IMG/VR virus record: IMGVR_UViG_3300025292_000002 | Span: 33,568 to 97,567 of that record | Strand: one strand, 5' to 3' | Source: a virus | Lineage: Duplodnaviria > Heunggongvirae > Uroviricota > Caudoviricetes | DNA length: 64,000 nt | The notes under the pieces: model-generated | Seen by the model: only the letters and a program-made list of their open reading frames with translations | The model's database searches: none | Told to the model about the DNA's origin: nothing | Shown: positions 1 through 64,000 of the stretch, one piece after another | How the letters are laid out: each line of letters begins with the position of its first letter | Position numbering within the stretch: position 1 is the first letter of the stretch | Translations under genes and position numbers: made by a program

Positions 1-7
1 AAGAAGC

Positions 8-2008
8 TTAAAGCTTCTTCACAGATGTTACTTCTCCTTTTCTTGTTGTTGCAAATGCTCCCATTGCAGAACGTGTATTTGTTAATGTGAAATCAGTTGT
101 GCTTAAATCCATTTCAAAACGGTCTGTAACTAAATGGAATGCTCCTTCACCATCATAAGTTAAAATATCAATCAATGGAGATTTCGTATTCAAGCTATTT
201 TTAAGCTTTTTGCGATTGCCGACAAATGATTTTAAATCAACTTTTGCCACTTTCTTATTATGAAATACATTGATAATAAATTTGTTTTTATTATCTAATA
301 CAGAGTAATTAATAATATTAATAGCATCAATGATTGTTGGCAGATACGCACCAAACGAATTTGCTTTCGTTTCAGGTATGTCACTCAATTTAACTTTGTG
401 ACAATCACCGTTTTTCGTGAACACAAGAAGCTCGGCAGAATTGACCGATGTAAACATTTTGGTAATTTCATCTCCAGCTTTCAATTCACAATCAACTTGT
501 TTGCCAAGTTTCGTTTTATAAACATATCCTTCTTTTGTTGTCACAATTGATACTTCATAATCAGACGATTTTGGGTCTTCAAAAACAATCTTGCCAATTT
601 CCTGCATATCAACAATTTGTGTTTTGCGGTCATGACCATACTTGTCAGCTGATTCTTGAAGACCATTGCAAATGATTTTGTTTAAGCTTTCATTTGATTT
701 AAGGATTTTTTGGAATGTAGATATTTTGTTTTCAAGCGTTTGAACTTCATTGATTTTTTTAACAATGTAATTTTCATTGATATTTTTCAATTTCATGTTT
801 GCTACTTCTTTTGCTTGAATTTCATCAATTCCAAAAGCTGATTGTAATGAAGGAATCATAATTTCTTCAGGAGCTTTACGAATGATTTCAATTGCACGGT
901 CAATATCAAGTAATACTTGTTCTAAACCTCGAAGCAAATGAAGTTGCTGTTTCATTTTTTCAATGTCATATTGCAACCCTCGTACAATACACTCTTTTCT
1001 CCATTTCAACCAAATGTCAACCGTTTCCCAAACACCAGCAACTCTTGGTAAATTATCAACTAACATATTCATGTTTGCGCTGAATGAACTTTCTAATGGA
1101 GTTAATTTGTAAAGTTTGTTTAAAACCATTTCCATATCGGCATTTTTACGACAAACAACTTCAATTAGCTGACCTTTAAGACCTGTTAAATCTTTTACAG
1201 ATACAACTTCTTTTAATTTACCAGCTTTTGATAATTCAATAATTTTGTCAATAATTGCTTCACGGTTTGTTGTATAAGGAATTTCCGTGATTGCAATTTC
1301 ATTTTTTGTTATTGTAGCTTTGCCTCGCAATTTAATTGAGCCAGAACCTGTTTCATTGATTGATTTAAAAGCTTCTTCATCGTTTGCAATAAATCCGTAT
1401 GTTGCAAAATCAGGAACTAACATTGTTTTTTTGCCTGTATTAATGTATACAATGATTGCTTCATTTAACTCACGAATGTTGAACGGTGGTATTGCAGAAC
1501 CGAAACCAACACCAATTCCTATGTTTGCTTGTGTTAAAATAACAGGGAATTTAACAGGTAATACTTCAGGCATTTTCAATGTTCCATCATAATTAGGAAT
1601 GAAATCTACAAGACCTTTATCTAAATTGCTTAGCATATCTAAAGCCACTTCTGACAATTTAACTTCCGTATAACGTGAAGCACCAGGAGCCATATCTTTT
1701 GATGTGTGTTGAGCAAAGTTTCCTTTTCCGATAATCAACGGAATGTTTTGTTTGTCCGTTTGTACCATGTTCACCATTGTTGGATATGAATCTCCGTGAG
1801 GATGATATTTCATCACAGCACCTGATATATTAGCTGACTTTGTAAGCTTTGTCGCTTTTTCAACCAACATTGTGTATAATATTCTTCGATGAACAGGTTT
1901 TAATCCATCACGAATATCTGATAATGCACGGTCAAGCAATACATATGCTGAGTAGTTCATCATTCCATCTTCTACAACGTCCTCAACTTGTTTTTGAATT
2001 GTGTTCAT
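8..2008 (-). CDS. Type IIA DNA topoisomerase, A (GyrA/ParC-like, T4 gp52-like) subunit
   Basis: DGLKPVHRRILY motif, YHPHGD region, active-site ...SRYTE; 666 aa. Confidence 0.85.
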   Translation of the reverse strand: MNTIQKQVEDVVEDGMMNYSAYVLLDRALSDIRDGLKPVHRRILYTMLVEKATKLTKSANISGAVMKYHPHGDSYPTMVNMVQTDKQNIPLIIGKGNFAQHTSKDMAPGASRYTEVKLSEVALDMLSNLDKGLVDFIPNYDGTLKMPEVLPVKFPVILTQANIGIGVGFGSAIPPFNIRELNEAIIVYINTGKKTMLVPDFATYGFIANDEEAFKSINETGSGSIKLRGKATITKNEIAITEIPYTTNREAIIDKIIELSKAGKLKEVVSVKDLTGLKGQLIEVVCRKNADMEMVLNKLYKLTPLESSFSANMNMLVDNLPRVAGVWETVDIWLKWRKECIVRGLQYDIEKMKQQLHLLRGLEQVLLDIDRAIEIIRKAPEEIMIPSLQSAFGIDEIQAKEVANMKLKNINENYIVKKINEVQTLENKISTFQKILKSNESLNKIICNGLQESADKYGHDRKTQIVDMQEIGKIVFEDPKSSDYEVSIVTTKEGYVYKTKLGKQVDCELKAGDEITKMFTSVNSAELLVFTKNGDCHKVKLSDIPETKANSFGAYLPTIIDAINIINYSVLDNKNKFIINVFHNKKVAKVDLKSFVGNRKKLKNSLNTKSPLIDILTYDGEGAFHLVTDRFEMDLSTTDFTLTNTRSAMGAFATTRKGEVTSVKKL

Positions 2009-2037
2009 TCAATTTCCTCCTTTGTTCTCGATGATAT

Positions 2038-2067
2038 GATTGTATTGAAAGCTAAAAATTTGTAAGG
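2038..2067 (-). promoter_or_regulatory. conserved phage promoter module (family copy)
   Basis: gattgtattga-N12-tgtaagg on + strand, which reads as -35 CTTACA, 16-bp spacer, -10 TACAAT on the minus strand. Confidence 0.6.
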
Positions 2068-2069
2068 TC

Positions 2070-2105
2070 AGCAAATAAAAAAAGGAATCTCAATCGAGAT
2101 TCCCT
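2070..2105 (-). terminator. rho-independent terminator (overlaps stop of topo B subunit gene)
   Basis: hairpin ggaatctc-gatt-gagattcc followed by a T7 run on the minus strand. Confidence 0.6.
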
Positions 2106-3982
2106 ACGTACTTGTACAGATTGTTGCTAATGATTTCTTTACGTCCATCAACAGCTTTCCCCATCCATGTTTCAAGAGATTTAATCATCTTTTGAGCTGA
2201 TTTAACTGTAACTTGAATTAAATTACGAGTTTCAGGATTCATGGCTGTTTCAAACATTGTTTCTGCAGACATTTCTCCTAAACCTTTCATACGAGCAATG
2301 TTGTATTTTCCTTCAATTTCCTTCAATTTACTTTCCTTTTCTGCTTCATTGTAAATGTAAACCATTTCATCTTTAGATGTCTTAACTTCATATAATGGTG
2401 TTTGTGCAATGTGTATTCGTCCCTGTAAAATAAGTTCAGGCATTAAACGATAAATCATAGTAATGATTAAACATGCAATTTGCTCACCGTCAGCATCGGC
2501 ATCTGTAGCGATGATAATTTTTCCATAACGTAAGTTTTTAATATCAAAGCTATCAAGCTCTTTATTCTTTTTATCCGCCTGAATACCGCAACCAAACGAT
2601 TTAACAAGGTCTGTTATGATTTGATTTTTGAAAATTGTATCATAATCAGCTTTTAAACAATTCAATATCTTACCTCGTAACGCATAAGCGGCTTGATAAA
2701 CGCCATCACGTGCTAATATTACAGAACCTAAAGCGGAATGACCTTCTGCTACATATATCTCAGCCATTTCTCCGTGTGTTTTACAATCGACCAAGTTAGA
2801 AGGTGTGCTGCCAATACCTTCGACTCCTTCGCTCAGTTTCTTTTTAAGCTGTTTAGCTGCTTTTGATGATTTCTCATTATGCTTTTGAACAAGTAAGAAA
2901 TGGTCAATCATCTTTTTAAATTGTTTTGGTTGTTCAATTTGGAACAGTTCAAGAACTTCAGCAACATACTTTTGAGAAATAGCTTTGTATAACTTTTTCT
3001 CCGTTGAGAACTTCGTTTGATTTTGGAACTCAACTTTGTTGCTCAATACACTCGCCACGAATGATACAGAAGATTCAATATCATTATTTGAAAACGAGGT
3101 CATACCTTTAGGAAACAGCTTATTGTCACGACAATGCTTATTTGCATAAAGTTTAATACCATTTACAATACCGTCGTAAATTGAACCATGTTCTTTCAAA
3201 TGAGTTAAATTAAGGAATGTTTCTTGGAATGGTTCGCTCGATGTTGATAAAACAAGCTCAACTGTTGTTTGTTCTCCGTTATCATCGAATGTTTTTGAAG
3301 CACCAATCGCTGGAGCACATGTATTTTCCGATGTGTTTTCAGCATAATAATCGGATAAGCTTTCATAATGATAAACCGTTTCTTTATCTTTGTATTTATA
3401 TGTCAACGTTACTTTGTTACTTCCGACAGCTGCATGTTTTACAATATCTTCAATTTCTTCAGAATCGAAAATGTTACTTGTAAACATTTCATCATCTAAA
3501 ACAAATGTGATTTTTGTGGCATGTAGCTCTTTTTCACATTTTTCTTTTGTTAATGGTACAACAATTTCTCCACCGTTTGCAAATTCTACATAATGATAAT
3601 GACCGCCATACCAGCTTTCAACTTTGAACGATTTGGAATTATAATTGGTTGCGGTTAAACCACAACCATTGGTGCCCGTCATAGTCCCCTCTTCGTTTTC
3701 ATATTTACCACCAGCAAACAATGTCAAGAATAATAGCTCAACGTTGTCATCTTCACCTATTGGAATCCCTCGTCCTTCGTCATAACATATGAAAGTACGG
3801 TTATCGTCTAAAAGTTCAACAAGGATATTCCCGCTTTCAAAATTTGTAATGATTTCATCAGTTGAGTTCATAACTGCTTCTCTTGGTGGGTGATAGAAAT
3901 TGTCTCGAGAACCGAACCAAACGGATAATTTTTCTCTCGCTTTGTCACGCTCGGATAATTTTTTGATTTCATCTTGTTTCAT
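2090..3982 (-). CDS. Type IIA DNA topoisomerase, B (GyrB/ParE-like) ATPase/Toprim subunit
   Basis: EGxSA-like motif IYVAEGHSALGS, Toprim motif TDADADGEQI, N-terminal GHKL ATPase region; 630 aa. Confidence 0.85.
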   Translation of the reverse strand: MKQDEIKKLSERDKAREKLSVWFGSRDNFYHPPREAVMNSTDEIITNFESGNILVELLDDNRTFICYDEGRGIPIGEDDNVELLFLTLFAGGKYENEEGTMTGTNGCGLTATNYNSKSFKVESWYGGHYHYVEFANGGEIVVPLTKEKCEKELHATKITFVLDDEMFTSNIFDSEEIEDIVKHAAVGSNKVTLTYKYKDKETVYHYESLSDYYAENTSENTCAPAIGASKTFDDNGEQTTVELVLSTSSEPFQETFLNLTHLKEHGSIYDGIVNGIKLYANKHCRDNKLFPKGMTSFSNNDIESSVSFVASVLSNKVEFQNQTKFSTEKKLYKAISQKYVAEVLELFQIEQPKQFKKMIDHFLLVQKHNEKSSKAAKQLKKKLSEGVEGIGSTPSNLVDCKTHGEMAEIYVAEGHSALGSVILARDGVYQAAYALRGKILNCLKADYDTIFKNQIITDLVKSFGCGIQADKKNKELDSFDIKNLRYGKIIIATDADADGEQIACLIITMIYRLMPELILQGRIHIAQTPLYEVKTSKDEMVYIYNEAEKESKLKEIEGKYNIARMKGLGEMSAETMFETAMNPETRNLIQVTVKSAQKMIKSLETWMGKAVDGRKEIISNNLYKYVGNLD

Positions 3983-4012
3983 TTGTTTTCCTCCTTAAGG
4001 TCATTTCACTGT

Positions 4013-4042
4013 TATTATATTGACAGCTCTCAGAATGTAAGG
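4013..4042 (-). promoter_or_regulatory. conserved phage promoter module (family copy)
   Basis: tattatattga-N12-tgtaagg. Confidence 0.6.
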
Positions 4043-4053
4043 ACACAGCAAGA

Positions 4054-4084
4054 ATAAAAAAATCGGAGCATTTAGCTCCGATTG
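4054..4084 (-). terminator. rho-independent terminator
   Basis: hairpin cggagc-taaat-gctccg followed by T7 on the minus strand. Confidence 0.65.
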
Positions 4085-4085
4085 A

Positions 4086-4412
4086 TTATGCTGCTTTATA
4101 CTCTATGTTGAGCTCGGTTTTGTCAATGATATATAAACCCATTTTTACATATTGAGCAATGATTTGTGTTAAGCTTGCAAATTTCCCCATCACAACTTGA
4201 TTTCTAAAATCATATAAAGCATATCCTTCATTTGGAATATGTACAATTTCACGGAAGTTATTTCGCCCGAATAATATTACTTTACCCACTTCTACATTAG
4301 CAAAAGTTAAACGTTCAATCTTTTCCTTATTGATAGTAATTGACGTTCCTCGTCTTTTCTTTGTAGCTGGTGCTGAAGTAGTTTGGCTTTTAGTTACATA
4401 TGGTTTTGTCAT
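4086..4412 (-). CDS. hypothetical basic protein (start moved to internal ATG with AGAGGA RBS)
   Basis: The track ORF 4086..4466 runs through the 18-bp palindrome. An internal ATG is preceded by aaaagaggaaattaag. Confidence 0.5.
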   Translation of the reverse strand: MTKPYVTKSQTTSAPATKKRRGTSITINKEKIERLTFANVEVGKVILFGRNNFREIVHIPNEGYALYDFRNQVVMGKFASLTQIIAQYVKMGLYIIDKTELNIEYKAA

Positions 4413-4448
4413 CTTAATTTCCTCTTTTCGGTTTTTTATTTTTATTTT

Positions 4449-4466
4449 TTGAATATTAATTTTCAA
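4449..4466. repeat. 18-bp palindrome family copy (ttgaatattaattttcaa)
   Basis: 17 of 18 identity to TTGAATATTAATATTCAA; intergenic. Confidence 0.8.
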
Positions 4467-4470
4467 TTAA

Positions 4471-5067
4471 TTAACCTGCATAAGGCATTACATAAATTGT
4501 AATAAATTCACTCCAAGCTTTAGAAATATTTTGTTTATAATGAAGGCGCTCGAATTTTTGAACCAATCCGTTAACTCGTCCTTCAAAATTACGACGAACT
4601 GTATTATAGTTGAAAATGTTCAATCCTAAACGGTGAATTTCTATTAGGTTGATTACGAGCTCTTTGATTTCTGCCATCGTATATTCTTTTGTAGCTGCAA
4701 CCACGTCTTTGTATGTGCGTTTTTTAGGGGTTTGTTTTAATTCAACGCCATAATATTCCATTACATGTTGACGAATATAATTTCTAAATTTGTCCAATCC
4801 TAACTTTTCTTTATTCATAGTAAACCAACTGTAATAAGATTCAGCTAATGGACCCATGTTTTTAAATTGACCAGTTCGCATTGGATTTCCACCGCTGATA
4901 AGGCATTCAAAAACCAACTCGTGTAAACCTTCTAATGTAAATGATGCACGGTCATAGCGATTGCGATTTGCTTCTTTCTTTGCGATTGAAATCTCATTAA
5001 CTTTTGTTTGTTTTGTTGTCACAATTAACAGCTCCTCAATTTGTATTTTTATTTGTTTGTCTTTCAT
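4471..5067 (-). CDS. hypothetical protein
   Basis: 198-aa ORF immediately downstream of a family promoter. Confidence 0.55.
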   Translation of the reverse strand: MKDKQIKIQIEELLIVTTKQTKVNEISIAKKEANRNRYDRASFTLEGLHELVFECLISGGNPMRTGQFKNMGPLAESYYSWFTMNKEKLGLDKFRNYIRQHVMEYYGVELKQTPKKRTYKDVVAATKEYTMAEIKELVINLIEIHRLGLNIFNYNTVRRNFEGRVNGLVQKFERLHYKQNISKAWSEFITIYVMPYAG

Positions 5068-5073
5068 GATACT

Positions 5074-5102
5074 ATTGTATTGACGTAAACATGGCGGTAA
5101 GA
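5074..5102 (-). promoter_or_regulatory. conserved phage promoter module (family copy, -35 variant)
   Basis: tattgtattga-N11-cggtaaga. Confidence 0.55.
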
Positions 5103-5245
5103 CAGCGAACTAACATTTTTTCAAAAAAAATACAGCTACGATATTAAATCGTAACTGTATAGCTTTTGATGATTGGTTATATGATTGTTCACGAACAAAT
5201 AAATAAATTGAAAAGCTGCATGATTAGTAAAATGAACATTTTACC

Positions 5246-5272
5246 ATAAAAAAACGGAGCCTAAGCTCCGCT
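5246..5272 (-). terminator. rho-independent terminator
   Basis: hairpin cggagc-ttag-gctccg followed by T7 on the minus strand. Confidence 0.65.
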
Positions 5273-5282
5273 TTCCTTTGAT

Positions 5283-5630
5283 TTACTTCGATTCTCTTTC
5301 ATCTGCTTCAAATGATTTCTCACGCTCGCAATAAGCAGCATATACTTTCAAGGTTTCAACAATTAATTTCGGAGAAAGGTATTTTTCCAGCTGGAACATA
5401 TCACCTGGCTCAGAAACATGAGCTAATACATGACGGAACATATCCACATCGTCTTTTATTAGATTGTGTAAATATCGGTCATACACAACAATCCCTTCAC
5501 CATTTAAAATAATACAGCCACGTAGTTTGCCATGGTTGAAATCTCTGGCTGGAACGTCATTCACACCATTCCCATCATATGTTTTCCATGTTGGTAATAA
5601 AACATCTTCCATTCGGATTTTGTAACCCAT
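5283..5630 (-). CDS. hypothetical protein
   Basis: 115-aa ORF. Confidence 0.5.
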   Translation of the reverse strand: MGYKIRMEDVLLPTWKTYDGNGVNDVPARDFNHGKLRGCIILNGEGIVVYDRYLHNLIKDDVDMFRHVLAHVSEPGDMFQLEKYLSPKLIVETLKVYAAYCEREKSFEADERESK

Positions 5631-5697
5631 TCAAAACAACTCCTTATTTATATGATACATATATCATAACATATGTTACCAGATAAATCAAGAACTG

Positions 5698-6264
5698 TTA
5701 CTTGAGCGCCTCAAATCTTTCTTCAGCAAATTCTTCTTCACGAGAAGCCATTGTTTGATTGTATTCTCCAGCTATATAATAATTTCCGTATTGGTCTTGT
5801 TTGCCAGGTGTTAACGTGGCATTTCGTATTCGCATACGTTTACCGCACTGTCTACAATTGCAATAAATTTGCTGCTTAAGTATGAAATGTTTCCCTTTGT
5901 CATTGCACGATGGACAAATGTAATACAATTGGAATTTTTCATCTTTGCCTTTCTTTTCAAGCTTACCCCAATGTGTTTCAGGCTCAGCAACCGCAATAAC
6001 AGGTGGTGGCTCTTCAACTTTTGTTTCTTCAGCTTTTACTTCAACCTTTTCTTCTTGCTCAAGGTCTTTAACAGCTTCATATCCCATTTGATATAAACGT
6101 AAAGCCTCGGAATTGTTTTGATTTTCAGCATTTGAGCTAAAATAAAACATTCTCACCATGTTATCGACAAGCTGAAACTGAGCTTGTTCGTCATTGTGTT
6201 CCATTTTTGCTTCGAGCGTCTGCCCGTTTTTGTTTGTTATTTTTATCTCTATTTTTGACAACAT
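5698..6264 (-). CDS. zinc-finger protein (two CxxC pairs), start moved to internal ATG
   Basis: The track ORF overlaps the upstream gene by 125 nt. An internal ATG follows tttttaggaggtttt, and a terminator lies just upstream. Motifs CPSC...CNCRQC. Confidence 0.5.
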   Translation of the reverse strand: MLSKIEIKITNKNGQTLEAKMEHNDEQAQFQLVDNMVRMFYFSSNAENQNNSEALRLYQMGYEAVKDLEQEEKVEVKAEETKVEEPPPVIAVAEPETHWGKLEKKGKDEKFQLYYICPSCNDKGKHFILKQQIYCNCRQCGKRMRIRNATLTPGKQDQYGNYYIAGEYNQTMASREEEFAEERFEALK

Positions 6265-6303
6265 AAAACCTCCTAAAAATGTACTACATATACTATTATA
6301 CAA

Positions 6304-6330
6304 CAAAAAAATACCCTCAGACGAGGGTAA
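6304..6330 (-). terminator. rho-independent terminator
   Basis: hairpin accctc-gtct-gagggt followed by T7 on the minus strand. Confidence 0.65.
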
Positions 6331-6334
6331 TTTC

Positions 6335-7021
6335 TTACAAATCCTTAATGATACTTTGGACGTGAGCTGTCCAAGCACCTTTAATTCCTTTATGCTCTTT
6401 TTGGAATTTTTGAAACATGCCATTATTTCTGCCAGACGATAGCTTAAATTGTTTGCCAATCAATGGCGTTTTGTCAGAATTTAGGTGCATATCAATGATA
6501 GCTTCTTTTAATTCTTCCATGAATTCTTCATGTGTTCCGTATGCTAAACCAGTTCCGTGAACAGCTCCTTTTCTTTTTTTCTTTGGAGGACGATTAAATT
6601 GGTCAAGCTTGTTTTGTTGAGCAGGTTTTTCTTGAACGATTGTAGCCACTTCTTCTTTTACAACTTCTTCAACTTCTTGACGAACAATCGAATTAACACT
6701 GCTCATACCTTTGATAATTCCACGATAAGCTTGAGCCATTTCGTCACGGATTGTATCACGAACAATTTCACGAATTTCCGTTTTCATTGTTTCACGGATT
6801 GTACTTTCCATTGAATTGTTCCAAAGCTTCATAAATCCTTCGACGCTATCACGAGTTATAATCATGAAAATGTCTTCTGTTGAAAGGTTTTTTTCTTTAG
6901 CAATTTTTTCAGCTCGTTTTTCAACCGTGTTATTCTTTATCTCTGTTTGTTTGATAACATCGGTATCTCTGGCTTGTTTGCCATACTTTGCATTCCATTT
7001 GTCTAGCTGAGATTTTGTCAT
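6335..7021 (-). CDS. hypothetical protein
   Basis: 228-aa ORF. Confidence 0.55.
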   Translation of the reverse strand: MTKSQLDKWNAKYGKQARDTDVIKQTEIKNNTVEKRAEKIAKEKNLSTEDIFMIITRDSVEGFMKLWNNSMESTIRETMKTEIREIVRDTIRDEMAQAYRGIIKGMSSVNSIVRQEVEEVVKEEVATIVQEKPAQQNKLDQFNRPPKKKRKGAVHGTGLAYGTHEEFMEELKEAIIDMHLNSDKTPLIGKQFKLSSGRNNGMFQKFQKEHKGIKGAWTAHVQSIIKDL

Positions 7022-7051
7022 TACATAAACACCTCTTTTTCTTTTGTCTTA

Positions 7052-7084
7052 ATCATTGTACAATATTTATGAACTTTTGTAAAC
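7052..7084 (-). promoter_or_regulatory. sigma-A-type promoter (TTTACA-17-TACAAT)
   Basis: minus-strand reading ctgTTTACAaaagttcataaatattgTACAATg. Confidence 0.5.
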
Positions 7085-7089
7085 AGTAA

Positions 7090-7120
7090 AATAAAAAGAC
7101 GTGACACGGAGTCACGCCTT
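7090..7120. terminator. bidirectional rho-independent terminator
   Basis: hairpin cgtgac-acgga-gtcacg with T runs on both sides. Confidence 0.6.
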
Positions 7121-7122
7121 TT

Positions 7123-7140
7123 TTGAATATTAATATTCAA
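7123..7140. repeat. 18-bp palindrome family copy (perfect TTGAATATTAATATTCAA)
   Basis: perfect palindrome; intergenic, next to a terminator. Confidence 0.85.
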
Positions 7141-7141
7141 T

Positions 7142-7615
7142 TTATTTAGTTTCGTTATTTTTCATAGTTCTAGCTTTTATTTCTTCTTCACGCTTTTTCA
7201 TAGCTTCTTGAACACGTTCTGCCATATTGCTTAACTCTTCTTGTTTTTCTTTTTTATCGTCTTTTTTATTGTTGTTTTTAGCTGGAGTTTTTTCTTTCTC
7301 CTTAGCTTGTTTTGGTTCTATTATTTCTGCTCCAATACCTTCTAAAAATCCAATTATTCCTTTGTCCATTGCTTGTGGTGTAATGTGAGTGATAATATAC
7401 AAATCCTCAGTGATAAATAAGTTTTTCTTTTTGATTACAGCACCTTCAAAATATTCCTCGTCAGACAGCCTCAAGCCTGATTCGAAAGTTCCTTCTATTG
7501 CTGTTCTTTCATCAAGTTGCTTGAAATATTCAAAAAATTCACGAAACAAAGCTGCATGAGTCGGACAATCAAACGATTTCATTTTGCCATTGTAACGAAA
7601 TTTTAACTTTTTCAT
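7142..7615 (-). CDS. hypothetical protein with Lys/Glu-rich C-terminus
   Basis: 157-aa ORF. Confidence 0.5.
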   Translation of the reverse strand: MKKLKFRYNGKMKSFDCPTHAALFREFFEYFKQLDERTAIEGTFESGLRLSDEEYFEGAVIKKKNLFITEDLYIITHITPQAMDKGIIGFLEGIGAEIIEPKQAKEKEKTPAKNNNKKDDKKEKQEELSNMAERVQEAMKKREEEIKARTMKNNETK

Positions 7616-7719
7616 TTTAGTACCTCCAGTATTTAATTAGTTGTTTTACAATTACTAATATAACATATTGGGGAAATGGATGCAACTTTTCGTATTAGAA
7701 AAATTCAGACAATTTCTTA

Positions 7720-7746
7720 CAAAAAAATAACCGCTATTGCGGTTAC
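7720..7746 (-). terminator. rho-independent terminator (overlaps tdk stop)
   Basis: hairpin aaccgc-aata-gcggtt followed by T7. Confidence 0.6.
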
Positions 7747-8354
7747 TTCGACTCAAGGATTTTTCTTTTTTCGACATTAAAACACATTGGACATAACGCT
7801 TTGTAACATTCTTTGTCTTCTACAATTCGTTTTCCCTCTATAACAATTTGACCATCAACAAAGCGACCATTGTGGACAGCATCACGCTCGCAACCGTCAA
7901 TTTCACATTCAGCAGGAATTACAAATACATCATCGCAAATTGTCGTAATTCGGTCTGAGCCATCAAAGATTTTCCCACGGAAATCATTCATTAAGCCATA
8001 GAAAGTAATATGACAATCAAACAAACGAGCTACTGTTTCAACAGCATTGATTTGTTCAGCGTTTAAAAATTGTGCTTCGTCAATGAAAATATAATCTGCG
8101 TTGCCCATTTCTTTTATGTAAAAGCTCAACGATGCCAGAACTTCTGCTTCCGTTTGTTCTGTGCTCAAGTTTAAACATAAAACAGATTTGCCATTTCGAC
8201 TCGTAACTGCGCCACGTCTTTTATGCTTGCCTGGAGAAACTTTTACAACTGCCACGTTCATTTTCTTTTCAACATAAAATCTAACATCCTCGATAAGCTG
8301 TTCTGATTTACCAGCACCCATTACACCTGTTACCATTTTAACTATCATATTCAT
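7743..8354 (-). CDS. tdk: thymidine kinase
   Basis: P-loop GVMGAGKSE, IDEAQF, C-terminal zinc-ribbon cysteines typical of Tdk; 203 aa. Confidence 0.85.
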   Translation of the reverse strand: MNMIVKMVTGVMGAGKSEQLIEDVRFYVEKKMNVAVVKVSPGKHKRRGAVTSRNGKSVLCLNLSTEQTEAEVLASLSFYIKEMGNADYIFIDEAQFLNAEQINAVETVARLFDCHITFYGLMNDFRGKIFDGSDRITTICDDVFVIPAECEIDGCERDAVHNGRFVDGQIVIEGKRIVEDKECYKALCPMCFNVEKRKILESK

Positions 8355-8388
8355 AATTCATTTCTCCTTTAATTGCATGTTATAATAT

Positions 8389-8418
8389 TATTATATTGGA
8401 TTCAAATGGTTTGTAAGG
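8389..8418 (-). promoter_or_regulatory. conserved phage promoter module (family copy, 1-nt variant)
   Basis: tattatattgga-N11-tgtaagg. Confidence 0.5.
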
Positions 8419-8424
8419 ATGCCA

Positions 8425-8452
8425 AATAAAAAAACCCTGATTTCTCAGGGTC
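8425..8452 (-). terminator. rho-independent terminator
   Basis: hairpin accctga-gaaa-tcagggt followed by T7. Confidence 0.65.
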
Positions 8453-8457
8453 TGTAT

Positions 8458-8685
8458 TTATTTTACAATATGTTTGAATTTGCCATGGTCTGTTTTTATT
8501 TTAAGGATTCCTTGTGCTTCAGTATTTAAATATGCAAGAAAGCTTTTTTGCAACGGTGTGCCACCTTCTTCATAAGCTGTCATTACAATATCATGTATAC
8601 TCATGAAACCACAAACGTAACTGGCATCTTTACTCTCCAGCTCTTTAATTTTATCCTTCAATTTTAACAATGGCTCATCCTTCAT
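8458..8685 (-). CDS. hypothetical protein
   Basis: 75-aa ORF. Confidence 0.45.
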   Translation of the reverse strand: MKDEPLLKLKDKIKELESKDASYVCGFMSIHDIVMTAYEEGGTPLQKSFLAYLNTEAQGILKIKTDHGKFKHIVK

Positions 8686-8706
8686 ATTTGTACCTCCTAG
8701 GTTTTA

Positions 8707-9015
8707 TTAAGCTAATCCTCCACCGAAATCGTCCAACGGTTCAACAACTTTTTGTTGTACGGGCACTGTTTGCTTTACCTTAGGAATATATGTTGGTTCG
8801 GGCTCAGTCAATTCAACTTCAGCTACAGAAGCTGAAAGTTCAAGTTGAGCTGGCATGTAATGTTTGTTTTTCATTTCTTCTTCAGCTATATCACGTTCAA
8901 CTAGCTGACGGATATATAACGCTATACCATCTTTGTCCTTTTTCGAGTCGAGCTTCTCACACACAGCTGGATGTTTTTTCTTGTTTATACGCAATGGATA
9001 TAGCCATATTGTCAT
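8707..9015 (-). CDS. small protein downstream of the ParM-like gene, possibly a ParR-like ribbon-helix-helix adaptor
   Basis: ATGA start/stop overlap with the upstream gene. The N-terminus shows a beta-strand followed by helix pattern. Confidence 0.4.
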   Translation of the reverse strand: MTIWLYPLRINKKKHPAVCEKLDSKKDKDGIALYIRQLVERDIAEEEMKNKHYMPAQLELSASVAEVELTEPEPTYIPKVKQTVPVQQKVVEPLDDFGGGLA

Positions 9016-9842
9016 GCAAACATCATCTCGAATCGTTTTTCATACGTCAAGAACAAGCCAACAACGTTAACATAGTAAGCTGGGTACTCAGTTAATGAGA
9101 CACTCTTCGCATTCTCATAACCAACTTCTTGTAATGCTTCGGCAATTGCTTCTGATTTGCCACCTGTCACAAGAATTTCTTTGTCATAATCAACATCAGG
9201 AAAAGCTCGAGAGAAACTATCAGCTAACGCAAAGCTTGAATGTTTGATTGTGCCACCATTCAATGTTTTTGAGCGGGCTGCATTTATTGTTCCTTCGATT
9301 AAATATAAAATATTCATTGTCATTGAGCCAGCATCAACAACAACCAAATCTCGATTGTTTGTAAATGCTAAAGCTCCTAAACCTTCAGCTGCAACTCGTA
9401 AATTTTCAATTGTGAAATTGAAAGCTTTGTTGTCAACAACACTTTCACGAGCTCCGTTTAATTTTTGTTCGAAATAATCTTTGTCTTTTTTCATAGCTGT
9501 GTACGGGCTTGTCGTTACAACGTTAAATGTTGAGATACCTGTTTCTTTATAAATTTCGTGCAAAGCTCCGACGATTCTAATAATTCCCTCGTGGTGACCT
9601 TTTCGTTTATTGCCTCGGTACATCATTTCTTCGCTAGCGTGAAATTTTGCTGCTCCTTTTCCGATGTAATAATCAAAATTTCCGTATGAAACACGCTTTA
9701 CTTCGTTGTTGAAAACCGTCTCCATTTCCTCGTATTTGTGTGTGATTGAATAAAACGTTCCCACTTTTACGTCTCCTTGGTGACGATAAACATACTTCGT
9801 TGAGAAATTACCTGGGTCAATAAGCACTGTTAGTACTGTCAT
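9012..9842 (-). CDS. actin-like ATPase of the ParM/Alp family
   Basis: phosphate-1 motif LIDPGNFSTK, phosphate-2 motif VVVDAGSMT, adenosine motif LVTGGKSEA; 276 aa. Confidence 0.65.
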   Translation of the reverse strand: MTVLTVLIDPGNFSTKYVYRHQGDVKVGTFYSITHKYEEMETVFNNEVKRVSYGNFDYYIGKGAAKFHASEEMMYRGNKRKGHHEGIIRIVGALHEIYKETGISTFNVVTTSPYTAMKKDKDYFEQKLNGARESVVDNKAFNFTIENLRVAAEGLGALAFTNNRDLVVVDAGSMTMNILYLIEGTINAARSKTLNGGTIKHSSFALADSFSRAFPDVDYDKEILVTGGKSEAIAEALQEVGYENAKSVSLTEYPAYYVNVVGLFLTYEKRFEMMFA

Positions 9843-9919
9843 AACTTTCCCACTCTCCTCATTTTTAATATGAACTTTTCAAAGAACGAAATTCGTGTTT
9901 ATCTTTTGTTGTTGTGTTA

Positions 9920-9948
9920 ATTGTACTATTTATTCGTCAATAGGTCAA
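9920..9948 (-). promoter_or_regulatory. sigma-A-type promoter (TTGACC-17-TACAAT) for the ParM-like gene
   Basis: minus-strand reading TTGACCtattgacgaataaatagTACAAT. Confidence 0.5.
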
Positions 9949-10129
9949 TATAGAAAATATATAAATCGTATATCAAATCTCGACACCACAGTTTTATCAT
10001 ATATAACATATATATACAAAATATACAAACATTTTTGTTTTCTGACATTATTTACAGATGTACAGACAACTTACTTCCTTTTATCATAAATACGAAAACA
10101 ACTCAAAAACAATACGAAAACAAAATAAA

Positions 10130-10161
10130 AACAAAAAAATACCGAGGATTGCTCCTCGGTA
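10130..10161 (-). terminator. rho-independent terminator
   Basis: hairpin ccgagga-gcaat-cctcgg followed by a T run. Confidence 0.65.
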
Positions 10162-10163
10162 GG

Positions 10164-10418
10164 TCATGTAAGATGTCTGTTTAAAATTTCAGCTAATTCG
10201 AAAGTCGAAATATTTTCTTTGTAATAAACCAGCTGAAAAGCATCAACATGTTCTATGCTCATTGTCCAATTATTGATGGCTTTGTGTTCGATTGTGAAAC
10301 GTAATCCGTTCCAAGCAAATTTTGTCGTGCATAAAACCTTGCTGAAGGCTATCACTTCTTTGACAACCTCAGCATTTTTTTCAACGGGCATATTGCAATT
10401 AATCATAATGTTTTTCAT
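10164..10418 (-). CDS. hypothetical protein
   Basis: 84-aa ORF co-transcribed with the sigma gene. Confidence 0.5.
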   Translation of the reverse strand: MKNIMINCNMPVEKNAEVVKEVIAFSKVLCTTKFAWNGLRFTIEHKAINNWTMSIEHVDAFQLVYYKENISTFELAEILNRHLT

Positions 10419-10436
10419 GTTCGTTTCCTCCGATTT

Positions 10437-11027
10437 TTAGATTGCTAATCCTCGCATTAATAAAAGGGATTGCAATTTTTCTTTTGTTTTGCGTACACGT
10501 TGGTTTGCTGCTTGGCGAGAAATTCCACGCATTTCAGCTAAAACTGTTGAATTAAATTCATGAGGATATAAAATACATAACAGCTCTTCTTTTTCACGAT
10601 TGTCTGTATGTTCCTCGATAACTTGCATGATTTCTTCGCCAACGATGCCACCATATGTGAAATCAACTTCATCTTGCTTGAACATATCTTCATATGTTAA
10701 ATCTTCAGAGTCGCCAAGTGTTGCGTTCATTGAAACAACGCCATAGCTTGTACGTTTTTGAGCTGTGATTTTTTGTGCTTCGTTACCTGTTACCTTTTTT
10801 AATTTGAATGTTAAAAATGTTGAGAAAGCATGCTTTTCATCGTATTCTTCAAACGCTTTCCATGTTTCAAGCTTCATTTCTTGAATCATGTCTTCACGTT
10901 CAATTGAATTGAATTTGCTGATTGCGATGTTAGCTGCTTTGTTAATCATACGATTAAAATGTTTTAAAACCTCCTCGTATGTCATTTCCTTTTTAACACC
11001 GTTTGATAAGATAATAGTTTTTTTCAT
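10437..11027 (-). CDS. phage-encoded sigma-70-family (ECF-like) sigma factor
   Basis: region-2-like LETWKAFEEYDEKHAFSTFLTFKLKK and region-4 helix-turn-helix MRGISRQAANQRVRKTKEKL; 196 aa. Confidence 0.75.
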   Translation of the reverse strand: MKKTIILSNGVKKEMTYEEVLKHFNRMINKAANIAISKFNSIEREDMIQEMKLETWKAFEEYDEKHAFSTFLTFKLKKVTGNEAQKITAQKRTSYGVVSMNATLGDSEDLTYEDMFKQDEVDFTYGGIVGEEIMQVIEEHTDNREKEELLCILYPHEFNSTVLAEMRGISRQAANQRVRKTKEKLQSLLLMRGLAI

Positions 11028-11157
11028 TTTAAAAGCCCCTTTTCAATTTGTTTTTTTAGAATAATGTTTTGGACAGAACGTAAACAGTTGTAAAATTTCA
11101 AATTGTCTGAATTTTCCGTCAACTTAGCTCGTGTATGTGAGGTCTTTATTACATGTG

Positions 11158-11259
11158 TGTCGAACACAATTCTGAAAATTTCGACTTTTTTCGACGTTTT
11201 CTGACACCATTCGACAAAAGTTTCACAAAAGCGTAGTGTTTGGACGCAATTTTCGACAA
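11158..11259. promoter_or_regulatory. phased array of Spo0A-box-like (TGTCGAA) repeats in the sigma-factor leader
   Basis: exact TGTCGAA at 11158-11164 (+), and on the minus strand at 11210-11216 and 11253-11259; 6-of-7 matches at about 11180, 11191 and 11199; spacing about 10-11 bp. Confidence 0.5.
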
Positions 11260-11493
11260 AATATTTGATTATGTTACAACTTTGTTACACAATGTTACAG
11301 TACAAATTTCTTTGTAAGAACTTCGTTGTCCCTTTTCACTTTCTCAATATATCATGGTTGGAAACTTTCGTAAAGTGATATTTACTTTACGGGAATAATG
11401 ACGGACAGTTGCTCGAGTGAGCAACTCCGTATTATCAATGTTTCCAACATGATAAACTTTTTTTATTTTTTTTCAAAGACCTGATGACCTGGT

Positions 11494-11700
11494 TTATTCA
11501 ATTACTTGCCAATCGTCACGACAGATAAAACGGAAAGTGTAATCTACATTGCTGGTTTCTCTAATATCGAGAACTCCTCCTTGTCGTAATTGAATCATGA
11601 TTGTTTGTCGGTGGAAATCCCAGTACCAATATCCGCCCCATTCAGGCAATTTAATTTTTTCGCCTCGTCGCATCAATTTATATGCTTCTTCAAATCTCAT
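11494..11700 (-). CDS. small Trp-rich hypothetical protein
   Basis: 68-aa ORF behind a family promoter. Confidence 0.5.
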   Translation of the reverse strand: MRFEEAYKLMRRGEKIKLPEWGGYWYWDFHRQTIMIQLRQGGVLDIRETSNVDYTFRFICRDDWQVIE

Positions 11701-11731
11701 TGAGAACCAACCTCTTTCTTCAGTATATGCC

Positions 11732-11761
11732 TATTGTATTGTGTTAATTCCGTTTGTAAGA
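11732..11761 (-). promoter_or_regulatory. conserved phage promoter module (family copy)
   Basis: tattgtattgt-N12-tgtaaga. Confidence 0.55.
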
Positions 11762-11783
11762 CAGCAAAATAAATTTTTTTAAA

Positions 11784-12014
11784 TTATTTTACAGCGAAAC
11801 CAATTATTTTTACCTGTGCGTTATGCTTCATTTCTAAATCATCATTATACATTTCCTCAAGATATTTGAGCTTATTGTCGATTTGATGAGGAGGAACTAT
11901 GATTGTTTCTGCCCATTTACCATTTGAATACGGTAAAGCAAATTTTAAATGAAGCTCTCTAATATGATATTTGTCTGCTTTTGCTAATTCGAATAATTCT
12001 TGTTTTTTTGTCAT
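11784..12014 (-). CDS. hypothetical protein
   Basis: 76-aa ORF. Confidence 0.45.
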   Translation of the reverse strand: MTKKQELFELAKADKYHIRELHLKFALPYSNGKWAETIIVPPHQIDNKLKYLEEMYNDDLEMKHNAQVKIIGFAVK

Positions 12015-12538
12015 TTTAATAATCTCCTTTGGAAGTGTTTGTAAACTTCATCAATATGAAGTGGTTTGAAATCTGTAAGCTCAGTGCTAACACATTTGTA
12101 AATATCTTGGTCGAGACCAGTTAAATCTGAATGAACATGACCATGAACATTGCCAATAATTGCTCCATGATTAATTGCCGAACGAATTGCTGAATCATCT
12201 TGTGGATAATGGCTTAAGAAAAGACCTTGATAATAATAGTATTGATACATATCAAATCCCATTTCGTAATACTTTTTACGGCTGAAATAATCATGATTTC
12301 CTTTAATTAAAATTTTTCGACCATGTAATCTTTTAGCAATTTCCTCCGCACGTCTTATCTTGCTAAAAAATACATCTCCGATATGAAAAACTAAATCGTT
12401 TGGCTTAACAGTGTCATTCCAACGCTCAATCAATCTTTCATCCATTTGTGGTACGTCCCCAAATTGTTGTCTTGATGGTTCATAAATGAGGATATTTTTA
12501 TGACCAAAGTGTGTGTCAGCTGAAAGATAAGCATCCAT
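12011..12538 (-). CDS. metallophosphoesterase (calcineurin-like Ser/Thr or polynucleotide phosphatase)
   Basis: motifs DTHFGH, GDVF, GNHD. Confidence 0.75.
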   Translation of the reverse strand: MDAYLSADTHFGHKNILIYEPSRQQFGDVPQMDERLIERWNDTVKPNDLVFHIGDVFFSKIRRAEEIAKRLHGRKILIKGNHDYFSRKKYYEMGFDMYQYYYYQGLFLSHYPQDDSAIRSAINHGAIIGNVHGHVHSDLTGLDQDIYKCVSTELTDFKPLHIDEVYKHFQRRLLK

Positions 12539-12604
12539 ACATACGTTCCCCTAACATAGTTTTATAGTAACACGAACGATTGTTCGGTGTAAAGTGGGAA
12601 CGAC

Positions 12605-13507
12605 CTAGAAAAGGTCGCTCTTCACTTCTTTGATTTTTCGGATTAACAGATTATTCAAAACTTTAAAGTTAACAGTTGGGTGTTTGAGCTTGATAACAAA
12701 GTTCACCGATTCTTCGCTCAAGAATTCATGCCAGATTCTGCCGATTAATTCCCCAACTCGTTTTTGCTCCCACGGTTGGTTTAAGACCATTTTTGAATAT
12801 TCTTTTTCAATAAATGCTTCTGTAGCAAAATCATTGATGATTTTCTCTTCTACTGATGTATTGATTTCGATATTACGGTGACCAAATTCTCTAGCGCTTT
12901 TTTCACGGAACTCATTGCTTACCAATTTAGCCCATACAACTCGACCATAGCGGTTTACAAAATTGTAGTTTTTAACAACCAATCCTTCACCAGCTCCAGC
13001 TCCATCTTTCATTAAGAATGTATTTTTTGGCAATAAGTGAAGCAATTTATCAACTGTAACATCTTGAGATGTCCATAAGCACGGTACATAATCAATGCCA
13101 TATTTTTCTAGCAAAGGTTTGTAATCATCATAATGCATGTATTCTCCGCTCACCATATTAACTACATCGAACACGTAGAATTTTCTCCAAGCATCTTCTC
13201 GATATTCTTTGATTGAGTGTGGAACTAACCATTCGCCATATAATCGTAGCCAAGGGTGGTCAGCGAACAATTTTTGAATGCCTTCATGAGCACGAACTGC
13301 TTTACAGAAACCAGCGTTATCTCCATCTTTAGATTCATCTAAATGACGATTACGAGAGCCTGCCTGAATTTCACCGTCTACTAACCATGCTGAAGCATTT
13401 GTGCCATCTAACTTAGGGAAGATATGAACGATGCCATTTTCGATTCCTGAAGTTTCTTGTGTTCCAAAACGTTTTAATGATTGATATCTTTCAAATTCTG
13501 TAGCCAT
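12605..13507 (-). CDS. ATP-dependent RNA-ligase-like nucleotidyltransferase
   Basis: motif I FPKLDGTNAS (KxDGxN); 300 aa. Confidence 0.55.
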   Translation of the reverse strand: MATEFERYQSLKRFGTQETSGIENGIVHIFPKLDGTNASAWLVDGEIQAGSRNRHLDESKDGDNAGFCKAVRAHEGIQKLFADHPWLRLYGEWLVPHSIKEYREDAWRKFYVFDVVNMVSGEYMHYDDYKPLLEKYGIDYVPCLWTSQDVTVDKLLHLLPKNTFLMKDGAGAGEGLVVKNYNFVNRYGRVVWAKLVSNEFREKSAREFGHRNIEINTSVEEKIINDFATEAFIEKEYSKMVLNQPWEQKRVGELIGRIWHEFLSEESVNFVIKLKHPTVNFKVLNNLLIRKIKEVKSDLF

Positions 13508-13548
13508 AATATTAATTCCTCCATTTATTTTGATTTTTTGTTGTATTT

Positions 13549-13630
13549 ACAGGTTTGTCACGATGCGTTCAATTTTTGAACGTATTGAATATATCTGTGA
13601 CAAACCTGTACTTTTTTTAAAAAGCTTTAC
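13549..13630. repeat. nested inverted repeat with a 13-bp perfect outer stem, plus-strand terminator-like
   Basis: acaggtttgtcac ... gtgacaaacctgt enclosing gttcaa-ttttt-gaac, then T7 on the + strand. Confidence 0.5.
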
Positions 13631-14235
13631 ATAGCTGTTGCCGAATATTTAAGTTCCTGCTCAACAAATGTCTTGACAGCTTTGGTTCCATACTTCACAT
13701 ATACCGCTTTTCGGAACAAAGGATATTTGTGCTTCACACCAGTAGCTGTAGGATAGTACCAAAGTAGTTTGCCCATTGAAGCAATGCGACCACTAAACAG
13801 TTGCTCGAACTCATCAATTTCCAAATCTTTCAGTAGATAACCTCCAGATGAATTTAATCTCACAGGACGAATGTCTGGCACATCATGACCAAAGACTTCG
13901 TCTTTATATAACTCGATAAACTCATCTATGTCCATAACACTCATTCCAATAGCATTGCCACCTGTGGATAGTGAGCGGTTTGTTTTGATGAATACATACA
14001 TGTCTTCTGGTTGCATTTTTACAATTCCTCCGTATTTGTGTAGTTTGTAACCACGTGGCATTCCGATTTTTTTCCAATATTTTAAAATTTCTGATTCACT
14101 CGTTCCAAGCGTTTTACATAAGCCATACGTTTCATCCCAAGTATGGATTGAAAAACCGAATGAGCTCCATTCAACTGTACCATAAGCTCCAGTTACTATA
14201 TTGCAAACAATATTCCCAACTTGTAATACTCCCAT
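13627..14235 (-). CDS. hypothetical protein
   Basis: 202-aa ORF. Confidence 0.55.
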   Translation of the reverse strand: MGVLQVGNIVCNIVTGAYGTVEWSSFGFSIHTWDETYGLCKTLGTSESEILKYWKKIGMPRGYKLHKYGGIVKMQPEDMYVFIKTNRSLSTGGNAIGMSVMDIDEFIELYKDEVFGHDVPDIRPVRLNSSGGYLLKDLEIDEFEQLFSGRIASMGKLLWYYPTATGVKHKYPLFRKAVYVKYGTKAVKTFVEQELKYSATAM

Positions 14236-14247
14236 TCAATTCCCTCC

Positions 14248-14409
14248 TTAGATTTTTTTGATGAAGTATTTGAACTGTTCAAATTCTTCACGAGACAGTT
14301 TCTCATATGCTTTTTTTTCAAGCGTGAATGAGAATTTTGCTGCCATGTATGACAGGCCACCCATAAAACCAATTGCTAAAGCTAATACTGCGATAAATAA
14401 GATTCCCAT
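14248..14409 (-). CDS. small membrane protein (~53 aa, not in ORF track)
   Basis: AAGGAGA RBS 7 nt before ATG; hydrophobic sequence MGILFIAVLALAIGF... Confidence 0.4.
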   Translation of the reverse strand: MGILFIAVLALAIGFMGGLSYMAAKFSFTLEKKAYEKLSREEFEQFKYFIKKI

Positions 14410-14422
14410 AAATCATTCTCCT

Positions 14423-14548
14423 TTACATGAAAAAAGTTTTAATTAAAAACCAAGCACCGTAAATCAGACAAGCGTAGAAAGCAATGTTGATTGCCCAAGC
14501 GAACGCAAGCACTAAACAACCTGCACCAAGGAATTTTTTTATACTCAT
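14423..14548 (-). CDS. small membrane protein (~41 aa, not in ORF track)
   Basis: GAGGAGG RBS; ATGA overlap with the upstream stop; hydrophobic. Confidence 0.4.
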   Translation of the reverse strand: MSIKKFLGAGCLVLAFAWAINIAFYACLIYGAWFLIKTFFM

Positions 14549-14748
14549 TGTTTAGCTGCCTCCTCAATTGATTTGCTAATATCAAGCATTGTAATCATTA
14601 ATCGCTCAAGATTTTCAATATCAACCTTAAACATCATGCCACCAATTTCAACTTCTAAATCGTACTTGTTTTTCTTTGGTGGAATTTTTGCAAGAGCTTC
14701 AAACGTGTGAATAATTTCACCCATTGTCAAATGCTTCTTTTGTCTCAT
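14545..14748 (-). CDS. hypothetical protein (start moved to internal ATG)
   Basis: AAGGAGGAG RBS before MRQKKH; stop-start coupling with the upstream gene. Confidence 0.45.
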   Translation of the reverse strand: MRQKKHLTMGEIIHTFEALAKIPPKKNKYDLEVEIGGMMFKVDIENLERLMITMLDISKSIEEAAKQ

Positions 14749-14749
14749 A

Positions 14750-15094
14750 TTAACGCTCCTCCTTTTCAATATCTCCAGCTTCAATTCTACCATCAAGATA
14801 ATGAATACGATATTCTTTGCTGAAAATCCAAGCTTTATATTCAGAAAGTGGTGTGCCATAAATCATCGGAACATCTTTTCCATCGCCTTCGTCCCATTGT
14901 TCATACCAACGGTCTCCACAGCAAGAACAATCTGAGCCAGAGTTACAACCATCAAAGTAAATTCCAATGCCTACAGCAATATCATTTGCTTGCGAACAAT
15001 TTTCTGCTTCAATAATTACATATTCAGAAATGTCTTTATTAATAACGAATGAACCACCAGAATTATTTTGTGAAAAAGTATAGAATTTTGCCAT
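14750..15094 (-). CDS. hypothetical Cys-rich protein
   Basis: 114-aa ORF with CSCCGD motif. Confidence 0.5.
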   Translation of the reverse strand: MAKFYTFSQNNSGGSFVINKDISEYVIIEAENCSQANDIAVGIGIYFDGCNSGSDCSCCGDRWYEQWDEGDGKDVPMIYGTPLSEYKAWIFSKEYRIHYLDGRIEAGDIEKEER

Positions 15095-15106
15095 TTAAAT
15101 CATCTC

Positions 15107-15229
15107 CTATTTGTTATTGTTGTAGTAACAATCTTCGCATACGGGCTCTTGCCCGTACACAAAGTTGTCGTAAGTTTTATCTTCGCCACAAACCACACAC
15201 ATTTCAGTTGGTTCTTTTTTAGTTGGCAT
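15107..15229 (-). CDS. small zinc-ribbon protein (~40 aa)
   Basis: CVVCG...CEDC; GAGGAA RBS. Confidence 0.4.
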   Translation of the reverse strand: MPTKKEPTEMCVVCGEDKTYDNFVYGQEPVCEDCYYNNNK

Positions 15230-15848
15230 TTTCAAGTTCCTCGATTTTTCTTTCAATGAACGCAATAACATCTGCTTTTCGCTCACCGTTTCGAGCGTGG
15301 TCATTAGCTTGTTGAATTTCTTGAAGCAACAATTCATCGTCGTATAAATCGAAACCTAGCTTTTCAAGAGCTGCACCAACGAAATCTTCCATTTCATCAA
15401 CTTCACCGCTACGAGCTGTTATCATGATTGATTGAATTTCATAATCGCTGCCATAAATTGTACCCTCATCCAGTTGAGTTAATTGCTCGTTGCTAACACC
15501 TGCATTTTTCAATAAAAGACCGATAGCGCAATTATTCGTTTGACATCCTGAAACATATTCACCATCAGCTAACTCGTCCTGTTTGTTAATTGTTTCGATT
15601 AAACCTTTTAATGCTTCGACTTTTTTCATTGTAATTTCCTCCATATCTTCAAATTGTACTGAATTAAAACGAATACCAGGAATTTCTTTTACATAAACAT
15701 CTGTTTGGCTTGAATGAACTACAGTATAACCAACTGTGTAAACTTGATTTAATTCAAGGTATTTTTGAGCTGTTGTTTTATCATGGTCCCAACCATTGTT
15801 TGAATGTTTAAAAACGATTTTGCTTCCTTCTTCTGCGTAGATATTCAT
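15219..15848 (-). CDS. hypothetical protein
   Basis: 209-aa ORF. Confidence 0.55.
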   Translation of the reverse strand: MNIYAEEGSKIVFKHSNNGWDHDKTTAQKYLELNQVYTVGYTVVHSSQTDVYVKEIPGIRFNSVQFEDMEEITMKKVEALKGLIETINKQDELADGEYVSGCQTNNCAIGLLLKNAGVSNEQLTQLDEGTIYGSDYEIQSIMITARSGEVDEMEDFVGAALEKLGFDLYDDELLLQEIQQANDHARNGERKADVIAFIERKIEELENAN

Positions 15849-15949
15849 TATTTTTCCTCCTTAGATAATTGCCAAACTGCTAACAATGTTATTAATATTC
15901 CAACCATCATACCTAAGCCGAATGCTGCGATGAAAACACTTGTATCCAT
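15848..15949 (-). CDS. small membrane protein (~33 aa)
   Basis: TAATG coupling at both ends; hydrophobic. Confidence 0.35.
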   Translation of the reverse strand: MDTSVFIAAFGLGMMVGILITLLAVWQLSKEEK

Positions 15950-16239
15950 TATTTATCCATCTTTGGCAAGTCGATTTTTTGAATTATATAATCTGAGCCA
16001 TAATGAATCGTTACAGTGTTCCCTACAGCCATCAATCTGGCTGTTTTGTCGTCTATTACGCCCATTTGATATTTATTACCATCTTTTTCGAAATATGCTT
16101 GATTGTTGGATTCAAATTTTCGGTATTGATTCTGCATATCAACAATTTTCACATTTTCCATTGTTTGAAGCTTTTCAGGTTCTCCGCAACCTGCTAATAA
16201 AGCTACGGAAAACACACAAGCTATAACTTTTTTGAACAT
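15949..16239 (-). CDS. putative lipoprotein
   Basis: signal peptide with lipobox LLAGC. Confidence 0.55.
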   Translation of the reverse strand: MFKKVIACVFSVALLAGCGEPEKLQTMENVKIVDMQNQYRKFESNNQAYFEKDGNKYQMGVIDDKTARLMAVGNTVTIHYGSDYIIQKIDLPKMDK

Positions 16240-16436
16240 GATAGTTCCTCCTCGATTTCATCAATCATATCAAGCACTATATTATAAGCTGATACTCTTG
16301 ATTCCCAATACCCAAGGTCGTAACCTGCCATAAATTGCTCATTGTCCTTGTGAATCCGTCGTAAATCGGAAAAATCAGAAGCACGTTGATTTGCATGTCT
16401 AAGTCTCCCACGGACAGCTCTTTCTAAATCTTTCAT
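16221..16436 (-). CDS. hypothetical protein
   Basis: 71-aa ORF. Confidence 0.45.
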   Translation of the reverse strand: MKDLERAVRGRLRHANQRASDFSDLRRIHKDNEQFMAGYDLGYWESRVSAYNIVLDMIDEIEEELSCSKKL

Positions 16437-16462
16437 AACATCCTCCTAGTAAAATTCACATT

Positions 16463-16846
16463 TTATTCGGCTAAACCGTGCGTTTCCTTTAAAGCCTGAT
16501 ACAATTTTTCGATTAACTCTACAGGAACATATCCGTAGACACCGCCAGCGTCGTATTCTTCGAACTCATCTGCTAGTGGAGAATCAGGAAGCGCTTCTCG
16601 AACATTGATGAAACCGTTTATCATTAAAGCAATTTCCATTCTTGAGTATTCGCTTAATTCAAGCGTTTCTCGAGGTGTGCAATAATGACCGTAGCTTGCT
16701 TGAACACTTAACACAATACCATTGTTAAATACTAAACCTTTTAACATTCTGTAATGGGTCATTCCTCTAAGCTCAGGTTTTGTTAAAATTTGAAATTTCA
16801 TTTTTAAGCTGTCTTCCGTTTGATGAAGCTTTGTTAAAAATTCCAT
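16463..16846 (-). CDS. hypothetical protein
   Basis: 127-aa ORF behind a family promoter. Confidence 0.55.
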   Translation of the reverse strand: MEFLTKLHQTEDSLKMKFQILTKPELRGMTHYRMLKGLVFNNGIVLSVQASYGHYCTPRETLELSEYSRMEIALMINGFINVREALPDSPLADEFEEYDAGGVYGYVPVELIEKLYQALKETHGLAE

Positions 16847-16885
16847 TTGTTACAACCTTCTTTCATTTAATGTTTGTTACAACGT

Positions 16886-16915
16886 TATTGTATTGAAAGC
16901 GTTTGGTTTGTAAGA
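16886..16915 (-). promoter_or_regulatory. conserved phage promoter module (family copy)
   Basis: tattgtattga-N12-tgtaaga. Confidence 0.6.
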
Positions 16916-16922
16916 CAGCGTT

Positions 16923-17117
16923 TTATTTTAATTTTTGAAGTTTTCTTTCGCTCCATTTCATTGCCCAGTACAATTCTTCAGGAACGAGAATTTCCTTGAA
17001 AAATAGCTTTAAAAACGGTGAATCTAATTCTCGTTTGCCATGATGTGTTTGCACGTACCAATCGCTGTTTTCTAACATTTGTTTGATAATTTCGCTCATA
17101 CTTACTGGTTTATTCAT
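16923..17117 (-). CDS. hypothetical protein
   Basis: 64-aa ORF. Confidence 0.45.
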   Translation of the reverse strand: MNKPVSMSEIIKQMLENSDWYVQTHHGKRELDSPFLKLFFKEILVPEELYWAMKWSERKLQKLK

Positions 17118-17308
17118 AATATTTCCCCTTTTCTTATTGAATATAGATATTCAATTTCGTATACCCCAATTGCTTCAATAGAATCTTCTCGTTGAACGAG
17201 CTCAAAGAATTGAAGCTTCCAAGTTGGGTTGCAATCAATAACCCTTTTTAACGCTTTTGTTAAATCGTACATATTTTTTTCTTCGAAATAATGTACCGTT
17301 TGTTTCAT
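17114..17308 (-). CDS. hypothetical protein (start moved downstream of the family promoter)
   Basis: AAGGAG RBS before MKQTV. The 18-bp palindrome variant lies inside the coding sequence. Confidence 0.45.
   Translation of the reverse strand: MKQTVHYFEEKNMYDLTKALKRVIDCNPTWKLQFFELVQREDSIEAIGVYEIEYLYSIRKGEIL
17137..17154. repeat. 18-bp palindrome family variant inside a coding sequence (ttgaatatagatattcaa)
   Basis: 16 of 18 identity, palindromic. Confidence 0.5.
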
Positions 17309-17336
17309 GTTTTCAACTCCTTGTGGTTGATAATAG

Positions 17337-17366
17337 TATTGTATTGACGAAAACCATTTTGTAAGA
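17337..17366 (-). promoter_or_regulatory. conserved phage promoter module (family copy)
   Basis: tattgtattga-N12-tgtaaga. Confidence 0.6.
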
Positions 17367-17379
17367 CGTGGCGAGAAAA

Positions 17380-17413
17380 AAGAAAATAAAAAACCCGTGA
17401 CTTTCGCCACGGA
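17380..17413 (-). terminator. rho-independent terminator after the nrd operon
   Basis: hairpin ccgtg-gcgaaagt-cacgg followed by T6. Confidence 0.6.
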
Positions 17414-17420
17414 TTAGTTG

Positions 17421-17684
17421 TTACAGTTTGCCAATATCTTCTAAAAGCTCGTTAATTAAACCAGGATTAATACCGACCACACGAGCATATTCAGTACCAT
17501 CTTCATTGAAAGCCACGAGTGTAGGTGTAGACATTACACCGAATTCCTCTTCTACACGTTTTAGTTCTGCATCGTCAGCAATTAAAATGCTTTCGTCTAC
17601 TTCGACTTCCATTTGTTTTAACATCATTTCTAAAATGTTGCATGGATTACATGTTGTTTGCGTAAATTTCACTAGTTTTTTCAT
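17421..17684 (-). CDS. thioredoxin/NrdH-like redoxin
   Basis: CNPC active-site motif; 87 aa; last gene of the nrd cluster. Confidence 0.7.
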   Translation of the reverse strand: MKKLVKFTQTTCNPCNILEMMLKQMEVEVDESILIADDAELKRVEEEFGVMSTPTLVAFNEDGTEYARVVGINPGLINELLEDIGKL

Positions 17685-17686
17685 AA

Positions 17687-18658
17687 TTAAAATTCCTCCA
17701 CGATAGTAAATTTGAAATCATTGTCTGTTAAATGTGTTACTTGGTTCTTCTGGTAGCCATTTCCTTTTACCGAGAAGAAATCATGTGTTTTCGTGTCAAC
17801 GTTTAAACCATTGAGAACGATAGCATTAATTTTTTCATGCTCGAATTTTTCTTCGAGACCAAGGTTGATTAAAGCTTTGTTTGCATTATAATATACAAAT
17901 TGTTTAACGTCATGGCTTAATCCTTCTTCAGCATAAATTTCTGAAGTATAAGCTAATTCGTTTTCCATCAAATCATCTAAAAGCTCATAAGCTTTTTGTT
18001 CGGCTTCTTTTTGTTCCTCAAGCGTAAATTCTTCAAACAGCTCTTGAGCTAATAATCCAACATACACGCCATGGATACTTTCATCACGAATAATCAATGC
18101 AATGATTTCACCTGAAGCAACCATTTTTCCTTGACCAGCTAAATACAACGGATAGAAGAAACCGCTATAGAATAAGAAGCTTTCTAAGAATACTGAAGCT
18201 ACCATTGCATGATAAAGGTCTTTTTTCGTTTTGACGTTGCTGTAAATTTCAACAATACGTCGTGCTTTGTATTGTAAGAATTTATTGCTTTCAACCCAGT
18301 CAAACACATCATCAATTTCAGCTTTTTCTAACAGGGTTGTAAAGATGTTACTATAACTTTCAGCATGAACGCCTTCCATCATACCCATGAAGCGCAATAG
18401 CGTTTTACGTTGTAAACCTTGTACAAAATCGGCAATTGTTGGCATACCTTCATTACCTTGCTCCGTATCAAGCAATGTCAATCCGCCAAGAACTCGTTTA
18501 TATATTTTTTGCTGGCTAGGAGTTAACAGCTTCCAGGATGCAATATCCTTGGAAACTGGTATCTCTTCAGCAAACCATAATTGACGCTTGTTTTGTTTGT
18601 AATACATTTGTGTGAATGAATCTTCTTCTCTATTCCAGTTAACAGCTTTTCTAATCAT
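17687..18658 (-). CDS. nrdF: ribonucleotide reductase class Ib beta subunit
   Basis: ferritin-like R2 fold with conserved E and H ligands; 323 aa. Confidence 0.85.
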   Translation of the reverse strand: MIRKAVNWNREEDSFTQMYYKQNKRQLWFAEEIPVSKDIASWKLLTPSQQKIYKRVLGGLTLLDTEQGNEGMPTIADFVQGLQRKTLLRFMGMMEGVHAESYSNIFTTLLEKAEIDDVFDWVESNKFLQYKARRIVEIYSNVKTKKDLYHAMVASVFLESFLFYSGFFYPLYLAGQGKMVASGEIIALIIRDESIHGVYVGLLAQELFEEFTLEEQKEAEQKAYELLDDLMENELAYTSEIYAEEGLSHDVKQFVYYNANKALINLGLEEKFEHEKINAIVLNGLNVDTKTHDFFSVKGNGYQKNQVTHLTDNDFKFTIVEEF

Positions 18659-18676
18659 ATATGGTTTCCTCCTAAA

Positions 18677-20773
18677 TTAAACTGCACAGCTTTCACATTC
18701 AGCAACTGTCAATAGCTTAGTACGTGTGTAGTACAAGCTTTTCAGTCCACGTTTGTGAGCATAGATGTAATATCGAGCGATTTCGCTTGTTGTTTCATTA
18801 CTCTTTACAAATAGCGTACATGAAATTCCTTGGTCGACGTGACGCTGAATCGTAGCAATCATGTCAATCATTTTGAACATATCAATGTCATAAGCTGATT
18901 TGTAGTAGTAATAATTCATTGGCGATAAGTATGGCATTGGATAAATTGTTGTGCTATCGCCATAAGTACGAACTTCGATTGGCTCAACAATTGGTAATAC
19001 AGATGCTGTAGCGTTTTGAATATAGCTGATTGAACCTGTAGGAGCAATTGCCATACGATAAGCATGTGCGATTCCGTCTTTCATAACTTTTTGCTTCAAT
19101 CGTTTCCAATCTTCAGGAGTTGGAATGTGCATTCCCTCGAATAATTTCTCAACAGTTTTTGTTCTTGGAGCAAACGATTTTGTTACATAATCATCGAAAT
19201 ACACGCCAGAAGCATAATCTGATTTTTCGAAACCTTCAAATACAAAGCTTTCTTCTACAGAAATTTCATGTGATTTTTCTAATGAATAGAAATTCATCAT
19301 CATAAAGAATGTGTTAGCAAAATCACGAGCTTCAAATGATTCATATTCGATGAAGTTTTTAGCTAAGAATCCGTGTAAATTCATTGCTCCCAGACCAACT
19401 GAACGTAAAGCTTTATTTGCATTTGCTACAGTTGGAACTTCGTCAATACTTGTTAATTTAGCTACTGTGTTTAAGCAATCCATTCCAACATGAACAGCTT
19501 CACGAATGCTTTTGTTTTCCATAACATTAACAATGTTCAGTGAACCTAAATTACAGCTAATGTCTTTGCCATATTTGTTTTTCTTCCCATTAGCTTCAAT
19601 CACGATTTCTGATTCTTGCTGTAACTGGAAGATTTCCGAACAAAGGTTAGACATTTTGATTCGTCCGACTTCGCTTAAAGCATGAGCTTTGTTTGCATTA
19701 TCGACGAACATTAAATATGGATAACCTGATTCGCCTTGAATTTGAGCAATTTTAATTAACATCTTACGAGCATCTTTCTTGTCTTTTCGTACTCGAGGAT
19801 TGTTAAGTAATTTTTCGTACCATTCGTCCATATCCATATCAGCTAAATGTACGCCATATTCTTTAAATACTGTGTACGGATAGAATACATAATACGGTTG
19901 GTCATTTTCAGCTAATTCCATGAACTTGCTTGGAATCGTAATTGCAATTGACAACGTTTTTAAACGGATATTGTCGTCAGCATTGATTTTCTTTGAATCA
20001 AGGAAGACATCTACGTCAGGATGGAAAATGTTCAGGTAAGCTGCTAACGAACCATTACGTTGTCCAAGCTGATTAAAGTGATTAACTGTTTTTTCAAGCA
20101 ATGAAGCTACGCCCATTACACCACTTGAAGCTCCTTCAATTTCTTTAATCGTCTCACCATTGGCACGTAATTTAGATAAATCCGTTCCAATACCGCCACC
20201 CATACGTGACAATTGACCGCTTGAGCTGATTGTGTAGAAGATTCCTTCAGTTGTATCATTTGTATCTAAAAGGAAGCATGATACTAATTTACCGCTTCGG
20301 CTTAATCCAGCATTTAAGAAAGTTGGCGTCGCTGGTTGATAATCTTGATTAATCAGTGTTTTACAAATACGTTTAGCTTTTGAGAAATCACCTTTACCTA
20401 AGAATAAAGCATTGATGGCAACTCGGTCCTCATAGCGTTCTAAATAACGTGATTTGTCATTTGTTTTTAAAGCATAGTTTGTGTAGAATTTAAATGCGCT
20501 CATGAAACTTTGGAAACGGAATTTCTTCTCATATGCAATTTTGAACACACGTTTCACTTGCTCAAATTCATATTGTTTGAAAAGCGCTTTATCGTAGAAA
20601 TCTTCTCGAATAAGATAATTAAGCTTCTCTCTCAGTGTGTGGAAAAATTGCGTGTTTTTGTTTACATGATTAATGAAGTAATCACGTACTGCTGCTTTAT
20701 CTTTTGAGATGTCAAAAGCTCCATTTTCGCCCATAACCTCGTTGTTTAATTTAATGTAATCCATAAAAATCAT
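18677..20773 (-). CDS. nrdE: ribonucleotide reductase class Ib alpha subunit
   Basis: 698 aa with conserved catalytic cysteines; order nrdI-nrdE-nrdF. Confidence 0.9.
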   Translation of the reverse strand: MIFMDYIKLNNEVMGENGAFDISKDKAAVRDYFINHVNKNTQFFHTLREKLNYLIREDFYDKALFKQYEFEQVKRVFKIAYEKKFRFQSFMSAFKFYTNYALKTNDKSRYLERYEDRVAINALFLGKGDFSKAKRICKTLINQDYQPATPTFLNAGLSRSGKLVSCFLLDTNDTTEGIFYTISSSGQLSRMGGGIGTDLSKLRANGETIKEIEGASSGVMGVASLLEKTVNHFNQLGQRNGSLAAYLNIFHPDVDVFLDSKKINADDNIRLKTLSIAITIPSKFMELAENDQPYYVFYPYTVFKEYGVHLADMDMDEWYEKLLNNPRVRKDKKDARKMLIKIAQIQGESGYPYLMFVDNANKAHALSEVGRIKMSNLCSEIFQLQQESEIVIEANGKKNKYGKDISCNLGSLNIVNVMENKSIREAVHVGMDCLNTVAKLTSIDEVPTVANANKALRSVGLGAMNLHGFLAKNFIEYESFEARDFANTFFMMMNFYSLEKSHEISVEESFVFEGFEKSDYASGVYFDDYVTKSFAPRTKTVEKLFEGMHIPTPEDWKRLKQKVMKDGIAHAYRMAIAPTGSISYIQNATASVLPIVEPIEVRTYGDSTTIYPMPYLSPMNYYYYKSAYDIDMFKMIDMIATIQRHVDQGISCTLFVKSNETTSEIARYYIYAHKRGLKSLYYTRTKLLTVAECESCAV

Positions 20774-21119
20774 TCAGCACCTTTCTTAATTGTTCGATTT
20801 CGTCTTTCATGCCACTTAATTCATATTGATAAAGTAAAGGCACGTTGTATTTCTCGCTTATCAACTTACCAGATTTAGCAAATTTCATTCCCCAATTTTT
20901 ATTACCACTGGAAATGACAGCAATCATATTCTCATGATGATTTGTTAAGAAATCATTTACCTCATCTGGAATTTCACCAAAGCCATATGTTGGTGTGATT
21001 AAAATATATTTGCCCTTCCCATCATAATTAGTAATATCAATTGAAGGAATGTCCATGCCAAGTTTTTTCAACATACGTTTCGTGTTGTTGGTTCTTGTGT
21101 AGTAAACTAACATTTTCAA
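20751..21119 (-). CDS. nrdI: flavodoxin-like NrdI
   Basis: 122 aa; MLVYYTRTNNTKR N-terminus. Confidence 0.8.
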   Translation of the reverse strand: MKMLVYYTRTNNTKRMLKKLGMDIPSIDITNYDGKGKYILITPTYGFGEIPDEVNDFLTNHHENMIAVISSGNKNWGMKFAKSGKLISEKYNVPLLYQYELSGMKDEIEQLRKVLNDFYGLH

Positions 21120-21150
21120 TTCCTTCTTTCACTGTTTCTCATTACTTAAC

Positions 21151-21180
21151 TATTATATTGAGAAACTAGCGATTGTAAGG
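21151..21180 (-). promoter_or_regulatory. conserved phage promoter module (family copy)
   Basis: tattatattga-N12-tgtaagg. Confidence 0.6.
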
Positions 21181-21181
21181 A

Positions 21182-21619
21182 TTACTTTTTAGCTTTTTTA
21201 GCTTTTTTTCGAGCTAAACGATTTTTCTTTAGCTGTGATAGTTCAATCCAGCCACCGTCAATTTTCGAATATGAAATCAACAACAATTCAATAGGATACT
21301 GCATACAATACAATTTCCTTTTGATTTTAAAATCAGTTGTTTCCATACCTTTTATGTCAATGAGCTTCATTGAACCATCAGCATATACTACAAGGAAATC
21401 CGCCACATAATCATTTTTGCGGTGCTTCATTCCCCAAGGGTCTGTGAAGCTAGGAATGACGTTGAAGGCTGGTTGCAACGCAAACGATACAACCAATCCT
21501 TTGTCCATCAAATCAAGCAAATATTCGTAATAACGAGCTTCTATTTTGCTATCAAACTTCAAATTGTCTACAGAAGTTGCGATAGCACCAAATTTAGATT
21601 TAACCATTAATAACCACAT
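21182..21619 (-). CDS. DUF1064-like protein (putative PD-(D/E)XK-type nuclease or resolvase)
   Basis: FDSKIEARYYEYL...ADFLVVY pattern; basic C-terminal tail. Confidence 0.45.
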   Translation of the reverse strand: MWLLMVKSKFGAIATSVDNLKFDSKIEARYYEYLLDLMDKGLVVSFALQPAFNVIPSFTDPWGMKHRKNDYVADFLVVYADGSMKLIDIKGMETTDFKIKRKLYCMQYPIELLLISYSKIDGGWIELSQLKKNRLARKKAKKAKK

Positions 21620-22164
21620 CTTTCACATTCGCTATTTTCCACGACATAACCAAGCAATCTCATGTGTGCTAATGTTTTATCGTGATTAACAACAAACTCA
21701 TCTACATGCTTATAGAAATCTAAGAAATCTTGAGCATCAGATTCAATACGTCTTTCAATTTCTGCTGCATTTTTTTCACCGTCACGGGCATAAGCTCGTT
21801 CACGTCTTAATGATTCTGAAGCATGAATGTATACTATTTTAACTTTGTCACCAAAGCGTTCTTTCATTTCAAGCGCTCCTGAAGCTTCTAATACAACAAT
21901 AGTGTTTTCATGACCTTCAAAATCTGCAACATTCACACCATAAATCCATTTGCCGAAAGCTGTGTTAAATTCATTTCGTGCTATTAAATCAAGTTCATTG
22001 ATTTCCTTTTCGCTAACGAAATTATAATCAATACCATCGACTTCCCCTTCACGAGGAGGTCGAGTAGTATAATTGACTTGGCGTTTAAATCCTGTCATTT
22101 CTTCCATTTCTTTCGCCATTGTTGTTTTACCGCTTGAAGTTTGACCTGTTAAAACAAATATCAT
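21607..22164 (-). CDS. guanylate-kinase-like nucleoside monophosphate kinase
   Basis: P-loop GQTSSGKTT; TTRPPREGEVDGIDYNFVS signature. Confidence 0.75.
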   Translation of the reverse strand: MIFVLTGQTSSGKTTMAKEMEEMTGFKRQVNYTTRPPREGEVDGIDYNFVSEKEINELDLIARNEFNTAFGKWIYGVNVADFEGHENTIVVLEASGALEMKERFGDKVKIVYIHASESLRRERAYARDGEKNAAEIERRIESDAQDFLDFYKHVDEFVVNHDKTLAHMRLLGYVVENSECERCGY

Positions 22165-22706
22165 TTAGCTACCCCCAGTAATAAATCTTCGTAATCTCTT
22201 AAGTACATCCATTTGTACCCGCCATATTTTTTGTATCGAGGTCTATTTGGGCTACAACATTGTGTAATACCTGCTTTTGCACATTTAGCTGCTTTAGACG
22301 CTGCGCTAACCGTTGGGAATGTTTCCATGTATGTTCCATCTAAAGAAAATTGAACAACAGGAGTAGGATGATTTCTGCCAAGTGGCGTTACTCGTTTCAA
22401 ATAAGCTTTTTTATTGTTTTCAGATTGTGTTACCCATCGTAAATTTTTGTAATGGTTATTCACTCTGTCCTCGTCGATATGGTCAACAACCATTCCTTCA
22501 GGACGTTTTCCATGAAACGCTTCACATACTGCAACATGCACAGCGAAATAAGCTTTTTCATAAGTGAATGCGAAATAATCATTGCTTGAATGGAAGAATT
22601 TTGGCTCTTCCCAAACACCTTCATTACATACTAACGTGTTACCAAAACTGCTAACTTTTACTTTGCCTTCCCAGCCTGCTACGTCTTTCCATACTTCTGT
22701 TTCCAT
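22161..22706 (-). CDS. HNH homing endonuclease (HNH_3 with NUMOD4-like N-terminus)
   Basis: NNHYKNLRWVTQSENN; ETEVWKDVAGWEG. Confidence 0.75.
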   Translation of the reverse strand: METEVWKDVAGWEGKVKVSSFGNTLVCNEGVWEEPKFFHSSNDYFAFTYEKAYFAVHVAVCEAFHGKRPEGMVVDHIDEDRVNNHYKNLRWVTQSENNKKAYLKRVTPLGRNHPTPVVQFSLDGTYMETFPTVSAASKAAKCAKAGITQCCSPNRPRYKKYGGYKWMYLRDYEDLLLGVAK

Positions 22707-22725
22707 TATAATTCCTCCTAGTTAA

Positions 22726-22743
22726 TTGAATATTAATTTTCAA
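22726..22743. repeat. 18-bp palindrome family copy (ttgaatattaattttcaa)
   Basis: 17 of 18. Confidence 0.8.
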
Positions 22744-22754
22744 AAATGTTGTTA

Positions 22755-23408
22755 TTAAAGAATGCTCATTACAATTTGTGACCAGCTTTCTAATCGGTCA
22801 TAAGTTTCTTGCTCTTTTAATTCATCAATCGTTTTCCATGAACCAGCTAATTCTTCTTTTTCACGAACTTCGATTACAGTATCTTCAGACACATCAATCA
22901 TTGCTAACACACCAAGATGAACTTTGCTTACATCTTCAGAATCGTCATTGATTAAACCAAGAACTTTTACATCAACGTCAGGATTGTTTGTGTCGAATTT
23001 TAATTCTTCCGTTAACTCACGATATAAATTAATTGCTAAAGCATCTGAGAAATCGTCACTATCAACCATGTTCATGTGACCACCAACGCCAATTGAAAGC
23101 TTATTATGCAAACGTCCTTCTCCGCCACCGTTTAAGCGTTCGTATACAAACAATTCTTTGCCACGACGAATAACAGCATATGGGATTGGTTGTAAGAAAT
23201 CTAAATTGATTTCAGCATTGTTTTCTTTTGATGTATCATCTTTAGCATTACCTCTACGCATTTCGATAATGTTTGCTGCCATGTTACCAAGAATTACGCC
23301 CGCTTTTTGTAAATCAGTTAATACGCCTTGGAATGTCAAAGTTTCCTTTGCGAATACAGCTTCTCTGTTTGCTACTAAAATGATTTCTTCCCATTTTTTG
23401 TTTGTCAT
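22755..23408 (-). CDS. hypothetical protein (possible Nudix-like REx2EE segment)
   Basis: 217 aa; YRELTEELKF. Confidence 0.5.
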   Translation of the reverse strand: MTNKKWEEIILVANREAVFAKETLTFQGVLTDLQKAGVILGNMAANIIEMRRGNAKDDTSKENNAEINLDFLQPIPYAVIRRGKELFVYERLNGGGEGRLHNKLSIGVGGHMNMVDSDDFSDALAINLYRELTEELKFDTNNPDVDVKVLGLINDDSEDVSKVHLGVLAMIDVSEDTVIEVREKEELAGSWKTIDELKEQETYDRLESWSQIVMSIL

Positions 23409-23513
23409 TTCAATTTCCCCTTTTTCTTTTTTGATTTAGTTGATTGGTAAGCTACCATTGATTCAATGATAGCTCCAATCACATCTAGAATAATTTCAAC
23501 TAAAATCTGCATT

Positions 23514-23909
23514 TTATCGCTGGTCCAAAGCTTTGTATTCACGGAATAAGTTTAACATAACTCCGTCATGTTGAGCCAAAGCTGCGAACAATGAAGCTCT
23601 GTCCATTTGACGAACACGTTTTTCCATTTTCTCAGCAATTTCACGTTTTTGTGCTGCAACTTTTTCACGAGCTTCATGGTCAGATAAATCAACTTTTTGA
23701 ATAACCCATTTCATTTTGCCAACAATTTCTTGTGGAATAACCGTGATATAACCATCAACTTCAGCTAAACTGATACCATTTACCGTGTGTACAACAACCT
23801 GGTCACCTTTACGTAAATCTGGAATGCTAGTTAAGAAGAAATAGCTTCTGTATGGTGTGTCCTGAAATTTTACGCTCACATAATATTTTCTCATTTTAAT
23901 TTCCTCCAA
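23514..23909 (-). CDS. hypothetical protein, paralog of 23934..24272
   Basis: shared pattern Y..V.F.ETPY..YFFLT...L...D.VVV.T..G...A.V.GY.......QKVDL..HE.RE. Confidence 0.55.
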   Translation of the reverse strand: MEEIKMRKYYVSVKFQDTPYRSYFFLTSIPDLRKGDQVVVHTVNGISLAEVDGYITVIPQEIVGKMKWVIQKVDLSDHEAREKVAAQKREIAEKMEKRVRQMDRASLFAALAQHDGVMLNLFREYKALDQR

Positions 23910-23910
23910 T

Positions 23911-23932
23911 TGATTTGATTTGATTTGATTTT
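23911..23932 (-). repeat. (AAATC)4 tract in the 5' UTR
   Basis: tgatttgatttgatttgattt on + strand; sits immediately 5' of the RBS on the minus strand. Confidence 0.7.
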
Positions 23933-23933
23933 T

Positions 23934-24272
23934 TTATAATGTTGATAAAAGTGCTTCAGCTTCAAACAACTGCTCTTTTAGCGTGTCGATTGTTTTTGCT
24001 AACTTTTGACGCTCTTTTTCTTTAAATAGTGATGTGCGCTCACGGTCTTCATGTTGACGTAAATCTACTTTTTGAACAACAAATTTAGCAACGTTGAATC
24101 CTACAGTTTTAATATCAACATATCCCACAACTCGAGCTAAACGGTAACCAATAGCTGTATCAACAACAACTAAATCATTTTCTTTTAGTTTTTTCATGTT
24201 TGTTAAAAACGTATAATATTTATATGGTGTCTCCTCGAATACTACCTGTACGCATTTGATATTTTCATTCAT
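23934..24272 (-). CDS. hypothetical protein, paralog of 23514..23909
   Basis: see paralog. Confidence 0.55.
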   Translation of the reverse strand: MNENIKCVQVVFEETPYKYYTFLTNMKKLKENDLVVVDTAIGYRLARVVGYVDIKTVGFNVAKFVVQKVDLRQHEDRERTSLFKEKERQKLAKTIDTLKEQLFEAEALLSTL

Positions 24273-24295
24273 TTTAATTTCCTCCTAAGTTTTAA

Positions 24296-24448
24296 TTACA
24301 TATTTGCAAAAATTCCGATTAATAAAGAGATTACAACATAAAGCAAGCTTTCGGTTTTTTTATCATCATCTTGTCGTATGGAGCTGACAAAGAATAAAAT
24401 CGCAAACGCTATAGTTACAAATACAACGATGGTTTTAATCAAGCCCAC
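24296..24448 (-). CDS. possible small membrane protein with GTG start (~50 aa)
   Basis: AGGAGAAG RBS 7 nt before GTG; hydrophobic. Confidence 0.3.
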   Translation of the reverse strand: MGLIKTIVVFVTIAFAILFFVSSIRQDDDKKTESLLYVVISLLIGIFANM

Positions 24449-24912
24449 TTGTATTCTTCTCCTTCCTTATAGACATAAACGTTTTTAAATCCTTCTTCAC
24501 GTTGAGGAGCTCTCATTATGCGATTCATATTGTGCATCATTTCTTTCGGCACAGGAACTTCACGTGCTGCATTTCTTAACACACATGTTTCATATGAAGT
24601 TTTCATGTAAATAGCAATGATATCTGCTCCGTATTTTTTACCAACTTCAATGATTGGTAAACGTGAACCTTCATTTAAATGAGTAGCATCTGCAACAACA
24701 GATTCTCCGTTGATTAATGACGCTTCAATGAAATTAACAAACATTTTCTTAGTTAATTTTTGCTCGTTGTTTGTATATCCAAGGCTGAACATTTCATGAA
24801 TAAAATCTCGATTTACATACGCCATATCATTATCTTCAGCAAGTTGTAAACCTTTTGTTGATTTGCCAGACGCTGGAATACCGCACATTAAAATAATTTG
24901 TTTTCGTTTCAT
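24439..24912 (-). CDS. P-loop nucleotide or polynucleotide kinase (AAA_33-like)
   Basis: Walker A GIPASGKST; 157 aa. Confidence 0.6.
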   Translation of the reverse strand: MKRKQIILMCGIPASGKSTKGLQLAEDNDMAYVNRDFIHEMFSLGYTNNEQKLTKKMFVNFIEASLINGESVVADATHLNEGSRLPIIEVGKKYGADIIAIYMKTSYETCVLRNAAREVPVPKEMMHNMNRIMRAPQREEGFKNVYVYKEGEEYKWA

Positions 24913-24950
24913 TTTCTTTCCCCATTTCGTTTTGTTGTTGTTTACATGTC

Positions 24951-24980
24951 TATTGTATTGACGAAATTTGATTTGTAAGA
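24951..24980 (-). promoter_or_regulatory. conserved phage promoter module (family copy)
   Basis: tattgtattga-N12-tgtaaga. Confidence 0.6.
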
Positions 24981-25010
24981 CAGCGAAAGAAAAAAGTTTT
25001 TATTTTGTTT

Positions 25011-25028
25011 TTGAAAATTAATATTCAA
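25011..25028. repeat. 18-bp palindrome family copy (ttgaaaattaatattcaa) between two tandem promoters
   Basis: 17 of 18. Confidence 0.8.
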
Positions 25029-25050
25029 TGTTCGTTTGTCGTTACTTCAT

Positions 25051-25080
25051 TATTATATTGACGTAATTCCAGCTGTAAGG
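25051..25080 (-). promoter_or_regulatory. conserved phage promoter module (family copy)
   Basis: tattatattga-N12-tgtaagg. Confidence 0.6.
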
Positions 25081-25102
25081 AAAGCATAAAAAAACACGAG
25101 CT

Positions 25103-25384
25103 TTAAGCTCGTGCATCAATAGTATTTGCTATATAGTGCATAAATTCTCTAACATTCATTGGTATATTCATGTATCTTAAGAATTTTATTACGGTTTTGT
25201 TTTGATACATTCCGTTGTAATACACTCGTTGTGTTATGTATTTAGCTTGCGTGAAGCTGTACATAAATTTCACTTCTAATATACTACCTCGTCTTTTAAT
25301 GGTTGCAAAATAATAAACATTCTGGGTGCGTTGCTCACGAGTTCCTTCAATTGTTAAATCGCTCATTTGCTTGCCTCCAATCAT
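25103..25384 (-). CDS. hypothetical protein
   Basis: 93-aa ORF. Confidence 0.5.
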   Translation of the reverse strand: MIGGKQMSDLTIEGTREQRTQNVYYFATIKRRGSILEVKFMYSFTQAKYITQRVYYNGMYQNKTVIKFLRYMNIPMNVREFMHYIANTIDARA

Positions 25385-25399
25385 TATTTGATTAATTAA

Positions 25400-25428
25400 A
25401 TCATAACATACGTTGACAGATATATCAA
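25400..25428 (-). promoter_or_regulatory. sigma-A-type promoter (TTGATA-17-TATGAT)
   Basis: minus-strand reading TTGATAtatctgtcaacgtatgtTATGAT. Confidence 0.45.
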
Positions 25429-25440
25429 TATTTTTGTAAA

Positions 25441-25467
25441 TAAAAAACAGAGGAAAAATCCCCTGTT
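25441..25467 (-). terminator. rho-independent terminator
   Basis: hairpin acagggga-ttttt-cctctgt followed by a T run. Confidence 0.55.
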
Positions 25468-25805
25468 TAGATGATGAAATCTTGTAAGCGCTCGTTGAGC
25501 TTTTTGTTTAAAGCAATTTCTGTTTCTGCTTTTTCGATGATTTGTTGTGAACGTTTTAGCTTTTGTTCTTGACTTGCAATCATTCGTTTCAATTCAGCTT
25601 GTTCTTCTGCTTCTTTTAATTTTTGACGCTCAACAAGTTTATTGTATTCTTCAATGTTCTGAAGAACATCTTCACTCATATCTTTAAATTGAGCAAACAC
25701 GCCAGAAATTTCATCACGTAAAAACTCGACTTGTCCATCTCCATCTAAATCAAGAAATCTTTTCTTTCCAAACAATCTCAAGAATAATGCGTATAATTTT
25801 TTCAT
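25467..25805 (-). CDS. hypothetical coiled-coil protein
   Basis: 112-aa ORF with strong RBS. Confidence 0.5.
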   Translation of the reverse strand: MKKLYALFLRLFGKKRFLDLDGDGQVEFLRDEISGVFAQFKDMSEDVLQNIEEYNKLVERQKLKEAEEQAELKRMIASQEQKLKRSQQIIEKAETEIALNKKLNERLQDFII

Positions 25806-25837
25806 TTTAATTCCTCCATTTGTTTGATTTACTATAC

Positions 25838-25867
25838 TATTGTATTGAATTAATCAGATTTGTAAGG
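25838..25867 (-). promoter_or_regulatory. conserved phage promoter module (family copy)
   Basis: tattgtattga-N12-tgtaagg. Confidence 0.6.
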
Positions 25868-25869
25868 TA

Positions 25870-25898
25870 TAAAAAAAAGAAAGCATTAAGCTTTCTTT
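25870..25898 (-). terminator. rho-independent terminator (overlaps dnaE stop)
   Basis: hairpin aagaaagc-ttaat-gctttctt followed by a T run. Confidence 0.6.
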
Positions 25899-28800
25899 TT
25901 AGTAAATTGCAAGTCGAATTCTTGGCCATTATAACCATTAACCTTGATTGTTGTATGATTATATGGAGCTGTTTTGTTGTATGTTCTCAAAACAAATTCC
26001 TCTCCACGTCTGAAGCCAGTTAATACAAGCTTTGTGCCACGATTGAACCAAGATTCGTCTAATACATTCTTTGTTTTCCCATCAACTTCTACAACTTTTT
26101 TATCATAGTTGATAAAAGCTCCTTTGTTGTAACGTACAGTAACCACGCCAGTTTGCGTTAAAACGGACACAAGACCTTTTGTCTTGTTTTTATCCACAAC
26201 CACGCCAGCAATAACGCTTGTTTGGAATTTAGGCCATTGACGACCTTTCCAATTGTTATATCCTGTTACAACTGGGTCTTCTGGCAATTGCTCAAAATCA
26301 GCAATTTCAAATAATCGGTCTAATGGGTAATAATCAAGCTCATGATAATTGCTGTAGAATACCAGCGTTTCCATTTCCCATTGCTCAACGCTTCCCATGC
26401 AATATTTCTTCCAAAATTCACGCATTAATTCACGATTAAATTCTGCTAAAGCTTCAGGAGCTGTAACCCATTCTTTTAATCGTTCGATTGATTTCTTGTA
26501 GAATTTATCAAATGATTTTTGGTCGATTGTTAATTTATCGCCAACAAATTCATATTCAACTTGCTTTAAGAATCCGCCAGAAAGAATTTCTTTCTCCAGC
26601 TCTTTTGTCATTGGAACTTTGTTTCTGCCAAATAATTTATTACGCATTTCATATAAACGCATTTCTTCAGCATACGTTTCGGGGACAGCGTGAACAAGCT
26701 TTGGTAGTTGTACCATCGTAATTTTCTCACGTGCTGGTACCAATTTACGAACAAGCTCAACCATTAAATTCCTACGGTCTTGAGGTTTTGTTACGCCACA
26801 AATACGGTCAAAACAACCCGCTTTAAGTAATGTTACTGTTTTTGCATCCGAAACAAGCTTTGTGTGTACCATACGTTCAATGAAATCATCTAAAGATGTA
26901 AACGGACGGTTTTCTAAAATAGCTTGAATCGCATTGTTTCCTAAACCTGAAATTGGTTTTAATCCAAACATAACTTTATCTTCTGCTTCAATTGGTGTAA
27001 ATTCAAGTTTAGCTGTGTTGATGTCAGGATTGATTACTACACCTTTCATTTCACCAACGGCTTTCGCTACAGCGCCATAGTCGGTAGTTGTTCCTTCATC
27101 ACCAACAACACCAGCATTAACTGATAAACAAGCTGTTTTCCACCAGATGATTCCGTAACGGTATGCCATGTTCATTTCTTGCATTAAAATCATTGAGTAT
27201 GGAGCTGTATGGTTTTTACTAAATGAATAACCGAATGATGGCTTGAATAAATATTCCCAAACATAATCGAGCAATTCAATTCTTGCGTTCGGATTGTTAC
27301 CGTAGAACATTTCACGACATTCCTCGATAATTGCTGGGCTTTTCTTAGCAATACCTTTACGCAATTTATTTGCTTGCACTAATGAAAAGTTTGAAATGAT
27401 TGGGTCCATAGAAATTTCCATCATTACTTCCTGTGTATCACAAATGCCATATGTTGAAAGCAAATGATTTTTAAGAACTTCCATTTCATCTTCTGTTATG
27501 TTGTTTTGTTGCATTTCTTTAAACCATTCGCCTAAATCGAATTTGAAACGAGCATACTTATCTAACGGTGATTCACCATGGTCAGCTGCAAGTCGCATCA
27601 ACGAGTTGGCTGTTGCAATCTCAAAGAAGTTGTTTGGTTTGATTTTTGTTAAAGCTTGTTTACCTACGTTTGTCTCGAACTGGAAAGCATTGATAACGTC
27701 GCCTTGATACAACAATTTAAACATTTCAGGGTTTTCAAGTTCCATAACGTCAGGATGTAAATATTTATTATATGTTGCACGTAAAGAACCTTGCCATTCC
27801 GCTTTGCCATGTTCAATCAGTAAATCTAAACATTTGCGAATACGGTCAAGAGCATTGATTGTTAAAGCATCGAGCTTTAATCCACCCATTGCATCTGAAT
27901 CTTTCATGTTAAATTGTGTTACAGGATAACCTTTAGTTGTTTTCATCATGGCATTTTGTTCTACATAGCCATTTGGGAAAACGTAAATACCAGAAGCATG
28001 TTGTGAACGTCCTGAAACAAGACCTTCAATACCTTCAATTGTTTCTCTAAGACCTTCATATTTTTCAACTTCGTCAATAAACGCTTTTACAGGTTTACGT
28101 CCTTTTTCTTCATTTCCGTACCATACATCTTTGAATGGCCATAATTGACCACGTTCAGCTGGGATTAAACTTGCAATACCTTGAGCTAAATCATTATCAA
28201 TGTCTAAACCACGACACGCTGACAATACAGCTGATTTTGTTTTTTCAGTTGTGAACGTACAAATATTCAATACGTTTTCATCACCGTATTTTTCCTTAAT
28301 AAGCTCAAGAATTTTTTGACGTTGAGCACCTTCGGTGTCAATATCAATATCAGGAAGCTCAGGACGTTCTTTTGAAATATGACGCCAATGTGGCAAGTTG
28401 TATTTAATCGGATTCATTTGTACAATGTCCATTAAATAACATGTATAAAAACCTGAAGATGAACCACGAGAAACACCAACAAGCGAAACCGTCCACATAA
28501 TATCAATAATATCTTCTACAAGGATATAATAAGCTGATAATGGTTGATTTAGATTAATACTGATTTCCCAAAGTTCTTCAATTTCCGTATTGATACGAGC
28601 AATATTTTCTTCATTAAATTCTTGCTTTTTATTAATGAACCCTTGTTCAACTAAGTATAAGAAATATCTGTCCTCAATACTATTGCTATTTGCATATCGA
28701 CGGATAAAATCGTATTTATCATACCACATATGGAAAATGTTTGATAATTCAAACTCAGGAATTTTAACTTTGGGAATTTGTGTTTCCATTTTTAAATCGT

Positions 28801-29713
28801 ATTCTTCAATCTTGCTACGAATTTCCAAAGTGTTATACATAAGTTCATCGAATTCTTCATCTGTGAAATAAGGGAAATAATCACGAGCTTCATCATATCC
28901 CATTAAATATGTTGTTGAATAGAACTCAGCAACTTCACGTTCGCCATCATTCGATTTTAAATAAATTTCATGAACTTTTGCTTGGTCTTTATTTAAATAA
29001 TGAGCATCAGTTGTTAAAATTGGTTTCAAACCGTATGCCTTTGCAATTTTCTTTGCCATTTTGTTGTAAATGATTTGCTCTTCAGATATTTCTGAAGGTT
29101 GTAATTCAACATATAAATCATCTCCGAAAATGCTTATCAACCATGTTAATAATTGATGAATACGAGCTTTCGCTTCTTGATTCCCTGTTGCATATGCAAC
29201 AACATTTCGTGAAAATTCAGACCCCAAACAAGCTGTTGAAGCAATTACATGTCCTTTATATTGACGTAAAACTTGTTCAAAATCATCTTTATATGTTGGA
29301 ACACGTTCCATACCTCGGAAGAAGAATGAATTATTCCAAGCTCGAGAAGTTAATTCCTTCAGGGCTTGATAACCGTGCTTGTCTTTTGCTAATAACAAGA
29401 AATGATAAAACGTAATTCTATCATTGTTTTCTTTTTTTGTCAATGTGTCTTCACGGTCAACCAAATAAATTTCATTTCCAAGAGCTAAGCGAAATTCTTC
29501 AGGTAGTTTTCCTGTTGCTTTTTGTTTTTGCACATAATCAATTGCTTCAACGTGTGCCGATAAACATTCATGGTCAGTAATTGCAATACCAGATAAACCA
29601 ATTTCATGAGCATAATCAATCATTTTATCTACTTTGTTTATGGCGTCTTTTAAACGAAAATTTGATTTTTCCGTGTGATTATGTGCCATAAACGGATTTC
29701 TAAAATTATACAT
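25886..29713 (-). CDS. dnaE: DNA polymerase III alpha subunit, DnaE-type (N-terminal PHP domain)
   Basis: 1275 aa; PHP HNHTEKSNF...ITDH; Pol III alpha core and OB fold. Confidence 0.9.
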   Translation of the reverse strand: MYNFRNPFMAHNHTEKSNFRLKDAINKVDKMIDYAHEIGLSGIAITDHECLSAHVEAIDYVQKQKATGKLPEEFRLALGNEIYLVDREDTLTKKENNDRITFYHFLLLAKDKHGYQALKELTSRAWNNSFFFRGMERVPTYKDDFEQVLRQYKGHVIASTACLGSEFSRNVVAYATGNQEAKARIHQLLTWLISIFGDDLYVELQPSEISEEQIIYNKMAKKIAKAYGLKPILTTDAHYLNKDQAKVHEIYLKSNDGEREVAEFYSTTYLMGYDEARDYFPYFTDEEFDELMYNTLEIRSKIEEYDLKMETQIPKVKIPEFELSNIFHMWYDKYDFIRRYANSNSIEDRYFLYLVEQGFINKKQEFNEENIARINTEIEELWEISINLNQPLSAYYILVEDIIDIMWTVSLVGVSRGSSSGFYTCYLMDIVQMNPIKYNLPHWRHISKERPELPDIDIDTEGAQRQKILELIKEKYGDENVLNICTFTTEKTKSAVLSACRGLDIDNDLAQGIASLIPAERGQLWPFKDVWYGNEEKGRKPVKAFIDEVEKYEGLRETIEGIEGLVSGRSQHASGIYVFPNGYVEQNAMMKTTKGYPVTQFNMKDSDAMGGLKLDALTINALDRIRKCLDLLIEHGKAEWQGSLRATYNKYLHPDVMELENPEMFKLLYQGDVINAFQFETNVGKQALTKIKPNNFFEIATANSLMRLAADHGESPLDKYARFKFDLGEWFKEMQQNNITEDEMEVLKNHLLSTYGICDTQEVMMEISMDPIISNFSLVQANKLRKGIAKKSPAIIEECREMFYGNNPNARIELLDYVWEYLFKPSFGYSFSKNHTAPYSMILMQEMNMAYRYGIIWWKTACLSVNAGVVGDEGTTTDYGAVAKAVGEMKGVVINPDINTAKLEFTPIEAEDKVMFGLKPISGLGNNAIQAILENRPFTSLDDFIERMVHTKLVSDAKTVTLLKAGCFDRICGVTKPQDRRNLMVELVRKLVPAREKITMVQLPKLVHAVPETYAEEMRLYEMRNKLFGRNKVPMTKELEKEILSGGFLKQVEYEFVGDKLTIDQKSFDKFYKKSIERLKEWVTAPEALAEFNRELMREFWKKYCMGSVEQWEMETLVFYSNYHELDYYPLDRLFEIADFEQLPEDPVVTGYNNWKGRQWPKFQTSVIAGVVVDKNKTKGLVSVLTQTGVVTVRYNKGAFINYDKKVVEVDGKTKNVLDESWFNRGTKLVLTGFRRGEEFVLRTYNKTAPYNHTTIKVNGYNGQEFDLQFTKKKA

Positions 29714-29741
29714 TAAATCATCTCCTTAGTTGTTATACCGA

Positions 29742-29771
29742 TATTGTATTGATAGCATTACATTTGTAAGG
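29742..29771 (-). promoter_or_regulatory. conserved phage promoter module (family copy)
   Basis: tattgtattga-N12-tgtaagg. Confidence 0.6.
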
Positions 29772-29791
29772 AAGCTATTCGACAATATTTA

Positions 29792-29809
29792 TTGAATATA
29801 AATATTCAA
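29792..29809. repeat. 18-bp palindrome family copy (ttgaatataaatattcaa)
   Basis: 16 of 18, still a perfect palindrome. Confidence 0.8.
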
Positions 29810-29837
29810 AAAGAAAAGCTTGCATAAGCAAGCTTTA
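29810..29837 (-). terminator. rho-independent terminator
   Basis: hairpin aaagcttgc-ttat-gcaagcttt followed by T/C-rich run. Confidence 0.55.
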
Positions 29838-31544
29838 AAATACTAATTCATCTGCTAATTTTTGTTCTTCTGCTGTTAAACCGTGTTCATTTTCAGTTTT
29901 GATTTCTTCTACAATTTCAACTTTTTCGACAATTTCAGGGGTAATCAATTCAGCTACCACTTGTGAATCAATTGCAACAATTGTTTCTTTTGTAGCTTCA
30001 TCAACTATTTTTTCAATCGTAACTTCTTCATCTGCTCCAGTAGCGGCTTGCACCATCGCTTCTTCAAGCAATGCTGCCTCCTTTTCCGCTTCTTTTTCGG
30101 CTTTTTTCTTTGCTTTTTCCTCAGCCGCTTGTGCTGCTTCAATTTCAAATTCTTTCATGTTTTGTTCAGCTAATTCTTCGCTGAAATCATGATTCGTCCA
30201 AATCGCATATGCTTTTTCTGTGTCTTGAGTTGATTTAATTAATTCAGCTAACTTACGTGTTTTCGTTTCATCGTAATGACCTTGTTCTTTATAACGTACT
30301 TTTCCTGCTCCACCATATACCGCTTTATTTAGATTTACCACACAATCATACATTGCTGATTGGTCTTCGAGTGGTACTTCAGCTAATTTTTCTTCGTTGT
30401 ACAATACGCTGCCAATCATTTGTGTGTCGAAATTGTTTTTCTCAAATAATTCGTTTAAAACTTTACGTTTGCCAGGCATTTTTGCTGGTGGTACATCAAT
30501 TACTTCCATGCCCGCTTTTTCAGCAAATGGATTATGTTTACCCATTACCGATAGAATTTCAATATGTTTCATTCCTGTCATTGGCATTGTTTTCTTAACA
30601 AGTTCTACAGACAATCCAATACCACGATATTTAGGAAGAACAACAACTCGGCTAATCATTTTGACTTCCTTGTTCATTAATCTTGCACGACCTTTATATC
30701 TTGTTGTAAATGTATTTCTGCCACGCAATGCTAAAGGTCCGTATGAATAAACAATTACACCAATTAAATCGCCTTTGTGCTCCATTTTGTAAATCTGATA
30801 AGCTGCTCCTAATTGAGCCGTTCGGTAATGGAATTTTGAAAGTTCCTTATAATCCGATGTTTCACCTAAAGAAATTTCAACTTCGCTGTTAATTGAGCAT
30901 GGTCGAGCTTTATATTCAATTCGTGTAATTTTAGCATCATTACCGAATGATTTTTCAACAAATAATGAAGGGTTTAAATCTTCAAGAATGTCCTCGTGAG
31001 TTGTTGCAACAACCAGCACTTTTCCTAATTTACGACAAATCTTTTGGAATCCGTAAGAAACAATTTTAGCTGTTGTGCGGTCTAACAAAGCACAAAACTC
31101 ATCGACGAACAGATAATCATTTTCCATTTCTAACATTTTTGCTAACACATAACGGCTTTTTTGTCCGTCAGATAATTCACCAAATTTTCTTAAGCAAATG
31201 AAAGCATCTGATAATCCGACAAGGGATAGATAATAAAGACCTTCATCAAGCGTTTTGCCAATCGTTTCAATTAATGGTTTATCGTGTTCAATTTTAATGT
31301 CTTCCGTTGAAACTCCGCCTGTTAATTTGTATAGTTCTCGCATTAATACCGACTTACCGCCACCGCTGTCGCCCGTGATGTAAACAATGTCTCCTTTGTT
31401 TAAATTAACTTCAAAATTATCGTACACAACAAATTCTTTTTCGCCATCAATACCTAAACCAAAAGCATCAGCGACCTGAAGTACACGTTTAGTAACCTCT
31501 GTATTAGTTTTAAATGATTTATTAATTGTAAATTTCATGTTCAA
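29835..31544 (-). CDS. ABC-type ATPase fused to a GNAT-like acetyltransferase domain, with a Glu/Lys/Ala-rich tail
   Basis: Walker A GDSGGGKS, signature LSDGQKSR, Walker B YLFVDE, H-loop ATTHE; GNAT motif-A-like VVVLPKYRGIGLS; 569 aa. Confidence 0.6.
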   Translation of the reverse strand: MNMKFTINKSFKTNTEVTKRVLQVADAFGLGIDGEKEFVVYDNFEVNLNKGDIVYITGDSGGGKSVLMRELYKLTGGVSTEDIKIEHDKPLIETIGKTLDEGLYYLSLVGLSDAFICLRKFGELSDGQKSRYVLAKMLEMENDYLFVDEFCALLDRTTAKIVSYGFQKICRKLGKVLVVATTHEDILEDLNPSLFVEKSFGNDAKITRIEYKARPCSINSEVEISLGETSDYKELSKFHYRTAQLGAAYQIYKMEHKGDLIGVIVYSYGPLALRGRNTFTTRYKGRARLMNKEVKMISRVVVLPKYRGIGLSVELVKKTMPMTGMKHIEILSVMGKHNPFAEKAGMEVIDVPPAKMPGKRKVLNELFEKNNFDTQMIGSVLYNEEKLAEVPLEDQSAMYDCVVNLNKAVYGGAGKVRYKEQGHYDETKTRKLAELIKSTQDTEKAYAIWTNHDFSEELAEQNMKEFEIEAAQAAEEKAKKKAEKEAEKEAALLEEAMVQAATGADEEVTIEKIVDEATKETIVAIDSQVVAELITPEIVEKVEIVEEIKTENEHGLTAEEQKLADELVF

Positions 31545-31573
31545 TACCTCCGTTTGTTTTTATCTTACAAAGG

Positions 31574-31603
31574 TATTGTATTGAATATATTTGTTACGCA
31601 AGG
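31574..31603 (-). promoter_or_regulatory. conserved phage promoter module (family copy, -35 variant)
   Basis: tattgtattga-N12-cgcaagg. Confidence 0.55.
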
Positions 31604-31639
31604 CATGGCGAAATAAAAAAGCAAAAAAAATTGGAAGCG

Positions 31640-32003
31640 TCACTTGACACTTCCATCTTTGTATATCTTTACAGGCCTATTCATATATGGATTTTTATCT
31701 AAATCTAACGATTCACCTTCAATTATGTAATAATCCTTTTTACTTTTAATTCCTTTACATATATACGATTGTGAACCATCGCCTTGGGGTATCACAGCTT
31801 TCAACCTACACCGTTCAAGAATGTTTTCCTTGTCTCTTGCCTTATACATATTATATGAATGCGTAATGCCCACCTGTGCTGCCATTATAATCGGAAAAAC
31901 TAACAGTGCTAAAAATGTTAATACCCTCTTTTGTAATTGTTCTTGTCCCATTGATTCTATTTTATCTTTGTCAATGATATGTTTCATTATGAAATTTTTC
32001 AAG
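31640..32003 (-). CDS. membrane protein (probable TTG start behind GGAGGTG RBS)
   Basis: one TM segment; own sigma-A promoter upstream. Confidence 0.45.
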
Positions 32004-32030
32004 CGTGTTTCACCTCCTTTACATTTACTA

Positions 32031-32058
32031 TTATACCATAGCTGGCCAGTAAACACAA
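32031..32058 (-). promoter_or_regulatory. sigma-A-type promoter with extended -10 (TTGTGT-16-TGgTATAAT)
   Basis: minus-strand reading ttgtgtttactggccagctatggtataat. Confidence 0.5.
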
Positions 32059-32064
32059 GAGGAA

Positions 32065-32082
32065 TTGAATATTAATATTCAA
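32065..32082. repeat. 18-bp palindrome family copy (perfect)
   Basis: TTGAATATTAATATTCAA. Confidence 0.85.
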
Positions 32083-32101
32083 AAAGCGGATTTCTCCGCT
32101 T
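32080..32101 (-). terminator. rho-independent terminator
   Basis: hairpin agcggag-aaa-tccgct followed by T5. Confidence 0.55.
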
Positions 32102-32572
32102 TTATGCTGATTCGTCTTTGTCCTTGTCTGTTTCTTTTTTCTTTGCTTCATTTACCTTTTTGATGGCTTCAATTAAAATTTTCGTCACATCAGGTGTAAT
32201 AGGGTTTGACATCGAGCGTATTATGTTTAAAAGGAATCTCATAGCGTATTCCATTTCTGTGGCGCTCTTTGCTTTTCGTTTTGGTCTTTCTGCTTTTGCT
32301 GTTTCCCCTGTTTTCACACCAATTTTAATGTTGTGACGTTTGGTAGGAATTGGTTCTTTGCCAGTGTCAAGGTTTGCATTCATTTCAGACCTGTGAATGA
32401 TTGAACCATCTTCTGCTTGAACCTTTGTAAATATGCTGTTGATTTCTTCTTTGCCTTTTTCTTCTTGTCTCTTTCCGTACCACGCTGCTATTTTCAACAT
32501 AATCATTGCTGAAGCTATGTTAGCAAAAAATGTTGCTATGAGCGTCACGGCTATTGTTTCCCAAAATCCCAT
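32102..32572 (-). CDS. membrane protein with N-terminal TM segment
   Basis: 156-aa ORF. Confidence 0.55.
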   Translation of the reverse strand: MGFWETIAVTLIATFFANIASAMIMLKIAAWYGKRQEEKGKEEINSIFTKVQAEDGSIIHRSEMNANLDTGKEPIPTKRHNIKIGVKTGETAKAERPKRKAKSATEMEYAMRFLLNIIRSMSNPITPDVTKILIEAIKKVNEAKKKETDKDKDESA

Positions 32573-32583
32573 ATTTCATCCTC

Positions 32584-32685
32584 CTATTCTGCTGGTTCTG
32601 ATGTTGCAATTGCGTAAAATCCAAAACCGACGACAAACAATATTAAACCGCCAATGAAAAAACCAAATGCTTGTTGAAGCATCAT
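32584..32685 (-). CDS. small membrane protein (~33 aa)
   Basis: AAAGGAGGTG RBS; sequence MMLQQAFGFFIGGLILFVVGF. Confidence 0.4.
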   Translation of the reverse strand: MMLQQAFGFFIGGLILFVVGFGFYAIATSEPAE

Positions 32686-32697
32686 TAATCACCTCCT

Positions 32698-33024
32698 TTA
32701 AAATAATCTTGTTTTGTTTTTTTCGATTGTCAAATCAGCCATTGTATTAATCATATCGAAATATTCCTGCAACCCTGTTTCATTGAACAAATCATGTAAA
32801 TTTTTAATGATGTCATATTCTTCTTTGGAAATCACAAGGTATTTTTCATCGGTAACGTCAACATCAATTTGACAGCCATTAATTTCGTCGTGTCCAACGC
32901 AATTTGGGTCAATGTATTGAATCCAACCACGTTCACCTTTTTCATTTTGAATTGTATAAATTTTGTACTTGTCTTTTGTCACTTTTCGTTCACTCCTTAT
33001 TAGTTTGTATATTAATAATAACAT
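32698..33024 (-). CDS. hypothetical protein
   Basis: 108-aa ORF. Confidence 0.5.
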   Translation of the reverse strand: MLLLIYKLIRSERKVTKDKYKIYTIQNEKGERGWIQYIDPNCVGHDEINGCQIDVDVTDEKYLVISKEEYDIIKNLHDLFNETGLQEYFDMINTMADLTIEKNKTRLF

Positions 33025-33048
33025 ACGTTGTCAGATTGGTCAACTGTT

Positions 33049-33066
33049 TTGAATATTAATTTTCAA
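33049..33066. repeat. 18-bp palindrome family copy (ttgaatattaattttcaa)
   Basis: 17 of 18. Confidence 0.8.
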
Positions 33067-33162
33067 TAAAGGATAAAAAAATAACGGTGCCCATTGGACA
33101 CCGTAACAAAAGAAAGAGGTTTATGTTGATTTCATTCTATAATTAATCAATTCAAATGTCAA

Positions 33163-34893
33163 CTAGAAAACAATATTTTCTATTGTAATTTCTTCTGCAA
33201 AAGCTTCTTCATTTGAAAATTCAACTGCTTCTAAAACCACTTGAGTGGCTTCTCTTCCCAGCCAATTGTTGATTGTCGGACGACCTATGAAATCTAATCT
33301 CAGCTGAGGAGCAAACCCAGCTGTGAATTTGTCGGCTGTTTCTTGAGAAGCTCCGTACATGACAAATTCTACATCGTCAACATAAAACGTCAGCATCGAA
33401 CCTTTTTGTTTAATGTTTTTCTTTTCAACATCAATTCCGACGTATGCAAACAATGAATCATGAACTTTGCCACCGAAAATAAATTTGTTTCTGTCGAGCT
33501 CATGAATGATTTCTTTATCAACTACGCCACGAGAAACATAATCGACCTCGTGAATAAATTCTCGAGCTTCAACTTTCTTTCGGAATGTTTTAAATAAATC
33601 AAATTTTTCTTTATCAATTTCAATACCGAAAGCTTGGTCATGACCTTGTGCAAATTCTACAAGACCTGTATCTTGGCACCAATCTTTAAAGCTGTCCATT
33701 GTTGGGTCATATCCACGACCTGAACCAGAAAATTTGCCATCTCGTTCACGCAAAATCAATACTGGTTTTTGAAGCTTGTTAACCATTTTTGTTGCAATTA
33801 ACCCTGTTAATGAAGCATGATTATCGTTAATTTTGCCAACACCAATTGCAATTCCGCCATCGCTGACGATATCTTCTTCAATTTGAGCTACTGCTTTCTT
33901 AACAGCTGTATCTTGACGAGTTTTACATTTAATAGCTATATCAACTGCCATTTGCTGTAAATTAAGGTTGACTTGGATTTTGTCAAATTTCTTTGTTTCT
34001 TTATTCTTTTTACGCTTTTCAACGGTGAAAATTTCTGGGTTAATATCGTTTAAAGCTCGGAATAAAATTTCTTTTTCTTCCATTGAGCCAATACGAATTA
34101 CAGCGTTTATCATCGGAATAACAGAAAATGACAAATCTTTAGGAACAGGTTGGAAAATGTCTTTGATTTTTAAAGCTTCTTTGATGAACTTGTTTTCCAT
34201 ATTTTTGATTCCATCAAATACTAAATTACGAACTTCATTTTCAGAGATGTCTGAAGCATCTGAAATTTGTCCTAAAGCCACTAAATCTTTCAATTTTTCG
34301 GTGCGATTTGTGTTTAAAGCTTTATCCATCGCTTGACAGAATTTGTGTACTACGCCAACACCAACTAAATTAGTGTTCACATTTTCGCTAATTTGATTGT
34401 TGATGATAATTCCGCTCTCTGGCATTTCTTCAACTAAATGGTGGTCAAGCACAATTACTTCAACGCCCATACCATATAAAATATCAAGTTCTCTGGCATC
34501 GTTTGAAGCTGCATCTGGGATGATTATTAACTCATAATTTTTTTCAGAAATTCTTTCCATAATATCTTCGGTCAAACCGTGAGCTTTTTTATCATGAATG
34601 ATAAAATCAATATTGTAAAGTGGGTCAATTGATTTTAAATATTGATATATATATGAAGCGCTTAAGAATCCGTCAGCATCTGAATCGACCAAAACAGCCA
34701 TTTTGCTGTACGTCATTAAATGTGCTGCAAGAACTTGTATTCCTTGAACCATATTTTTGAAAGCAAATGGGTTTGTGTCGGAAGAATTATCAGGATTTAA
34801 AAACAAATGAATGTTTTCAATACCTCGATTGTTTAAAATTGTTCTAACAATATCTCCGTTGTATTCACCAATTTGTTTGTATTTTAATGTCAT
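33163..34893 (-). CDS. DHH-family phosphoesterase (RecJ-like ssDNA exonuclease)
   Basis: DHH motifs DSDADGF, VLDHH; DHHA1-like C-terminus; 576 aa. Confidence 0.75.
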   Translation of the reverse strand: MTLKYKQIGEYNGDIVRTILNNRGIENIHLFLNPDNSSDTNPFAFKNMVQGIQVLAAHLMTYSKMAVLVDSDADGFLSASYIYQYLKSIDPLYNIDFIIHDKKAHGLTEDIMERISEKNYELIIIPDAASNDARELDILYGMGVEVIVLDHHLVEEMPESGIIINNQISENVNTNLVGVGVVHKFCQAMDKALNTNRTEKLKDLVALGQISDASDISENEVRNLVFDGIKNMENKFIKEALKIKDIFQPVPKDLSFSVIPMINAVIRIGSMEEKEILFRALNDINPEIFTVEKRKKNKETKKFDKIQVNLNLQQMAVDIAIKCKTRQDTAVKKAVAQIEEDIVSDGGIAIGVGKINDNHASLTGLIATKMVNKLQKPVLILRERDGKFSGSGRGYDPTMDSFKDWCQDTGLVEFAQGHDQAFGIEIDKEKFDLFKTFRKKVEAREFIHEVDYVSRGVVDKEIIHELDRNKFIFGGKVHDSLFAYVGIDVEKKNIKQKGSMLTFYVDDVEFVMYGASQETADKFTAGFAPQLRLDFIGRPTINNWLGREATQVVLEAVEFSNEEAFAEEITIENIVF

Positions 34894-34923
34894 ATCATTA
34901 CTCCTTTTCGGTTTCGTCTAAGT

Positions 34924-34953
34924 TATTGTATTGTTCATTTTTATGCTGTAAGG
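34924..34953 (-). promoter_or_regulatory. conserved phage promoter module (family copy, variant)
   Basis: tattgtattgt-N12-tgtaagg. Confidence 0.55.
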
Positions 34954-34954
34954 A

Positions 34955-35998
34955 TTATATTATCATTTTCTTTGTTTCCCAAAGTTGTTCGAAAACTTCT
35001 TTCCCTTTATCGGTTGGCGACATTTTTTCACCAAGCAAATCTAATTCGTCCCAAAGAACAGAAACATTAAACATTGCTTTAAGCTTTGAAACGAATGTTG
35101 AACCAATTTTTTTACGGTAAAAAGCATCTTCTTCGCTTCCAACTTCGGTGAACTCTTTATCAGGAGCTATGATTACATGTTCGACATCTAAGCTTTTAAT
35201 AATGTCAACTTGAGCTTGAGACAATGCGCTACCACTTACACATGCTCCGATTGACATTTCTGGCCATATCGTATCTAATTGCATAACAGATTTTTCAGCT
35301 TCGAACAGGATAATCGTTTTATATTTTTCAATGTGTTCACGGTTAAAATTCAAACCATACAATACAGCCCCTGTAGGGTGTCTTAAAATGTCACCTTTGT
35401 GACGGACGGGAAAATATTTCATGCCCGCTGAAACCATTTCTTCGTCCATATTTCTGGCACGTACACCAATAAGATTTCCTTCCAAATCATAATGTGGTAT
35501 AACAATTTGATTATTCGCTATTGAAAATCGAATATTATACTTTGCCATCGAACGAGCTGAAATCCCCTCATCAACCCAAGCTTTATGATATAATTCATGA
35601 TAACTTCGTAAAAGGTTTTTATTTAGTTTGCGTAATTCGTATGTTTCTTGTTTTGATTCAAACGCATTGAAAAATGAACTGTCTACAGCATTTGAATAAT
35701 TGTACAACCCTGTATATGAGATACCAAATTTCATGCACACAAAACGAAATGCTTCAGTGAAATCTAATCCCATCGTTTTTTCAACCAATGAGAATATATC
35801 ATAACTGCAAGAACAGCCAGAATAACAATGAAACAGTTTATTTGCTGGATAATACAATAATTTGTGAGAATCCCCATGGTGGCAAACACTCAATGAATAA
35901 ACTACGTTACCACGTTGATAAGGAGAACCCCCTAGGTCATTCAGCAAATCAATTACATTTTGGGTTGTTAAAATATCTTTGACCTCGTTGGCATTCAT
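34955..35998 (-). CDS. DNA primase (DnaG-like, zinc-binding plus Toprim)
   Basis: CHHGDSHKLLYYPANKLFHCYSGC zinc motif; 347 aa; adjacent to helicase. Confidence 0.8.
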   Translation of the reverse strand: MNANEVKDILTTQNVIDLLNDLGGSPYQRGNVVYSLSVCHHGDSHKLLYYPANKLFHCYSGCSCSYDIFSLVEKTMGLDFTEAFRFVCMKFGISYTGLYNYSNAVDSSFFNAFESKQETYELRKLNKNLLRSYHELYHKAWVDEGISARSMAKYNIRFSIANNQIVIPHYDLEGNLIGVRARNMDEEMVSAGMKYFPVRHKGDILRHPTGAVLYGLNFNREHIEKYKTIILFEAEKSVMQLDTIWPEMSIGACVSGSALSQAQVDIIKSLDVEHVIIAPDKEFTEVGSEEDAFYRKKIGSTFVSKLKAMFNVSVLWDELDLLGEKMSPTDKGKEVFEQLWETKKMII

Positions 35999-36019
35999 CT
36001 TTATTCCTCCTTCAGTAAC

Positions 36020-36049
36020 TATTGTATTGAATATGTTTTAAATGTAAGG
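36020..36049 (-). promoter_or_regulatory. conserved phage promoter module (family copy)
   Basis: tattgtattga-N12-tgtaagg. Confidence 0.6.
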
Positions 36050-36061
36050 AAAAAAGATAGC

Positions 36062-36637
36062 CTAAGCTATCTTTCCACGTCTTAATAATTCTTTTAAAAC
36101 TAAAGCACAATTTGTATCATCATCTTTAACATCTGTTAATCGAATAAATTCACAATTCAATTCTTCTTCAATCAATCGTTGTCTGCCAAATTGGTCTTCA
36201 TATGAATAACCAGCATGGTCATTTTCATCATATTCAATGGCTATTCCAATTTGTGGCAAATATAAATCAACCCTTTTCCCAAGCACATTATGCTGTCGAG
36301 AAAATTCATTTATACCAAACACTGTTAATTGCTTTTCTATTTTATCTAAAAATTCAACTTCTTTTCTATTGGAATCAACTATCAATGTTTTCAAATTAAA
36401 CATGTTTGATACCATTATCACTTCTTCAGAAGTTAACCTCATTTTAGCAAACAATATTTCCATTCCTTGATTCTTAAAAGACACTTTATCATAAAAATTC
36501 CCACGATGATTGTATTGTTCCTTAATGAAATTTTTATGAAAAATATCATCTGCTATTTCTTCTTCAATTTTCCTAATGATTCTCATAATTTCTGAATGTC
36601 TTTTGTTAAATAATTTTGCTATATAAACACTATCCAT
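36062..36637 (-). CDS. putative free-standing endonuclease (antirepressor-like N-terminus plus DUF559/Vsr-like PD-(D/E)XK C-terminus)
   Basis: C-terminal KRVDLYLPQIGIAIEYDENDH...EFIRL; sits between primase and helicase. Confidence 0.4.
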   Translation of the reverse strand: MDSVYIAKLFNKRHSEIMRIIRKIEEEIADDIFHKNFIKEQYNHRGNFYDKVSFKNQGMEILFAKMRLTSEEVIMVSNMFNLKTLIVDSNRKEVEFLDKIEKQLTVFGINEFSRQHNVLGKRVDLYLPQIGIAIEYDENDHAGYSYEDQFGRQRLIEEELNCEFIRLTDVKDDDTNCALVLKELLRRGKIA

Positions 36638-36663
36638 TTTATCACCCTCCGAACATTTTTTAT

Positions 36664-36693
36664 TATTGTATTGAAAACACCATAAATGTAAGG
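36664..36693 (-). promoter_or_regulatory. conserved phage promoter module (family copy)
   Basis: tattgtattga-N12-tgtaagg. Confidence 0.6.
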
Positions 36694-36717
36694 AAGCTCG
36701 TAAAATATTTATTTTAC

Positions 36718-36757
36718 TATAAAAAAGGGAGCCAGAAACCGCATGGCTTCAAGCTCC
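36718..36757 (-). terminator. rho-independent terminator after the helicase gene
   Basis: hairpin ggagcttgaagccatgcggtttctggctcc followed by T6. Confidence 0.55.
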
Positions 36758-36764
36758 ATTTTCA

Positions 36765-38357
36765 TTAGAAATCGACAACAATGTCTTCTTGATGTTGTTT
36801 CTCGAAAGCTACCGTTTCTTCCGTCATTTCTACCTCAATCGGCACAATATCCGTAATTAAGTTGAAATCTGTATCTGTCATGAAGCACAATTCTTCACGC
36901 ATAGTTCCTAAATCCATTCGTGTCCAAATAATAACAGCTGTACGACCTGAACGGTTTTTGTAAACCCAATGTGAGAAGTTTGGCTGTTTATATTGTTTGT
37001 GTTTTAGGATATGGTCAAGGTTTTCATGGTCCTTCGCTGTTGCACGGAATGACATTAAACCGTGGTCAACTTTATCTGCTGTAGCTGAACCGCCTCGTAG
37101 TGATTGTGTATCACGGTTTTCTACGTCTTTAGAATTACGGTTTAACTGTGTGGACGAGATAATATAAATCTGGTATTTATTTGCCAACAGTTTCATGGCA
37201 CCAGAAAATTGAACTAAGATTTGGTCCTCACGTAACGAATTACCAAAAGCGTTTTGCATTGTACGAGCTAATTTTGCTGTCATTTGAATGTAATCGAATG
37301 CCACAAATTCAACATCTTTTTCAATGATGTATTGCTCAATAATACCTTCAATATCAGCAATTGAGAAATCATCTACATACACCGCATAAATCGGAGCTCG
37401 TTTTAACACGTTAATTCCGTAGCTTAAACGTGCTAATGTTGCTTGGCTATATTTACCGTTTTTGATTACATCTTCATTGATACCAGTGATATAAGCTAAC
37501 ATTACAGTTTGTAACTCACGTTTTTCAAGCTCGGTAGATATGAATAATGTTGGTTTAACGATACCATTTTTTACCCAAGCTTTTTTCTCATAGCTGTAAA
37601 TTTCGTCACATGAAATATTACACATATCAGCTAATGATTGACGAGTTTTACCGCCACCTGTAGTTGCTGAACGTAACATAAATTTACCTGGTCGCATACC
37701 ACGGAAAATGGCATTATAATAACCGTTTGAGAAAGGATAACCAAATTCTGGGTCTTGATTCATTTCATCGAGTAACGAATCTAAATCGTCGCCAGCTGTG
37801 AAATTTTTAGAGTTCTTGCTGATACTCCATTTATTTCTAAGAGCTGCCATTTTCAATGAAAAATGTTCGACCATTTCTTCAAGCTTCATTTTTTCGATTC
37901 TTTGTCTGCCATCATTGAAGATTTTTAAATCTGTGCTTTCATAATCGAAAATATCCTTAATACTAACTCCTTCAGCTAAATAATTTCGTAGCAATGAATA
38001 CTTTTTGAGCGAATCATAGTTTAGCTTAAACGTTTCAATGTTCGAATGAGCTATTGATTTTCTCATGTAATCAATACCGTTGTTTTCTTTCCAAATATTG
38101 TACAAATCGCCATGTGGAGCCAGGAAGTTATCAATATCAACTTCTGTAATCGTAGCTACTTCATCGCCAGAATATACAATGTTGTTAATTGCGCTAAATA
38201 CGATTTTGTGAAAATCCTGCACGAAATCTTCTTCGCTTAAATGTACTTCAGGGTCTTTCAAAGCTCGAGGATTAATGCAAATGTTTCCTAATACGGAATA
38301 AATATTTCTTGTTGGGTTAAGATATTTTACAATTTCAGCTGTTGTTTTTGATTCCAT
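36765..38357 (-). CDS. replicative DNA helicase (DnaB-like)
   Basis: Walker A ATTGGGKT; RecA-fold C-terminal domain; 530 aa. Confidence 0.8.
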   Translation of the reverse strand: MESKTTAEIVKYLNPTRNIYSVLGNICINPRALKDPEVHLSEEDFVQDFHKIVFSAINNIVYSGDEVATITEVDIDNFLAPHGDLYNIWKENNGIDYMRKSIAHSNIETFKLNYDSLKKYSLLRNYLAEGVSIKDIFDYESTDLKIFNDGRQRIEKMKLEEMVEHFSLKMAALRNKWSISKNSKNFTAGDDLDSLLDEMNQDPEFGYPFSNGYYNAIFRGMRPGKFMLRSATTGGGKTRQSLADMCNISCDEIYSYEKKAWVKNGIVKPTLFISTELEKRELQTVMLAYITGINEDVIKNGKYSQATLARLSYGINVLKRAPIYAVYVDDFSIADIEGIIEQYIIEKDVEFVAFDYIQMTAKLARTMQNAFGNSLREDQILVQFSGAMKLLANKYQIYIISSTQLNRNSKDVENRDTQSLRGGSATADKVDHGLMSFRATAKDHENLDHILKHKQYKQPNFSHWVYKNRSGRTAVIIWTRMDLGTMREELCFMTDTDFNLITDIVPIEVEMTEETVAFEKQHQEDIVVDF

Positions 38358-38883
38358 TTGCCAATTCCTCCAAATTAATTAGTTTTGCTTCTTTGTGATT
38401 GTAACGTCTTTTGGGATAATTCATTTTTATTTTTGTTACGCCAACATCCAAAGCTTGTGTTGATGTTGATTTAGCTAATTTGTTCTTGTGATATTCAATC
38501 ATTTCATCATGAATATAAGGAACAATCCCAATACCTTTGCTTTTTGTAACTTTTTCTTGCTTGACATTAACGAAATATTCTAAAGACAACCTGATATTTT
38601 TTGTCGTATATCCTTTGTCCTGCAATCTTTTTACTTGAGTTTTTAATAAATTTCCTTTTTCTCCTAAGCTAGGGATTTCAAATATGCGACAAATTGTTGC
38701 TTCCAGCATTTGTTTTTGTCTGTTTTCTTCCATTTCCTTATCAAAACACGGTTTGCAAAATCTTTTTGATTTATTTCTTGGAGAATCTATCAAATCTATA
38801 GCTCGATGTTTTTTGTTTAACAATTTACATTCTACGCCATGACACATTAATAACCTGTTTTGAACTGGTGCTTTTTTCACCAT
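38335..38883 (-). CDS. zinc-finger protein (possible helicase loader or replication accessory), start moved downstream of promoter
   Basis: GGAGGTGA RBS before MVKKAP; Cys pairs CHGVEC and CKPC. Confidence 0.45.
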   Translation of the reverse strand: MVKKAPVQNRLLMCHGVECKLLNKKHRAIDLIDSPRNKSKRFCKPCFDKEMEENRQKQMLEATICRIFEIPSLGEKGNLLKTQVKRLQDKGYTTKNIRLSLEYFVNVKQEKVTKSKGIGIVPYIHDEMIEYHKNKLAKSTSTQALDVGVTKIKMNYPKRRYNHKEAKLINLEELANGIKNNS

Positions 38884-38909
38884 AACATTCACCTCCGCTA
38901 TTACTTTAT

Positions 38910-38939
38910 TATTATATTGAACAAATTTAAGCTGACAGG
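38910..38939 (-). promoter_or_regulatory. conserved phage promoter module (family copy, -35 variant)
   Basis: tattatattga-N12-tgacagg. Confidence 0.5.
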
Positions 38940-38943
38940 ATGC

Positions 38944-38973
38944 CAAAAAAAATAAGAGCGAATTTTCGCTCTT
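38944..38973. terminator. bidirectional rho-independent terminator
   Basis: hairpin agagcgaa-aa-ttcgctct flanked by A8 and T7 runs. Confidence 0.65.
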
Positions 38974-39499
38974 ACATTATTTTTTTCCCTGCATATTTGA
39001 TTCCAGCTGTGCAACAACTTGATTGATAATTTCCGCTCACTAGCGCATTTGAACGTCTAAATTTTAAAGCTACAACGTTATCACATTTTTCACATACATA
39101 CACACAACGCTCCATTTTTGGCCTTTTTGTATACGTACTACACCCACCGTGCTTGCGTAGTTCGTTTTCGAAATATTCTTCTCCGTCCAAGTATGGTTTG
39201 TCAAGCTCAAACAATGCGTAATGTATTAGCTCGTGTATCAATGTTGAACATATGTCTTGTTTAGATGCGTTCGTTGTCATGTTTTTATTTAATTCAATTC
39301 GGAGCGATTTCTTTTCTCCTGCTCGTCTGGCAAACCTGCCAAGAATTTTTCCTATCCGTCCATTAATAACAATCGGAATACTCAGCTCAAGATTATAATG
39401 CTTTTCAACGAAATCAGCTGCGACCTTCGTTAAAAACCTAATATCACGCCAATATCTTTCATCGTATTCTAAGCTTGTATAATATTCAACTGCGTTCAT
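38972..39499 (-). CDS. SprT-like zinc metalloprotease
   Basis: HELIHYAL (HExxH) followed by C-terminal zinc-ribbon cysteines; start at MNAVEYY behind AGAGGGAGA RBS. Confidence 0.7.
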   Translation of the reverse strand: MNAVEYYTSLEYDERYWRDIRFLTKVAADFVEKHYNLELSIPIVINGRIGKILGRFARRAGEKKSLRIELNKNMTTNASKQDICSTLIHELIHYALFELDKPYLDGEEYFENELRKHGGCSTYTKRPKMERCVYVCEKCDNVVALKFRRSNALVSGNYQSSCCTAGIKYAGKKIM

Positions 39500-39530
39500 A
39501 TTAACATCTCCCTCTTGTTTTGTTAATACA

Positions 39531-39559
39531 ATCATAACATATTTGTATACCAATGTAAA
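39531..39559 (-). promoter_or_regulatory. sigma-A-type promoter (TTTACA-17-TATGAT)
   Basis: minus-strand reading TTTACAttggtatacaaatatgtTATGAT. Confidence 0.5.
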
Positions 39560-39583
39560 CAGATAAAAATAAAAAGACGAGAA

Positions 39584-39781
39584 TTAATCCTCGTCTTCTC
39601 CAGCATATTTATCTTCCAGCATATCGTAAATGTAAACAGCATCATATCCTTGATTTTCACGATAACATTTTTCAGCATCCTCAATGTTATCAAATTTGCC
39701 AATAACATCGCTTAATCCTCCACAAGGATAAAATTGGTCAAATGCGAACACCCAATATCTGTTTTTCATTAGAACGACCAC
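39584..39781 (-). CDS. hypothetical protein
   Basis: 65-aa ORF. Confidence 0.45.
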   Translation of the reverse strand: MVVLMKNRYWVFAFDQFYPCGGLSDVIGKFDNIEDAEKCYRENQGYDAVYIYDMLEDKYAGEDED

Positions 39782-39960
39782 AACACTTCGTCAAAGCTTT
39801 TGCCATATTTTTTACAATAATCAGTAATCATAATACGCATTGTTACCACATCATCATGAACAATCATTGTATGCCCGTGATAGAATTCTTTAAGCTTTTT
39901 GTATTCCTGCTCCTGTGTTGATTCTGGTTTGCGTTTTGTTTTTAAATAGCGTTTTTTCAT
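39769..39960 (-). CDS. hypothetical protein
   Basis: 63-aa ORF. Confidence 0.45.
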   Translation of the reverse strand: MKKRYLKTKRKPESTQEQEYKKLKEFYHGHTMIVHDDVVTMRIMITDYCKKYGKSFDEVLWSF

Positions 39961-39961
39961 T

Positions 39962-40120
39962 TTAATTCTCCTCCTTGGCGTGTTTAATCATATGAGCTTC
40001 TGCGTTCTCGATTTTTTTTCTGAGTTTCTCGTGCTCTTTGAATTCCCAATAGTTTAAATCTAATAATTTCTCATAGAGTTTTATAATCTCATGAACATGC
40101 CCTTCTTTATAGTACTTCAT
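39962..40120 (-). CDS. small hypothetical protein (~52 aa, not in ORF track)
   Basis: AAGAGGAGAAA RBS; sequence MKYYKEGHVHEIIKLYEKL. Confidence 0.4.
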   Translation of the reverse strand: MKYYKEGHVHEIIKLYEKLLDLNYWEFKEHEKLRKKIENAEAHMIKHAKEEN

Positions 40121-40121
40121 T

Positions 40122-40526
40122 TTATTTCTCCTCTTTAGTATATGCTAAAATTCGGTCATGTTTATCTTTGTATGTGTGTCCATCATATTTAATATCGGGG
40201 CTTTCAATGTGCCATGATACTTGACCTGTAGGAAGTTCGATGTAAGCAACAACGCCCCAACGCTCATCCCAGCCTTTTTCAATAATTTCAGTTACAGGTG
40301 TGTGAATCACGAAACCAGCTTTATAATCCATTTTACGTGCTAAATGAACAGCATCATAAATCAAATCATTTCGTACATCGTAATGTGTTTGTTTTTTGGT
40401 CTCATCACCTTTAAACGTGAAAGATGATGGGTCATTATCCTCAATTTCTAACAATACCAATTTAAGCAAGTTCTTTCTTTCCTCAGGTGTTAAATATACT
40501 AATTCATCTTCTTTAATTCCGTACAT
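40122..40526 (-). CDS. hypothetical protein
   Basis: 134-aa ORF behind a family promoter. Confidence 0.55.
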   Translation of the reverse strand: MYGIKEDELVYLTPEERKNLLKLVLLEIEDNDPSSFTFKGDETKKQTHYDVRNDLIYDAVHLARKMDYKAGFVIHTPVTEIIEKGWDERWGVVAYIELPTGQVSWHIESPDIKYDGHTYKDKHDRILAYTKEEK

Positions 40527-40553
40527 TTCATTTCCTCCTTTTGTTTACAATGT

Positions 40554-40583
40554 CATTGTATTGACAGCATTTAAAATGTAAGG
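40554..40583 (-). promoter_or_regulatory. conserved phage promoter module (family copy)
   Basis: cattgtattga-N12-tgtaagg. Confidence 0.6.
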
Positions 40584-40603
40584 TGGCATTTTAAGTTTAA
40601 TTT

Positions 40604-40621
40604 TTGAATATTAATATTCAA
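40604..40621. repeat. 18-bp palindrome family copy (perfect)
   Basis: TTGAATATTAATATTCAA, 20 bp upstream of the promoter -35. Confidence 0.85.
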
Positions 40622-40664
40622 CTTTTTATTAAAAATGAAACGAGGGAAAAATCCCTCGCTCATA

Positions 40665-42317
40665 TTAACCGTGTAAGATTTCACGAATTTCAGCTAACGT
40701 TTGGTCACGTAATAGCTCGCCATCTTCAAATACTGTTTCTAATAGGTCAGGCGTTTTAACCGTTTGGTCTTTGAATAATCCGTCAACAAATTTGATTTCT
40801 CCGTCTGGACCTTCATGAACATGAACTCGACCACGTTGAGATTTCTTAGTGCCATCATCTGTTTTCGGGTCTTTGAATAGTAAACGTTCTTCTCCATCTA
40901 CTTGAGCATACGTAGCTTTCATTGCAAATCCAAACGTATCTCGAGTGTTGTATTGATAAGTGAAACTGCCAATTCCGAATACTACGTTTGTGCTTGCGAA
41001 ACCTTTAGCTTCAAGTTGTGTTACAATATCACGAGCACGTTCTAATGTGATTGAATCACCGTAAATAGCTCCAATGTGAGTATCAAGCAATTTATATCCT
41101 TGGTCAGTGATTGTTCCACCGAAAATGTCCCACAGACATTCAATTAAACCTTTACGCTCTAATTCAGTAGCTCCATTTGGGTCACCGCATAGGATTTTTA
41201 CAGGGTCGCCACTGTCAGGACGAATAACAACTCGACCATCACGTTCCATGATTTCTTTTTTCAGCTTCGGTAGGTATTCGCCAACAACTTTCCAGAAATC
41301 CCAAGTATCAGATACTACAGAGAAGAATCCGTTAGCATATACTTCCGTGATTAAATGTTTGAATAAATCAAATTCGTTTGTTTGTCCGTAACTGCACATT
41401 ACTGAGTGTTCAGTTGCTGGGATTGAAGTACCAACCATTTCTTCTTCAATGTTAGCATTGTAATATTTTTCTAACATCATGATTGAAGGAATTGTGTCAG
41501 TTCCTGAGAATGATAATAAATGACCTGCGCCAGAGCTAATTGAAGCTTCAAGTGCACCCATGCCACGCATTGAGAAATCATGACCTTGGAATTCTACACC
41601 AGCTGTAGAACCAGTTGTTAAAATTGCGAAATCATTCAACAATTGACGGTATTCGTAGGCAATTGTAGCTGATGTCATTGGTAACCAAAATTCATTTGAA
41701 AGCAATGTTTCTAAGTAATTTGTTAACCAGAAGAAATCTTTGTGTGTGTTTTCAATTGTAACGATTGGAGTTTTCATTGGCACACGAGTTCCTTCTTTTA
41801 AAGCTTTAATTCTGATTGGTAAATATCCCAAGTTGTGTAAAGCTTCGATGTGTGAAGCGTCAGGATTTTGATTGCCAAGCGTATGTTTAAGCACACGTTT
41901 GTATTCTTCAACAACTTCAAACAATGGACGGCTGAAGAAATGTTCATTGAAGTAATCAATAATGTATTTTTTAATAGTTGATTGTACACCGAACACAACC
42001 ACTTTTTCAGCTTGTGGGAAGTATTTGTTGCTTCTTGGAGTCCAAGTAGAATAAATAAATTCCGTGCTGAATGGATATTGAATCATATGAGAAATCTTGT
42101 AAAAATCACAAAGCAATGTTGCTGGGAAAATTGTTTTTCTTTGTGCTGGTACTTTAGCAAAGAAGTTTTCATCTAACCATCGTCTCGACACTTCATGTCT
42201 GCTTGGTTCATCGTCGATGAAGTATAAAGTGCCATCTTTATCTTGTTCTAATTCATAAACTTTCCCTTGAGTAAAGTAAGTTCCAATGTTTGTGTTTGCA
42301 ATGTATTTTGTTATCAT
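40665..42317 (-). CDS. nadV: nicotinamide phosphoribosyltransferase
   Basis: 550 aa; NAMPT-family length and motifs (GTDT...). Confidence 0.8.
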   Translation of the reverse strand: MITKYIANTNIGTYFTQGKVYELEQDKDGTLYFIDDEPSRHEVSRRWLDENFFAKVPAQRKTIFPATLLCDFYKISHMIQYPFSTEFIYSTWTPRSNKYFPQAEKVVVFGVQSTIKKYIIDYFNEHFFSRPLFEVVEEYKRVLKHTLGNQNPDASHIEALHNLGYLPIRIKALKEGTRVPMKTPIVTIENTHKDFFWLTNYLETLLSNEFWLPMTSATIAYEYRQLLNDFAILTTGSTAGVEFQGHDFSMRGMGALEASISSGAGHLLSFSGTDTIPSIMMLEKYYNANIEEEMVGTSIPATEHSVMCSYGQTNEFDLFKHLITEVYANGFFSVVSDTWDFWKVVGEYLPKLKKEIMERDGRVVIRPDSGDPVKILCGDPNGATELERKGLIECLWDIFGGTITDQGYKLLDTHIGAIYGDSITLERARDIVTQLEAKGFASTNVVFGIGSFTYQYNTRDTFGFAMKATYAQVDGEERLLFKDPKTDDGTKKSQRGRVHVHEGPDGEIKFVDGLFKDQTVKTPDLLETVFEDGELLRDQTLAEIREILHG

Positions 42318-42332
42318 TTTAAATTCCTCCTA

Positions 42333-43163
42333 TTATTTAATAATGCTTTCAATATCGTAAACTCGTAACTGTGGTTTGTACTTTGCATTTTCCCAATTAA
42401 CATGGTCAGTTAACATGCTGTCAGTTGTGAAAATTCTATCCATGCTTGAGAACAAATCACCTTTGAAAATGCTGTTTTCAGCGTGTGCAACTAATAGATG
42501 AACATAATCAAATCCAGCTGCGCTCAATGATTCTTCAGCTTTTACAAATGTACCACCGAATGATGATAAATCATCGACAATAATTACTTTTTTACCTTTG
42601 CCAACGAAATCACTTTGTAAGCTATATTTTTTAATACGTCCTGTATGGAAATCACGGACTTTGTTGCCAATGATAACATTCTTTGGTCGCATTTTAGCAT
42701 ATCGTTTCGCTGCACCAGCATCTGGGAACATGATATAATCCTCATCATCATTGAAATCAACTTCTTTTTTAACTTGATTAAGAAGGAAGAAATTGATGTA
42801 TAATGGTTCGCATCGGTCAATTAATGCTGGTGTTACATCTGAATGTGGCTCAATAATTTTAACTTTATTGAATCCCATAGCATTAATCATTTTAGCTACA
42901 TATTTTAGTGTGAATGGAGAAAAATCTTCGCTTCTGTCCATTCGGCTATATGGCATATACGCAATGTACAAACAAGTATTTATTTTGCCATATCGCTCAT
43001 CAAGATAGCTTTTTAAGAAATCTAATTTGATTAAATCAGAATCATCCTCATATTTAAATAAAATTTTGTTGAACGTGCCGACTCTGAGCTCATCATGTTC
43101 GAATTTTGTTTCACCGTTTGGGAATTGTTCGAATTTAACAACATTGCCATTTAATCTAATCAT
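42333..43163 (-). CDS. prs: ribose-phosphate pyrophosphokinase (PRPP synthetase)
   Basis: PRPP-binding loop VIIVDDLSSFGGT; 276 aa. Confidence 0.8.
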   Translation of the reverse strand: MIRLNGNVVKFEQFPNGETKFEHDELRVGTFNKILFKYEDDSDLIKLDFLKSYLDERYGKINTCLYIAYMPYSRMDRSEDFSPFTLKYVAKMINAMGFNKVKIIEPHSDVTPALIDRCEPLYINFFLLNQVKKEVDFNDDEDYIMFPDAGAAKRYAKMRPKNVIIGNKVRDFHTGRIKKYSLQSDFVGKGKKVIIVDDLSSFGGTFVKAEESLSAAGFDYVHLLVAHAENSIFKGDLFSSMDRIFTTDSMLTDHVNWENAKYKPQLRVYDIESIIK

Positions 43164-43339
43164 TTTGTTTTACCTCCAGTAATCATTTTTATTTTTTCTT
43201 GCAAACGGAATATTTCATTTTCTAATACCATAACAGCTCCGTCATTTCCTTTTCGTTCGTAATATTGAATAAGCTTACGCTTTGAAAGAATACAACGATT
43301 ATAGTGGGCGAACCCGAACAATGGCTCGCTTACCATGCT
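43160..43339 (-). CDS. possible small protein coupled to prs
   Basis: ATGA overlap with prs start; weak. Confidence 0.3.
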   Translation of the reverse strand, partial: SMVSEPLFGFAHYNRCILSKRKLIQYYERKGNDGAVMVLENEIFRLQEKIKMITGGKTK

Positions 43340-43716
43340 CGGATTACTTCGTTCCAACAAGCTACAGGTCCTATTTCTTTTTCAACGAGCTTACGTGTTT
43401 CTTGACCTAAAATGTATGTTTCATAATCTGGTTTGCTTTTTTCGTGCTTTGTTTCTGGATAATCGAAACCAAGGTAGAAAGCATCCATATTGAAATCTTT
43501 TGGCAATTTTAACTCTTTAGCAATTCGTTCTATTAACCAACCGTTATTTTTTAAATCACGAGCAACGCTGTAAGAATTTTTGCTATCAACTTTATTTGCA
43601 TAAAGAGCTGTTAATGCACAACCACAAGTTCCTTCGTTTTCAACGAAACTTGCCCAAATAGGACGGATATTTGTGTTTTTATAAGCTTCAACAACTAATT
43701 CTGGTGTAATTTTCAT
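43330..43716 (-). CDS. hypothetical protein (start at MKITPELVV behind GGAGGAA RBS)
   Basis: 128 aa; first gene of the nadV-prs transcription unit. Confidence 0.5.
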   Translation of the reverse strand: MKITPELVVEAYKNTNIRPIWASFVENEGTCGCALTALYANKVDSKNSYSVARDLKNNGWLIERIAKELKLPKDFNMDAFYLGFDYPETKHEKSKPDYETYILGQETRKLVEKEIGPVACWNEVIRAW

Positions 43717-43754
43717 TTCAATTCCTCCAATGTTTTGTTTTTGTTTTACAATTG

Positions 43755-43784
43755 TATTGTATTGAAAGCACATTTTTTGTAAGG
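43755..43784 (-). promoter_or_regulatory. conserved phage promoter module (family copy)
   Basis: tattgtattga-N12-tgtaagg. Confidence 0.6.
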
Positions 43785-43800
43785 CGAGCGAGAAACTTTT

Positions 43801-43983
43801 TTATAAATGTTTTTCTACCGTCTTAAATGTAAGTTCACCTTCATCAAGCTTTTGAATCGTCAGCTTGTAATTAACACCGTCAATATTGACCAGCATTTGT
43901 TTGTTGTTCTTTGTTGTGTAACCAGTTGAAAAACCTTTGAATTGGTCAAGCTTTTCGGTTAGCTTGTGGATAATATTTAACAT
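43801..43983 (-). CDS. hypothetical protein
   Basis: 60-aa ORF. Confidence 0.4.
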   Translation of the reverse strand: MLNIIHKLTEKLDQFKGFSTGYTTKNNKQMLVNIDGVNYKLTIQKLDEGELTFKTVEKHL

Positions 43984-44104
43984 TATTCATCGTCTCCTCG
44001 AATTTTTTTAATTTCCTTATGAATGTATTCTGGCAACCAATGTGGAGCATATATATAAATCAAATTTGTTGCTGTGTATATGAAAAACCACAGCAACAAA
44101 AATG

Positions 44105-44509
44105 TTAAAATACTGGACAAAACTCTTCATCCTGAGTATCTGTCAGGATACCAAAATCTACTCCTTCAGAATAATAACCATTTGATTCTCCAACCCAGCG
44201 CAATGTAACATAACCATTAAGCGTTGCGAATTTGTAAAATGTCCATGTGCTTGTTCCCCAAGAATCTTCTGGACCTTCTTGTGATGTTTTTTCTGCCATT
44301 GTTAATGGTTTGCCAATTAAATCATCCAAATCACCAATAACTTCAGCAAGGCTGACACTTTCACAACAATCTTGTTCGTGCCACATTTTGTAAATTTCTC
44401 CTTCAGTTGTATGGAAATAAAGGATTTCACCATCAATATTTTCAATTTTTGCTAATGTTTTTCCCATAAGAACTTCAACATCTTTTCTGTCATCCCAACG
44501 TACTGTCAT
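44105..44509 (-). CDS. hypothetical protein
   Basis: 134-aa ORF. Confidence 0.5.
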   Translation of the reverse strand: MTVRWDDRKDVEVLMGKTLAKIENIDGEILYFHTTEGEIYKMWHEQDCCESVSLAEVIGDLDDLIGKPLTMAEKTSQEGPEDSWGTSTWTFYKFATLNGYVTLRWVGESNGYYSEGVDFGILTDTQDEEFCPVF

Positions 44510-44522
44510 AATAATTTCCTCC

Positions 44523-44702
44523 TTAGTTATACCATTTGCTTCCGTCTTGACGGATTACTTCAACAATAATATCTTTTGATTCAAGAGCTCTAATAACATG
44601 ATTACCATTTACATAACGGTCTTCCTTGTAACCACGAACATCTGAGCTAGCGATAAAGAACACATCACCTGCTACATGTTTAAAAACCAATCTTGTCCCC
44701 AT
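44523..44702 (-). CDS. small hypothetical protein (~59 aa, not in ORF track)
   Basis: GAAGGAGGAA RBS 9 nt before ATG. Confidence 0.4.
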   Translation of the reverse strand: MGTRLVFKHVAGDVFFIASSDVRGYKEDRYVNGNHVIRALESKDIIVEVIRQDGSKWYN

Positions 44703-44817
44703 TTTTATTTTCCTCCTTCTTTTTATTCATTTTCATGGTTGCACGGAAAGTTCCTGCAAAGAAACCAAGATGATAAACTAAAAATGCTAAAATGAAATCC
44801 GACCAAAATTCTGACAT
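44680..44817 (-). CDS. small membrane protein (~45 aa, not in ORF track)
   Basis: GGAGG RBS; sequence MSEFWSDFILAFLVYHLGFFAG. Confidence 0.4.
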   Translation of the reverse strand: MSEFWSDFILAFLVYHLGFFAGTFRATMKMNKKKEENKNGDKIGF

Positions 44818-44818
44818 A

Positions 44819-44989
44819 TTATTTACCTCCTACGATGATTCCCATTTCCATTAAGACATAAAGCAATACGCTCATTCCTAAGAAAAATGGAATTACTTTG
44901 AAAAACATTGAGCTTTGAAAATTGTCAGTCTTTGTAACCAGCGCCATCATTATATTGAAAACAGCACCTGCTAACACAATCCAAATCAT
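44819..44989 (-). CDS. small membrane protein (~56 aa, not in ORF track)
   Basis: AAGGAGG RBS; TAAATG coupling; two hydrophobic segments. Confidence 0.4.
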   Translation of the reverse strand: MIWIVLAGAVFNIMMALVTKTDNFQSSMFFKVIPFFLGMSVLLYVLMEMGIIVGGK

Positions 44990-45337
44990 TTATAATCCTC
45001 CTTGTGTATTTGTTTTTAAAATCTTTTCAACTTTATCATCTCGCTCATCTAGCATATCAAGGAAAACGCCATTTTCGTTTTCAACATTGAAAATCCTAGA
45101 TTTTTTCCCATATCTTTTTACGCTAACTTTTACTAAAACTCCATATAGATAAAAAACATTTACGCTTAACGTGTTTTTATGAAACGAATACTTCACAATA
45201 TTGTTGCTCTGTGTTGTTACTTTCTTTAATTTAAATTTTTTGTTTTTTAATACGATTGTTTCAGGTAAATCAGTTCGTAGAAAATATGGTTTATTTTCTC
45301 GAGCTTCGTTAAGTATTTTGTGTGCTAGTTTTAACAT
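44990..45337 (-). CDS. hypothetical protein
   Basis: 115-aa ORF behind a family promoter. Confidence 0.5.
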   Translation of the reverse strand: MLKLAHKILNEARENKPYFLRTDLPETIVLKNKKFKLKKVTTQSNNIVKYSFHKNTLSVNVFYLYGVLVKVSVKRYGKKSRIFNVENENGVFLDMLDERDDKVEKILKTNTQGGL

Positions 45338-45373
45338 ATCATTTCCTCCAATAATTGTTTTTCATTACACCGA

Positions 45374-45403
45374 TATTGTATTGAAAGCACTTCAAATGTA
45401 AGA
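45374..45403 (-). promoter_or_regulatory. conserved phage promoter module (family copy)
   Basis: tattgtattga-N12-tgtaaga. Confidence 0.6.
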
Positions 45404-45417
45404 CAGCAAATAAAAAA

Positions 45418-45451
45418 TAAAAAAAAATAACCGAGCAATTAAGCTCGGTTA
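45418..45451 (-). terminator. rho-independent terminator
   Basis: hairpin aaccgagc-ttaa-ttgctcggtt followed by a T9 run. Confidence 0.65.
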
Positions 45452-45720
45452 CGATGTTTCAGTACCAGCAAAAACTCACTGGTCGATAGTATTGTTGCAA
45501 ATGTATTAGTAATCATAAAAGCTCCTGCGGTGTGTTGTACGAACCACATGTACATTGCATAAGCTTCCATAAACCAAATACCAACCGCTAAACATGATAA
45601 ATATAATAAGCTGAAATCATCTACAGATTTCGTCTTGAGAATCTTAATAATTTGTGGAATATATCCTACAGATAAAATAATTCCTCCGATAAGTTGTAAA
45701 ATATTGAAAAATGATGCCAT
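45439..45720 (-). CDS. PQ-loop (SemiSWEET-like) membrane protein
   Basis: GYIPQIIKILKTKS PQ motif; three TM segments; start at MASFFNILQ behind AGGAGGAAA RBS. Confidence 0.55.
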   Translation of the reverse strand: MASFFNILQLIGGIILSVGYIPQIIKILKTKSVDDFSLLYLSCLAVGIWFMEAYAMYMWFVQHTAGAFMITNTFATILSTSEFLLVLKHRNRA

Positions 45721-45742
45721 GATGTTTCCTCCTGATGTTTTG

Positions 45743-46183
45743 TTATTTAGAAATTTCATTCATGCTTTTATAAATAGAATAATCATACCATCTTTGTGTT
45801 TCGTTTAATAACTCCTTAAACCCTTCTTTTCCTTCTGGGAAATGTGCATTTTTCAAAACATATTCAATAGTTTTGTCTTTTGGTATATTACAATTATCAT
45901 AACAAGATGCTAAAATAAAAGCACTTGCACGTACCCAATTCACATAATCAAATTCTTTAAAATAAGTTTGTCTACCAAATACAGGATAAAAAATTTCATC
46001 TATTGTTATCAATTCTTGATGATTCATTTTTTTAATTTTCTTGCTTTTAACTTCCTTTAAATGTTTAAATTCAATATCAATTTTTGCTAATTCCCATTCA
46101 TGATATTTTTTTAAAATTAATGAAGTAACAATACCTGCTGGAATACCAAACAGTGCTCCAATAAATAAAAATAAAAACTCCAT
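45743..46183 (-). CDS. membrane-anchored hypothetical protein
   Basis: N-terminal TM segment; 146 aa. Confidence 0.5.
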   Translation of the reverse strand: MEFLFLFIGALFGIPAGIVTSLILKKYHEWELAKIDIEFKHLKEVKSKKIKKMNHQELITIDEIFYPVFGRQTYFKEFDYVNWVRASAFILASCYDNCNIPKDKTIEYVLKNAHFPEGKEGFKELLNETQRWYDYSIYKSMNEISK

Positions 46184-46206
46184 TTCATCCTCCTAAAATT
46201 CCGATT

Positions 46207-46404
46207 TTACTCAGTTTCTTTCCAACCCATGTTCCATTCAGTACCACATTTAAAACAAGAGTAGCTTTTCATGCGTTTGGTTTTCGTAAAGAAACCGCCA
46301 AGCTTTGTCGTGGTTATGCCAATACAATAAGAATTGCAAGTCGGACATATGTTATCATCCGACTTGATTTTCTTAAAGCTTGGTCGCTTTGTAATGTGCT
46401 TCAT
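46207..46404 (-). CDS. zinc-ribbon protein
   Basis: CPTCNSYC...CFKCG. Confidence 0.45.
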   Translation of the reverse strand: MKHITKRPSFKKIKSDDNICPTCNSYCIGITTTKLGGFFTKTKRMKSYSCFKCGTEWNMGWKETE

Positions 46405-46895
46405 TACAGCTTTCTCAATTCACGATTGCTTTCTTTGATGATAGCTTTTAGCACACAAGCTTGAAGACCTTTTTCTTTGTTGTATGTGTCTTCAGGAGCA
46501 CATTTCGCAATTACTTTGTATTCTTTACCTAAATCGCTCTTATAGAAAAGAATCGTAGTTGGGTTGTTGTAAATCACTTTAACCAATTGAATAACTTGTC
46601 TTCCTGTGGTTTGAACAAATGTTTTAACTTCAATGGCTGGTTTTTCTTTTTTGACAACATCAACCATATCTTCTGTCCACGTCCAAGTGCCATTGTCAAT
46701 ATCGAGTCTGTAACCATGCGTAGAAATTTTTGTAATTTTTGCTTTTTTGCCTAAATATTGTTTCATAGAATGTGCAAACATAGCTTTTCTATCGTTTAAA
46801 GCATTACCGTATCTATCATTAACTACTAAATCCTTCTTAATTGTTACCTCAGCGCCAACTTCAAGTTTCATTTTAATCATTTTAATTTCCTCCAT
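46404..46895 (-). CDS. hypothetical protein
   Basis: 163-aa ORF. Confidence 0.55.
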   Translation of the reverse strand: MEEIKMIKMKLEVGAEVTIKKDLVVNDRYGNALNDRKAMFAHSMKQYLGKKAKITKISTHGYRLDIDNGTWTWTEDMVDVVKKEKPAIEVKTFVQTTGRQVIQLVKVIYNNPTTILFYKSDLGKEYKVIAKCAPEDTYNKEKGLQACVLKAIIKESNRELRKL

Positions 46896-46905
46896 TTGAT
46901 TTAAT

Positions 46906-47043
46906 TTAGTTATTTTCGTATCTTTCCTTGTAAATCACTTTCTTCATAAAAAACATTAATTCAATTTCAATTTCCAATTGTGGGACACCTTGAGCTAATA
47001 ACTCTTCAATATGCTCCTTCATCGTTTGTTTCAATTCATCCAT
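46906..47043 (-). CDS. small hypothetical protein (~45 aa, not in ORF track)
   Basis: AAGGAGGAAAC RBS placed directly against the 18-bp palindrome. Confidence 0.4.
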   Translation of the reverse strand: MDELKQTMKEHIEELLAQGVPQLEIEIELMFFMKKVIYKERYENN

Positions 47044-47055
47044 TTGTTTCCTCCT

Positions 47056-47073
47056 TTGAATATTAATATTCAA
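47056..47073. repeat. 18-bp palindrome family copy (perfect)
   Basis: overlaps the TGA stop of the upstream gene and abuts the RBS of the downstream gene. Confidence 0.85.
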
Positions 47074-47210
47074 AACATCAATGATGCTCCAGCAATAAAA
47101 AATAATATTGCAAATGCGTGGTCAATGTAACCTGATTTTTCATCTGTCACAATTGTGTAAGATGTGAACCATAAAACTAAACCGCAAATTGTTTCGAACA
47201 TGTTGTTCAT
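47070..47210 (-). CDS. small membrane protein (~47 aa, not in ORF track)
   Basis: stop codon lies inside the palindrome; hydrophobic. Confidence 0.35.
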   Translation of the reverse strand: MNNMFETICGLVLWFTSYTIVTDEKSGYIDHAFAILFFIAGASLMF

Positions 47211-47238
47211 TTCCTTTCGTTGTTCGTTGTTACTTTAC

Positions 47239-47268
47239 TATTATATTGACGAAACCGAAATTGTAAGG
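47239..47268 (-). promoter_or_regulatory. conserved phage promoter module (family copy)
   Basis: tattatattga-N12-tgtaagg. Confidence 0.6.
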
Positions 47269-47281
47269 AGCTAAACAAAAA

Positions 47282-47317
47282 ACCAAAAAAAATAATCGGA
47301 GGATTTGTCCTCCGATT
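47282..47317 (-). terminator. rho-independent terminator
   Basis: hairpin atcggagga-caaa-tcctccgat followed by a T10 run. Confidence 0.65.
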
Positions 47318-47320
47318 AAA

Positions 47321-47698
47321 TCAGTAAGCTTCAATGATATATATTTGCCAGAATCCCAATCGTGCTGGTTTCATGTTTGCAATAATTTCTTTAGCTTTCG
47401 GTGTTAATGATATTGTATTACCTCCATGGTCAGTACTTGTAAACACCACAGGACCCACCAGCAACGTGTCTCTGTCCGTTATATTGTTTGTTCGTGAACG
47501 TTTGATAAGAATGTTTGGTTCCAATTCCTTCATCAATCCTGCATCGTCAACGTACATATCAAGTTCACCATGTCTGCAAGCATCCATACAATCTTGAATT
47601 TTCCCTGAAATACATTCATACGTGTTCTTTTTGTTTACACCTTCCATCATTTTCAAATCCTCACCTGGCATACGATACATCATTTCGAAATCTTTCAT
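47321..47698 (-). CDS. hypothetical protein (start at MKDFEMM behind AAGGAGGA RBS)
   Basis: 125 aa. Confidence 0.5.
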   Translation of the reverse strand: MKDFEMMYRMPGEDLKMMEGVNKKNTYECISGKIQDCMDACRHGELDMYVDDAGLMKELEPNILIKRSRTNNITDRDTLLVGPVVFTSTDHGGNTISLTPKAKEIIANMKPARLGFWQIYIIEAY

Positions 47699-47711
47699 TT
47701 TAATATCCTCC

Positions 47712-47849
47712 TTAGCAACAACCTTTATTTTCCTTGCACATCCATTCGTAAAATTCACCTTCATTGCCATCCTTGTCGGAGAAAAATATTTGATGCGTGA
47801 TTTCCTCTTTTTTGTCATTGCCACAAATGAAACATTCTTTCTTTTCCAT
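47712..47849 (-). CDS. small zinc-ribbon protein (~45 aa, not in ORF track)
   Basis: CFICG...CKENKGCC; GAGGAGG RBS. Confidence 0.4.
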   Translation of the reverse strand: MEKKECFICGNDKKEEITHQIFFSDKDGNEGEFYEWMCKENKGCC

Positions 47850-47918
47850 TGTTCATTACCTCCTCTTTCTTATTACTTCTTTATTATACTATGGTTCTCA
47901 TCATACGTCAATAGATAT

Positions 47919-47936
47919 TTGAATATTAATTTTCAA
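47919..47936. repeat. 18-bp palindrome family copy (ttgaatattaattttcaa)
   Basis: 17 of 18. Confidence 0.8.
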
Positions 47937-47943
47937 TTTTATA

Positions 47944-47970
47944 TAAAAAAAATAAGCTCCGAAGAGCTTA
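47944..47970 (-). terminator. rho-independent terminator
   Basis: hairpin aagctc-ttcg-gagctt followed by T8. Confidence 0.55.
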
Positions 47971-48049
47971 TTTCATTAACAATATCACCGCAATTATGAA
48001 TGATATTATCAAACATATGACAAGCAAATAATAAAGCTCGTTCATGAGC

Positions 48050-48529
48050 TTACTTGAATGTTACATTGAACGGGTTTGTATACACATCGCCCATGTACGT
48101 CAGCTGATTTGTATTCCAATCAGCTTGAATGCCTTTGTATACCATTACTTTTGTACGGAATGTTTTTGTTACGTTGTGGTCCCAAACTTCCCAAATGTCA
48201 GGGAATGTTGTGTCATAAGTAATTGATTTAGTTTCTCCTGGTTGAAGCTTGATGATGGTAGAATATTCGATAAATCCGAAACCACCAGTTGGACTTTGTT
48301 TTTCAAGCATTTCAATAACCGTCATTGGATAGCTGTTATTATTTTTCACTTTAAACACAGCTTCTTGTGGAGCTACGTAGCTGTTCTGTGTCATATTCAC
48401 ACTAACACCTTCATAAGAAGCTGCCGCTGCTTTCGATACAGGATTAGCTAGTTCAAGAGTAGCAATACCTCCTAATGCGATTGCTGAAGCCATTGCTGTT
48501 GCACCTAATTTTCTTTTCCATGATTTCAT
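48050..48529 (-). CDS. secreted protein (signal peptide)
   Basis: MKSWKRKLGATAMASAIALGGIATLELA signal; first of three tandem exported proteins. Confidence 0.6.
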   Translation of the reverse strand: MKSWKRKLGATAMASAIALGGIATLELANPVSKAAAASYEGVSVNMTQNSYVAPQEAVFKVKNNNSYPMTVIEMLEKQSPTGGFGFIEYSTIIKLQPGETKSITYDTTFPDIWEVWDHNVTKTFRTKVMVYKGIQADWNTNQLTYMGDVYTNPFNVTFK

Positions 48530-48591
48530 AATAAATTGCCCCCCAATTTTAGTGTTTTGAACAGTTTTGGGACATGTTCAGGTCTTGTTGA

Positions 48592-49044
48592 TTATTTGCT
48601 GATTGTGAACATGTTGCCAGTTGTGTAGTAGTTATAATATTTTCCTTCAGATTCGTAAGTGTATTGCATTACTGCCACATAATTACCTGGCTCGTAAACT
48701 GAAGTAATTGTTGTTGTGAATTTGCCATTGTATTCATCTGAATCTGAATCGGTGATTGTTTTGTAACGAGCTAATGACATATCGTCCATTACACGGTAAA
48801 TTTTAACTATTGCCGAATCTCCGCCACCAATTGGTTCATTGATTGTGATAGTTTGACCTTGTTTTAAATTGCCAAGGTTTAATCTATCGTTGTTGTCAAC
48901 GTTGTGTAGTTCAGGGAAATATTTGTAAGGCCAATCATCAGCCACAGCTGCCTGTGCTTGAATTGAAGGTTGTAAAATTTCTACTGCTGTAAATCCACCG
49001 AATGCTAAAGCTCCTACTAATGCGATTTTTCCTAAGTTTTTCAT
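48592..49044 (-). CDS. secreted protein (signal peptide)
   Basis: MKNLGKIALVGALAFGGFTAVE signal. Confidence 0.6.
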   Translation of the reverse strand: MKNLGKIALVGALAFGGFTAVEILQPSIQAQAAVADDWPYKYFPELHNVDNNDRLNLGNLKQGQTITINEPIGGGDSAIVKIYRVMDDMSLARYKTITDSDSDEYNGKFTTTITSVYEPGNYVAVMQYTYESEGKYYNYYTTGNMFTISK

Positions 49045-49046
49045 AA

Positions 49047-49535
49047 TTATTCACCTGTTCCTTTTCCTGTAACTGTCATTCCAGCTGTGTAAATTGTATC
49101 TACAGAACCATCAGCATGTTTGATTTCAACTTTGTAACGGTATGTGCCATCATCATAAACATCATCGCCATATCCTGTGAAAGTTGAAATATCATCGTAT
49201 GAACCAGCTGGAACCCACTGATTATTCCAACGGAAGTTAGTTTCAAATTCTCCCCAGCTATCTCCGTTTTTCTTTTCGATGCTAACATTGTAATAAATTT
49301 CTTCAGCTCGGTCATTTGTGATTCTTGCGATTAAGCTGTTGCCAAAAGTAACTTGTGTAGAATGAATTTTAACTGTAACATCATTCACCGTTTCACCAGG
49401 TCCACAGATATAATGACAGCCATCCCAATCTTCAGCTTGTGCTTGTGCTTGTGCTTTTGGTGTATCAATGTTCATAACCGTGAAACCACCCAATGCTAAT
49501 GCGCCAGTTAATGCAATTGTTGCTAACTTTTTCAT
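49047..49535 (-). CDS. secreted protein (signal peptide, AQAQAQA cleavage region)
   Basis: MKKLATIALTGALALGGFTVMN signal. Confidence 0.6.
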   Translation of the reverse strand: MKKLATIALTGALALGGFTVMNIDTPKAQAQAQAEDWDGCHYICGPGETVNDVTVKIHSTQVTFGNSLIARITNDRAEEIYYNVSIEKKNGDSWGEFETNFRWNNQWVPAGSYDDISTFTGYGDDVYDDGTYRYKVEIKHADGSVDTIYTAGMTVTGKGTGE

Positions 49536-49663
49536 TTGTATTGCCTCCGTTTCGTTTGTTTGTCTCTTTCGACTTTTTCATTATACCTAATCCGTCAGTA
49601 GTTGTAAAGTACTTTGACCATCTTTTTTTTAATTTATTTTTAAAATCTATTATAATGAAGAAA

Positions 49664-49695
49664 CACGAAAAAACCACCAATCGTAATTGGTGGCT
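49664..49695 (-). terminator. rho-independent terminator after the SPFH gene
   Basis: hairpin ccaccaat-tacgat-tggtgg followed by T6. Confidence 0.6.
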
Positions 49696-49716
49696 TCGTT
49701 GTTATTATTATTTTGC

Positions 49717-50553
49717 TTATGGAATGTTTACGAATGGAGTTGCTCCACCAGATACTTGTGGTAATTTACCATCCCATTTGTCGATTTGACTCTTTTGAAT
49801 TAATTCAGGAGTTAATGATTCTTTTACAATTCGGTTAGCTTCCGCTTCACCTTTAGCTTTTGCAATGTCAGCTGCTGCTTTGCCTTCAGCTTCGATTTTA
49901 GCTTTTTCAGCATTAGCTTCAGAAATTTGTTTATCAACATTTAATTTCTCTAATTCTTGAGAAGCTTTAACACGAGCGTCGATAGCTTGTTGTGTTGTTT
50001 TATCTAATTCAGGTGTTCCTAACGTTACGTCCGTAACAATGAAACCAAGTTTAGAAGTTGATTTTGATACTTTTTCAGTTACTTTAGCTGATGCTTCAGT
50101 TGTTTTGTTTCCGTATACATCTAATACGCTGTATTCAGAAATTGTAGCACGAGTTGCTTGGAATAACTTATTGTATAGATATCCTTCTTGAATTTGCTCA
50201 ATGTTTTGAGAACCAAGTTCTTTGAAGATGTTTAACACTTTAGATTTGTCAACTTTCATTTCGTAGCGAACAGGCATTGTGATTTTTTTACCATCGCTTG
50301 TTGTTGCGCTTACGTCATTTTTAACAACTGTTACACGAGTTGGATATTGTTGTGTTTTGTCAAGAAATCCGATTAAGTGCCAACCTGGATTAAGTACTTC
50401 TTTAGCGCCACCACTTGGGCTATATACAACAGATGCTTTACCTTCTGGAACACGTTCAACGAAATTTGTAAATGTTACAATACCTCCGATTAATAACGCT
50501 CCTCCTAATACTGCACCTTTGATTAATAATGATGGTCCTTTAGATTTAAACAT
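49717..50553 (-). CDS. SPFH/band-7 (prohibitin/flotillin-like) membrane protein
   Basis: N-terminal TM segment; SPFH core; Ala/Glu/Lys-rich coiled-coil C-terminus. Confidence 0.7.
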   Translation of the reverse strand: MFKSKGPSLLIKGAVLGGALLIGGIVTFTNFVERVPEGKASVVYSPSGGAKEVLNPGWHLIGFLDKTQQYPTRVTVVKNDVSATTSDGKKITMPVRYEMKVDKSKVLNIFKELGSQNIEQIQEGYLYNKLFQATRATISEYSVLDVYGNKTTEASAKVTEKVSKSTSKLGFIVTDVTLGTPELDKTTQQAIDARVKASQELEKLNVDKQISEANAEKAKIEAEGKAAADIAKAKGEAEANRIVKESLTPELIQKSQIDKWDGKLPQVSGGATPFVNIP

Positions 50554-50567
50554 AATTTAATTCCTCC

Positions 50568-50594
50568 AATTTGTTTTTTGATTTGATTTGTTAT
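50568..50594 (-). repeat. (CAAAT/AAATC)n tract in the 5' UTR
   Basis: aatttgttttttgatttgatttgttat on + strand, between promoter and RBS. Confidence 0.65.
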
Positions 50595-50602
50595 TACACT
50601 AC

Positions 50603-50632
50603 TATTATATTGACGATATTTAATATGTAAGG
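50603..50632 (-). promoter_or_regulatory. conserved phage promoter module (family copy)
   Basis: tattatattga-N12-tgtaagg. Confidence 0.6.
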
Positions 50633-50791
50633 TATGGCGTATATTTTTTTTATTTATATATGTAATAGTTAAGTGCCAATATAGCTATGGCACATATCAT
50701 ATCTAGTAGTATCCACAATATTACGATTTTCAATCCATATTTCTTATATAATTGTGCAAATAGTTTTTTCATTAGATGTCCTCCATATGGT

Positions 50792-50824
50792 TAAAAAAAG
50801 AAAGAGCTTAAGAAATAAGCTCTT
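50792..50824 (-). terminator. rho-independent terminator (overlaps stop)
   Basis: hairpin aagagctt-atttc-ttaagctctt followed by a T run. Confidence 0.55.
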
Positions 50825-51806
50825 CCATTTCTTGTACTGCTAATACAAGTACTTCAATTTGTGCTTCAGTTGCTTCGGTTAATTTTTTACCTACACCGAA
50901 ATGTTTTTCAACAATAGCTGCTAACTCTGGCATACGTTGTGCTTTGTGGAATTGAACACCTAATGCTTTAGCTTTCGTCATTACTGCTTCGAAATTATCT
51001 TCGAATGCTTGAACGAATGCAACTTCTTTTTCTTCTTTTAAGTTCGATTTTCCTTCAGCATCAATTGCTGTTTCCATTGCTTGTTTATATGCTTGTGGGT
51101 TTAGTGAGAATACCGCTGGCATTCCTTTGAAACGACCACCTGCTTGCCATTGCATTGTTTCACGAGCGTATAATACACGTTGTTCGTTTCCTTCAGTATC
51201 TACACCAACAGCTGCGAATAAAATGTTATCAACCATTTTTGATACGATTTGTAAACCACGTTTTGGAATCGTTGGGATGTATTTCTCAAATTCTTGCTCA
51301 GAGTTTGGAATTTTTTCCGTTTTTGTTGTTGCGTGAGAAATAAATGCTAAATTATATCCTAATTTTTCGATTGTGTTTAGACCTTCAAATAGTAGAGATG
51401 AAATGTCAGCCCAGCCGCCACCGTATGGAATATCTTTTAGGTTTTCTACACCGTGCTTATTTTTAACAAATTTTTCAACGTAGTTGTAAAGTAAATCGAC
51501 AGTATCAATAATGATTGTTTTATAACGGTCTCTTACAGCATCTTTTTTCAATTCACGTAGCACACGTTGAAAATCAGACCAACTGCCTACATCCATAACA
51601 AATGCTCCTGCTAATGCTTTGTAACCTTTTTCAGTTGCTAAAATTAAAGCGTCGTCACCATATACACCGTGAACGAAAGTTGTCTTACCGATTTTTGGGT
51701 TTCCGTAAACTAACATAGTATAAGAACTCATATCCTTTGAAATTTTTTGTGGTTGAATCGCTAATAAATCGAATTTGTTTTCTTGTGTCATAATAAATTC
51801 CTCCAA
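50808..51806 (-). CDS. Sak4-like (AAA_24/RecA-fold) recombination ATPase
   Basis: Walker A LVYGNPKIGKTT; Walker B IIIDTVDLL; 332 aa. Confidence 0.65.
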   Translation of the reverse strand: MEEFIMTQENKFDLLAIQPQKISKDMSSYTMLVYGNPKIGKTTFVHGVYGDDALILATEKGYKALAGAFVMDVGSWSDFQRVLRELKKDAVRDRYKTIIIDTVDLLYNYVEKFVKNKHGVENLKDIPYGGGWADISSLLFEGLNTIEKLGYNLAFISHATTKTEKIPNSEQEFEKYIPTIPKRGLQIVSKMVDNILFAAVGVDTEGNEQRVLYARETMQWQAGGRFKGMPAVFSLNPQAYKQAMETAIDAEGKSNLKEEKEVAFVQAFEDNFEAVMTKAKALGVQFHKAQRMPELAAIVEKHFGVGKKLTEATEAQIEVLVLAVQEMEELIS

Positions 51807-51838
51807 TTGATTTTGATTTGATTTTGTTTGATTTGTCT
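51805..51838 (-). repeat. (CAAAT/AAATC)n tract in the 5' UTR
   Basis: caattgattttgatttgattttgtttgatttg on + strand. Confidence 0.65.
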
Positions 51839-51846
51839 TACTAAAC

Positions 51847-51876
51847 TATTGTATTGACCTTTTAGCATTTGTAAGG
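51847..51876 (-). promoter_or_regulatory. conserved phage promoter module (family copy)
   Basis: tattgtattga-N12-tgtaagg. Confidence 0.6.
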
Positions 51877-51877
51877 A

Positions 51878-52300
51878 TTAAAAAGAAACTTTTTGACTCC
51901 AAACCCTACCATTTAAATAATAATGTGCTTTACGTGTGCTCGTTAAGTGAACAATACACATAAGTTCATCAGAATATATTTGTTTGTCAAGCTTTTTAAA
52001 TTGCACATCTTCAATTCCTAAAGCGTAAAGACTTTGAATATTGAAATTAGGCTCATTAAGCTTTTTCATAATTAATTCTTCGATGTCATTTTTGTTAACA
52101 TCTAAACATACTCGAATATTTGTGCTTCCGAACGTGTCAATAGATGTTTCAATATCGCCAACACGACCTGTCATAATTTCAATTTTTAATGTTGCTAGGA
52201 ACTTATCTACAGCCATTTCTTGCTGTTCTTTTGGTGCCATTCCTAAAGAATCAAGTGGCGTAAATACTTTGTTAGTTCCTAAACGAATTTGCTTTGTCAT
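51878..52300 (-). CDS. hypothetical protein (recombination module)
   Basis: 140-aa ORF between SSB-like and Sak4-like genes. Confidence 0.5.
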   Translation of the reverse strand: MTKQIRLGTNKVFTPLDSLGMAPKEQQEMAVDKFLATLKIEIMTGRVGDIETSIDTFGSTNIRVCLDVNKNDIEELIMKKLNEPNFNIQSLYALGIEDVQFKKLDKQIYSDELMCIVHLTSTRKAHYYLNGRVWSQKVSF

Positions 52301-52344
52301 TTTTCATTACCTCCGAATGTTTTGTTTGTTTCTTGTTACAACAG

Positions 52345-52374
52345 TATTGTATTGATGGCGTTTAAAATGTAAGA
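52345..52374 (-). promoter_or_regulatory. conserved phage promoter module (family copy)
   Basis: tattgtattga-N12-tgtaaga. Confidence 0.6.
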
Positions 52375-52394
52375 TGTGGCACAATCTTTTTCTT

Positions 52395-52412
52395 TTGAAT
52401 ATTAATATTCAA
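52395..52412. repeat. 18-bp palindrome family copy (perfect)
   Basis: TTGAATATTAATATTCAA. Confidence 0.85.
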
Positions 52413-52420
52413 TTTGGCAA

Positions 52421-52451
52421 TAAAAAAAACACGAGCTAAATAGCCCGTGTC
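52421..52451 (-). terminator. rho-independent terminator
   Basis: hairpin acacgggc-tattta-gctcgtgt followed by T8. Confidence 0.55.
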
Positions 52452-52459
52452 ATTAATTC

Positions 52460-53476
52460 TTAGAAATCTGGCATATCATCGTTAACAATATCAGCTGGTG
52501 CTGGTGTTGCTGGCACAACTGGTGTTTTTTGCATATCTAATGGCATTTGACCTGCAACATTCACGCCAGCTCCGAAACCTGTTGGTGCGTTTGGAACAGC
52601 TGGTGCTGTTGCTGTGCGATTTTGTTTTAATTCTTCACGAGCTAGTGCTAATTTACGTTCAGCATCTTGAATTTGTTCTGGTGTAAATGCTTTTGGTTCT
52701 TCGAATGGTAAATCTCCGCTTACGATTTCATAGTTACGAACGTATTTTGTGAATGTTTTATTTCCTTCAACTTTTACACTTTCGTCACCGAATCCGTGAG
52801 ACATTGGAACTTCTTCTTCAACTTGACGTTCGCCAATTTCAACGTAGCTGTTAAGTTTGAATGTTAAACGACCTGTTGAACCTTCAACATATAAGTTTTG
52901 CATTGCATCAGCTAATCCTAGAGAAACAATTGCGTTTCGGAATGGTACGATTTTTTCACCGTAGCCAACTGTGAAGCAATTTACATCATAATGAGTAACT
53001 TCGCCATCGTCAGTAGCTTTTGCTAAGAATGATTTAACGATAACTTCTACAGAAGCTACTGCTTTATCTGGTGTGTCCGAACCTTCATCTAAACGATTGA
53101 AGAATACACCTTTAACTTGGTTGAATGATTTAAGCGTTTCATCGTCATTTTTACCGTAATATTCATTGATGTCAATTTCGCCAGTTACTTTAATGCGGTC
53201 AGCGTTTTCTTCGCCATGTGCTTCAATTGATTTATATTCATTCATCATTGTTTGAATGCCTTTGAATAATTTAGAAACATTGCCTTTTTTATCCTTTTTC
53301 ATTACGAATACGTTTGCTTCATGCTCATGCACTTTGTTATCCGTTTTAGAAACGATTGTTACTTTACCTTTAACATATTCTTTACCATTTTGGCTTGTTT
53401 TTAACTCTAAATCAATTTCCTTTAAAGTTCCTACGATTTCTACTGCATTCGTTAATTGTGGTAATGTGTTTGTCAT
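52460..53476 (-). CDS. ssb: single-stranded DNA-binding protein (phage-type, acidic C-terminal tail ending DDMPDF)
   Basis: OB-fold-like N-terminus; Gly/Pro/Ala linker; C-terminal DDMPDF like the SSB DDDIPF or T7 gp2.5 acidic tail ending in F. Confidence 0.55.
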   Translation of the reverse strand: MTNTLPQLTNAVEIVGTLKEIDLELKTSQNGKEYVKGKVTIVSKTDNKVHEHEANVFVMKKDKKGNVSKLFKGIQTMMNEYKSIEAHGEENADRIKVTGEIDINEYYGKNDDETLKSFNQVKGVFFNRLDEGSDTPDKAVASVEVIVKSFLAKATDDGEVTHYDVNCFTVGYGEKIVPFRNAIVSLGLADAMQNLYVEGSTGRLTFKLNSYVEIGERQVEEEVPMSHGFGDESVKVEGNKTFTKYVRNYEIVSGDLPFEEPKAFTPEQIQDAERKLALAREELKQNRTATAPAVPNAPTGFGAGVNVAGQMPLDMQKTPVVPATPAPADIVNDDMPDF

Positions 53477-53490
53477 AATAAAATTCCTCC

Positions 53491-53528
53491 ATTTGGTTTT
53501 AATTTGATTTGTTTTGTTTTGTTGTTAC
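53491..53528 (-). repeat. (CAAAA/CAAAT)n tract in the 5' UTR
   Basis: atttggttttaatttgatttgttttgttttgttgttac on + strand. Confidence 0.6.
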
Positions 53529-53533
53529 TTCAT

Positions 53534-53563
53534 TATTATATTGAAAAAGTTTCGTTTGTAAGG
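53534..53563 (-). promoter_or_regulatory. conserved phage promoter module (family copy)
   Basis: tattatattga-N12-tgtaagg. Confidence 0.6.
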
Positions 53564-53564
53564 A

Positions 53565-53774
53565 TTAAGCTTGATATTTTCGCTCAATATATTTGGCAAA
53601 TTTTTGACGTACAAACTGTAATCTTTCTTCACGAATGATTTGTTGCTCGATAGATAATTCTTCATCATCTTCTGGGTCATCTTCATTTTCTTCTTCGCCA
53701 CATGATGGGCAAGTAGTAGCTCCGCAACACGGACAAGTTACCCACCATTCATTACATCGAGGACATTTATCCAT
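53565..53774 (-). CDS. small zinc-finger protein with acidic tail
   Basis: CPRCNEWWVTCPCCGATTCPSCG. Confidence 0.5.
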   Translation of the reverse strand: MDKCPRCNEWWVTCPCCGATTCPSCGEEENEDDPEDDEELSIEQQIIREERLQFVRQKFAKYIERKYQA

Positions 53775-54064
53775 TATAATCGCTCCAATACAATGTTTTC
53801 CATTTTAGCTTTGAACTTACGCAATTCTTTAAGTTCACGAGCTTCTTCTAATGAAATTAAGCACACTCGAGCTTCATAATCTGTAGCTCCAGGCATATAT
53901 GAAACACGTTTAACCATTGTTTTCACATATTCTTCATTTTTAATTAATTCTTGAGCTAGTGAATGTGCTAAATCGTCAACAATACGAGCATCTAAATCTC
54001 TTTTGCTAACTGCGTGAAGCAACATCATATCATCAACTGTTGTTCTTGCACCAACTTGTATCAT
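53774..54064 (-). CDS. hypothetical protein
   Basis: 96-aa ORF. Confidence 0.5.
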   Translation of the reverse strand: MIQVGARTTVDDMMLLHAVSKRDLDARIVDDLAHSLAQELIKNEEYVKTMVKRVSYMPGATDYEARVCLISLEEARELKELRKFKAKMENIVLERL

Positions 54065-54175
54065 TTGTTTTTCCTCCTTGTTTGTGATTACAATTTCATT
54101 ATATTGATTTGTAACGGAATGTCAGGTAATAGCGGAAAAAACGTTACAAAAATGGCAAATAAAAAAACGCTAAAA

Positions 54176-54679
54176 TCAGCGTTTTCTTGTAATTTCTATT
54201 ATATGAAAAGCGTGGTCATTTCGTTCATCAACTTCAAAAACTTCTGGTGAACCAGGAATCCACTCATCTTTATTTATCATTTCCATAGGGAAGAAAGCAT
54301 CTGCTTCAAATGTCCCTTGTACCGATGTTAAATACAATTTATCCGTTTTATCAATGAAGAGTTTGTATATTTGAGCTCCACCAATAACAATAAAATCATG
54401 TGTGCTTTCCATATTTTTAAATTCTTGATAATCCATGAAAAATACTTCCGTAGTATCATCAACTTCGTAATGAGCTTTTTTACCATTTGTTAATACAATG
54501 TTTGTTCGTCCTTTTAAAGGTCCTTTGGGAAGTGAATCGAACGTTTTTCTTCCCATAACAACCATTTTCCCTTTTGTTGTTTTAACAAAATGTTCCATAT
54601 CATCTTTAAGATTCCATAAAAGCTTACCTTCAAAACCAATTTCATTATTTAATCCTTTAGCAACAATCATTTCAATCAT
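54176..54679 (-). CDS. folA: dihydrofolate reductase
   Basis: IVAKGLNNEIGFEGKLLWNLKDDMEHFVKTTKGKMVVMGRKTF; 167 aa. Confidence 0.85.
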   Translation of the reverse strand: MIEMIVAKGLNNEIGFEGKLLWNLKDDMEHFVKTTKGKMVVMGRKTFDSLPKGPLKGRTNIVLTNGKKAHYEVDDTTEVFFMDYQEFKNMESTHDFIVIGGAQIYKLFIDKTDKLYLTSVQGTFEADAFFPMEMINKDEWIPGSPEVFEVDERNDHAFHIIEITRKR

Positions 54680-55488
54680 TATTCAGCCACCTCGAATTTT
54701 AGTTGTGTGCGTGGTTCATAACCAATTAGCTCAAAATCATCTACAGTGAAATCATAAAAGCTTTTAACTTCAGGATTTACCCATAATTTTGGAGCTGTTG
54801 TAGGAACACGATGTAACATATTTTTTGCGTTTTCTTCATGTTTGTTGTAAATATGACAATCTTGAATAAAGTGTGTGAATATGCCAACTTCTAATTGACA
54901 ATGACGAGCAATCATATGCATTAACACCGCATATTGTACCAAGTTCCAGTTATTAGCTACAAGGAAATCGTTTGAACGTTGAACCAATGTTCCATGTAGT
55001 TTGCCATCTTTAACAGATAAATGTAATGCGTAAGCACATTCAATCAATGCCTTTTCACCAGAATCTTCAGCATTAAACATGTTTAACATAAGCCTACGTG
55101 AAGTTGGATTTATTTGAATTTGCTGAAGTACGTAATCAATTTGAGAATCGTAACCCAACATTGGTTTACCAATTTGGTAACCGTAAGCTTTACCGATTGA
55201 ACCATTTTCATCTGCCCAAGCATTCCATATCTTACTATTTAAATCTTTGATATTATTTGAAAACTTTTGATATATCCATAGGATTTCATCAATCGCTGCT
55301 TTTAAATTTGTTGGTCGTAATGTGATAATAGGAAACTCTTCAGCTAAATCATATTTATTAACAACTTGTAAAGCTCGTTTCGTTGCAACTGGTGTACCAT
55401 CTTTCCATTTAGCTCGATTATCAACTTCCCATTCGCTAGCCATAATCATATCGAGCGTATTTTTAAATTTATAATCTACTTTCGCCAT
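54679..55488 (-). CDS. thyA: ThyA-family thymidylate synthase (catalytic Cys present, PCH replaced by ECA)
   Basis: aligns to E. coli ThyA ALPPCHALFQFYV...QLYQRS.D...PFNIASYALL as ALIECAYALHLSV...TLVQRSND...NWNLVQYAVL; Asn of the dUMP-specificity position conserved. Confidence 0.75.
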   Translation of the reverse strand: MAKVDYKFKNTLDMIMASEWEVDNRAKWKDGTPVATKRALQVVNKYDLAEEFPIITLRPTNLKAAIDEILWIYQKFSNNIKDLNSKIWNAWADENGSIGKAYGYQIGKPMLGYDSQIDYVLQQIQINPTSRRLMLNMFNAEDSGEKALIECAYALHLSVKDGKLHGTLVQRSNDFLVANNWNLVQYAVLMHMIARHCQLEVGIFTHFIQDCHIYNKHEENAKNMLHRVPTTAPKLWVNPEVKSFYDFTVDDFELIGYEPRTQLKFEVAE

Positions 55489-55516
55489 ACAATATCCTCC
55501 TTAATGTTTATAAAGA

Positions 55517-55546
55517 TATTGTATTGAGAAAAGCTATTATGTAAGG
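55517..55546 (-). promoter_or_regulatory. conserved phage promoter module (family copy)
   Basis: tattgtattga-N12-tgtaagg. Confidence 0.6.
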
Positions 55547-55549
55547 ACA

Positions 55550-55582
55550 AAATAAAAAAACACCGAGACTGGCTCAGTGTTT
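55550..55582 (-). terminator. rho-independent terminator
   Basis: hairpin acactgagcc-agt-ctcggtgt followed by T9. Confidence 0.55.
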
Positions 55583-55763
55583 AATTTTCTTCGTGATATT
55601 CGATTGTACCAATTTTATTACCATTTACATCGGTGATTGAAACTGGCATTCTTCCGTTTTCAATTGAATCAGCACATTCTCGTAAAATGCGAGATATTTC
55701 AGTGTTCGGGTTTTCATCGAAAGCTGCATTGTCGGTTATAAAAGCTATTCTAATATTTCCCAT
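55581..55763 (-). CDS. hypothetical protein
   Basis: 60-aa ORF. Confidence 0.4.
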   Translation of the reverse strand: MGNIRIAFITDNAAFDENPNTEISRILRECADSIENGRMPVSITDVNGNKIGTIEYHEEN

Positions 55764-55977
55764 TAGACATCTTCCTTTCGATTCTGTTTAATATTTTGTT
55801 TTGATTTTCAATAGCTGCAACTTCTTGTTCCTTAAGCTTAACTTCTTCTTCCTTAAGCTCATTGGCTCTCGTCATTTGTTTGCCAATCGTTTCTAACTTG
55901 TTTGCTATTGACGGCAAAGTTTCGTCTAAAAGTTTTATACCTGCTCTTGTTCTTGAAAATTCTACCACGTAAATCAC
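55750..55977 (-). CDS. hypothetical coiled-coil protein
   Basis: 75-aa ORF. Confidence 0.45.
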   Translation of the reverse strand: MIYVVEFSRTRAGIKLLDETLPSIANKLETIGKQMTRANELKEEEVKLKEQEVAAIENQNKILNRIERKMSNGKY

Positions 55978-56022
55978 TCCTTGTTATTTGATAATTCAAT
56001 TATAACACACTGGTACTAAATG

Positions 56023-56415
56023 TCAACAACTTATTTTTAATTCGCTTCCTTTAGCTTGATTACAATCTGCACACATTGGTTGATAGTTGCTAAAATGGTT
56101 AGCTCCACCCTTACTGCGTGGTATGATATGGTCCTTGGTCATCATCACTTCTTCGCCTTTAGCGTTAACTCCGTACAAATTGAAATGGTACGTTGGACAT
56201 TGTGGATTACGTTCTTTAGCAAAATATGTTCCTTTCATACCACATTCAACACAAACAACGCCTTTATGCTTGAATAGCTCATATCGTTGAGAATTCATTT
56301 TGATTAAATCGCCATCCCAATCAACTTTACTTTCTTTATTGGGAACAGTTGAAGGAACTGTAAGTTCCAACACCGCTTCCACATCATATGTTTCTTTACG
56401 AATATAATTACACAT
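56023..56415 (-). CDS. HNH endonuclease
   Basis: HIIPRSKGGANHFSNYQPMCADCNQAKG; zinc cysteines. Confidence 0.75.
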   Translation of the reverse strand: MCNYIRKETYDVEAVLELTVPSTVPNKESKVDWDGDLIKMNSQRYELFKHKGVVCVECGMKGTYFAKERNPQCPTYHFNLYGVNAKGEEVMMTKDHIIPRSKGGANHFSNYQPMCADCNQAKGSELKISC

Positions 56416-56724
56416 TTATTTTCCCTCCAGATAATCATTGTTTTTCAGCCATCGTCTCAAGCTTACATATTCGTGGCTTAGATTTTCCTTAACCCATACT
56501 AAACCTTCTTCAATTGATTCAAAGCTTAATAATTCGCTGCCAAAAACATTCATCCATTCCTTGTCGATTTCTAATGTTTGACAATCATAATCTTGAATTG
56601 TAAATGGTTTCGCTGTAAAATTATCAATTGTTACCGAACAAAGCTTATCACTTATCATTATTTGTTTCATGTTGATTTTATATCCATCTTCGTTTCCAAT
56701 TTTACGCCATTTTCCGTTTCTCAT
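56416..56724 (-). CDS. hypothetical protein
   Basis: 102-aa ORF. Confidence 0.5.
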   Translation of the reverse strand: MRNGKWRKIGNEDGYKINMKQIMISDKLCSVTIDNFTAKPFTIQDYDCQTLEIDKEWMNVFGSELLSFESIEEGLVWVKENLSHEYVSLRRWLKNNDYLEGK

Positions 56725-56897
56725 TGTTCAAAACCTCCTACAATATCTTGAATTTCTTCAAATGAAATATCTAAAGCTTCACATAATTGGTCTAACGGGT
56801 TTCCTGGTTCATCGTACATCCAATTGTAATTGTCGCCATTTTCTGAAGCTGTTTGAATCAATTTAGCTATTAATGAAATCATTTTAGCTTTATCCAT
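56721..56897 (-). CDS. small acidic hypothetical protein (~58 aa, not in ORF track)
   Basis: GGAGGAATAAAC RBS; ATGA coupling. Confidence 0.4.
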   Translation of the reverse strand: MDKAKMISLIAKLIQTASENGDNYNWMYDEPGNPLDQLCEALDISFEEIQDIVGGFEQ

Positions 56898-56910
56898 CGT
56901 TTATTCCTCC

Positions 56911-57102
56911 TTAACAAATTTCAATTTTCTTGCCAGTTTGAACAGGTATTCCCCAAACCATTCCACAATCATTTTCACATTCATAATGAATTGTATTTTT
57001 TTCAAATGAAGGAACAATTTCACCTAAAACATGATTAAACGTTGTATCACATTCACATGAATCACAATAACCAATTATCGCTTTCGGCATTTGCAATGTC
57101 AT
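56911..57102 (-). CDS. small Cys-rich (zinc-binding) protein, start at ATG behind AGAGGTG
   Basis: CDSCECD...CENDC; own strong promoter. Confidence 0.5.
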   Translation of the reverse strand: MTLQMPKAIIGYCDSCECDTTFNHVLGEIVPSFEKNTIHYECENDCGMVWGIPVQTGKKIEIC

Positions 57103-57132
57103 TTGTAACACCTCTTTCTTATTTATAATGTA

Positions 57133-57160
57133 ATTATATCACATTACTAACAAATGTAAA
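57133..57160 (-). promoter_or_regulatory. strong sigma-A promoter with extended -10 (TTTACA-16-TGaTATAAT)
   Basis: minus-strand reading TTTACAtttgttagtaatgtgaTATAAT. Confidence 0.55.
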
Positions 57161-57167
57161 GACATAA

Positions 57168-57263
57168 ATAAAAAACCACCGTATGCCAGTACGATGGTTT
57201 GCTTGTGTTTCTATTCCGCAGTTTTTAATTTGTCGTAGTTTTTGGAGTAGATGTCTTATGAGA
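57168..57263 (-). ncRNA. candidate ~95-nt small RNA (family promoter running straight into a terminator, no ORF)
   Basis: predicted transcription start about 57263 from the family promoter; hairpin ccatcgta/tacggtgg plus U-run at 57168-57198; no ATG in the interval. Confidence 0.35.
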
Positions 57264-57269
57264 CAATAC

Positions 57270-57299
57270 TATTGTATTAAATAAATCGAAAATGTAAGG
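57270..57299 (-). promoter_or_regulatory. conserved phage promoter module (family copy, variant)
   Basis: tattgtattaa-N12-tgtaagg. Confidence 0.55.
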
Positions 57300-57347
57300 T
57301 TCCTCCTAAAATATAAATTTTACTGGGTTATAGCATCAATATATACG

Positions 57348-57381
57348 CAAAAAACACAACCAGCATACAACCAGTTGTGTT
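57348..57381 (-). terminator. rho-independent terminator
   Basis: hairpin acacaac-N13-gttgtgt followed by T5. Confidence 0.5.
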
Positions 57382-57391
57382 TTCTTTCATA

Positions 57392-57745
57392 TTAACCTCG
57401 ACCAAGGTCTGGCATGATTGTAATTCCATCAAATGATACCCAGCTTGGTGTGCTATCATGATTGTAAATGATATTTTTGTTTTCATCAACGTCTACTCGC
57501 ACAGGACCAACGTTGGACATACAAGTTAAAATTCGTCGTCCCATTGGGAATTCTGGAATTCTACCCATAATTGCACCTTGCTTAATTGAATCAGCTTTAA
57601 CTGCTTTAACAGTTCCTGATAATACAATTTGATACAAATACTCATCAAAAAGAATTCTCGTAGCTGTTGGTGCTCCATATCCGTCGCCATGTTCCACAAC
57701 TACATCTGCATTTAATCCTAAACCATAATTCATTGCATCTACCAT
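57392..57745 (-). CDS. hypothetical protein
   Basis: 117-aa ORF. Confidence 0.55.
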   Translation of the reverse strand: MVDAMNYGLGLNADVVVEHGDGYGAPTATRILFDEYLYQIVLSGTVKAVKADSIKQGAIMGRIPEFPMGRRILTCMSNVGPVRVDVDENKNIIYNHDSTPSWVSFDGITIMPDLGRG

Positions 57746-57779
57746 AATAAGTTCCTCCTAATATATATTAAAGGGTGAA

Positions 57780-58724
57780 TTAACACCCTTCAGCAAATTC
57801 AATTTTTGTAGCATGTTGAGCTATTTTTTTGGCAATCAATGTAATTAATTGACCAACTCGTTGAGGTGTAATATCGAAATGTGGCGCAATGTCAACATTC
57901 TTTTCACCTTCACGGATTAAGCTATACATAACACGTTCACGAGGCGTTAGCAATGTTTCATCAGCTAATTGTTCAAAAGCTGCAACAATAAATGCTAGTT
58001 CGTTGTCTGGCTCGAAATCGCAAAACGTTCTCATTAAAGCTTCAACGTGTTTTTCATTTTTAAAATCAATTACATCTAAATCATATTCCGTGCTTTCAGA
58101 TGGATTAGCATTGTAACCGAATGTGCCAAGTAATTGGTCTTTAACAGTAATCATATCTGTTTTAATTTGACCGCTAGCACGAGTTAATAAATAACGGTTG
58201 CCAGAAGCGTCAAGGTTTTCTTTTTTAAGCTTGTGTGAAATGCGGTCAAGTTCTGCTTGATAAGCTCGTAACACTTCGCCAACCAATCCTTCACGTTTCA
58301 AATCTTTTGTTGTAATAACTTGCGCTTTAGATTTTTTGTAATTCTTTTTGGAGCGAACAAGGAAATGAATTACAGTGTCCTCGTTTGAATCAGACGCCAT
58401 TCCTTCAATTGAATTTTCACGTTGAATTTTCTTTTGAAAATACTGTTCATCTGTGTGGAACACATAATTTGTTTCAATTTTTTCTTCCTTGATTTCATCG
58501 GAATTTAGCAAATAGTTAGCTAATGTTTCCACTGTACGTGCTACATTGTCTTCATGTGATAATTTATCTGAACTGTTCAAATTCACTTTCATATTGTTAA
58601 AATGCTCAGCAATATCTTCTTCTCGACCTTCTAAGACAGCTTCAACAATTGCTTTTCTGTCTTCTAATTTTGTTTGTTTATAATCAATACCATCTCTGAT
58701 TAGAGCTAATTCTTCCACCTTCAT
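57780..58724 (-). CDS. sigma-factor-like protein with sigma-70 region-4 / LuxR-type helix-turn-helix C-terminus
   Basis: LLTPRERVMYSLIREGEKNVDIAPHFDITPQRVGQLITLIAKKI; 314 aa. Confidence 0.45.
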   Translation of the reverse strand: MKVEELALIRDGIDYKQTKLEDRKAIVEAVLEGREEDIAEHFNNMKVNLNSSDKLSHEDNVARTVETLANYLLNSDEIKEEKIETNYVFHTDEQYFQKKIQRENSIEGMASDSNEDTVIHFLVRSKKNYKKSKAQVITTKDLKREGLVGEVLRAYQAELDRISHKLKKENLDASGNRYLLTRASGQIKTDMITVKDQLLGTFGYNANPSESTEYDLDVIDFKNEKHVEALMRTFCDFEPDNELAFIVAAFEQLADETLLTPRERVMYSLIREGEKNVDIAPHFDITPQRVGQLITLIAKKIAQHATKIEFAEGC

Positions 58725-58778
58725 TTTAAATTCTCCTTTAATGTTGTTTTAATGTCTTTATGACATCGTTCTTAATAC

Positions 58779-58808
58779 TATTATATTGATTTACTGGCCA
58801 TTGTAAGG
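58779..58808 (-). promoter_or_regulatory. conserved phage promoter module (family copy)
   Basis: tattatattga-N12-tgtaagg. Confidence 0.6.
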
Positions 58809-58829
58809 AAAATTCAAAAAATAAAAACC

Positions 58830-58859
58830 AATAAAAAAACCAACCATAACGGTTGGTTC
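58830..58859 (-). terminator. rho-independent terminator
   Basis: hairpin aaccaacc-gtta-tggttggtt followed by T7. Confidence 0.6.
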
Positions 58860-59215
58860 TAATAACTTACTTGTATCTGCTTTTTACCAAATTGGTTAGC
58901 AACTTCAATTGAATCAAAGTAAACATCTACTTTATTTCCTTTAATCGCATTGCCCGTATCTTCAGCAATGTATTCTCCGTCCATGTAATCATACGGTGCT
59001 GGGAAGTCGATTTTTACTTTAGTTCCCAAAGGAATTACGTTAGGGTCTGTAGCAATAGTACGACCTTGTTTCACGGTTGTTCCGCTGGCTGTTAGGTTGC
59101 CCCACTTTTGAGCACTCAGCATATCGCCATTTTCCCAAGTGGAATATGCGGTAGCAATGAATGTCATTGTGTTACCTACTGGTGGTGTTTCGTTTGTTAC
59201 TTTTGCACTGCTCAT
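58859..59215 (-). CDS. 3D-domain (MltA/YuiC-like peptidoglycan-hydrolase-related) ORF with no RBS, probably the -1 frame extension of 59224..59604
   Basis: FIATAYS...GNLTASG...IATDP.VIPLGTKV...YIAEDTGNAIKGNKVDVYF; only caagccct precedes the ATG. Confidence 0.5.
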   Translation of the reverse strand: MSSAKVTNETPPVGNTMTFIATAYSTWENGDMLSAQKWGNLTASGTTVKQGRTIATDPNVIPLGTKVKIDFPAPYDYMDGEYIAEDTGNAIKGNKVDVYFDSIEVANQFGKKQIQVSY

Positions 59216-59223
59216 AGGGCTTG

Positions 59224-59233
59224 TTACTTTTTT
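59224..59233 (-). other. candidate -1 programmed ribosomal frameshift site (A_AAA_AAG heptamer immediately before TAA)
   Basis: minus strand reads tcA AAA AAG TAA. The -1 frame continues open into the 3D-domain ORF as V T S P M S S A K. Confidence 0.45.
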
Positions 59234-59604
59234 GAATCTAACTCATTCCTCAGCTTTTCTTTTTCCGCAATGACCTGTTTGTTCTTTTCATTCAATTCTG
59301 CATTTGCTTGTTTTTGCTGTGTGAGAGCTTCATTGGCCGATTGTAATTCTTGTTGAACTTTCGTTAATTCTTCTTTTGAAGAATCTAATTCCGTTGCAAC
59401 ATCTTCAAATCGCTTAGTGATTGTTTTAACTTGCTCGTGATTTTCTTTAGATTCTTTTTTGGCATCTACAAGCTTTTCTTCAACTTTTACTTTTTCTTGA
59501 TACACCGTATTATAATTTTGGAATCCCACATAACTCATCGCTGATGCACCAACTGCTAGTGAAAAGAAAGCGGTGAGAACATGTTTACTTGTGAATTTTA
59601 ACAT
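59224..59604 (-). CDS. membrane-anchored coiled-coil protein (frame-0 product; putative N-terminal part of a frameshift fusion)
   Basis: N-terminal TM/signal-anchor; 90-aa coiled coil; strong RBS next to the palindrome. Confidence 0.55.
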   Translation of the reverse strand: MLKFTSKHVLTAFFSLAVGASAMSYVGFQNYNTVYQEKVKVEEKLVDAKKESKENHEQVKTITKRFEDVATELDSSKEELTKVQQELQSANEALTQQKQANAELNEKNKQVIAEKEKLRNELDSKK

Positions 59605-59618
59605 ATAATTTCCTCCTA

Positions 59619-59636
59619 TTGAATATTAATATTCAA
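59619..59636. repeat. 18-bp palindrome family copy (perfect), abutting an RBS
   Basis: minus strand reads TTGAATATTAATATTCAAtaggaggaaattatATG. Confidence 0.85.
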
Positions 59637-59663
59637 CTCCACATTAGTGGAGCTGAATAATTA

Positions 59664-60950
59664 TTAATTGTATGATGGTTCTGTTTTGTCATCTCGTAAA
59701 CGTTTGAATGTTGGGAAACGTAACGATACGCCACCGTCTTGGTTTTTTGATTCTTCAAAATATCCCACTTCGACAATCGTACCAATCAATTCAAATCGCT
59801 CAGACCATAGCTTGTTGCGCTCAACGTCGCTGAAACCAGAACCGACATTAACTTCATATCCTTTGTATTCAACGACCAGCGAACCGAGCTTGTCGCCATG
59901 TTTATGTTCTTCGAAACCAACAATTCTTAAATCAGCTGTTTCGAACTTTTTAACTTTAAGCAACTTACGTGAACGTTTTGTTTCATATAAAGCATCAACT
60001 GGCGATACCATTAATCCTTCAAGACCAGCTTTAGAAGCTTCTTCCAATAGCTCATACACACGTTGCTTATCTGTTCCAACATAATAAATTGGGACAATTT
60101 TTAATAAATCATGGTCAGCTTGTTCAACAACTGTTGTCAAATCGTTGATACGCTCTTCTAATGGCAAATGTGATTTACCGAACTTAAATTCAACAATACG
60201 CAACATATCGAATGCCCAAAATTGAATGCCAGTTTTAACGCCATCTTTACGAACGATTTTTTGTGTGTATCGGAATAAATCGTCTGAAGTATAATTATGG
60301 ATGTTTTCAGCAATCAATTCTCCATCGTATACAATACCTTTAGGCAATTGTTTGAAAATTTCTTCAAGTTCGATTAATCCTTCGATTGGATGTCCTTGTC
60401 GTGTGAAGAATTTAGGACCAGCTTGTTCATTGATAACAGTACAACGAATTCCATCTAATTTCAAGCTTACTTGGAATCGTCCTTTGATTTTATCTTGATG
60501 GTCTTCCCATTTAGAAGCTAACATTACATTATGCTCTGGGATAAAGCTTAAACCAACTGAATCTTTTCCGAATACTTTGTTAATTGTTTTGGCTGTGATA
60601 CCAACTTTTAAATCTTTTATTAATATGTTGGTTACAAATTGTTTCATATCATCATCTAATTGTGACAGATAATTTTGAACAACGCCAATAACATCATCTG
60701 AACCTGTGTTATTTTTTGCTACGAATTTCATTAGCTCACTTAGTTTATGAAAACCAACTGAAACTGGCACGACAGTACGAGTTACTTTCTTTTTAGCTAA
60801 TCCTGTTACAACATATGGATTGTAAACGAATTTAAGCACTTCTTTAAATCCTGCTAAATCAGCATGTTTCAATAACAATGCTTCTTTTTCATTTCTACTT
60901 GATGTTGCTTCAATTTCATCAAACGCTAACATTAAATTTTTAACACTCAT
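59664..60950 (-). CDS. ATP-dependent DNA ligase
   Basis: adenylation motif I SLKLDGIRC (KxDGxR); OB domain; 428 aa. Confidence 0.85.
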   Translation of the reverse strand: MSVKNLMLAFDEIEATSSRNEKEALLLKHADLAGFKEVLKFVYNPYVVTGLAKKKVTRTVVPVSVGFHKLSELMKFVAKNNTGSDDVIGVVQNYLSQLDDDMKQFVTNILIKDLKVGITAKTINKVFGKDSVGLSFIPEHNVMLASKWEDHQDKIKGRFQVSLKLDGIRCTVINEQAGPKFFTRQGHPIEGLIELEEIFKQLPKGIVYDGELIAENIHNYTSDDLFRYTQKIVRKDGVKTGIQFWAFDMLRIVEFKFGKSHLPLEERINDLTTVVEQADHDLLKIVPIYYVGTDKQRVYELLEEASKAGLEGLMVSPVDALYETKRSRKLLKVKKFETADLRIVGFEEHKHGDKLGSLVVEYKGYEVNVGSGFSDVERNKLWSERFELIGTIVEVGYFEESKNQDGGVSLRFPTFKRLRDDKTEPSYN

Positions 60951-60980
60951 TACATTACCTCCTAATTTTGATTACACCGT

Positions 60981-61010
60981 TATTGTATTGATATGTATTA
61001 AAATGTAAGG
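60981..61010 (-). promoter_or_regulatory. conserved phage promoter module (family copy)
   Basis: tattgtattga-N12-tgtaagg. Confidence 0.6.
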
Positions 61011-61059
61011 AAGCATTGTATTTCGATTATATTTCAATGTTGTAACAATGCTGTAAGAA

Positions 61060-61077
61060 TTGAATATTAATTTTCAA
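61060..61077. repeat. 18-bp palindrome family copy (ttgaatattaattttcaa) overlapping a plus-strand promoter -35
   Basis: 17 of 18. Confidence 0.8.
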
Positions 61078-61106
61078 TTGCATTGTCTGTTTACATATGT
61101 TATAAT
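61078..61106 (+). promoter_or_regulatory. plus-strand sigma-A promoter (TTGCAT-17-TGtTATAAT)
   Basis: ttgcattgtctgtttacatatgttataat. Confidence 0.55.
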
Positions 61107-61135
61107 TGATATATAAATGAATAGGAGGTTTTGTT

Positions 61136-61393
61136 ATGAAATTACAGGAAATACGTGAGGAATTTATCAAGAACATGAAAGAATGTGATTATGATAAGGA
61201 AATGATTGATTTTTTAGCTGATGATATGGCAACGATGTTGTGGGTTGAGCATTGTTTAACGGATAAAGCTATAACATATAGGTCAATGCGATATTTGTTT
61301 GGGGATGCTGGTTTTCATGAAGGATTACAATTACAATATGATAACCCAATGAATGCGGAGACAATGTTATTAACAATAAATGGAAAAAGGTAG
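61136..61393 (+). CDS. hypothetical protein, the only plus-strand gene in the window
   Basis: AGGAGG RBS 8 nt before ATG; own promoter and terminator. Confidence 0.6.
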   Translation: MKLQEIREEFIKNMKECDYDKEMIDFLADDMATMLWVEHCLTDKAITYRSMRYLFGDAGFHEGLQLQYDNPMNAETMLLTINGKR

Positions 61394-61415
61394 CTCAATG
61401 AGCTACCTTTTTTTA
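61383..61415. terminator. bidirectional rho-independent terminator
   Basis: hairpin ggtagctc-aat-gagctacc with T8 on + strand and A5 on the other side. Confidence 0.65.
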
Positions 61416-61712
61416 TGCGAAAGCTTTTTGCTTTTCACGTTTCTTCATTGTATGTTGATGCGTTTCACGATTACGCTTGATAACTGTTTTTAAAATCAAT
61501 TTGCCACTGTGGTGTTTCTTGAAAACAAATTCAACGCTATGTCTGGCAAACACATGTATTGTGCCATCCTCTTTCGTTACAATTCGTTTGATTCTTGAAA
61601 AATGTAAATCTTGCTTGATACATTGATAAGTATTTAACTTGCTGTAAATTCCTACACGCTGCTCATAACGTCGTTTTGCATGAGAGCTAACAATGTAGCG
61701 TCCTAAAATCAT
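61413..61712 (-). CDS. hypothetical basic protein
   Basis: 99-aa ORF. Confidence 0.5.
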   Translation of the reverse strand: MILGRYIVSSHAKRRYEQRVGIYSKLNTYQCIKQDLHFSRIKRIVTKEDGTIHVFARHSVEFVFKKHHSGKLILKTVIKRNRETHQHTMKKREKQKAFA

Positions 61713-61783
61713 TTTGATTTCCTCCTTTGTGTTTATTTTATATATGATGTGGTTCGCCCACCAAATTTTTAATTTATATCACT

Positions 61784-64000: not shown

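What the first reader, a model, noticed from the sequence alone, without database searches (positions are those of the whole stretch)
4449..61077. Fourteen copies of an 18-bp perfect palindrome, TTGAATATTAATATTCAA, at gene boundaries
Thirteen intergenic copies, five perfect and eight with a single substitution that keeps TTGAA...TTCAA ends, plus one 16-of-18 variant inside a coding sequence (17137). The sequence is far too long and too frequent to arise by chance in 64 kb. All copies sit at gene boundaries. Most lie next to a rho-independent terminator and 16-40 bp upstream of the -35 of the next promoter (7123, 29792, 32065, 40604, 52395). Two abut a Shine-Dalgarno sequence directly (47056, 59619), and one of those overlaps the stop codon of the upstream gene. 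One overlaps the -35 of the only plus-strand promoter (61060). One lies between two tandem promoters (25011). An AT-rich palindrome is a poor terminator stem, so a dimeric DNA-binding protein site seems more likely. Candidates are a phage early-gene repressor or activator operator, a UP-element-like enhancer, a nucleoid-protein anchoring site, or a hotspot for a homing-type nuclease or recombinase.
Basis: seen in the sequence. Interest (0 to 1): 0.72.

Follow-up and report, generated by a model that had tools for sequence, protein, structure and literature searches.

The report
Repeated 18-bp palindrome at phage gene junctions
An 18-base palindrome recurs at the boundaries between genes in this plasmid-like Bacillus phage and in many unrelated Bacillus prophages; it is most likely a docking site for a small regulatory protein, and it also marks the points where these viruses swap genes.

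Summary
TTGAATATTAATATTCAA (P1) occurs 15 times in the window with up to 2 mismatches, against 0.05 expected: 6 perfect, 7 with one mismatch, 2 with two. Twelve copies are centred in the 14% of the window that is non-coding (p = 2e-8).

The window belongs to a 97.6-kb pBS32/pLS32/GR1-like phage-plasmid. P1 is kept at orthologous junctions in two relatives whose RecJ is 61-67% identical. It is absent from GR1 and from the pLS32 sequence examined (first 50 of 85.6 kb). The same 18-mer occurs in multiple copies in unrelated small siphophages and Bacillaceae prophages. In one of those groups about 28 of 33 copies sit 5-8 bp upstream of a sigma-A -35.

An RNA hairpin is unlikely. The fold is only -2.8 kcal/mol, and the commonest variant breaks a stem pair without ever being compensated.

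In prophages, homology breakpoints fall exactly at P1 edges. In the window's own family, P1 flanks the variable gene slots.

My best reading is a duplex-DNA site for a dimeric regulator, working as a promoter-proximal operator and an intergenic roadblock, that doubles as a junction for module exchange. The candidate binder is an 82-aa MerR-like HTH_17 protein encoded just outside the window, but the evidence is only partly consistent. No paper found mentions the sequence. I class it as a new variant of known kinds: stoperators, SPBRE and PeSL.

The parts
4449..4466 (.). P1 copy with one mismatch (A13T on the + strand). It lies 4 nt after the stop of the 183-aa gene and 36 nt before the start of the 108-aa gene.
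7123..7140 (.). Perfect P1 copy. It lies 1 nt after the stop of the 157-aa gene and is followed by a terminator hairpin, then the promoter TTTACA-17-TACAAT (7083-7055). The same arrangement is seen at the syntenic position in relative L232 (3120).
17137..17154 (.). P1 copy with two mismatches, both in the centre (TA to AG). It lies in the last 13 codons of a 64-aa gene, 8 nt upstream of the next Shine-Dalgarno sequence. The same central variant recurs in Bacillus prophages (L022 6105, L062 5972).
22726..22743 (.). P1 copy with one mismatch, 6 nt upstream of the AGGAGG of an HNH/NUMOD-type homing-endonuclease gene (22161-22706).
25011..25028 (.). P1 copy with one mismatch (T6A on the + strand), between two tandem CTTACA...TCAATAyAAT promoters. 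Relatives L226 (19679) and L227 (19318) also carry P1 in this slot, which sits next to a variable gene.
29792..29809 (.). P1 copy with one mismatch in the centre. It follows the terminator of the ABC-ATPase-like gene and lies 21 nt upstream of the CTTACA of the Pol III alpha promoter, with a Spo0A-like box (TGTCGAA) in between. L226 has a copy at the same junction (14786).
32065..32082 (.). Perfect P1 copy, directly after a terminator hairpin and 6 nt upstream of TTGTGT-17-(TG)TATAAT. That promoter drives a 120-138-aa membrane-protein gene whose only detected homologues among the loci fetched are in the unrelated P1-rich siphophage contigs.
33049..33066 (.). P1 copy with one mismatch, after the RecJ terminator and 5 nt upstream of TTGACC-17-TATTAT. 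L226 (11826) and L227 (11846) also carry P1 after RecJ, although the downstream genes are unrelated.
40604..40621 (.). Perfect P1 copy, after the NAMPT terminator and 21 nt upstream of a CTTACA-N12-TCAATACAAT promoter.
47056..47073 (.). Perfect P1 copy. It contains the stop codon of a 43-aa ORF and directly abuts the AGGAGG of the next gene.
47919..47936 (.). P1 copy with one mismatch, after a terminator and 7 nt upstream of TTGACG-17-TATAAT (47911-47883), which drives the DUF3846 gene.
52395..52412 (.). Perfect P1 copy, after the YorF-like gene's terminator and 21 nt upstream of a CTTACA-N12-TCAATACAAT promoter.
59619..59636 (.). Perfect P1 copy, between the DNA ligase gene and a 126-aa gene, 1 nt upstream of AGGAGG.
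61060..61077 (.). P1 copy with one mismatch in the only divergent intergenic region. It abuts the -35 of the plus-strand promoter TTGCAT-17-TATAAT (61078-61106), which drives the only plus-strand gene (61136-61393, 85 aa).
62436..62453 (.). P1-like copy with two mismatches, inside the YonV_C-type helicase-like gene.
33015..33043 (-). Sigma-A-type promoter TTGACC-17-TATTAT, 5 nt downstream of P1 33049.
47883..47911 (-). Sigma-A-type promoter TTGACG-17-TATAAT, 7 nt downstream of P1 47919.
61078..61106 (+). Sigma-A-type promoter TTGCAT-17-TATAAT, abutting P1 61060.

Best explanation
P1 (consensus TTGAAWAT-WA-ATWTTCAA) is a recognition site on double-stranded DNA for a sequence-specific dimeric protein. 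The element is a temperate phage-plasmid of the pBS32/pLS32/GR1 type.

Proposed mechanism. A dimer bound just upstream of a -35, or between the -10 and the Shine-Dalgarno sequence, controls initiation at a subset of sigma-A-type and SigN-type promoters. These promoters mostly drive accessory genes. A dimer bound at junctions inside operons acts as a roadblock, as stoperators do.

Second role. Because the site is kept nearly identical at many junctions and in many phages, it also serves as the crossover point for exchange of gene cassettes.

Candidate binder. The most likely binder is the 82-aa MerR-like winged-helix protein (Pfam HTH_17) encoded about 3 kb beyond the left end of the window. 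The sigma-A promoter upstream of it, which heads the SprT-like gene, the 80-aa gene and HTH_17, carries a P1 copy between the -10 and the Shine-Dalgarno sequence. That arrangement suggests autoregulation, if the three genes are one operon.

Shown: the repeat, its significance, its junction placement, its conservation at orthologous junctions, its phasing with promoters, the lack of hairpin selection, and the breakpoints at its edges.

Inferred: that a protein binds it, which protein, and whether the effect is repression or activation.
For: Real and selected
- 15 copies against 0.05 expected.
- 12 of 15 are centred in the 14% of the window that is non-coding, p = 2e-8.
- Three more copies lie just beyond the window.
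- P1 is retained at orthologous junctions (after RecJ, before Pol III, before the KTI12-like gene, before the SprT-like gene, after the 157-aa-gene position) in L226/L232 and L227. RecJ is 61-67% identical there and the neighbouring genes differ.

Duplex protein site rather than hairpin
- The fold is -2.8 kcal/mol, and -0.7 or 0 for the common variants.
- Of 125 distinct copies, 55 are perfect and 29 carry T6A alone. None carries the compensated double change. The centre is the most variable part.

Linked to transcription
- In the P1-rich siphophage contigs, 24 copies by the scripted test, and about 28 of 33 after inspection, lie 5-8 bp upstream of a near-consensus sigma-A -35.
- In the window the offsets are 5, 6 and 7 nt at 33049, 32065 and 47919, and exactly 21 nt to CTTACA at three sites.
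- P1 lies between the -10 and the Shine-Dalgarno sequence of the SprT-like gene, which is followed by the 80-aa gene and HTH_17, in both the window's phage and L232.

Candidate binder
- HTH_17 is present in the window's phage, on the L226 contig (74% identical) and on a 96.4-kb contig of the L227 lineage (68% identical; L227 itself is a 32-kb contig). It is absent from P1-less GR1.
- Loci fetched only through HTH_17 homology at 70% identity carry 2-3 P1 copies within 3 kb.
- Homologues in P1-positive loci share ISR[AS]R at the recognition helix. Four P1-negative clades have TTTR, NRSR, TYQR or TRQR.
- The AlphaFold model (pLDDT 89.6) is a MerR-like winged helix with a long C-terminal helix. 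The nearest solved folds include RacA and GlnR, in DNA complexes. That those two bind 14-17-bp palindromes as dimers is from my own knowledge.
Against: - No binding was or could be tested.
- The HTH_17 link is not strict. An Aneurinibacillus plasmid has a 63%-identical SRAR-type HTH_17 and no P1 within 10 kb.
- A Neobacillus prophage contig (15 kb) has three P1 copies and no HTH_17. The P1-rich siphophage contigs, which are fragments of 18 kb or less, show none either.
- The 18-mer is identical across phage groups whose HTH_17 proteins are only 44-67% identical. That is unusual for a phage-encoded repressor and points instead to a conserved host factor or to spread by recombination.
- P1 upstream of a -35, centred near -52, is not a classic repressor position.
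- Only about 6 of roughly 35 SigN-type promoters in the window have P1, and several sigma-A-like promoters lack it.
- No regulator gene was found inside the window apart from a Rha-like protein and the sigma factor.
Confidence: 0.45

Rival explanations
1. P1 is mainly a junction or linker element, like the PeSLs of T4-type phages. It is a short conserved sequence at cassette boundaries that gives phage or host recombination systems enough identity to swap, insert or delete genes. It carries stop codons in two of three frames on both strands, and it provides an AT-rich leader or upstream region. In this view any protein binding is secondary or absent.
For: - Homology between Bacillus prophages ends exactly at a P1 edge in 4 of the 9 pairs that have one conserved and one unrelated flank.
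- One pair differs by a whole P1-cassette-P1 segment against a single P1: L022 has RHH-P1-[69 aa + Rep]-P1-HNH, and L067 has RHH-P1-HNH.
- In the window's family, P1 sits at the edges of slots that hold unrelated genes in each of three phages: after RecJ, after DnaB, and before the KTI12-like gene.
- Window genes next to P1 (157 aa, 138 aa, 108 aa, HNH) have their only detected homologues, among the loci fetched, in otherwise unrelated P1-carrying phages.
- P1 followed by a Shine-Dalgarno sequence and a SprT-like gene recurs in 7 prophage loci from distant Firmicutes.
- Upstream genes often terminate inside P1.
- In the siphophage contigs, P1 belongs to a repeated module of about 60 bp made of a terminator hairpin and a promoter. 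That matches the definition of PeSLs (PMC2839356, PMC4122927).
- The phage encodes a Sak4-like annealing protein (AAA_24).
Against: - 18 bp is very short for homologous recombination, and no dedicated recombinase is associated with P1.
- The tyrosine-recombinase-like gene is 64% identical in P1-less GR1.
- Mosaic breakpoints in phages fall at gene boundaries anyway, and any conserved functional intergenic site would look like an island between diverged flanks.
- The clean breakpoint cases are few and all come from one prophage group.
- Population-level benefit alone does not explain near-perfect conservation of 14 of 18 positions within one genome.
- The strict phasing with the -35 argues for a role in transcription.
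Confidence: 0.22
2. P1 is the operator of a conserved host (Bacillaceae) DNA-binding protein that many phages and prophages have recruited. The comparison is with the Spo0A and LexA boxes carried by Bacillus phages, which tie phage gene expression to host physiology.
For: - The identical 18-mer is found in at least five phage groups that share no single regulator family in the sequence available.
- Bacillaceae genera make up a large share of the 120 stretches returned by the genome scan (Bacillus cereus group, Neobacillus, Priestia, Rossellomorea, Cytobacillus, Fictibacillus, Lysinibacillus).
- P1 is absent from relatives that live in Geobacillus (GR1) and Aneurinibacillus.
- P1 is directly fused to LexA-like boxes (CGAAC-N4-GTTyG) in several prophage promoters.
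- P1 lies next to Spo0A-like boxes in L041 and at 29778 in the window.
Against: - In the Bacillaceae genome hits the recurrent neighbours of P1 are phage genes (capsid, portal, terminase, HNH, integrase, SprT-like). No conserved host gene or regulon was seen next to P1.
- B. subtilis plasmid pLS32, from the same family and a Bacillaceae host, has no P1 in the first 50 kb examined.
- P1 does not match the known Bacillus boxes I could recall (LexA, Spo0A, CodY, Fur/PerR, Rex, ARG box with a different spacing, ScoC). That comparison is from memory and was not tested against a database.
- Some P1-SprT cassettes occur in Paenibacillus and in an Oscillospiraceae MAG.
Confidence: 0.15
3. P1 is an unusually conserved UP-element-like enhancer contacted by the alpha C-terminal domains of host RNA polymerase. 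It boosts strong early and moron promoters.
For: - In about 28 of 33 siphophage copies and 3 window copies, P1 plus the following A-run spans about -41 to -58. That is the UP-element position.
- By my own alignment, the common variant followed by AAA matches 12 of the 14 specified positions of the E. coli UP consensus. The consensus is recalled from memory.
- RNA polymerase alpha is highly conserved, which could explain sharing across phages.
Against: - In the window and its extension, six copies directly abut a Shine-Dalgarno sequence with no promoter downstream of them, and others follow a stop codon ahead of a terminator. All three copies in a 46-48% GC phage contig abut a Shine-Dalgarno sequence.
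- Three window copies are 21 nt, not 5-8 nt, from the -35.
- UP elements are degenerate A/T tracts. An 18-of-18 palindrome with a conserved G and C is not expected.
- Several sigma-A-like promoters in the window lack P1.
Confidence: 0.08
4. P1 acts in RNA, as a hairpin for processing, for 5' stabilisation, or for control of translation of the downstream cistron.
For: - Several copies lie 0-8 nt upstream of a Shine-Dalgarno sequence inside operons.
- Intergenic processing sites are known in T7 and SP82 early transcripts (from my own knowledge).
Against: - The hairpin is only -2.8 kcal/mol. The commonest natural variants give -0.7 and 0 kcal/mol.
- There are no compensatory changes among 125 copies.
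- Many copies lie downstream of terminators and upstream of promoters, where little transcript is expected.
Confidence: 0.05

Closest known systems
Operator/stoperator sites of Cluster A mycobacteriophages (L5, Bxb1; PMC9283540)
   Same: Both are short conserved sites present in many copies across a temperate phage genome. Both occur in promoter regions and in short intergenic spaces inside operons. The proposed action is the same: block initiation at promoters and elongation at intergenic sites.
   Different: Stoperators are asymmetric 13-mers whose orientation follows transcription, and a monomeric repressor binds them. P1 is an 18-bp palindrome, so it has no orientation and implies a dimer. 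P1 is shared by unrelated phage families. Its binder is unknown.
SPBRE, the operator of the master repressor MrpR (YopR) of Bacillus prophage SPbeta (PMC10516654)
   Same: Both are repeated elements in intergenic promoter regions of a large Bacillus temperate phage. SPbeta's replication module (YorF/G/H/I/J/K/L, YonV) is homologous to the one in this window. SPBRE was first seen in silico and shown decades later to be the master repressor's site.
   Different: SPBRE, recovered here from SPbeta as roughly ACAAATACAAAWAATATGTATAT, overlaps the -35/-10 region, is not a palindrome and has no similarity to P1. No MrpR homologue is present: the tyrosine-recombinase-like protein of this phage does not align with YopR.
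PeSLs, composite promoter-terminator cassettes of T4-type phages (PMC2839356, PMC4122927)
   Same: Both are repeated regulatory sequences that flank variable, mostly unknown genes in plastic regions. In both, homology breakpoints and cassette gain or loss occur at the repeat. In the P1-rich siphophage contigs, P1 belongs to a repeated module made of a stem-loop and a sigma-A promoter.
   Different: PeSLs are longer composite motifs in Gram-negative T4-like myoviruses. Each is a strong sigma-70-like promoter plus a terminator stem-loop, and no palindromic core is shared across families. P1 is an 18-bp palindrome that also occurs alone, without a promoter or terminator, directly before ribosome-binding sites.
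UP elements of strong bacterial and phage promoters
   Same: Both are AT-rich sequences at about -40 to -60 of strong sigma-A promoters.
   Different: UP elements are degenerate and non-palindromic, and occur only at promoters. P1 is near-invariant and palindromic, and many copies are not at promoters.
SigN (ZpdN) regulon of plasmid pBS32 (PMC6751061)
   Same: The element family is the same. The window encodes a sigma factor 38% identical to the pLS32 sigma factor, which lies at the syntenic position and which I take to be the SigN counterpart. The window also carries about 35 copies of a lineage-specific promoter motif, matching the roughly 19 TTTACGTTTT-N9-cAGATATA promoters I found in pLS32.
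   Different: P1 is not the SigN-type promoter. It is a separate element, present only in this sub-lineage, and the SigN paper does not describe it.

Membership tests
Stoperator-type multi-site repressor system (Cluster A mycobacteriophages) | Many copies of one short site dispersed through the genome in short intergenic regions as well as at promoters | tested here: met
   There are 15 copies in the window and 3 more in the next 10 kb. Their positions are upstream of a -35, between a -10 and a Shine-Dalgarno sequence, and at junctions inside operons.
Stoperator-type multi-site repressor system (Cluster A mycobacteriophages) | Asymmetric site whose orientation correlates with the direction of transcription | tested here: not met
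   P1 is a perfect palindrome. The one asymmetric variant (T6A) occurs in both orientations relative to transcription.
Stoperator-type multi-site repressor system (Cluster A mycobacteriophages) | The site is bound by the phage immunity repressor, which blocks initiation and elongation | not testable with these tools
   This needs EMSA, ChIP and reporter assays. I can offer only a candidate, the 82-aa HTH_17 protein.
SPBRE / MrpR system of SPbeta | Sequence resembles SPBRE and overlaps the core promoter | tested here: not met
   SPBRE, extracted from SPbeta upstream regions, is non-palindromic and unrelated to P1. P1 lies upstream of the -35 or elsewhere.
SPBRE / MrpR system of SPbeta | A MrpR (YopR)-like repressor with a recombinase fold is encoded by the element | tested here: not met
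   The 327-aa tyrosine-recombinase-like protein shows no significant BLASTP match to YopR (best E = 0.29). It is 25% identical to YomM and 64% identical to its orthologue in P1-less GR1.
PeSL-type mobile regulatory cassettes | Composite of a strong sigma-70-type promoter and a terminator stem-loop | tested here: inconclusive
   This holds for the siphophage contigs, where the -35 lies inside a GC hairpin followed by a T-run and TATAAT. It holds for about 7 window copies that sit next to a terminator and a promoter. Six copies in the window and its extension have neither and abut a Shine-Dalgarno sequence.
PeSL-type mobile regulatory cassettes | Located at the edges of variable gene slots, with indels and replacements between relatives that begin or end at the repeat | tested here: met
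   Three-phage synteny shows P1 at the edges of variable slots. Breakpoints fall at the P1 edge, and one P1-cassette-P1 segment is matched by a single P1 in a related prophage. The number of cases is small.
PeSL-type mobile regulatory cassettes | Recombination between copies demonstrated (mini-circles, deletions) | not testable with these tools
   This needs PCR or deep sequencing of phage DNA.
UP element | AT-rich sequence at -40 to -60 of a promoter | tested here: inconclusive
   The feature is met for about 28 of 33 siphophage copies and 3 window copies, with offsets of 5-8 nt. It is not met for the Shine-Dalgarno-adjacent copies, the copies after stop codons, or the copies at a 21-nt offset.
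Intrinsic terminator or structured RNA element | A stable stem maintained by compensatory changes | tested here: not met
   The fold is -2.8 kcal/mol, and -0.7 or 0 for the variants. None of 125 copies carries the compensated double change, against 29 uncompensated single changes.

The most novel reading that the evidence does not exclude
P1 is a universal junction used by many otherwise unrelated Bacillaceae (and some other Firmicutes) phages, prophages and phage-plasmids. In this reading an 18-bp palindrome, recognised by a small mobile MerR-like protein or by a host factor, terminates the upstream reading frame, insulates and regulates the downstream gene, and serves as the shared crossover site through which single-gene cassettes (SprT-like protease, HNH endonucleases, membrane proteins) move between phage families. 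That would be a phage counterpart of integron attC sites or PeSLs, working across virus families.
Probability: 0.2. Interest if true: 0.8.

Novelty: new variant of a known kind. Interest (0 to 1): 0.6.

Why it matters
If P1 is a multi-site operator, it points to an undescribed regulatory circuit in the pBS32/GR1-like phage-plasmids. That circuit would act on accessory genes and on a small MerR-like regulator, beside the known LexA-SigN cascade. It would also give a simple handle, an 18-mer, for finding the regulator by pull-down.

If P1 is also the crossover point for cassette exchange, it offers a concrete and testable mechanism for mosaicism between unrelated Bacillus phages. It would also be a practical marker for cassette boundaries in metagenomic phage genomes.

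The same analysis turned up a second junction palindrome shared by the whole family, and the probable regulon of the phage sigma factor.

Tried and rejected
- **SPbeta SPBRE/MrpR.** I considered it because the window shares YonV, YorF and YorL-type genes with SPbeta. I extracted SPBRE from SPbeta and found it unrelated to P1. YopR is not homologous to the local recombinase-like protein.
- **Cultured phages.** Megablast and blastn of the window, and of a P1-rich contig, against cultured phages found nothing. A 36-mer holding P1 plus a -35 gave only chance-level hits.
- **Literature.** Searches for the 18-mer and its sub-strings found no relevant paper.
- **Regulator inside the window.** Pfam and PHROGs scans of about 46 window proteins found only a Rha-like protein (36062-36637), the sigma factor and SprT-like domains. 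No HTH repressor turned up.
- **Other candidate binders.**
  - An RHH protein whose stop codon overlaps P1 in two prophage groups.
  - A small protein family I provisionally call DUF5659-like, from memory and without a Pfam test, present in four groups.
  - Neither is detectable in the window's phage.
- **Tyrosine-recombinase-like protein as binder.** Rejected, because it is 64% identical in P1-less GR1.
- **Closer relatives.** Searches of IMG/VR and the JGI metagenome contigs with RecJ found nothing useful. Relatives came only from the protein database followed by contig look-ups.
- **Host-regulon idea.** Clustering of the genes next to P1 in 120 genome loci gave phage genes only.
- **Gyrase or REP-like site.** Set aside, because P1 also occurs in small siphophages whose available fragments (18 kb or less) show no homologue of the window's gyrase genes, and because gyrase-encoding GR1 lacks P1.
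- **Known Bacillus boxes.** LexA, Spo0A, CodY, Fur/PerR/Zur, Rex, AhrC ARG box, ScoC and ArsR/SmtB sites, compared from memory only, do not fit P1. The ARG box has the same TGAAT/ATTCA arms but a spacer 2 bp shorter.

Full report
**1. The observation**

The pattern TTGAATATTAATATTCAA (P1) matches 15 times in the 64-kb window with up to 2 mismatches. Dinucleotide-preserving shuffles predict 0.05 matches, and none of 100 shuffles reached 15.
- Six copies are perfect: 7123, 32065, 40604, 47056, 52395, 59619.
- Seven have one substitution: 4449, 22726, 25011, 29792, 33049, 47919, 61060.

Almost all genes are on the minus strand. With a gene map of about 96 genes, 14.2% of the window is non-coding, and 12 of the 15 copies are centred there (p = 2e-8). 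Of the other three, 17137 sits in the last 13 codons of a 64-aa gene, 47056 contains the stop codon of a 43-aa ORF, and 62436 is internal to the helicase-like gene.

Read in the direction of transcription, the copies fall into recurring arrangements.
- After a terminator and 5-7 nt upstream of a sigma-A-type -35: 47919, 33049, 32065.
- After a terminator and exactly 21 nt upstream of the CTTACA of a second, phage-specific promoter type: 52395, 40604, 29792.
- Between two such promoters: 25011.
- After a stop codon and before a terminator and promoter: 7123.
- 0-8 nt upstream of a Shine-Dalgarno sequence inside an operon: 47056, 59619, 22726, 17137.
- Abutting the -35 of the only plus-strand promoter, in the only divergent region: 61060.

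**2. What the window is**

There is no nucleotide match to cultured phages. The proteins are those of a replication and nucleotide-metabolism module:
- gyrase/topoisomerase subunits;
- class I ribonucleotide reductase;
- Pol III alpha;
- DnaB;
- a RecJ-like DHH exonuclease;
- NAMPT;
- an ATP-dependent ligase;
- a YonV_C helicase-like protein;
- YorF- and YorH-like proteins;
- an actin-like ALP;
- thymidylate synthase and DHFR;
- a sigma factor.

The window is the right-hand 64 kb of a 97.6-kb metagenomic contig. Its closest cultured relative is Geobacillus phage GR1, with Pol III alpha 58% identical and the same gene order.

RecJ homologues also place the family on the roughly 84-kb Bacillus subtilis plasmids of the pLS32/pBS32 type. 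The window's sigma factor is 38% identical (E = 4e-37) to the pLS32 sigma factor at the syntenic position. I take that to be the counterpart of SigN/ZpdN of pBS32, which drives a large plasmid regulon after LexA derepression (PMC6751061).

The element is therefore best described as a temperate phage-plasmid, not a lytic phage. The window contains about 35 copies, all on the minus strand, of cCTTACA-N12-TCAATAyAAT. pLS32 carries about 19 copies of TTTACGTTTT-N9-cAGATATA in its first 50 kb, and GR1 has the same kind of motif. I infer that the CTTACA-type promoters are the regulon of the phage sigma factor. Only about six of them have P1 nearby, so P1 is not a part of that promoter.

**3. P1 in relatives of this phage**

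GR1 and the first 50 kb of pLS32 have no P1. Two closer relatives were recovered through the protein database:
- L226/L232, from a 98.4-kb contig, with RecJ 67% and Pol III 79% identical;
- L227/L228, with RecJ 61% identical.

Both carry P1, and at the same junctions as the window:
- after RecJ in all three phages;
- before the KTI12-like gene in all three;
- between the ABC-ATPase-like gene and Pol III in two;
- after the 157-aa-gene position, ahead of a terminator;
- between the promoter and the Shine-Dalgarno sequence of the SprT-like gene;
- upstream of the recombinase-like gene.

The neighbouring genes in these slots are often unrelated between the three phages. Ten kilobases beyond the left end of the window hold three more copies (L195 12068, 15046, 16568).

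P1 is conserved in the sub-lineage and absent from more distant family members.

**4. P1 outside the family**

The exact 18-mer occurs in 67 IMG/VR stretches and in at least 120 stretches of the species-representative genome set. Single occurrences in AT-rich genomes look like chance. Several groups, however, carry it in multiple copies.

- **Group B.** Metagenomic siphophage fragments with an HK97-type head module, carrying 33 copies. One has 11 copies in 12 kb.
- **Groups C and E.** Small prophages of the Bacillus cereus group, with 2-4 copies each.
- **Group D.** Neobacillus prophages.
- **Group F.** A 38.5-kb contig of 46-48% GC with three perfect copies, every one abutting a Shine-Dalgarno sequence.

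Groups B to E share head and terminase genes with each other. With the window's phage they share only a few small genes.

In Bacillaceae genomes the recurrent neighbours of P1 are phage genes: capsid, portal, terminase, HNH, integrase and SprT-like. They are not host genes.

In group B, a scripted test finds a near-consensus sigma-A promoter 5-8 bp downstream of P1 for 24 copies. Inspection adds four more with TTGCxC -35 boxes. In those promoters the -35 lies inside a GC-rich hairpin that is followed by a T-run and TATAAT, so the unit is a composite terminator-promoter module. The remaining group-B copies include an orthologous site that abuts the portal gene's Shine-Dalgarno sequence.

In some prophages P1 is fused directly to a LexA-like box, CGAAC-N4-GTTyG.

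**5. DNA site or RNA hairpin?**

The RNA hairpin is weak. It folds at -2.8 kcal/mol for the perfect copy, -0.7 for the commonest variant and 0 for another.

Among 125 distinct copies from loci that hold at least two copies:
- 55 are perfect;
- 29 carry T6A (or its mirror) alone;
- 10 carry a centre change;
- 6 carry A5T;
- none carries the compensated T6A+A13T pair.

The half-sites therefore vary independently, and the centre is the freest part. This is the pattern of a dimeric protein site on duplex DNA: TTGAAWAT-WA-ATWTTCAA. A selected stem would not look like this. Many copies also lie between a terminator and the next promoter, where little RNA is made. On this basis I rank the RNA explanations low.

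**6. Who binds it?**

Nothing in the window looks like a repressor. Just outside it, downstream of gyrA, a sigma-A promoter (TTGACA-17-TATATT) is followed by P1, a Shine-Dalgarno sequence, a SprT-like metalloprotease gene, an 80-aa gene and an 82-aa HTH_17 gene. L232 has the same arrangement.

*Evidence for HTH_17 as the binder*
- Homologues turned up in eight further loci that had been fetched only because they contain P1.
- Homologues lie on the L226 contig (74% identical) and on a 96.4-kb contig of the L227 lineage (68%). They are absent from GR1.
- B. cereus-group islands fetched only through a 70%-identical homologue carry 2-3 P1 copies within 3 kb, one of them 120 bp upstream of the gene.
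- Homologues in P1-positive loci share ISR[AS]R at the start of the predicted recognition helix. Four P1-negative clades have TTTR, NRSR, TYQR or TRQR.
- The AlphaFold model (pLDDT 89.6) is a MerR-like winged helix with a long C-terminal helix. The nearest solved structures are CbpM, BldC, RacA, GlnR/TnrA and excisionases, at weak E-values. RacA and GlnR/TnrA are precedents for small proteins of this fold binding 14-17-bp palindromes as dimers; that point is from my own knowledge.

*Evidence against*
- An Aneurinibacillus plasmid with a 63%-identical SRAR-type homologue has no P1 within 10 kb.
- Groups B, D and F show no HTH_17 in the partial sequence available.
- P1 is identical across groups whose HTH_17 proteins are only 44-67% identical.

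Two other recurrent neighbours are not detectable in the window's phage. One is an RHH protein whose stop codon lies in P1. The other is a small protein family I provisionally call DUF5659-like.

I therefore hold the protein-site reading at about 0.45, and HTH_17 as the binder at roughly half of that.

**7. P1 as a junction**

I compared all P1 instances pairwise. Nine pairs have one 100-nt flank at least 80% identical and the other below 50%. In four of these the similarity ends exactly at the P1 edge.

One comparison is especially clear. L022 reads RHH gene, P1, a 69-aa gene plus a replication gene, P1, HNH gene. L067 reads RHH gene, P1, HNH gene. Both outer flanks are more than 90% identical. 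This is the product expected from recombination between two P1 copies, or from insertion of a cassette at P1.

Further observations point the same way.
- In the window's family, P1 borders slots that hold different genes in each phage.
- Several P1-adjacent window genes have their only detected homologues, among the loci fetched, in P1-carrying phages of other groups: 7142-7615, 31640-32056, 32698-33024 and the HNH gene at 22161-22706.
- A cassette of P1, a Shine-Dalgarno sequence and a SprT-like gene recurs in seven prophage loci, including Paenibacillus and an Oscillospiraceae MAG.
- P1 has stop codons in two of three frames on both strands, and upstream genes often end inside it.

This is the behaviour described for the PeSL promoter-terminator cassettes of T4-type phages (PMC2839356, PMC4122927).

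The caveats are real. The number of cases is small, phage breakpoints tend to fall at gene boundaries anyway, and any conserved functional site will look like an island of identity between diverged flanks. I treat the junction role as well supported as a pattern. As a mechanism, I treat it as a consequence of P1's conservation rather than its primary function.

**8. Comparison with known systems**

- **Stoperators.** P1 behaves like the operator/stoperator sites of Cluster A mycobacteriophages in number and placement. It fails their defining asymmetry and orientation rule (PMC9283540).
- **SPBRE.** P1 resembles SPBRE of SPbeta in being a repeated promoter-region element of a related Bacillus phage. 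It shares neither the sequence, nor the position within the promoter, nor the MrpR repressor (PMC10516654).
- **PeSLs.** P1 resembles PeSLs in marking plastic junctions. It is a bare 18-bp palindrome that also occurs without a promoter or terminator.
- **UP elements.** P1 sits where an UP element would at many promoters, but many copies are not at promoters.

Full-text searches found no paper that mentions the sequence. I class it as a new variant of known kinds.

**9. Verdict**

The repeat is real and strongly non-random. It is conserved at orthologous junctions and shared among several Bacillaceae phage lineages.

The best-supported mechanism is a duplex-DNA site for a dimeric regulator, working as operator and roadblock, which also acts as a recombination junction. 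The binder and the direction of regulation remain to be shown. Interest is moderate to high for phage genomics and regulation (0.6).

Noticed in passing
window 5228-5243, 16450-16465, 23501-23516, 36701-36716, 46194-46209, 57307-57322: A second intergenic palindrome, P2 (TAAAAT-N4-ATTTTA, often ATAAAAT-N4-ATTTTAT), has conserved arms and a free 4-nt centre. All six window copies are non-coding. Several contain the upstream stop codon or abut a Shine-Dalgarno sequence. Unlike P1, it is found across the whole family: 8 copies in GR1, 4 in the first 50 kb of pLS32, and copies in L226, L227, L229-L232 and L235. In L226 it sits directly next to P1 twice (8213/8231 and 19679/19700).
   Followed up: partly
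window, about 35 sites on the minus strand, e.g. 63158, 61793, 60991, 55527, 52355, 45384, 40564, 36674, 29752, 25848, 17347, 4023, 2048: A highly conserved promoter-like motif, cCTTACA-N12-TCAATAyAAT, usually follows a terminator. It is probably the regulon of the phage sigma factor (10437-11027). That factor is 38% identical to the pLS32 sigma factor, which I take to be SigN-type. The pLS32 motif is different: TTTACGTTTT-N9-cAGATATA.
   Followed up: partly
window 11150-11260 (upstream of the sigma gene 10437-11027) and 29778-29784: Spo0A-box-like heptamers (TGTCGAA/TTCGACA) cluster in the long leader upstream of the sigma-factor gene, at 11158, 11210 and 11252, with further GTCGAA repeats. 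One more lies between P1 29792 and the Pol III promoter. A similar cluster sits next to a P1 variant in contig L041 (about 1790-1830). This may couple the element to sporulation.
   Followed up: no
window 9012-9842 and 8707-9015; L195 15567-16550: The element has an actin-like ALP_N partition gene with a small downstream gene, and a 327-aa tyrosine-recombinase-like gene. Relatives occur as plasmids of about 84 kb in Bacillus isolates. Together these indicate a phage-plasmid lifestyle of the pBS32/pLS32/GR1 type.
   Followed up: partly
L195 12101-13405 (just left of the window); also window 38972-39499: A SprT-like metalloprotease gene, an 80-aa gene and a MerR-like HTH_17 gene lie in a row behind a sigma-A promoter that carries P1. 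The layout recalls protease-plus-repressor modules such as ImmA/ImmR. The window holds a second SprT-like gene.
   Followed up: partly
L201-L206 (e.g. L201 12839, L206 11923): A prophage clade with a diverged HTH_17 (recognition helix TTTR) lacks P1 but has one copy of TTGAATATTCAA. That is P1 with the central ATTAAT removed.
   Followed up: no
L062 12849, L017 7437, L049 3952, L031 3492, L092 6943, L067 1901, L086 937, L082 6369, L114 2393, L173 1399: P1 is fused without a spacer to a LexA-like box (CGAAC-N4-GTTyG) upstream of a promoter. In the prophages where I identified the downstream gene, it encodes a 167-183-aa protein of unknown function. This looks like a conserved SOS-controlled cassette.
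   Followed up: no
window 63180-64000: The right end of the window, which is also the end of the contig, is about 800 bp of non-coding, very AT-rich DNA with runs of TATA/ATAT-type short repeats and no convincing ORF. It may be the genome terminus or a replication or packaging region.
   Followed up: no
window 36062-36637: A Rha-family regulatory protein gene (Phage_pRha) occupies the variable slot between DnaB and primase, directly after a P2 copy. The two close relatives have unrelated genes in this slot.
   Followed up: no
window 23514-23894 and 23934-24272: Two adjacent paralogous genes of unknown function (126 and 112 aa) match a single gene in relatives L226 and L227.
   Followed up: no

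What the first reader, a model, noticed from the sequence alone, without database searches (positions are those of the whole stretch)
8707..10161. Actin-like ParM/Alp ATPase with a small downstream RHH-like partner and a 300-bp repeat-containing leader
Gene 9012..9842 has the three actin-fold nucleotide-binding motifs (DPGNFSTK, VVDAGSMT, VTGGKSEA). It is ATGA-coupled to a 102-aa protein whose N-terminus looks like a ribbon-helix-helix (ParR-like). Upstream is a ~280-bp ORF-free leader. This leader is bounded by a terminator and a TTGACC-17-TACAAT promoter, and carries direct repeats (AATACGAAAACAA twice, GTCAATA twice, ATATACAAA twice). The arrangement has the same parts and order as a type II (actin-based) partition cassette, parC-parM-parR, but it sits inside a virulent-phage early region. 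It could position or segregate phage DNA, or support a replication compartment.
Basis: partly seen in the sequence, partly recalled or inferred. Interest (0 to 1): 0.55.

Follow-up and report, generated by a model that had tools for sequence, protein, structure and literature searches.

The report
AlfA/AlfB actin-type partition cassette in phage-plasmid
This is a diverged copy of the known AlfA/AlfB actin-filament DNA-segregation system of Bacillus plasmids pLS32/pBS32, carried by an uncultured relative of that phage-plasmid family, where it most likely keeps the phage stably inherited as a low-copy plasmid rather than serving a virulent infection.

Summary
On the minus strand, a 276-aa actin-fold ATPase (9012-9842) is ATGA-coupled to a 102-aa protein (8707-9015). 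A 321-bp leader lies upstream, bounded by a terminator and a TTGACC-17-TACAAT promoter.

The ATPase is an AlfA orthologue: E 1e-81 and about 50% identity over the full length to solved AlfA, and its model has TM 0.94 to 6bqw, so it lacks subdomain IIB. The small protein is an AlfB orthologue. It has a conserved N-terminal strand-helix-helix domain, a variable linker and a conserved acidic-GG-F/L C-terminal tip.

The window is collinear with Geobacillus phage GR1 and with plasmids pLS32/pBS32, a recognised phage-plasmid group. Four things argue for a temperate plasmid-prophage rather than a virulent phage:
- a perfect LexA box in a promoter two genes upstream of the sigma gene;
- a tyrosine recombinase just outside the window;
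- terminators on both sides of the operon;
- absence of the phage's own promoter class from the leader.

The centromere is not settled. The pLS32-type TTATTTAA array is absent. A clade-conserved block overlapping the -35 is the best candidate.

Verdict: a new, diverged member of a known system, of modest interest.

The parts
10140..10161 (-). Intrinsic terminator ending the upstream sigma-orf84 transcript. It insulates the alfAB operon on its 5' side.
   Evidence: 9-bp stem, 5 GC pairs, T-run. Equivalent hairpins are visible by eye in the relatives' leaders.
10089..10132 (-). 22-bp tandem repeat, 2 copies, 19/22 identical. It is window-specific and its function is unknown. It is an alternative centromere candidate.
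   Evidence: 0 of 400 shuffles reach its score. It is not present in L014-L017, L142 or L143.
10001..10029 (-). Distal cluster of TTTGTATAT / TTTGTATAT / ATGTTATAT repeats, 9-10 bp apart.
   Evidence: Relatives have TATATA-rich stretches at the same relative position, but these do not align well. The cluster is not above chance on its own.
9943..9985 (-). Clade-conserved block TGTCGAGATTTGATATACGATTTATATATTTTCTATATTGACC, which abuts and overlaps the -35. It is the best candidate for the AlfB-binding centromere/operator (the parN equivalent). TATA cores recur about every 11 bp.
   Evidence: - TGTCG is invariant in 7/7 leaders, and ATTTGA(T/C) is kept in 5/7. AlfA in these relatives is only 57-73% identical to the window's.
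- The block occurs once per locus and once in the window.
- Weak 11-bp periodicity, z +1.2 to +1.8, is seen in all five leaders tested.
- Two relatives carry alignment gaps of 10 and 11 nt, about one unit in length.
- The position matches that of parN in pLS32.
- A second sigma-A-like promoter, TTGATA-18-TATATT, also lies inside the block.
9920..9948 (-). Sigma-A-type promoter of the operon, TTGACC-17-TACAAT.
   Evidence: An aligned promoter scores at least 10/12 in four of the five clade leaders scanned.
9876..9887 (-). Conserved 5'-UTR motif GTTCTTTGAAAA, role unknown.
   Evidence: It is among the most conserved stretches in the alignments of 5 and 7 clade leaders.
9012..9842 (-). alfA orthologue: a 276-aa three-subdomain bacterial actin, the filament-forming ATPase.
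   Evidence: - PDB AlfA 6f95/6bqw at E 1e-81 over the full length.
- 49.8% identity to pBS32/pLS32 alfA.
- Pfam ALP_N 7.7e-11, above the curated cutoff, and phrog_691 'partition protein'.
- AF2 model pLDDT 91.6, TM 0.94 and rmsd 1.7 A to 6bqw_A, with ParMs next at TM 0.6-0.7.
8707..9015 (-). alfB orthologue: a 102-aa adaptor. It has an N-terminal DNA-binding-type domain (residues 1-50), a disordered linker, and a C-terminal DFGGGLA tip that I infer to be the AlfA-binding peptide.
   Evidence: - Residues 4-46 are 41-43% identical to the ORF after alfA in pLS32/pBS32 and GR1.
- Family profile E 2.8e-25; alignments.
- AF2 model: extended 1-15, helix 16-28, helix 31-51 (pLDDT about 90), remainder below 50.
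8458..8685 (-). Third gene of the operon, 75 aa, unknown function, conserved in the window's clade.
   Evidence: tblastn gives 43-60% identity in L014, L015 and L016 at the same position. No Pfam, PHROG or NCBIfam match.
8432..8453 (-). Intrinsic terminator closing the alfA-alfB-orf75 operon.
   Evidence: GC-rich hairpins followed by T-runs are visible at the same place in L014, L015 and L016.
8390..8417 (-). Context: the first phage-class promoter (CTTACA-N14-AATATAAT) downstream of the operon, driving thymidine kinase. This class is absent from the alfA leader.
   Evidence: 9 exact copies in the window against 0.03 expected, all on the gene strand.

Best explanation
The locus is an alfA-alfB operon with its cis-acting site. 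It is the actin-type (type II) DNA segregation system first described on Bacillus subtilis (natto) plasmid pLS32/pBET131 and present on pBS32. Here it is carried by an uncultured phage of about 97 kb from the same pBS32/pLS32/GR1 phage-plasmid lineage.

Proposed mechanism, by homology with the characterised system:
1. Host sigma-A RNA polymerase transcribes alfA-alfB-orf75 from TTGACC-17-TACAAT.
2. AlfB dimers bind short AT-rich repeats that overlap this promoter. The best candidate is the conserved block at 9943-9985. Binding both represses the operon and forms the segregation complex.
3. The conserved C-terminal tip of AlfB captures growing ends of AlfA filaments.
4. ATP-dependent AlfA polymerisation between two bound copies pushes sister genomes apart, so each daughter cell or forespore inherits the low-copy plasmid prophage.

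Shown here: the identity and fold of AlfA; the orthology and architecture of AlfB; the operon structure; synteny with plasmids and a temperate phage; and the regulatory separation from the phage's own promoter class.

Inferred: DNA binding at the named block; the role of the AlfB C-terminus; the plasmid-prophage lifestyle of this particular element.
For: AlfA:
- E 1e-81 to solved AlfA; model TM 0.94 to 6bqw.
- Phosphate and adenosine motifs are intact, and D170, the equivalent of AlfA D168, is invariant.

AlfB:
- Orthology and three-part architecture.
- The ATGA coupling is universal across related loci.

Lineage:
- The gene order sigma - alfA - alfB - tdk - topoisomerase B/A is shared with pLS32, pBS32 and GR1, and the polymerase and guanylate kinase genes upstream also have homologues there.
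- pBS32 needs AlfAB for low-copy maintenance, and PalfAB falls when SigN is induced (PMC6751061).
- pBS32 is a recognised phage-plasmid community (PMC7969092).
- GR1 is a plaque-forming siphovirus judged temperate (PMC10237291).

Lifestyle of this element:
- Perfect Cheo box CGAACAATCGTTCG inside a promoter two genes upstream of the sigma gene.
- Tyrosine recombinase, holin, amidase and a large glycoside-hydrolase (tail-fibre-like) gene on the same contig.

Regulation:
- The operon is bracketed by terminators.
- It lacks the phage promoter class that drives the neighbouring genes.

Centromere:
- pLS32-clade leaders show TTATTTAA repeats at 12-bp spacing overlapping the -35 (autocorrelation z up to +5.3).
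- The window's clade has a conserved block at the same position.
Against: - The pLS32-type TTATTTAA array is absent here. The periodicity of the candidate block is weak (z about 1.5 per sequence, and the sequences are related). The block could be explained simply by two overlapping sigma-A promoters.
- No homologue of the pLS32 replication initiator RepN, or of the GR1 replication protein, was found in the window. The six ORFs in the equivalent position have no informative family match. Plasmid replication is therefore not demonstrated.
- All members of the window's clade come from metagenomes, so none has been seen as a plasmid in an isolate.
- The DNA-binding fold of AlfB has no support from fold or family searches.
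- The details of parN and of AlfB binding in pLS32 come from my memory of Tanaka 2010 and Polka 2014. Neither paper could be read here.
Confidence: 0.75

Rival explanations
1. The cassette acts mainly during lytic growth. AlfA filaments, attached through AlfB, would move or position replicating phage genomes. This would resemble AlpC/AlpA of prophage CGP3 or the tubulin PhuZ, rather than segregation of a plasmid prophage.
For: - The operon sits among replication and nucleotide-metabolism genes, next to the phage sigma factor.
- CGP3 AlpAC is an early-induced actin/adaptor pair that binds promoter repeats and is needed for efficient phage replication (PMC4446434).
- GR1 forms plaques.
- No plasmid replication initiator is recognisable in the window.
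Against: - The operon has its own sigma-A-type promoter, is closed off by terminators, and lacks the phage promoter class found 9 times elsewhere in the window.
- In pBS32, PalfAB expression goes down when the lytic-type sigma SigN is induced.
- The orthologous system is a demonstrated plasmid-stability determinant.
Confidence: 0.15
2. The proteins are AlfA and AlfB, but the centromere is not the promoter-proximal block. It would be the window-specific 22-bp tandem repeat (10089-10132), the distal TATAT cluster, or a site outside the leader. The conserved block would then be only promoter/operator sequence.
For: - The 22-bp tandem is the only repeat in the leader that clearly exceeds chance.
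- pSK41-type parC sites are tandem repeats of about 20 bp (my recollection of Schumacher 2007).
- The conserved block contains two sigma-A-like promoters, which could explain its conservation.
Against: - The 22-bp tandem is absent from all six relatives of the clade, although their AlfB N-terminal domains are conserved.
- In pLS32 the AlfB site overlaps the promoter (plus recollection of Tanaka 2010).
- Conservation in the block extends to spacer positions that a promoter does not require.
Confidence: 0.2
3. The cassette is an inactive remnant carried along in a phage genome and has no present function.
For: pBS32 is often described as carrying a cryptic or defective prophage.
Against: - Both ORFs are intact and all nucleotide-binding motifs are present.
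- 44 columns are invariant across 24 AlfA sequences down to 38% identity.
- AlfB keeps its N-terminal domain and C-terminal tip while its linker drifts.
- Operon signals are conserved.
Confidence: 0.03

Closest known systems
[quoted passage not shown]
   Same: - AlfA is about 50% identical over its full length, with the same three-subdomain fold.
- AlfB is orthologous, with the same three-part architecture and the same overlapping start.
- The operon lies between a SigN-like sigma factor gene and thymidine kinase on a collinear backbone.
- The operon has a third small gene and its own sigma-A promoter.
   Different: - The TTATTTAA x3 (12-bp) parN array is absent; a different conserved block sits in its place.
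- The AlfB strand residues differ (YPLRIN against YQINFN), as does the tip (DFGGGLA against DDSGGFL).
- An extra 84-aa gene and a terminator lie between the sigma gene and alfA.
- The third gene is unrelated in size (75 aa against 51 aa).
- No RepN homologue was found.
Geobacillus phage GR1 (OK896991), 'actin like protein' UDY80721 plus hypothetical protein UDY80722
   Same: It is the closest isolated phage. The window is collinear with GR1 positions 700-48,545, and the sigma-alfA-alfB order is the same. GR1 is a siphovirus with recombinases and is judged temperate.
   Different: - AlfA is only 48% identical, and there is no nucleotide-level similarity.
- GR1 belongs to the pLS32 clade for AlfB, for the leader repeats and for SigN-type promoters.
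ParM/ParR/parC of plasmids R1 and pSK41 (canonical type II partition)
   Same: The logic and gene order are the same: centromeric repeats overlapping the promoter, an actin-like ATPase, and a small adaptor that also acts as repressor. ParM structures are the next-best fold matches (TM 0.6-0.7). The AlfB N-terminus aligns in register with the pSK41 ParR ribbon-helix-helix at P=0.003.
   Different: - AlfA lacks subdomain IIB and shares about 14-18% identity with ParMs.
- AlfB has no significant sequence or fold match to ParR.
- There are no 11-bp x10 or 20-bp x4 iteron arrays.
AlpC/AlpA/alpS of Corynebacterium glutamicum prophage CGP3
   Same: [quoted passage not shown]
   Different: - AlpC and AlpA are not orthologous to AlfA and AlfB; the published view is that AlpA has no homology to AlfB.
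- The CGP3 system is induced early and promotes lytic replication of an integrated prophage.
- The gene order differs.

Membership tests
AlfA (three-subdomain bacterial actin) | Full-length sequence homology to pLS32 AlfA | tested here: met
   phmmer E 1.4e-81, residues 3-276 against 5-278 of 6f95. 49.8% identity by tblastn to pBS32/pLS32.
AlfA (three-subdomain bacterial actin) | Actin-fold nucleotide-binding motifs, including the catalytic Asp equivalent to AlfA D168 and the adenine-stacking Phe equivalent to F12 | tested here: met
   D9, G11, N12 and K16; D170-A-G-S-x-T; G227-G228. These are invariant and F13 is nearly invariant across 24 sequences.
AlfA (three-subdomain bacterial actin) | Absence of subdomain IIB (about 275 aa) | tested here: met
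   The protein is 276 aa. The AF2 model (pLDDT 91.6) superposes on 6bqw_A at TM 0.94/0.94 and rmsd 1.7 A over 277 columns.
AlfA (three-subdomain bacterial actin) | ATP/GTP-dependent polymerisation into bundling double-helical filaments | not testable with these tools
   Needs purified protein or live imaging.
AlfB (AlfA adaptor) | Encoded immediately downstream of alfA in the same operon | tested here: met
   A 4-nt ATGA overlap here and in 15 of 15 loci where the ORF is present.
AlfB (AlfA adaptor) | Sequence homology to pLS32/pBS32 AlfB | tested here: met
   N-terminal 42-44 residues are 41-43% identical. Family profile E 2.8e-25. The C-terminal GG-F/L tip is shared. The linker is not alignable.
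AlfB (AlfA adaptor) | Binds centromere DNA, represses the operon, and binds AlfA | not testable with these tools
   Needs EMSA or footprinting, a reporter assay and a pull-down.
parN (pLS32 centromere) | Three tandem 8-bp AT-rich repeats (TTATTTAA, 12-bp spacing) overlapping the alf promoter | tested here: not met
   No TTATTTAA array is seen in 9843-10163, and there is no 12-bp periodicity (z -0.7). The array is seen in L003, L011, L012 and L013. The definition of the feature partly rests on my recollection of Tanaka 2010.
parN-like centromere (functional equivalent) | Short repeats at about one helical turn, overlapping the operon promoter, conserved with the cognate adaptor | tested here: inconclusive
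   Conserved block at 9943-9985, unique in the window. 11-bp autocorrelation z +1.2 to +1.8 in five related sequences. Gaps of 10 and 11 nt in two relatives. k-mer enrichment is not above shuffles.
Ribbon-helix-helix (ParR/CopG/Arc type) DNA-binding domain | N-terminal beta-strand, helix, tight turn, helix; dimerises through the strand | tested here: inconclusive
   - AF2 monomer: extended 1-15, helix 16-28, G30 turn, helix 31-51, pLDDT about 90.
- hhalign to pSK41 ParR (2q2k): P=0.003, 33 columns in register, probability 11%.
- Arc: no alignment.
- Pfam and PDB sequence searches: none.
- A dimer could not be modelled.
pBS32-type phage-plasmid | Collinear backbone shared with pBS32/pLS32 and phage GR1 | tested here: met
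pBS32-type phage-plasmid | Phage lysis and structural genes on the same molecule | tested here: met
   Holin, amidase, a 1007-aa glycoside-hydrolase (tail-fibre-like) gene and a tyrosine recombinase lie just beyond the window on the same contig (L021). Head and terminase genes were not reached.
pBS32-type phage-plasmid | Plasmid replication initiator (RepN) | tested here: not met
   No tblastn hit to pLS32 RepN or to the GR1 replication protein. ORFs at the equivalent position have no family match.
pBS32-type phage-plasmid | Extrachromosomal maintenance in lysogens | not testable with these tools
   The window's clade is known only from metagenome contigs.

The most novel reading that the evidence does not exclude
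The window's clade may represent a second specificity group of the AlfAB system. It would have a new centromere sequence, co-diverged AlfB strand residues and a co-diverged AlfA-binding tip, making it compatible with pLS32-type elements in the same cell. In a plaque-forming phage the same filaments might also be used after induction to organise replicating genomes. That would make AlfAB a dual-use phage cytoskeleton rather than a purely plasmid device.
Probability: 0.15. Interest if true: 0.55.

Novelty: new member of a known kind. Interest (0 to 1): 0.3.

Why it matters
AlfA is a textbook 'plasmid' actin, and AlfB has no solved structure. This locus and its relatives show three things.
- The AlfAB system appears confined to one lineage of phage-plasmids of about 75-100 kb. 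Only five full-length clusters at 50% identity exist among 1.84 billion representatives.
- That lineage includes a plaque-forming phage.
- There is a second, diverged clade whose adaptor and leader differ from the pLS32 type.

This provides natural variants for mapping AlfB-DNA and AlfB-AlfA specificity. [quoted passage not shown] It does not reveal a new kind of system.

Tried and rejected
- Megablast of the locus against phage records found nothing. Relatives are detectable only at protein level.
- A genome-contig scan with the AlfA profile returned 32 pattern matches, none confirmed.
None encodes AlfA. That scan was wasted.
- Pfam, NCBIfam and PDB sequence or profile searches for AlfB found nothing meaningful.
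- hhalign against Arc found nothing.
- 8-mer enrichment against shuffles does not discriminate. It fails even for the pLS32 clade, so it is unusable as a test.
- A best-tandem-repeat score also misses the pLS32 TTATTTAA array.
- I tested whether the conserved TGTCGA or TTGATATAC words are enriched across the window. They are not.
- I tested whether the alfA leader carries a SigN-type or phage-class promoter. It does not.
- Tanaka 2010 and Polka 2014 could not be read, so their details are cited from memory.
- No DNA was available for P0004.
Full report
**What is in the sequence.**
All genes in the region lie on the minus strand.
- ORF 9012..9842 encodes 276 aa containing DPGNFSTK, VVDAGSMT and VTGGKSEA.
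- Its stop codon overlaps the start of ORF 8707..9015 (102 aa) in an ATGA.
- Upstream is a 321-bp leader (9843-10163). It begins with an intrinsic terminator (10161..10140) that ends the preceding sigma-factor/orf84 transcript. It contains a TTGACC-17-TACAAT promoter (9948..9920).
- Downstream, a conserved 75-aa ORF (8458..8685) is followed by a second terminator (8453..8432).

The unit is therefore an insulated three-gene operon. The leader is a little longer than stated.

**Identity of the ATPase.**
- The 276-aa protein matches Pfam ALP_N above its curated cutoff and PHROG 691, 'partition protein'.
- Against solved structures it matches AlfA of plasmid pLS32 (6f95, 6bqw) at E 1e-81 over its entire length. 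The next hit is Alp12 at E 0.04.
- It is 49.8% identical to alfA of pBS32 and pLS32 and 48% identical to the 'actin like protein' of Geobacillus phage GR1.
- An AlphaFold model built on 24 family members (pLDDT 91.6) superposes on 6bqw_A with TM 0.94 and rmsd 1.7 A. ParM structures follow at TM 0.6-0.7 and 13-19% identity.

The protein therefore shares the defining peculiarity of AlfA, the loss of actin subdomain IIB (Szewczak-Harris and Lowe preprint). The nucleotide-binding residues are invariant or nearly so in the family, including the Asp equivalent to AlfA D168 and the Phe equivalent to F12.

The family is small. An exhaustive profile search of 1.84 billion representatives found seven proteins at E<=1e-30, five of them full length. 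A gap follows before a looser set of short actin-like proteins.

**Identity of the small protein.**
- Alone it finds almost nothing.
- Its residues 4-46 are 41-43% identical to the ORF that follows alfA in pLS32/pBS32, which is AlfB, and in GR1.
- In every related locus the downstream ORF starts 4 nt before the alfA stop.
- A profile of these ORFs retrieves 45 proteins, with the window's protein at E 2.8e-25.

The alignment shows three parts:
- a conserved N-terminal domain of about 45 residues, with Y6, N11, K14, P16, L22, K26, G30, A32, Y34, R36, L38 and D42 invariant;
- a non-alignable linker;
- a conserved C-terminal tip, DDSGGFL in the pLS32 clade and DFGGGLA here.

**What element this is.**
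The window is collinear with GR1 positions 700-48,545. It shares the order sigma factor - alfA - alfB - thymidine kinase - topoisomerase B/A with GR1, pLS32 and pBS32, and its upstream polymerase (PHP-domain) and guanylate kinase genes also have homologues there.
- pBS32 is a low-copy plasmid that needs AlfAB for partitioning. It carries a prophage-like region and a LexA-controlled sigma factor, SigN. Its authors left open whether it is a P1-like plasmid prophage (PMC6751061).
- It was later classed as a phage-plasmid community (PMC7969092).
- GR1 is a plaque-forming siphovirus considered temperate (PMC10237291).

On the same contig as the window, just past the topoisomerase genes, lie a tyrosine recombinase, a holin, an amidase and a large glycoside-hydrolase (tail-fibre-like) gene.

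Inside the window, the only perfect Bacillus LexA (Cheo) box, CGAACAATCGTTCG, sits between the -35 and -10 of a promoter. That promoter lies in the intergenic region upstream of the metallophosphatase-orf76-orf68 genes that precede the sigma gene.

These features point to an SOS-inducible temperate element, not a virulent phage. The weak point is that no RepN-like initiator was recognised.

**Regulatory separation.**
The window carries nine exact copies of a promoter class, CTTACA-N14-AATATAAT, against 0.03 expected. All are on the gene strand, in front of replication and nucleotide-metabolism genes. One lies immediately after the alfAB terminator.
- The class is specific to the window's clade.
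- It resembles the published SigN consensus used by the pLS32/GR1 clade.
- The alfA leader has neither form.

Together with the flanking terminators and the pBS32 reporter data, this fits expression by host sigma-A in the maintenance state.

**The centromere question.**
In pLS32 the leader carries TTATTTAA / TTATTTAA / TTATTTAC at 12-bp spacing, with the last repeat overlapping the -35. This agrees with my recollection of parN from Tanaka 2010. The same motif and spacing recur in other pLS32-clade leaders, with up to four near-exact 12-bp units.

The window has no such array. In seven leaders of its own clade (AlfA 57-73% identical to the window's), the best-conserved stretch is TGTCGAnATTTGATATACGATTTATAT...TATATTGA, which runs into the -35.
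- It occurs once per locus.
- It shows a weak but consistent 11-bp periodicity.
- It differs between relatives by gaps of 10 and 11 nt.
- It is the positional equivalent of parN.
- Its divergence parallels the change in the AlfB strand residues (YPLRIN against YQINFN).

This is suggestive, not proven. The block also contains a second sigma-A-like promoter, and generic repeat statistics are powerless at this base composition.

**Conclusion.**
The finding is a correctly spotted type II partition cassette. Its specific identity is AlfA/AlfB, a known system, in a diverged uncultured member of the pBS32/GR1 phage-plasmid lineage. The most likely role is segregation of the plasmid prophage. A role in lytic genome positioning, as in CGP3 AlpAC, is a minority alternative.

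Noticed in passing
window 4014-4041, 8390-8417, 21152-21179, 25052-25079, 47240-47267, 50604-50631, 53535-53562, 58780-58807, 63817-63844 (all minus strand): A near-identical promoter class, (C)CTTACA-N14-(C)AATATAAT(A), occurs nine times against 0.03 expected, always on the gene strand upstream of gene blocks. It is specific to the window's clade. It resembles the SigN consensus of pBS32 (TTTACG-N14-GATATAA), so it is probably the regulon of the phage sigma factor (10437..11027), or else a set of very strong sigma-A early promoters.
   Followed up: partly
window 12573-12586: A perfect LexA/Cheo box, CGAACAATCGTTCG, lies between a TTTACA -35 and the -10 of an intergenic promoter upstream of the metallophosphatase-orf76-orf68 genes that precede the sigma gene. 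It is the only perfect box in 64 kb. This mirrors the LexA-repressed PsigN1 of pBS32 and implies SOS induction.
   Followed up: partly
window 11348-11374 (minus) and 11160-11260: A SigN-type promoter (TTTACG-N-GATATA) lies about 320 bp upstream of the sigma gene, which suggests autoregulation. Between it and the gene are four to five copies of (T)GTCGAA within 100 bp, possibly operator sites.
   Followed up: no
window 9876-9887 (minus): GTTCTTTGAAAA in the alfA 5' UTR is among the most conserved stretches of the leader across seven relatives. It has no obvious promoter or RBS role.
   Followed up: no
L014 about 9786-9803; also L017 and L143 distal alfA leaders: Three relatives share a perfect 18-bp palindrome, TTGAATATTAATATTCAA, about 60-70 bp upstream of the conserved block. 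The window lacks it and has the 22-bp tandem repeat in its distal leader instead.
   Followed up: no
window 10164-10418 (minus): An 84-aa ORF lies between the sigma gene and the alfA leader. It is conserved in the window's clade (36-46% identity) but absent from the pLS32/GR1 clade. It has no family match.
   Followed up: partly
window 4086-7615 (minus): Six ORFs (157, 228, 188, 115, 198 and 108 aa) occupy the position where pLS32 has RepN and GR1 a LambdaBa02-type replication protein. They have no detectable similarity to either. The replication initiator or origin of this element may be here and may be of a different type.
   Followed up: partly
search result: Beyond the tight AlfA family there are more than 160 representative proteins, mostly 260-295 aa, at E 1e-21 to 1e-3. 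This may be a wider set of short actin-like proteins. Their context could not be examined.
   Followed up: no
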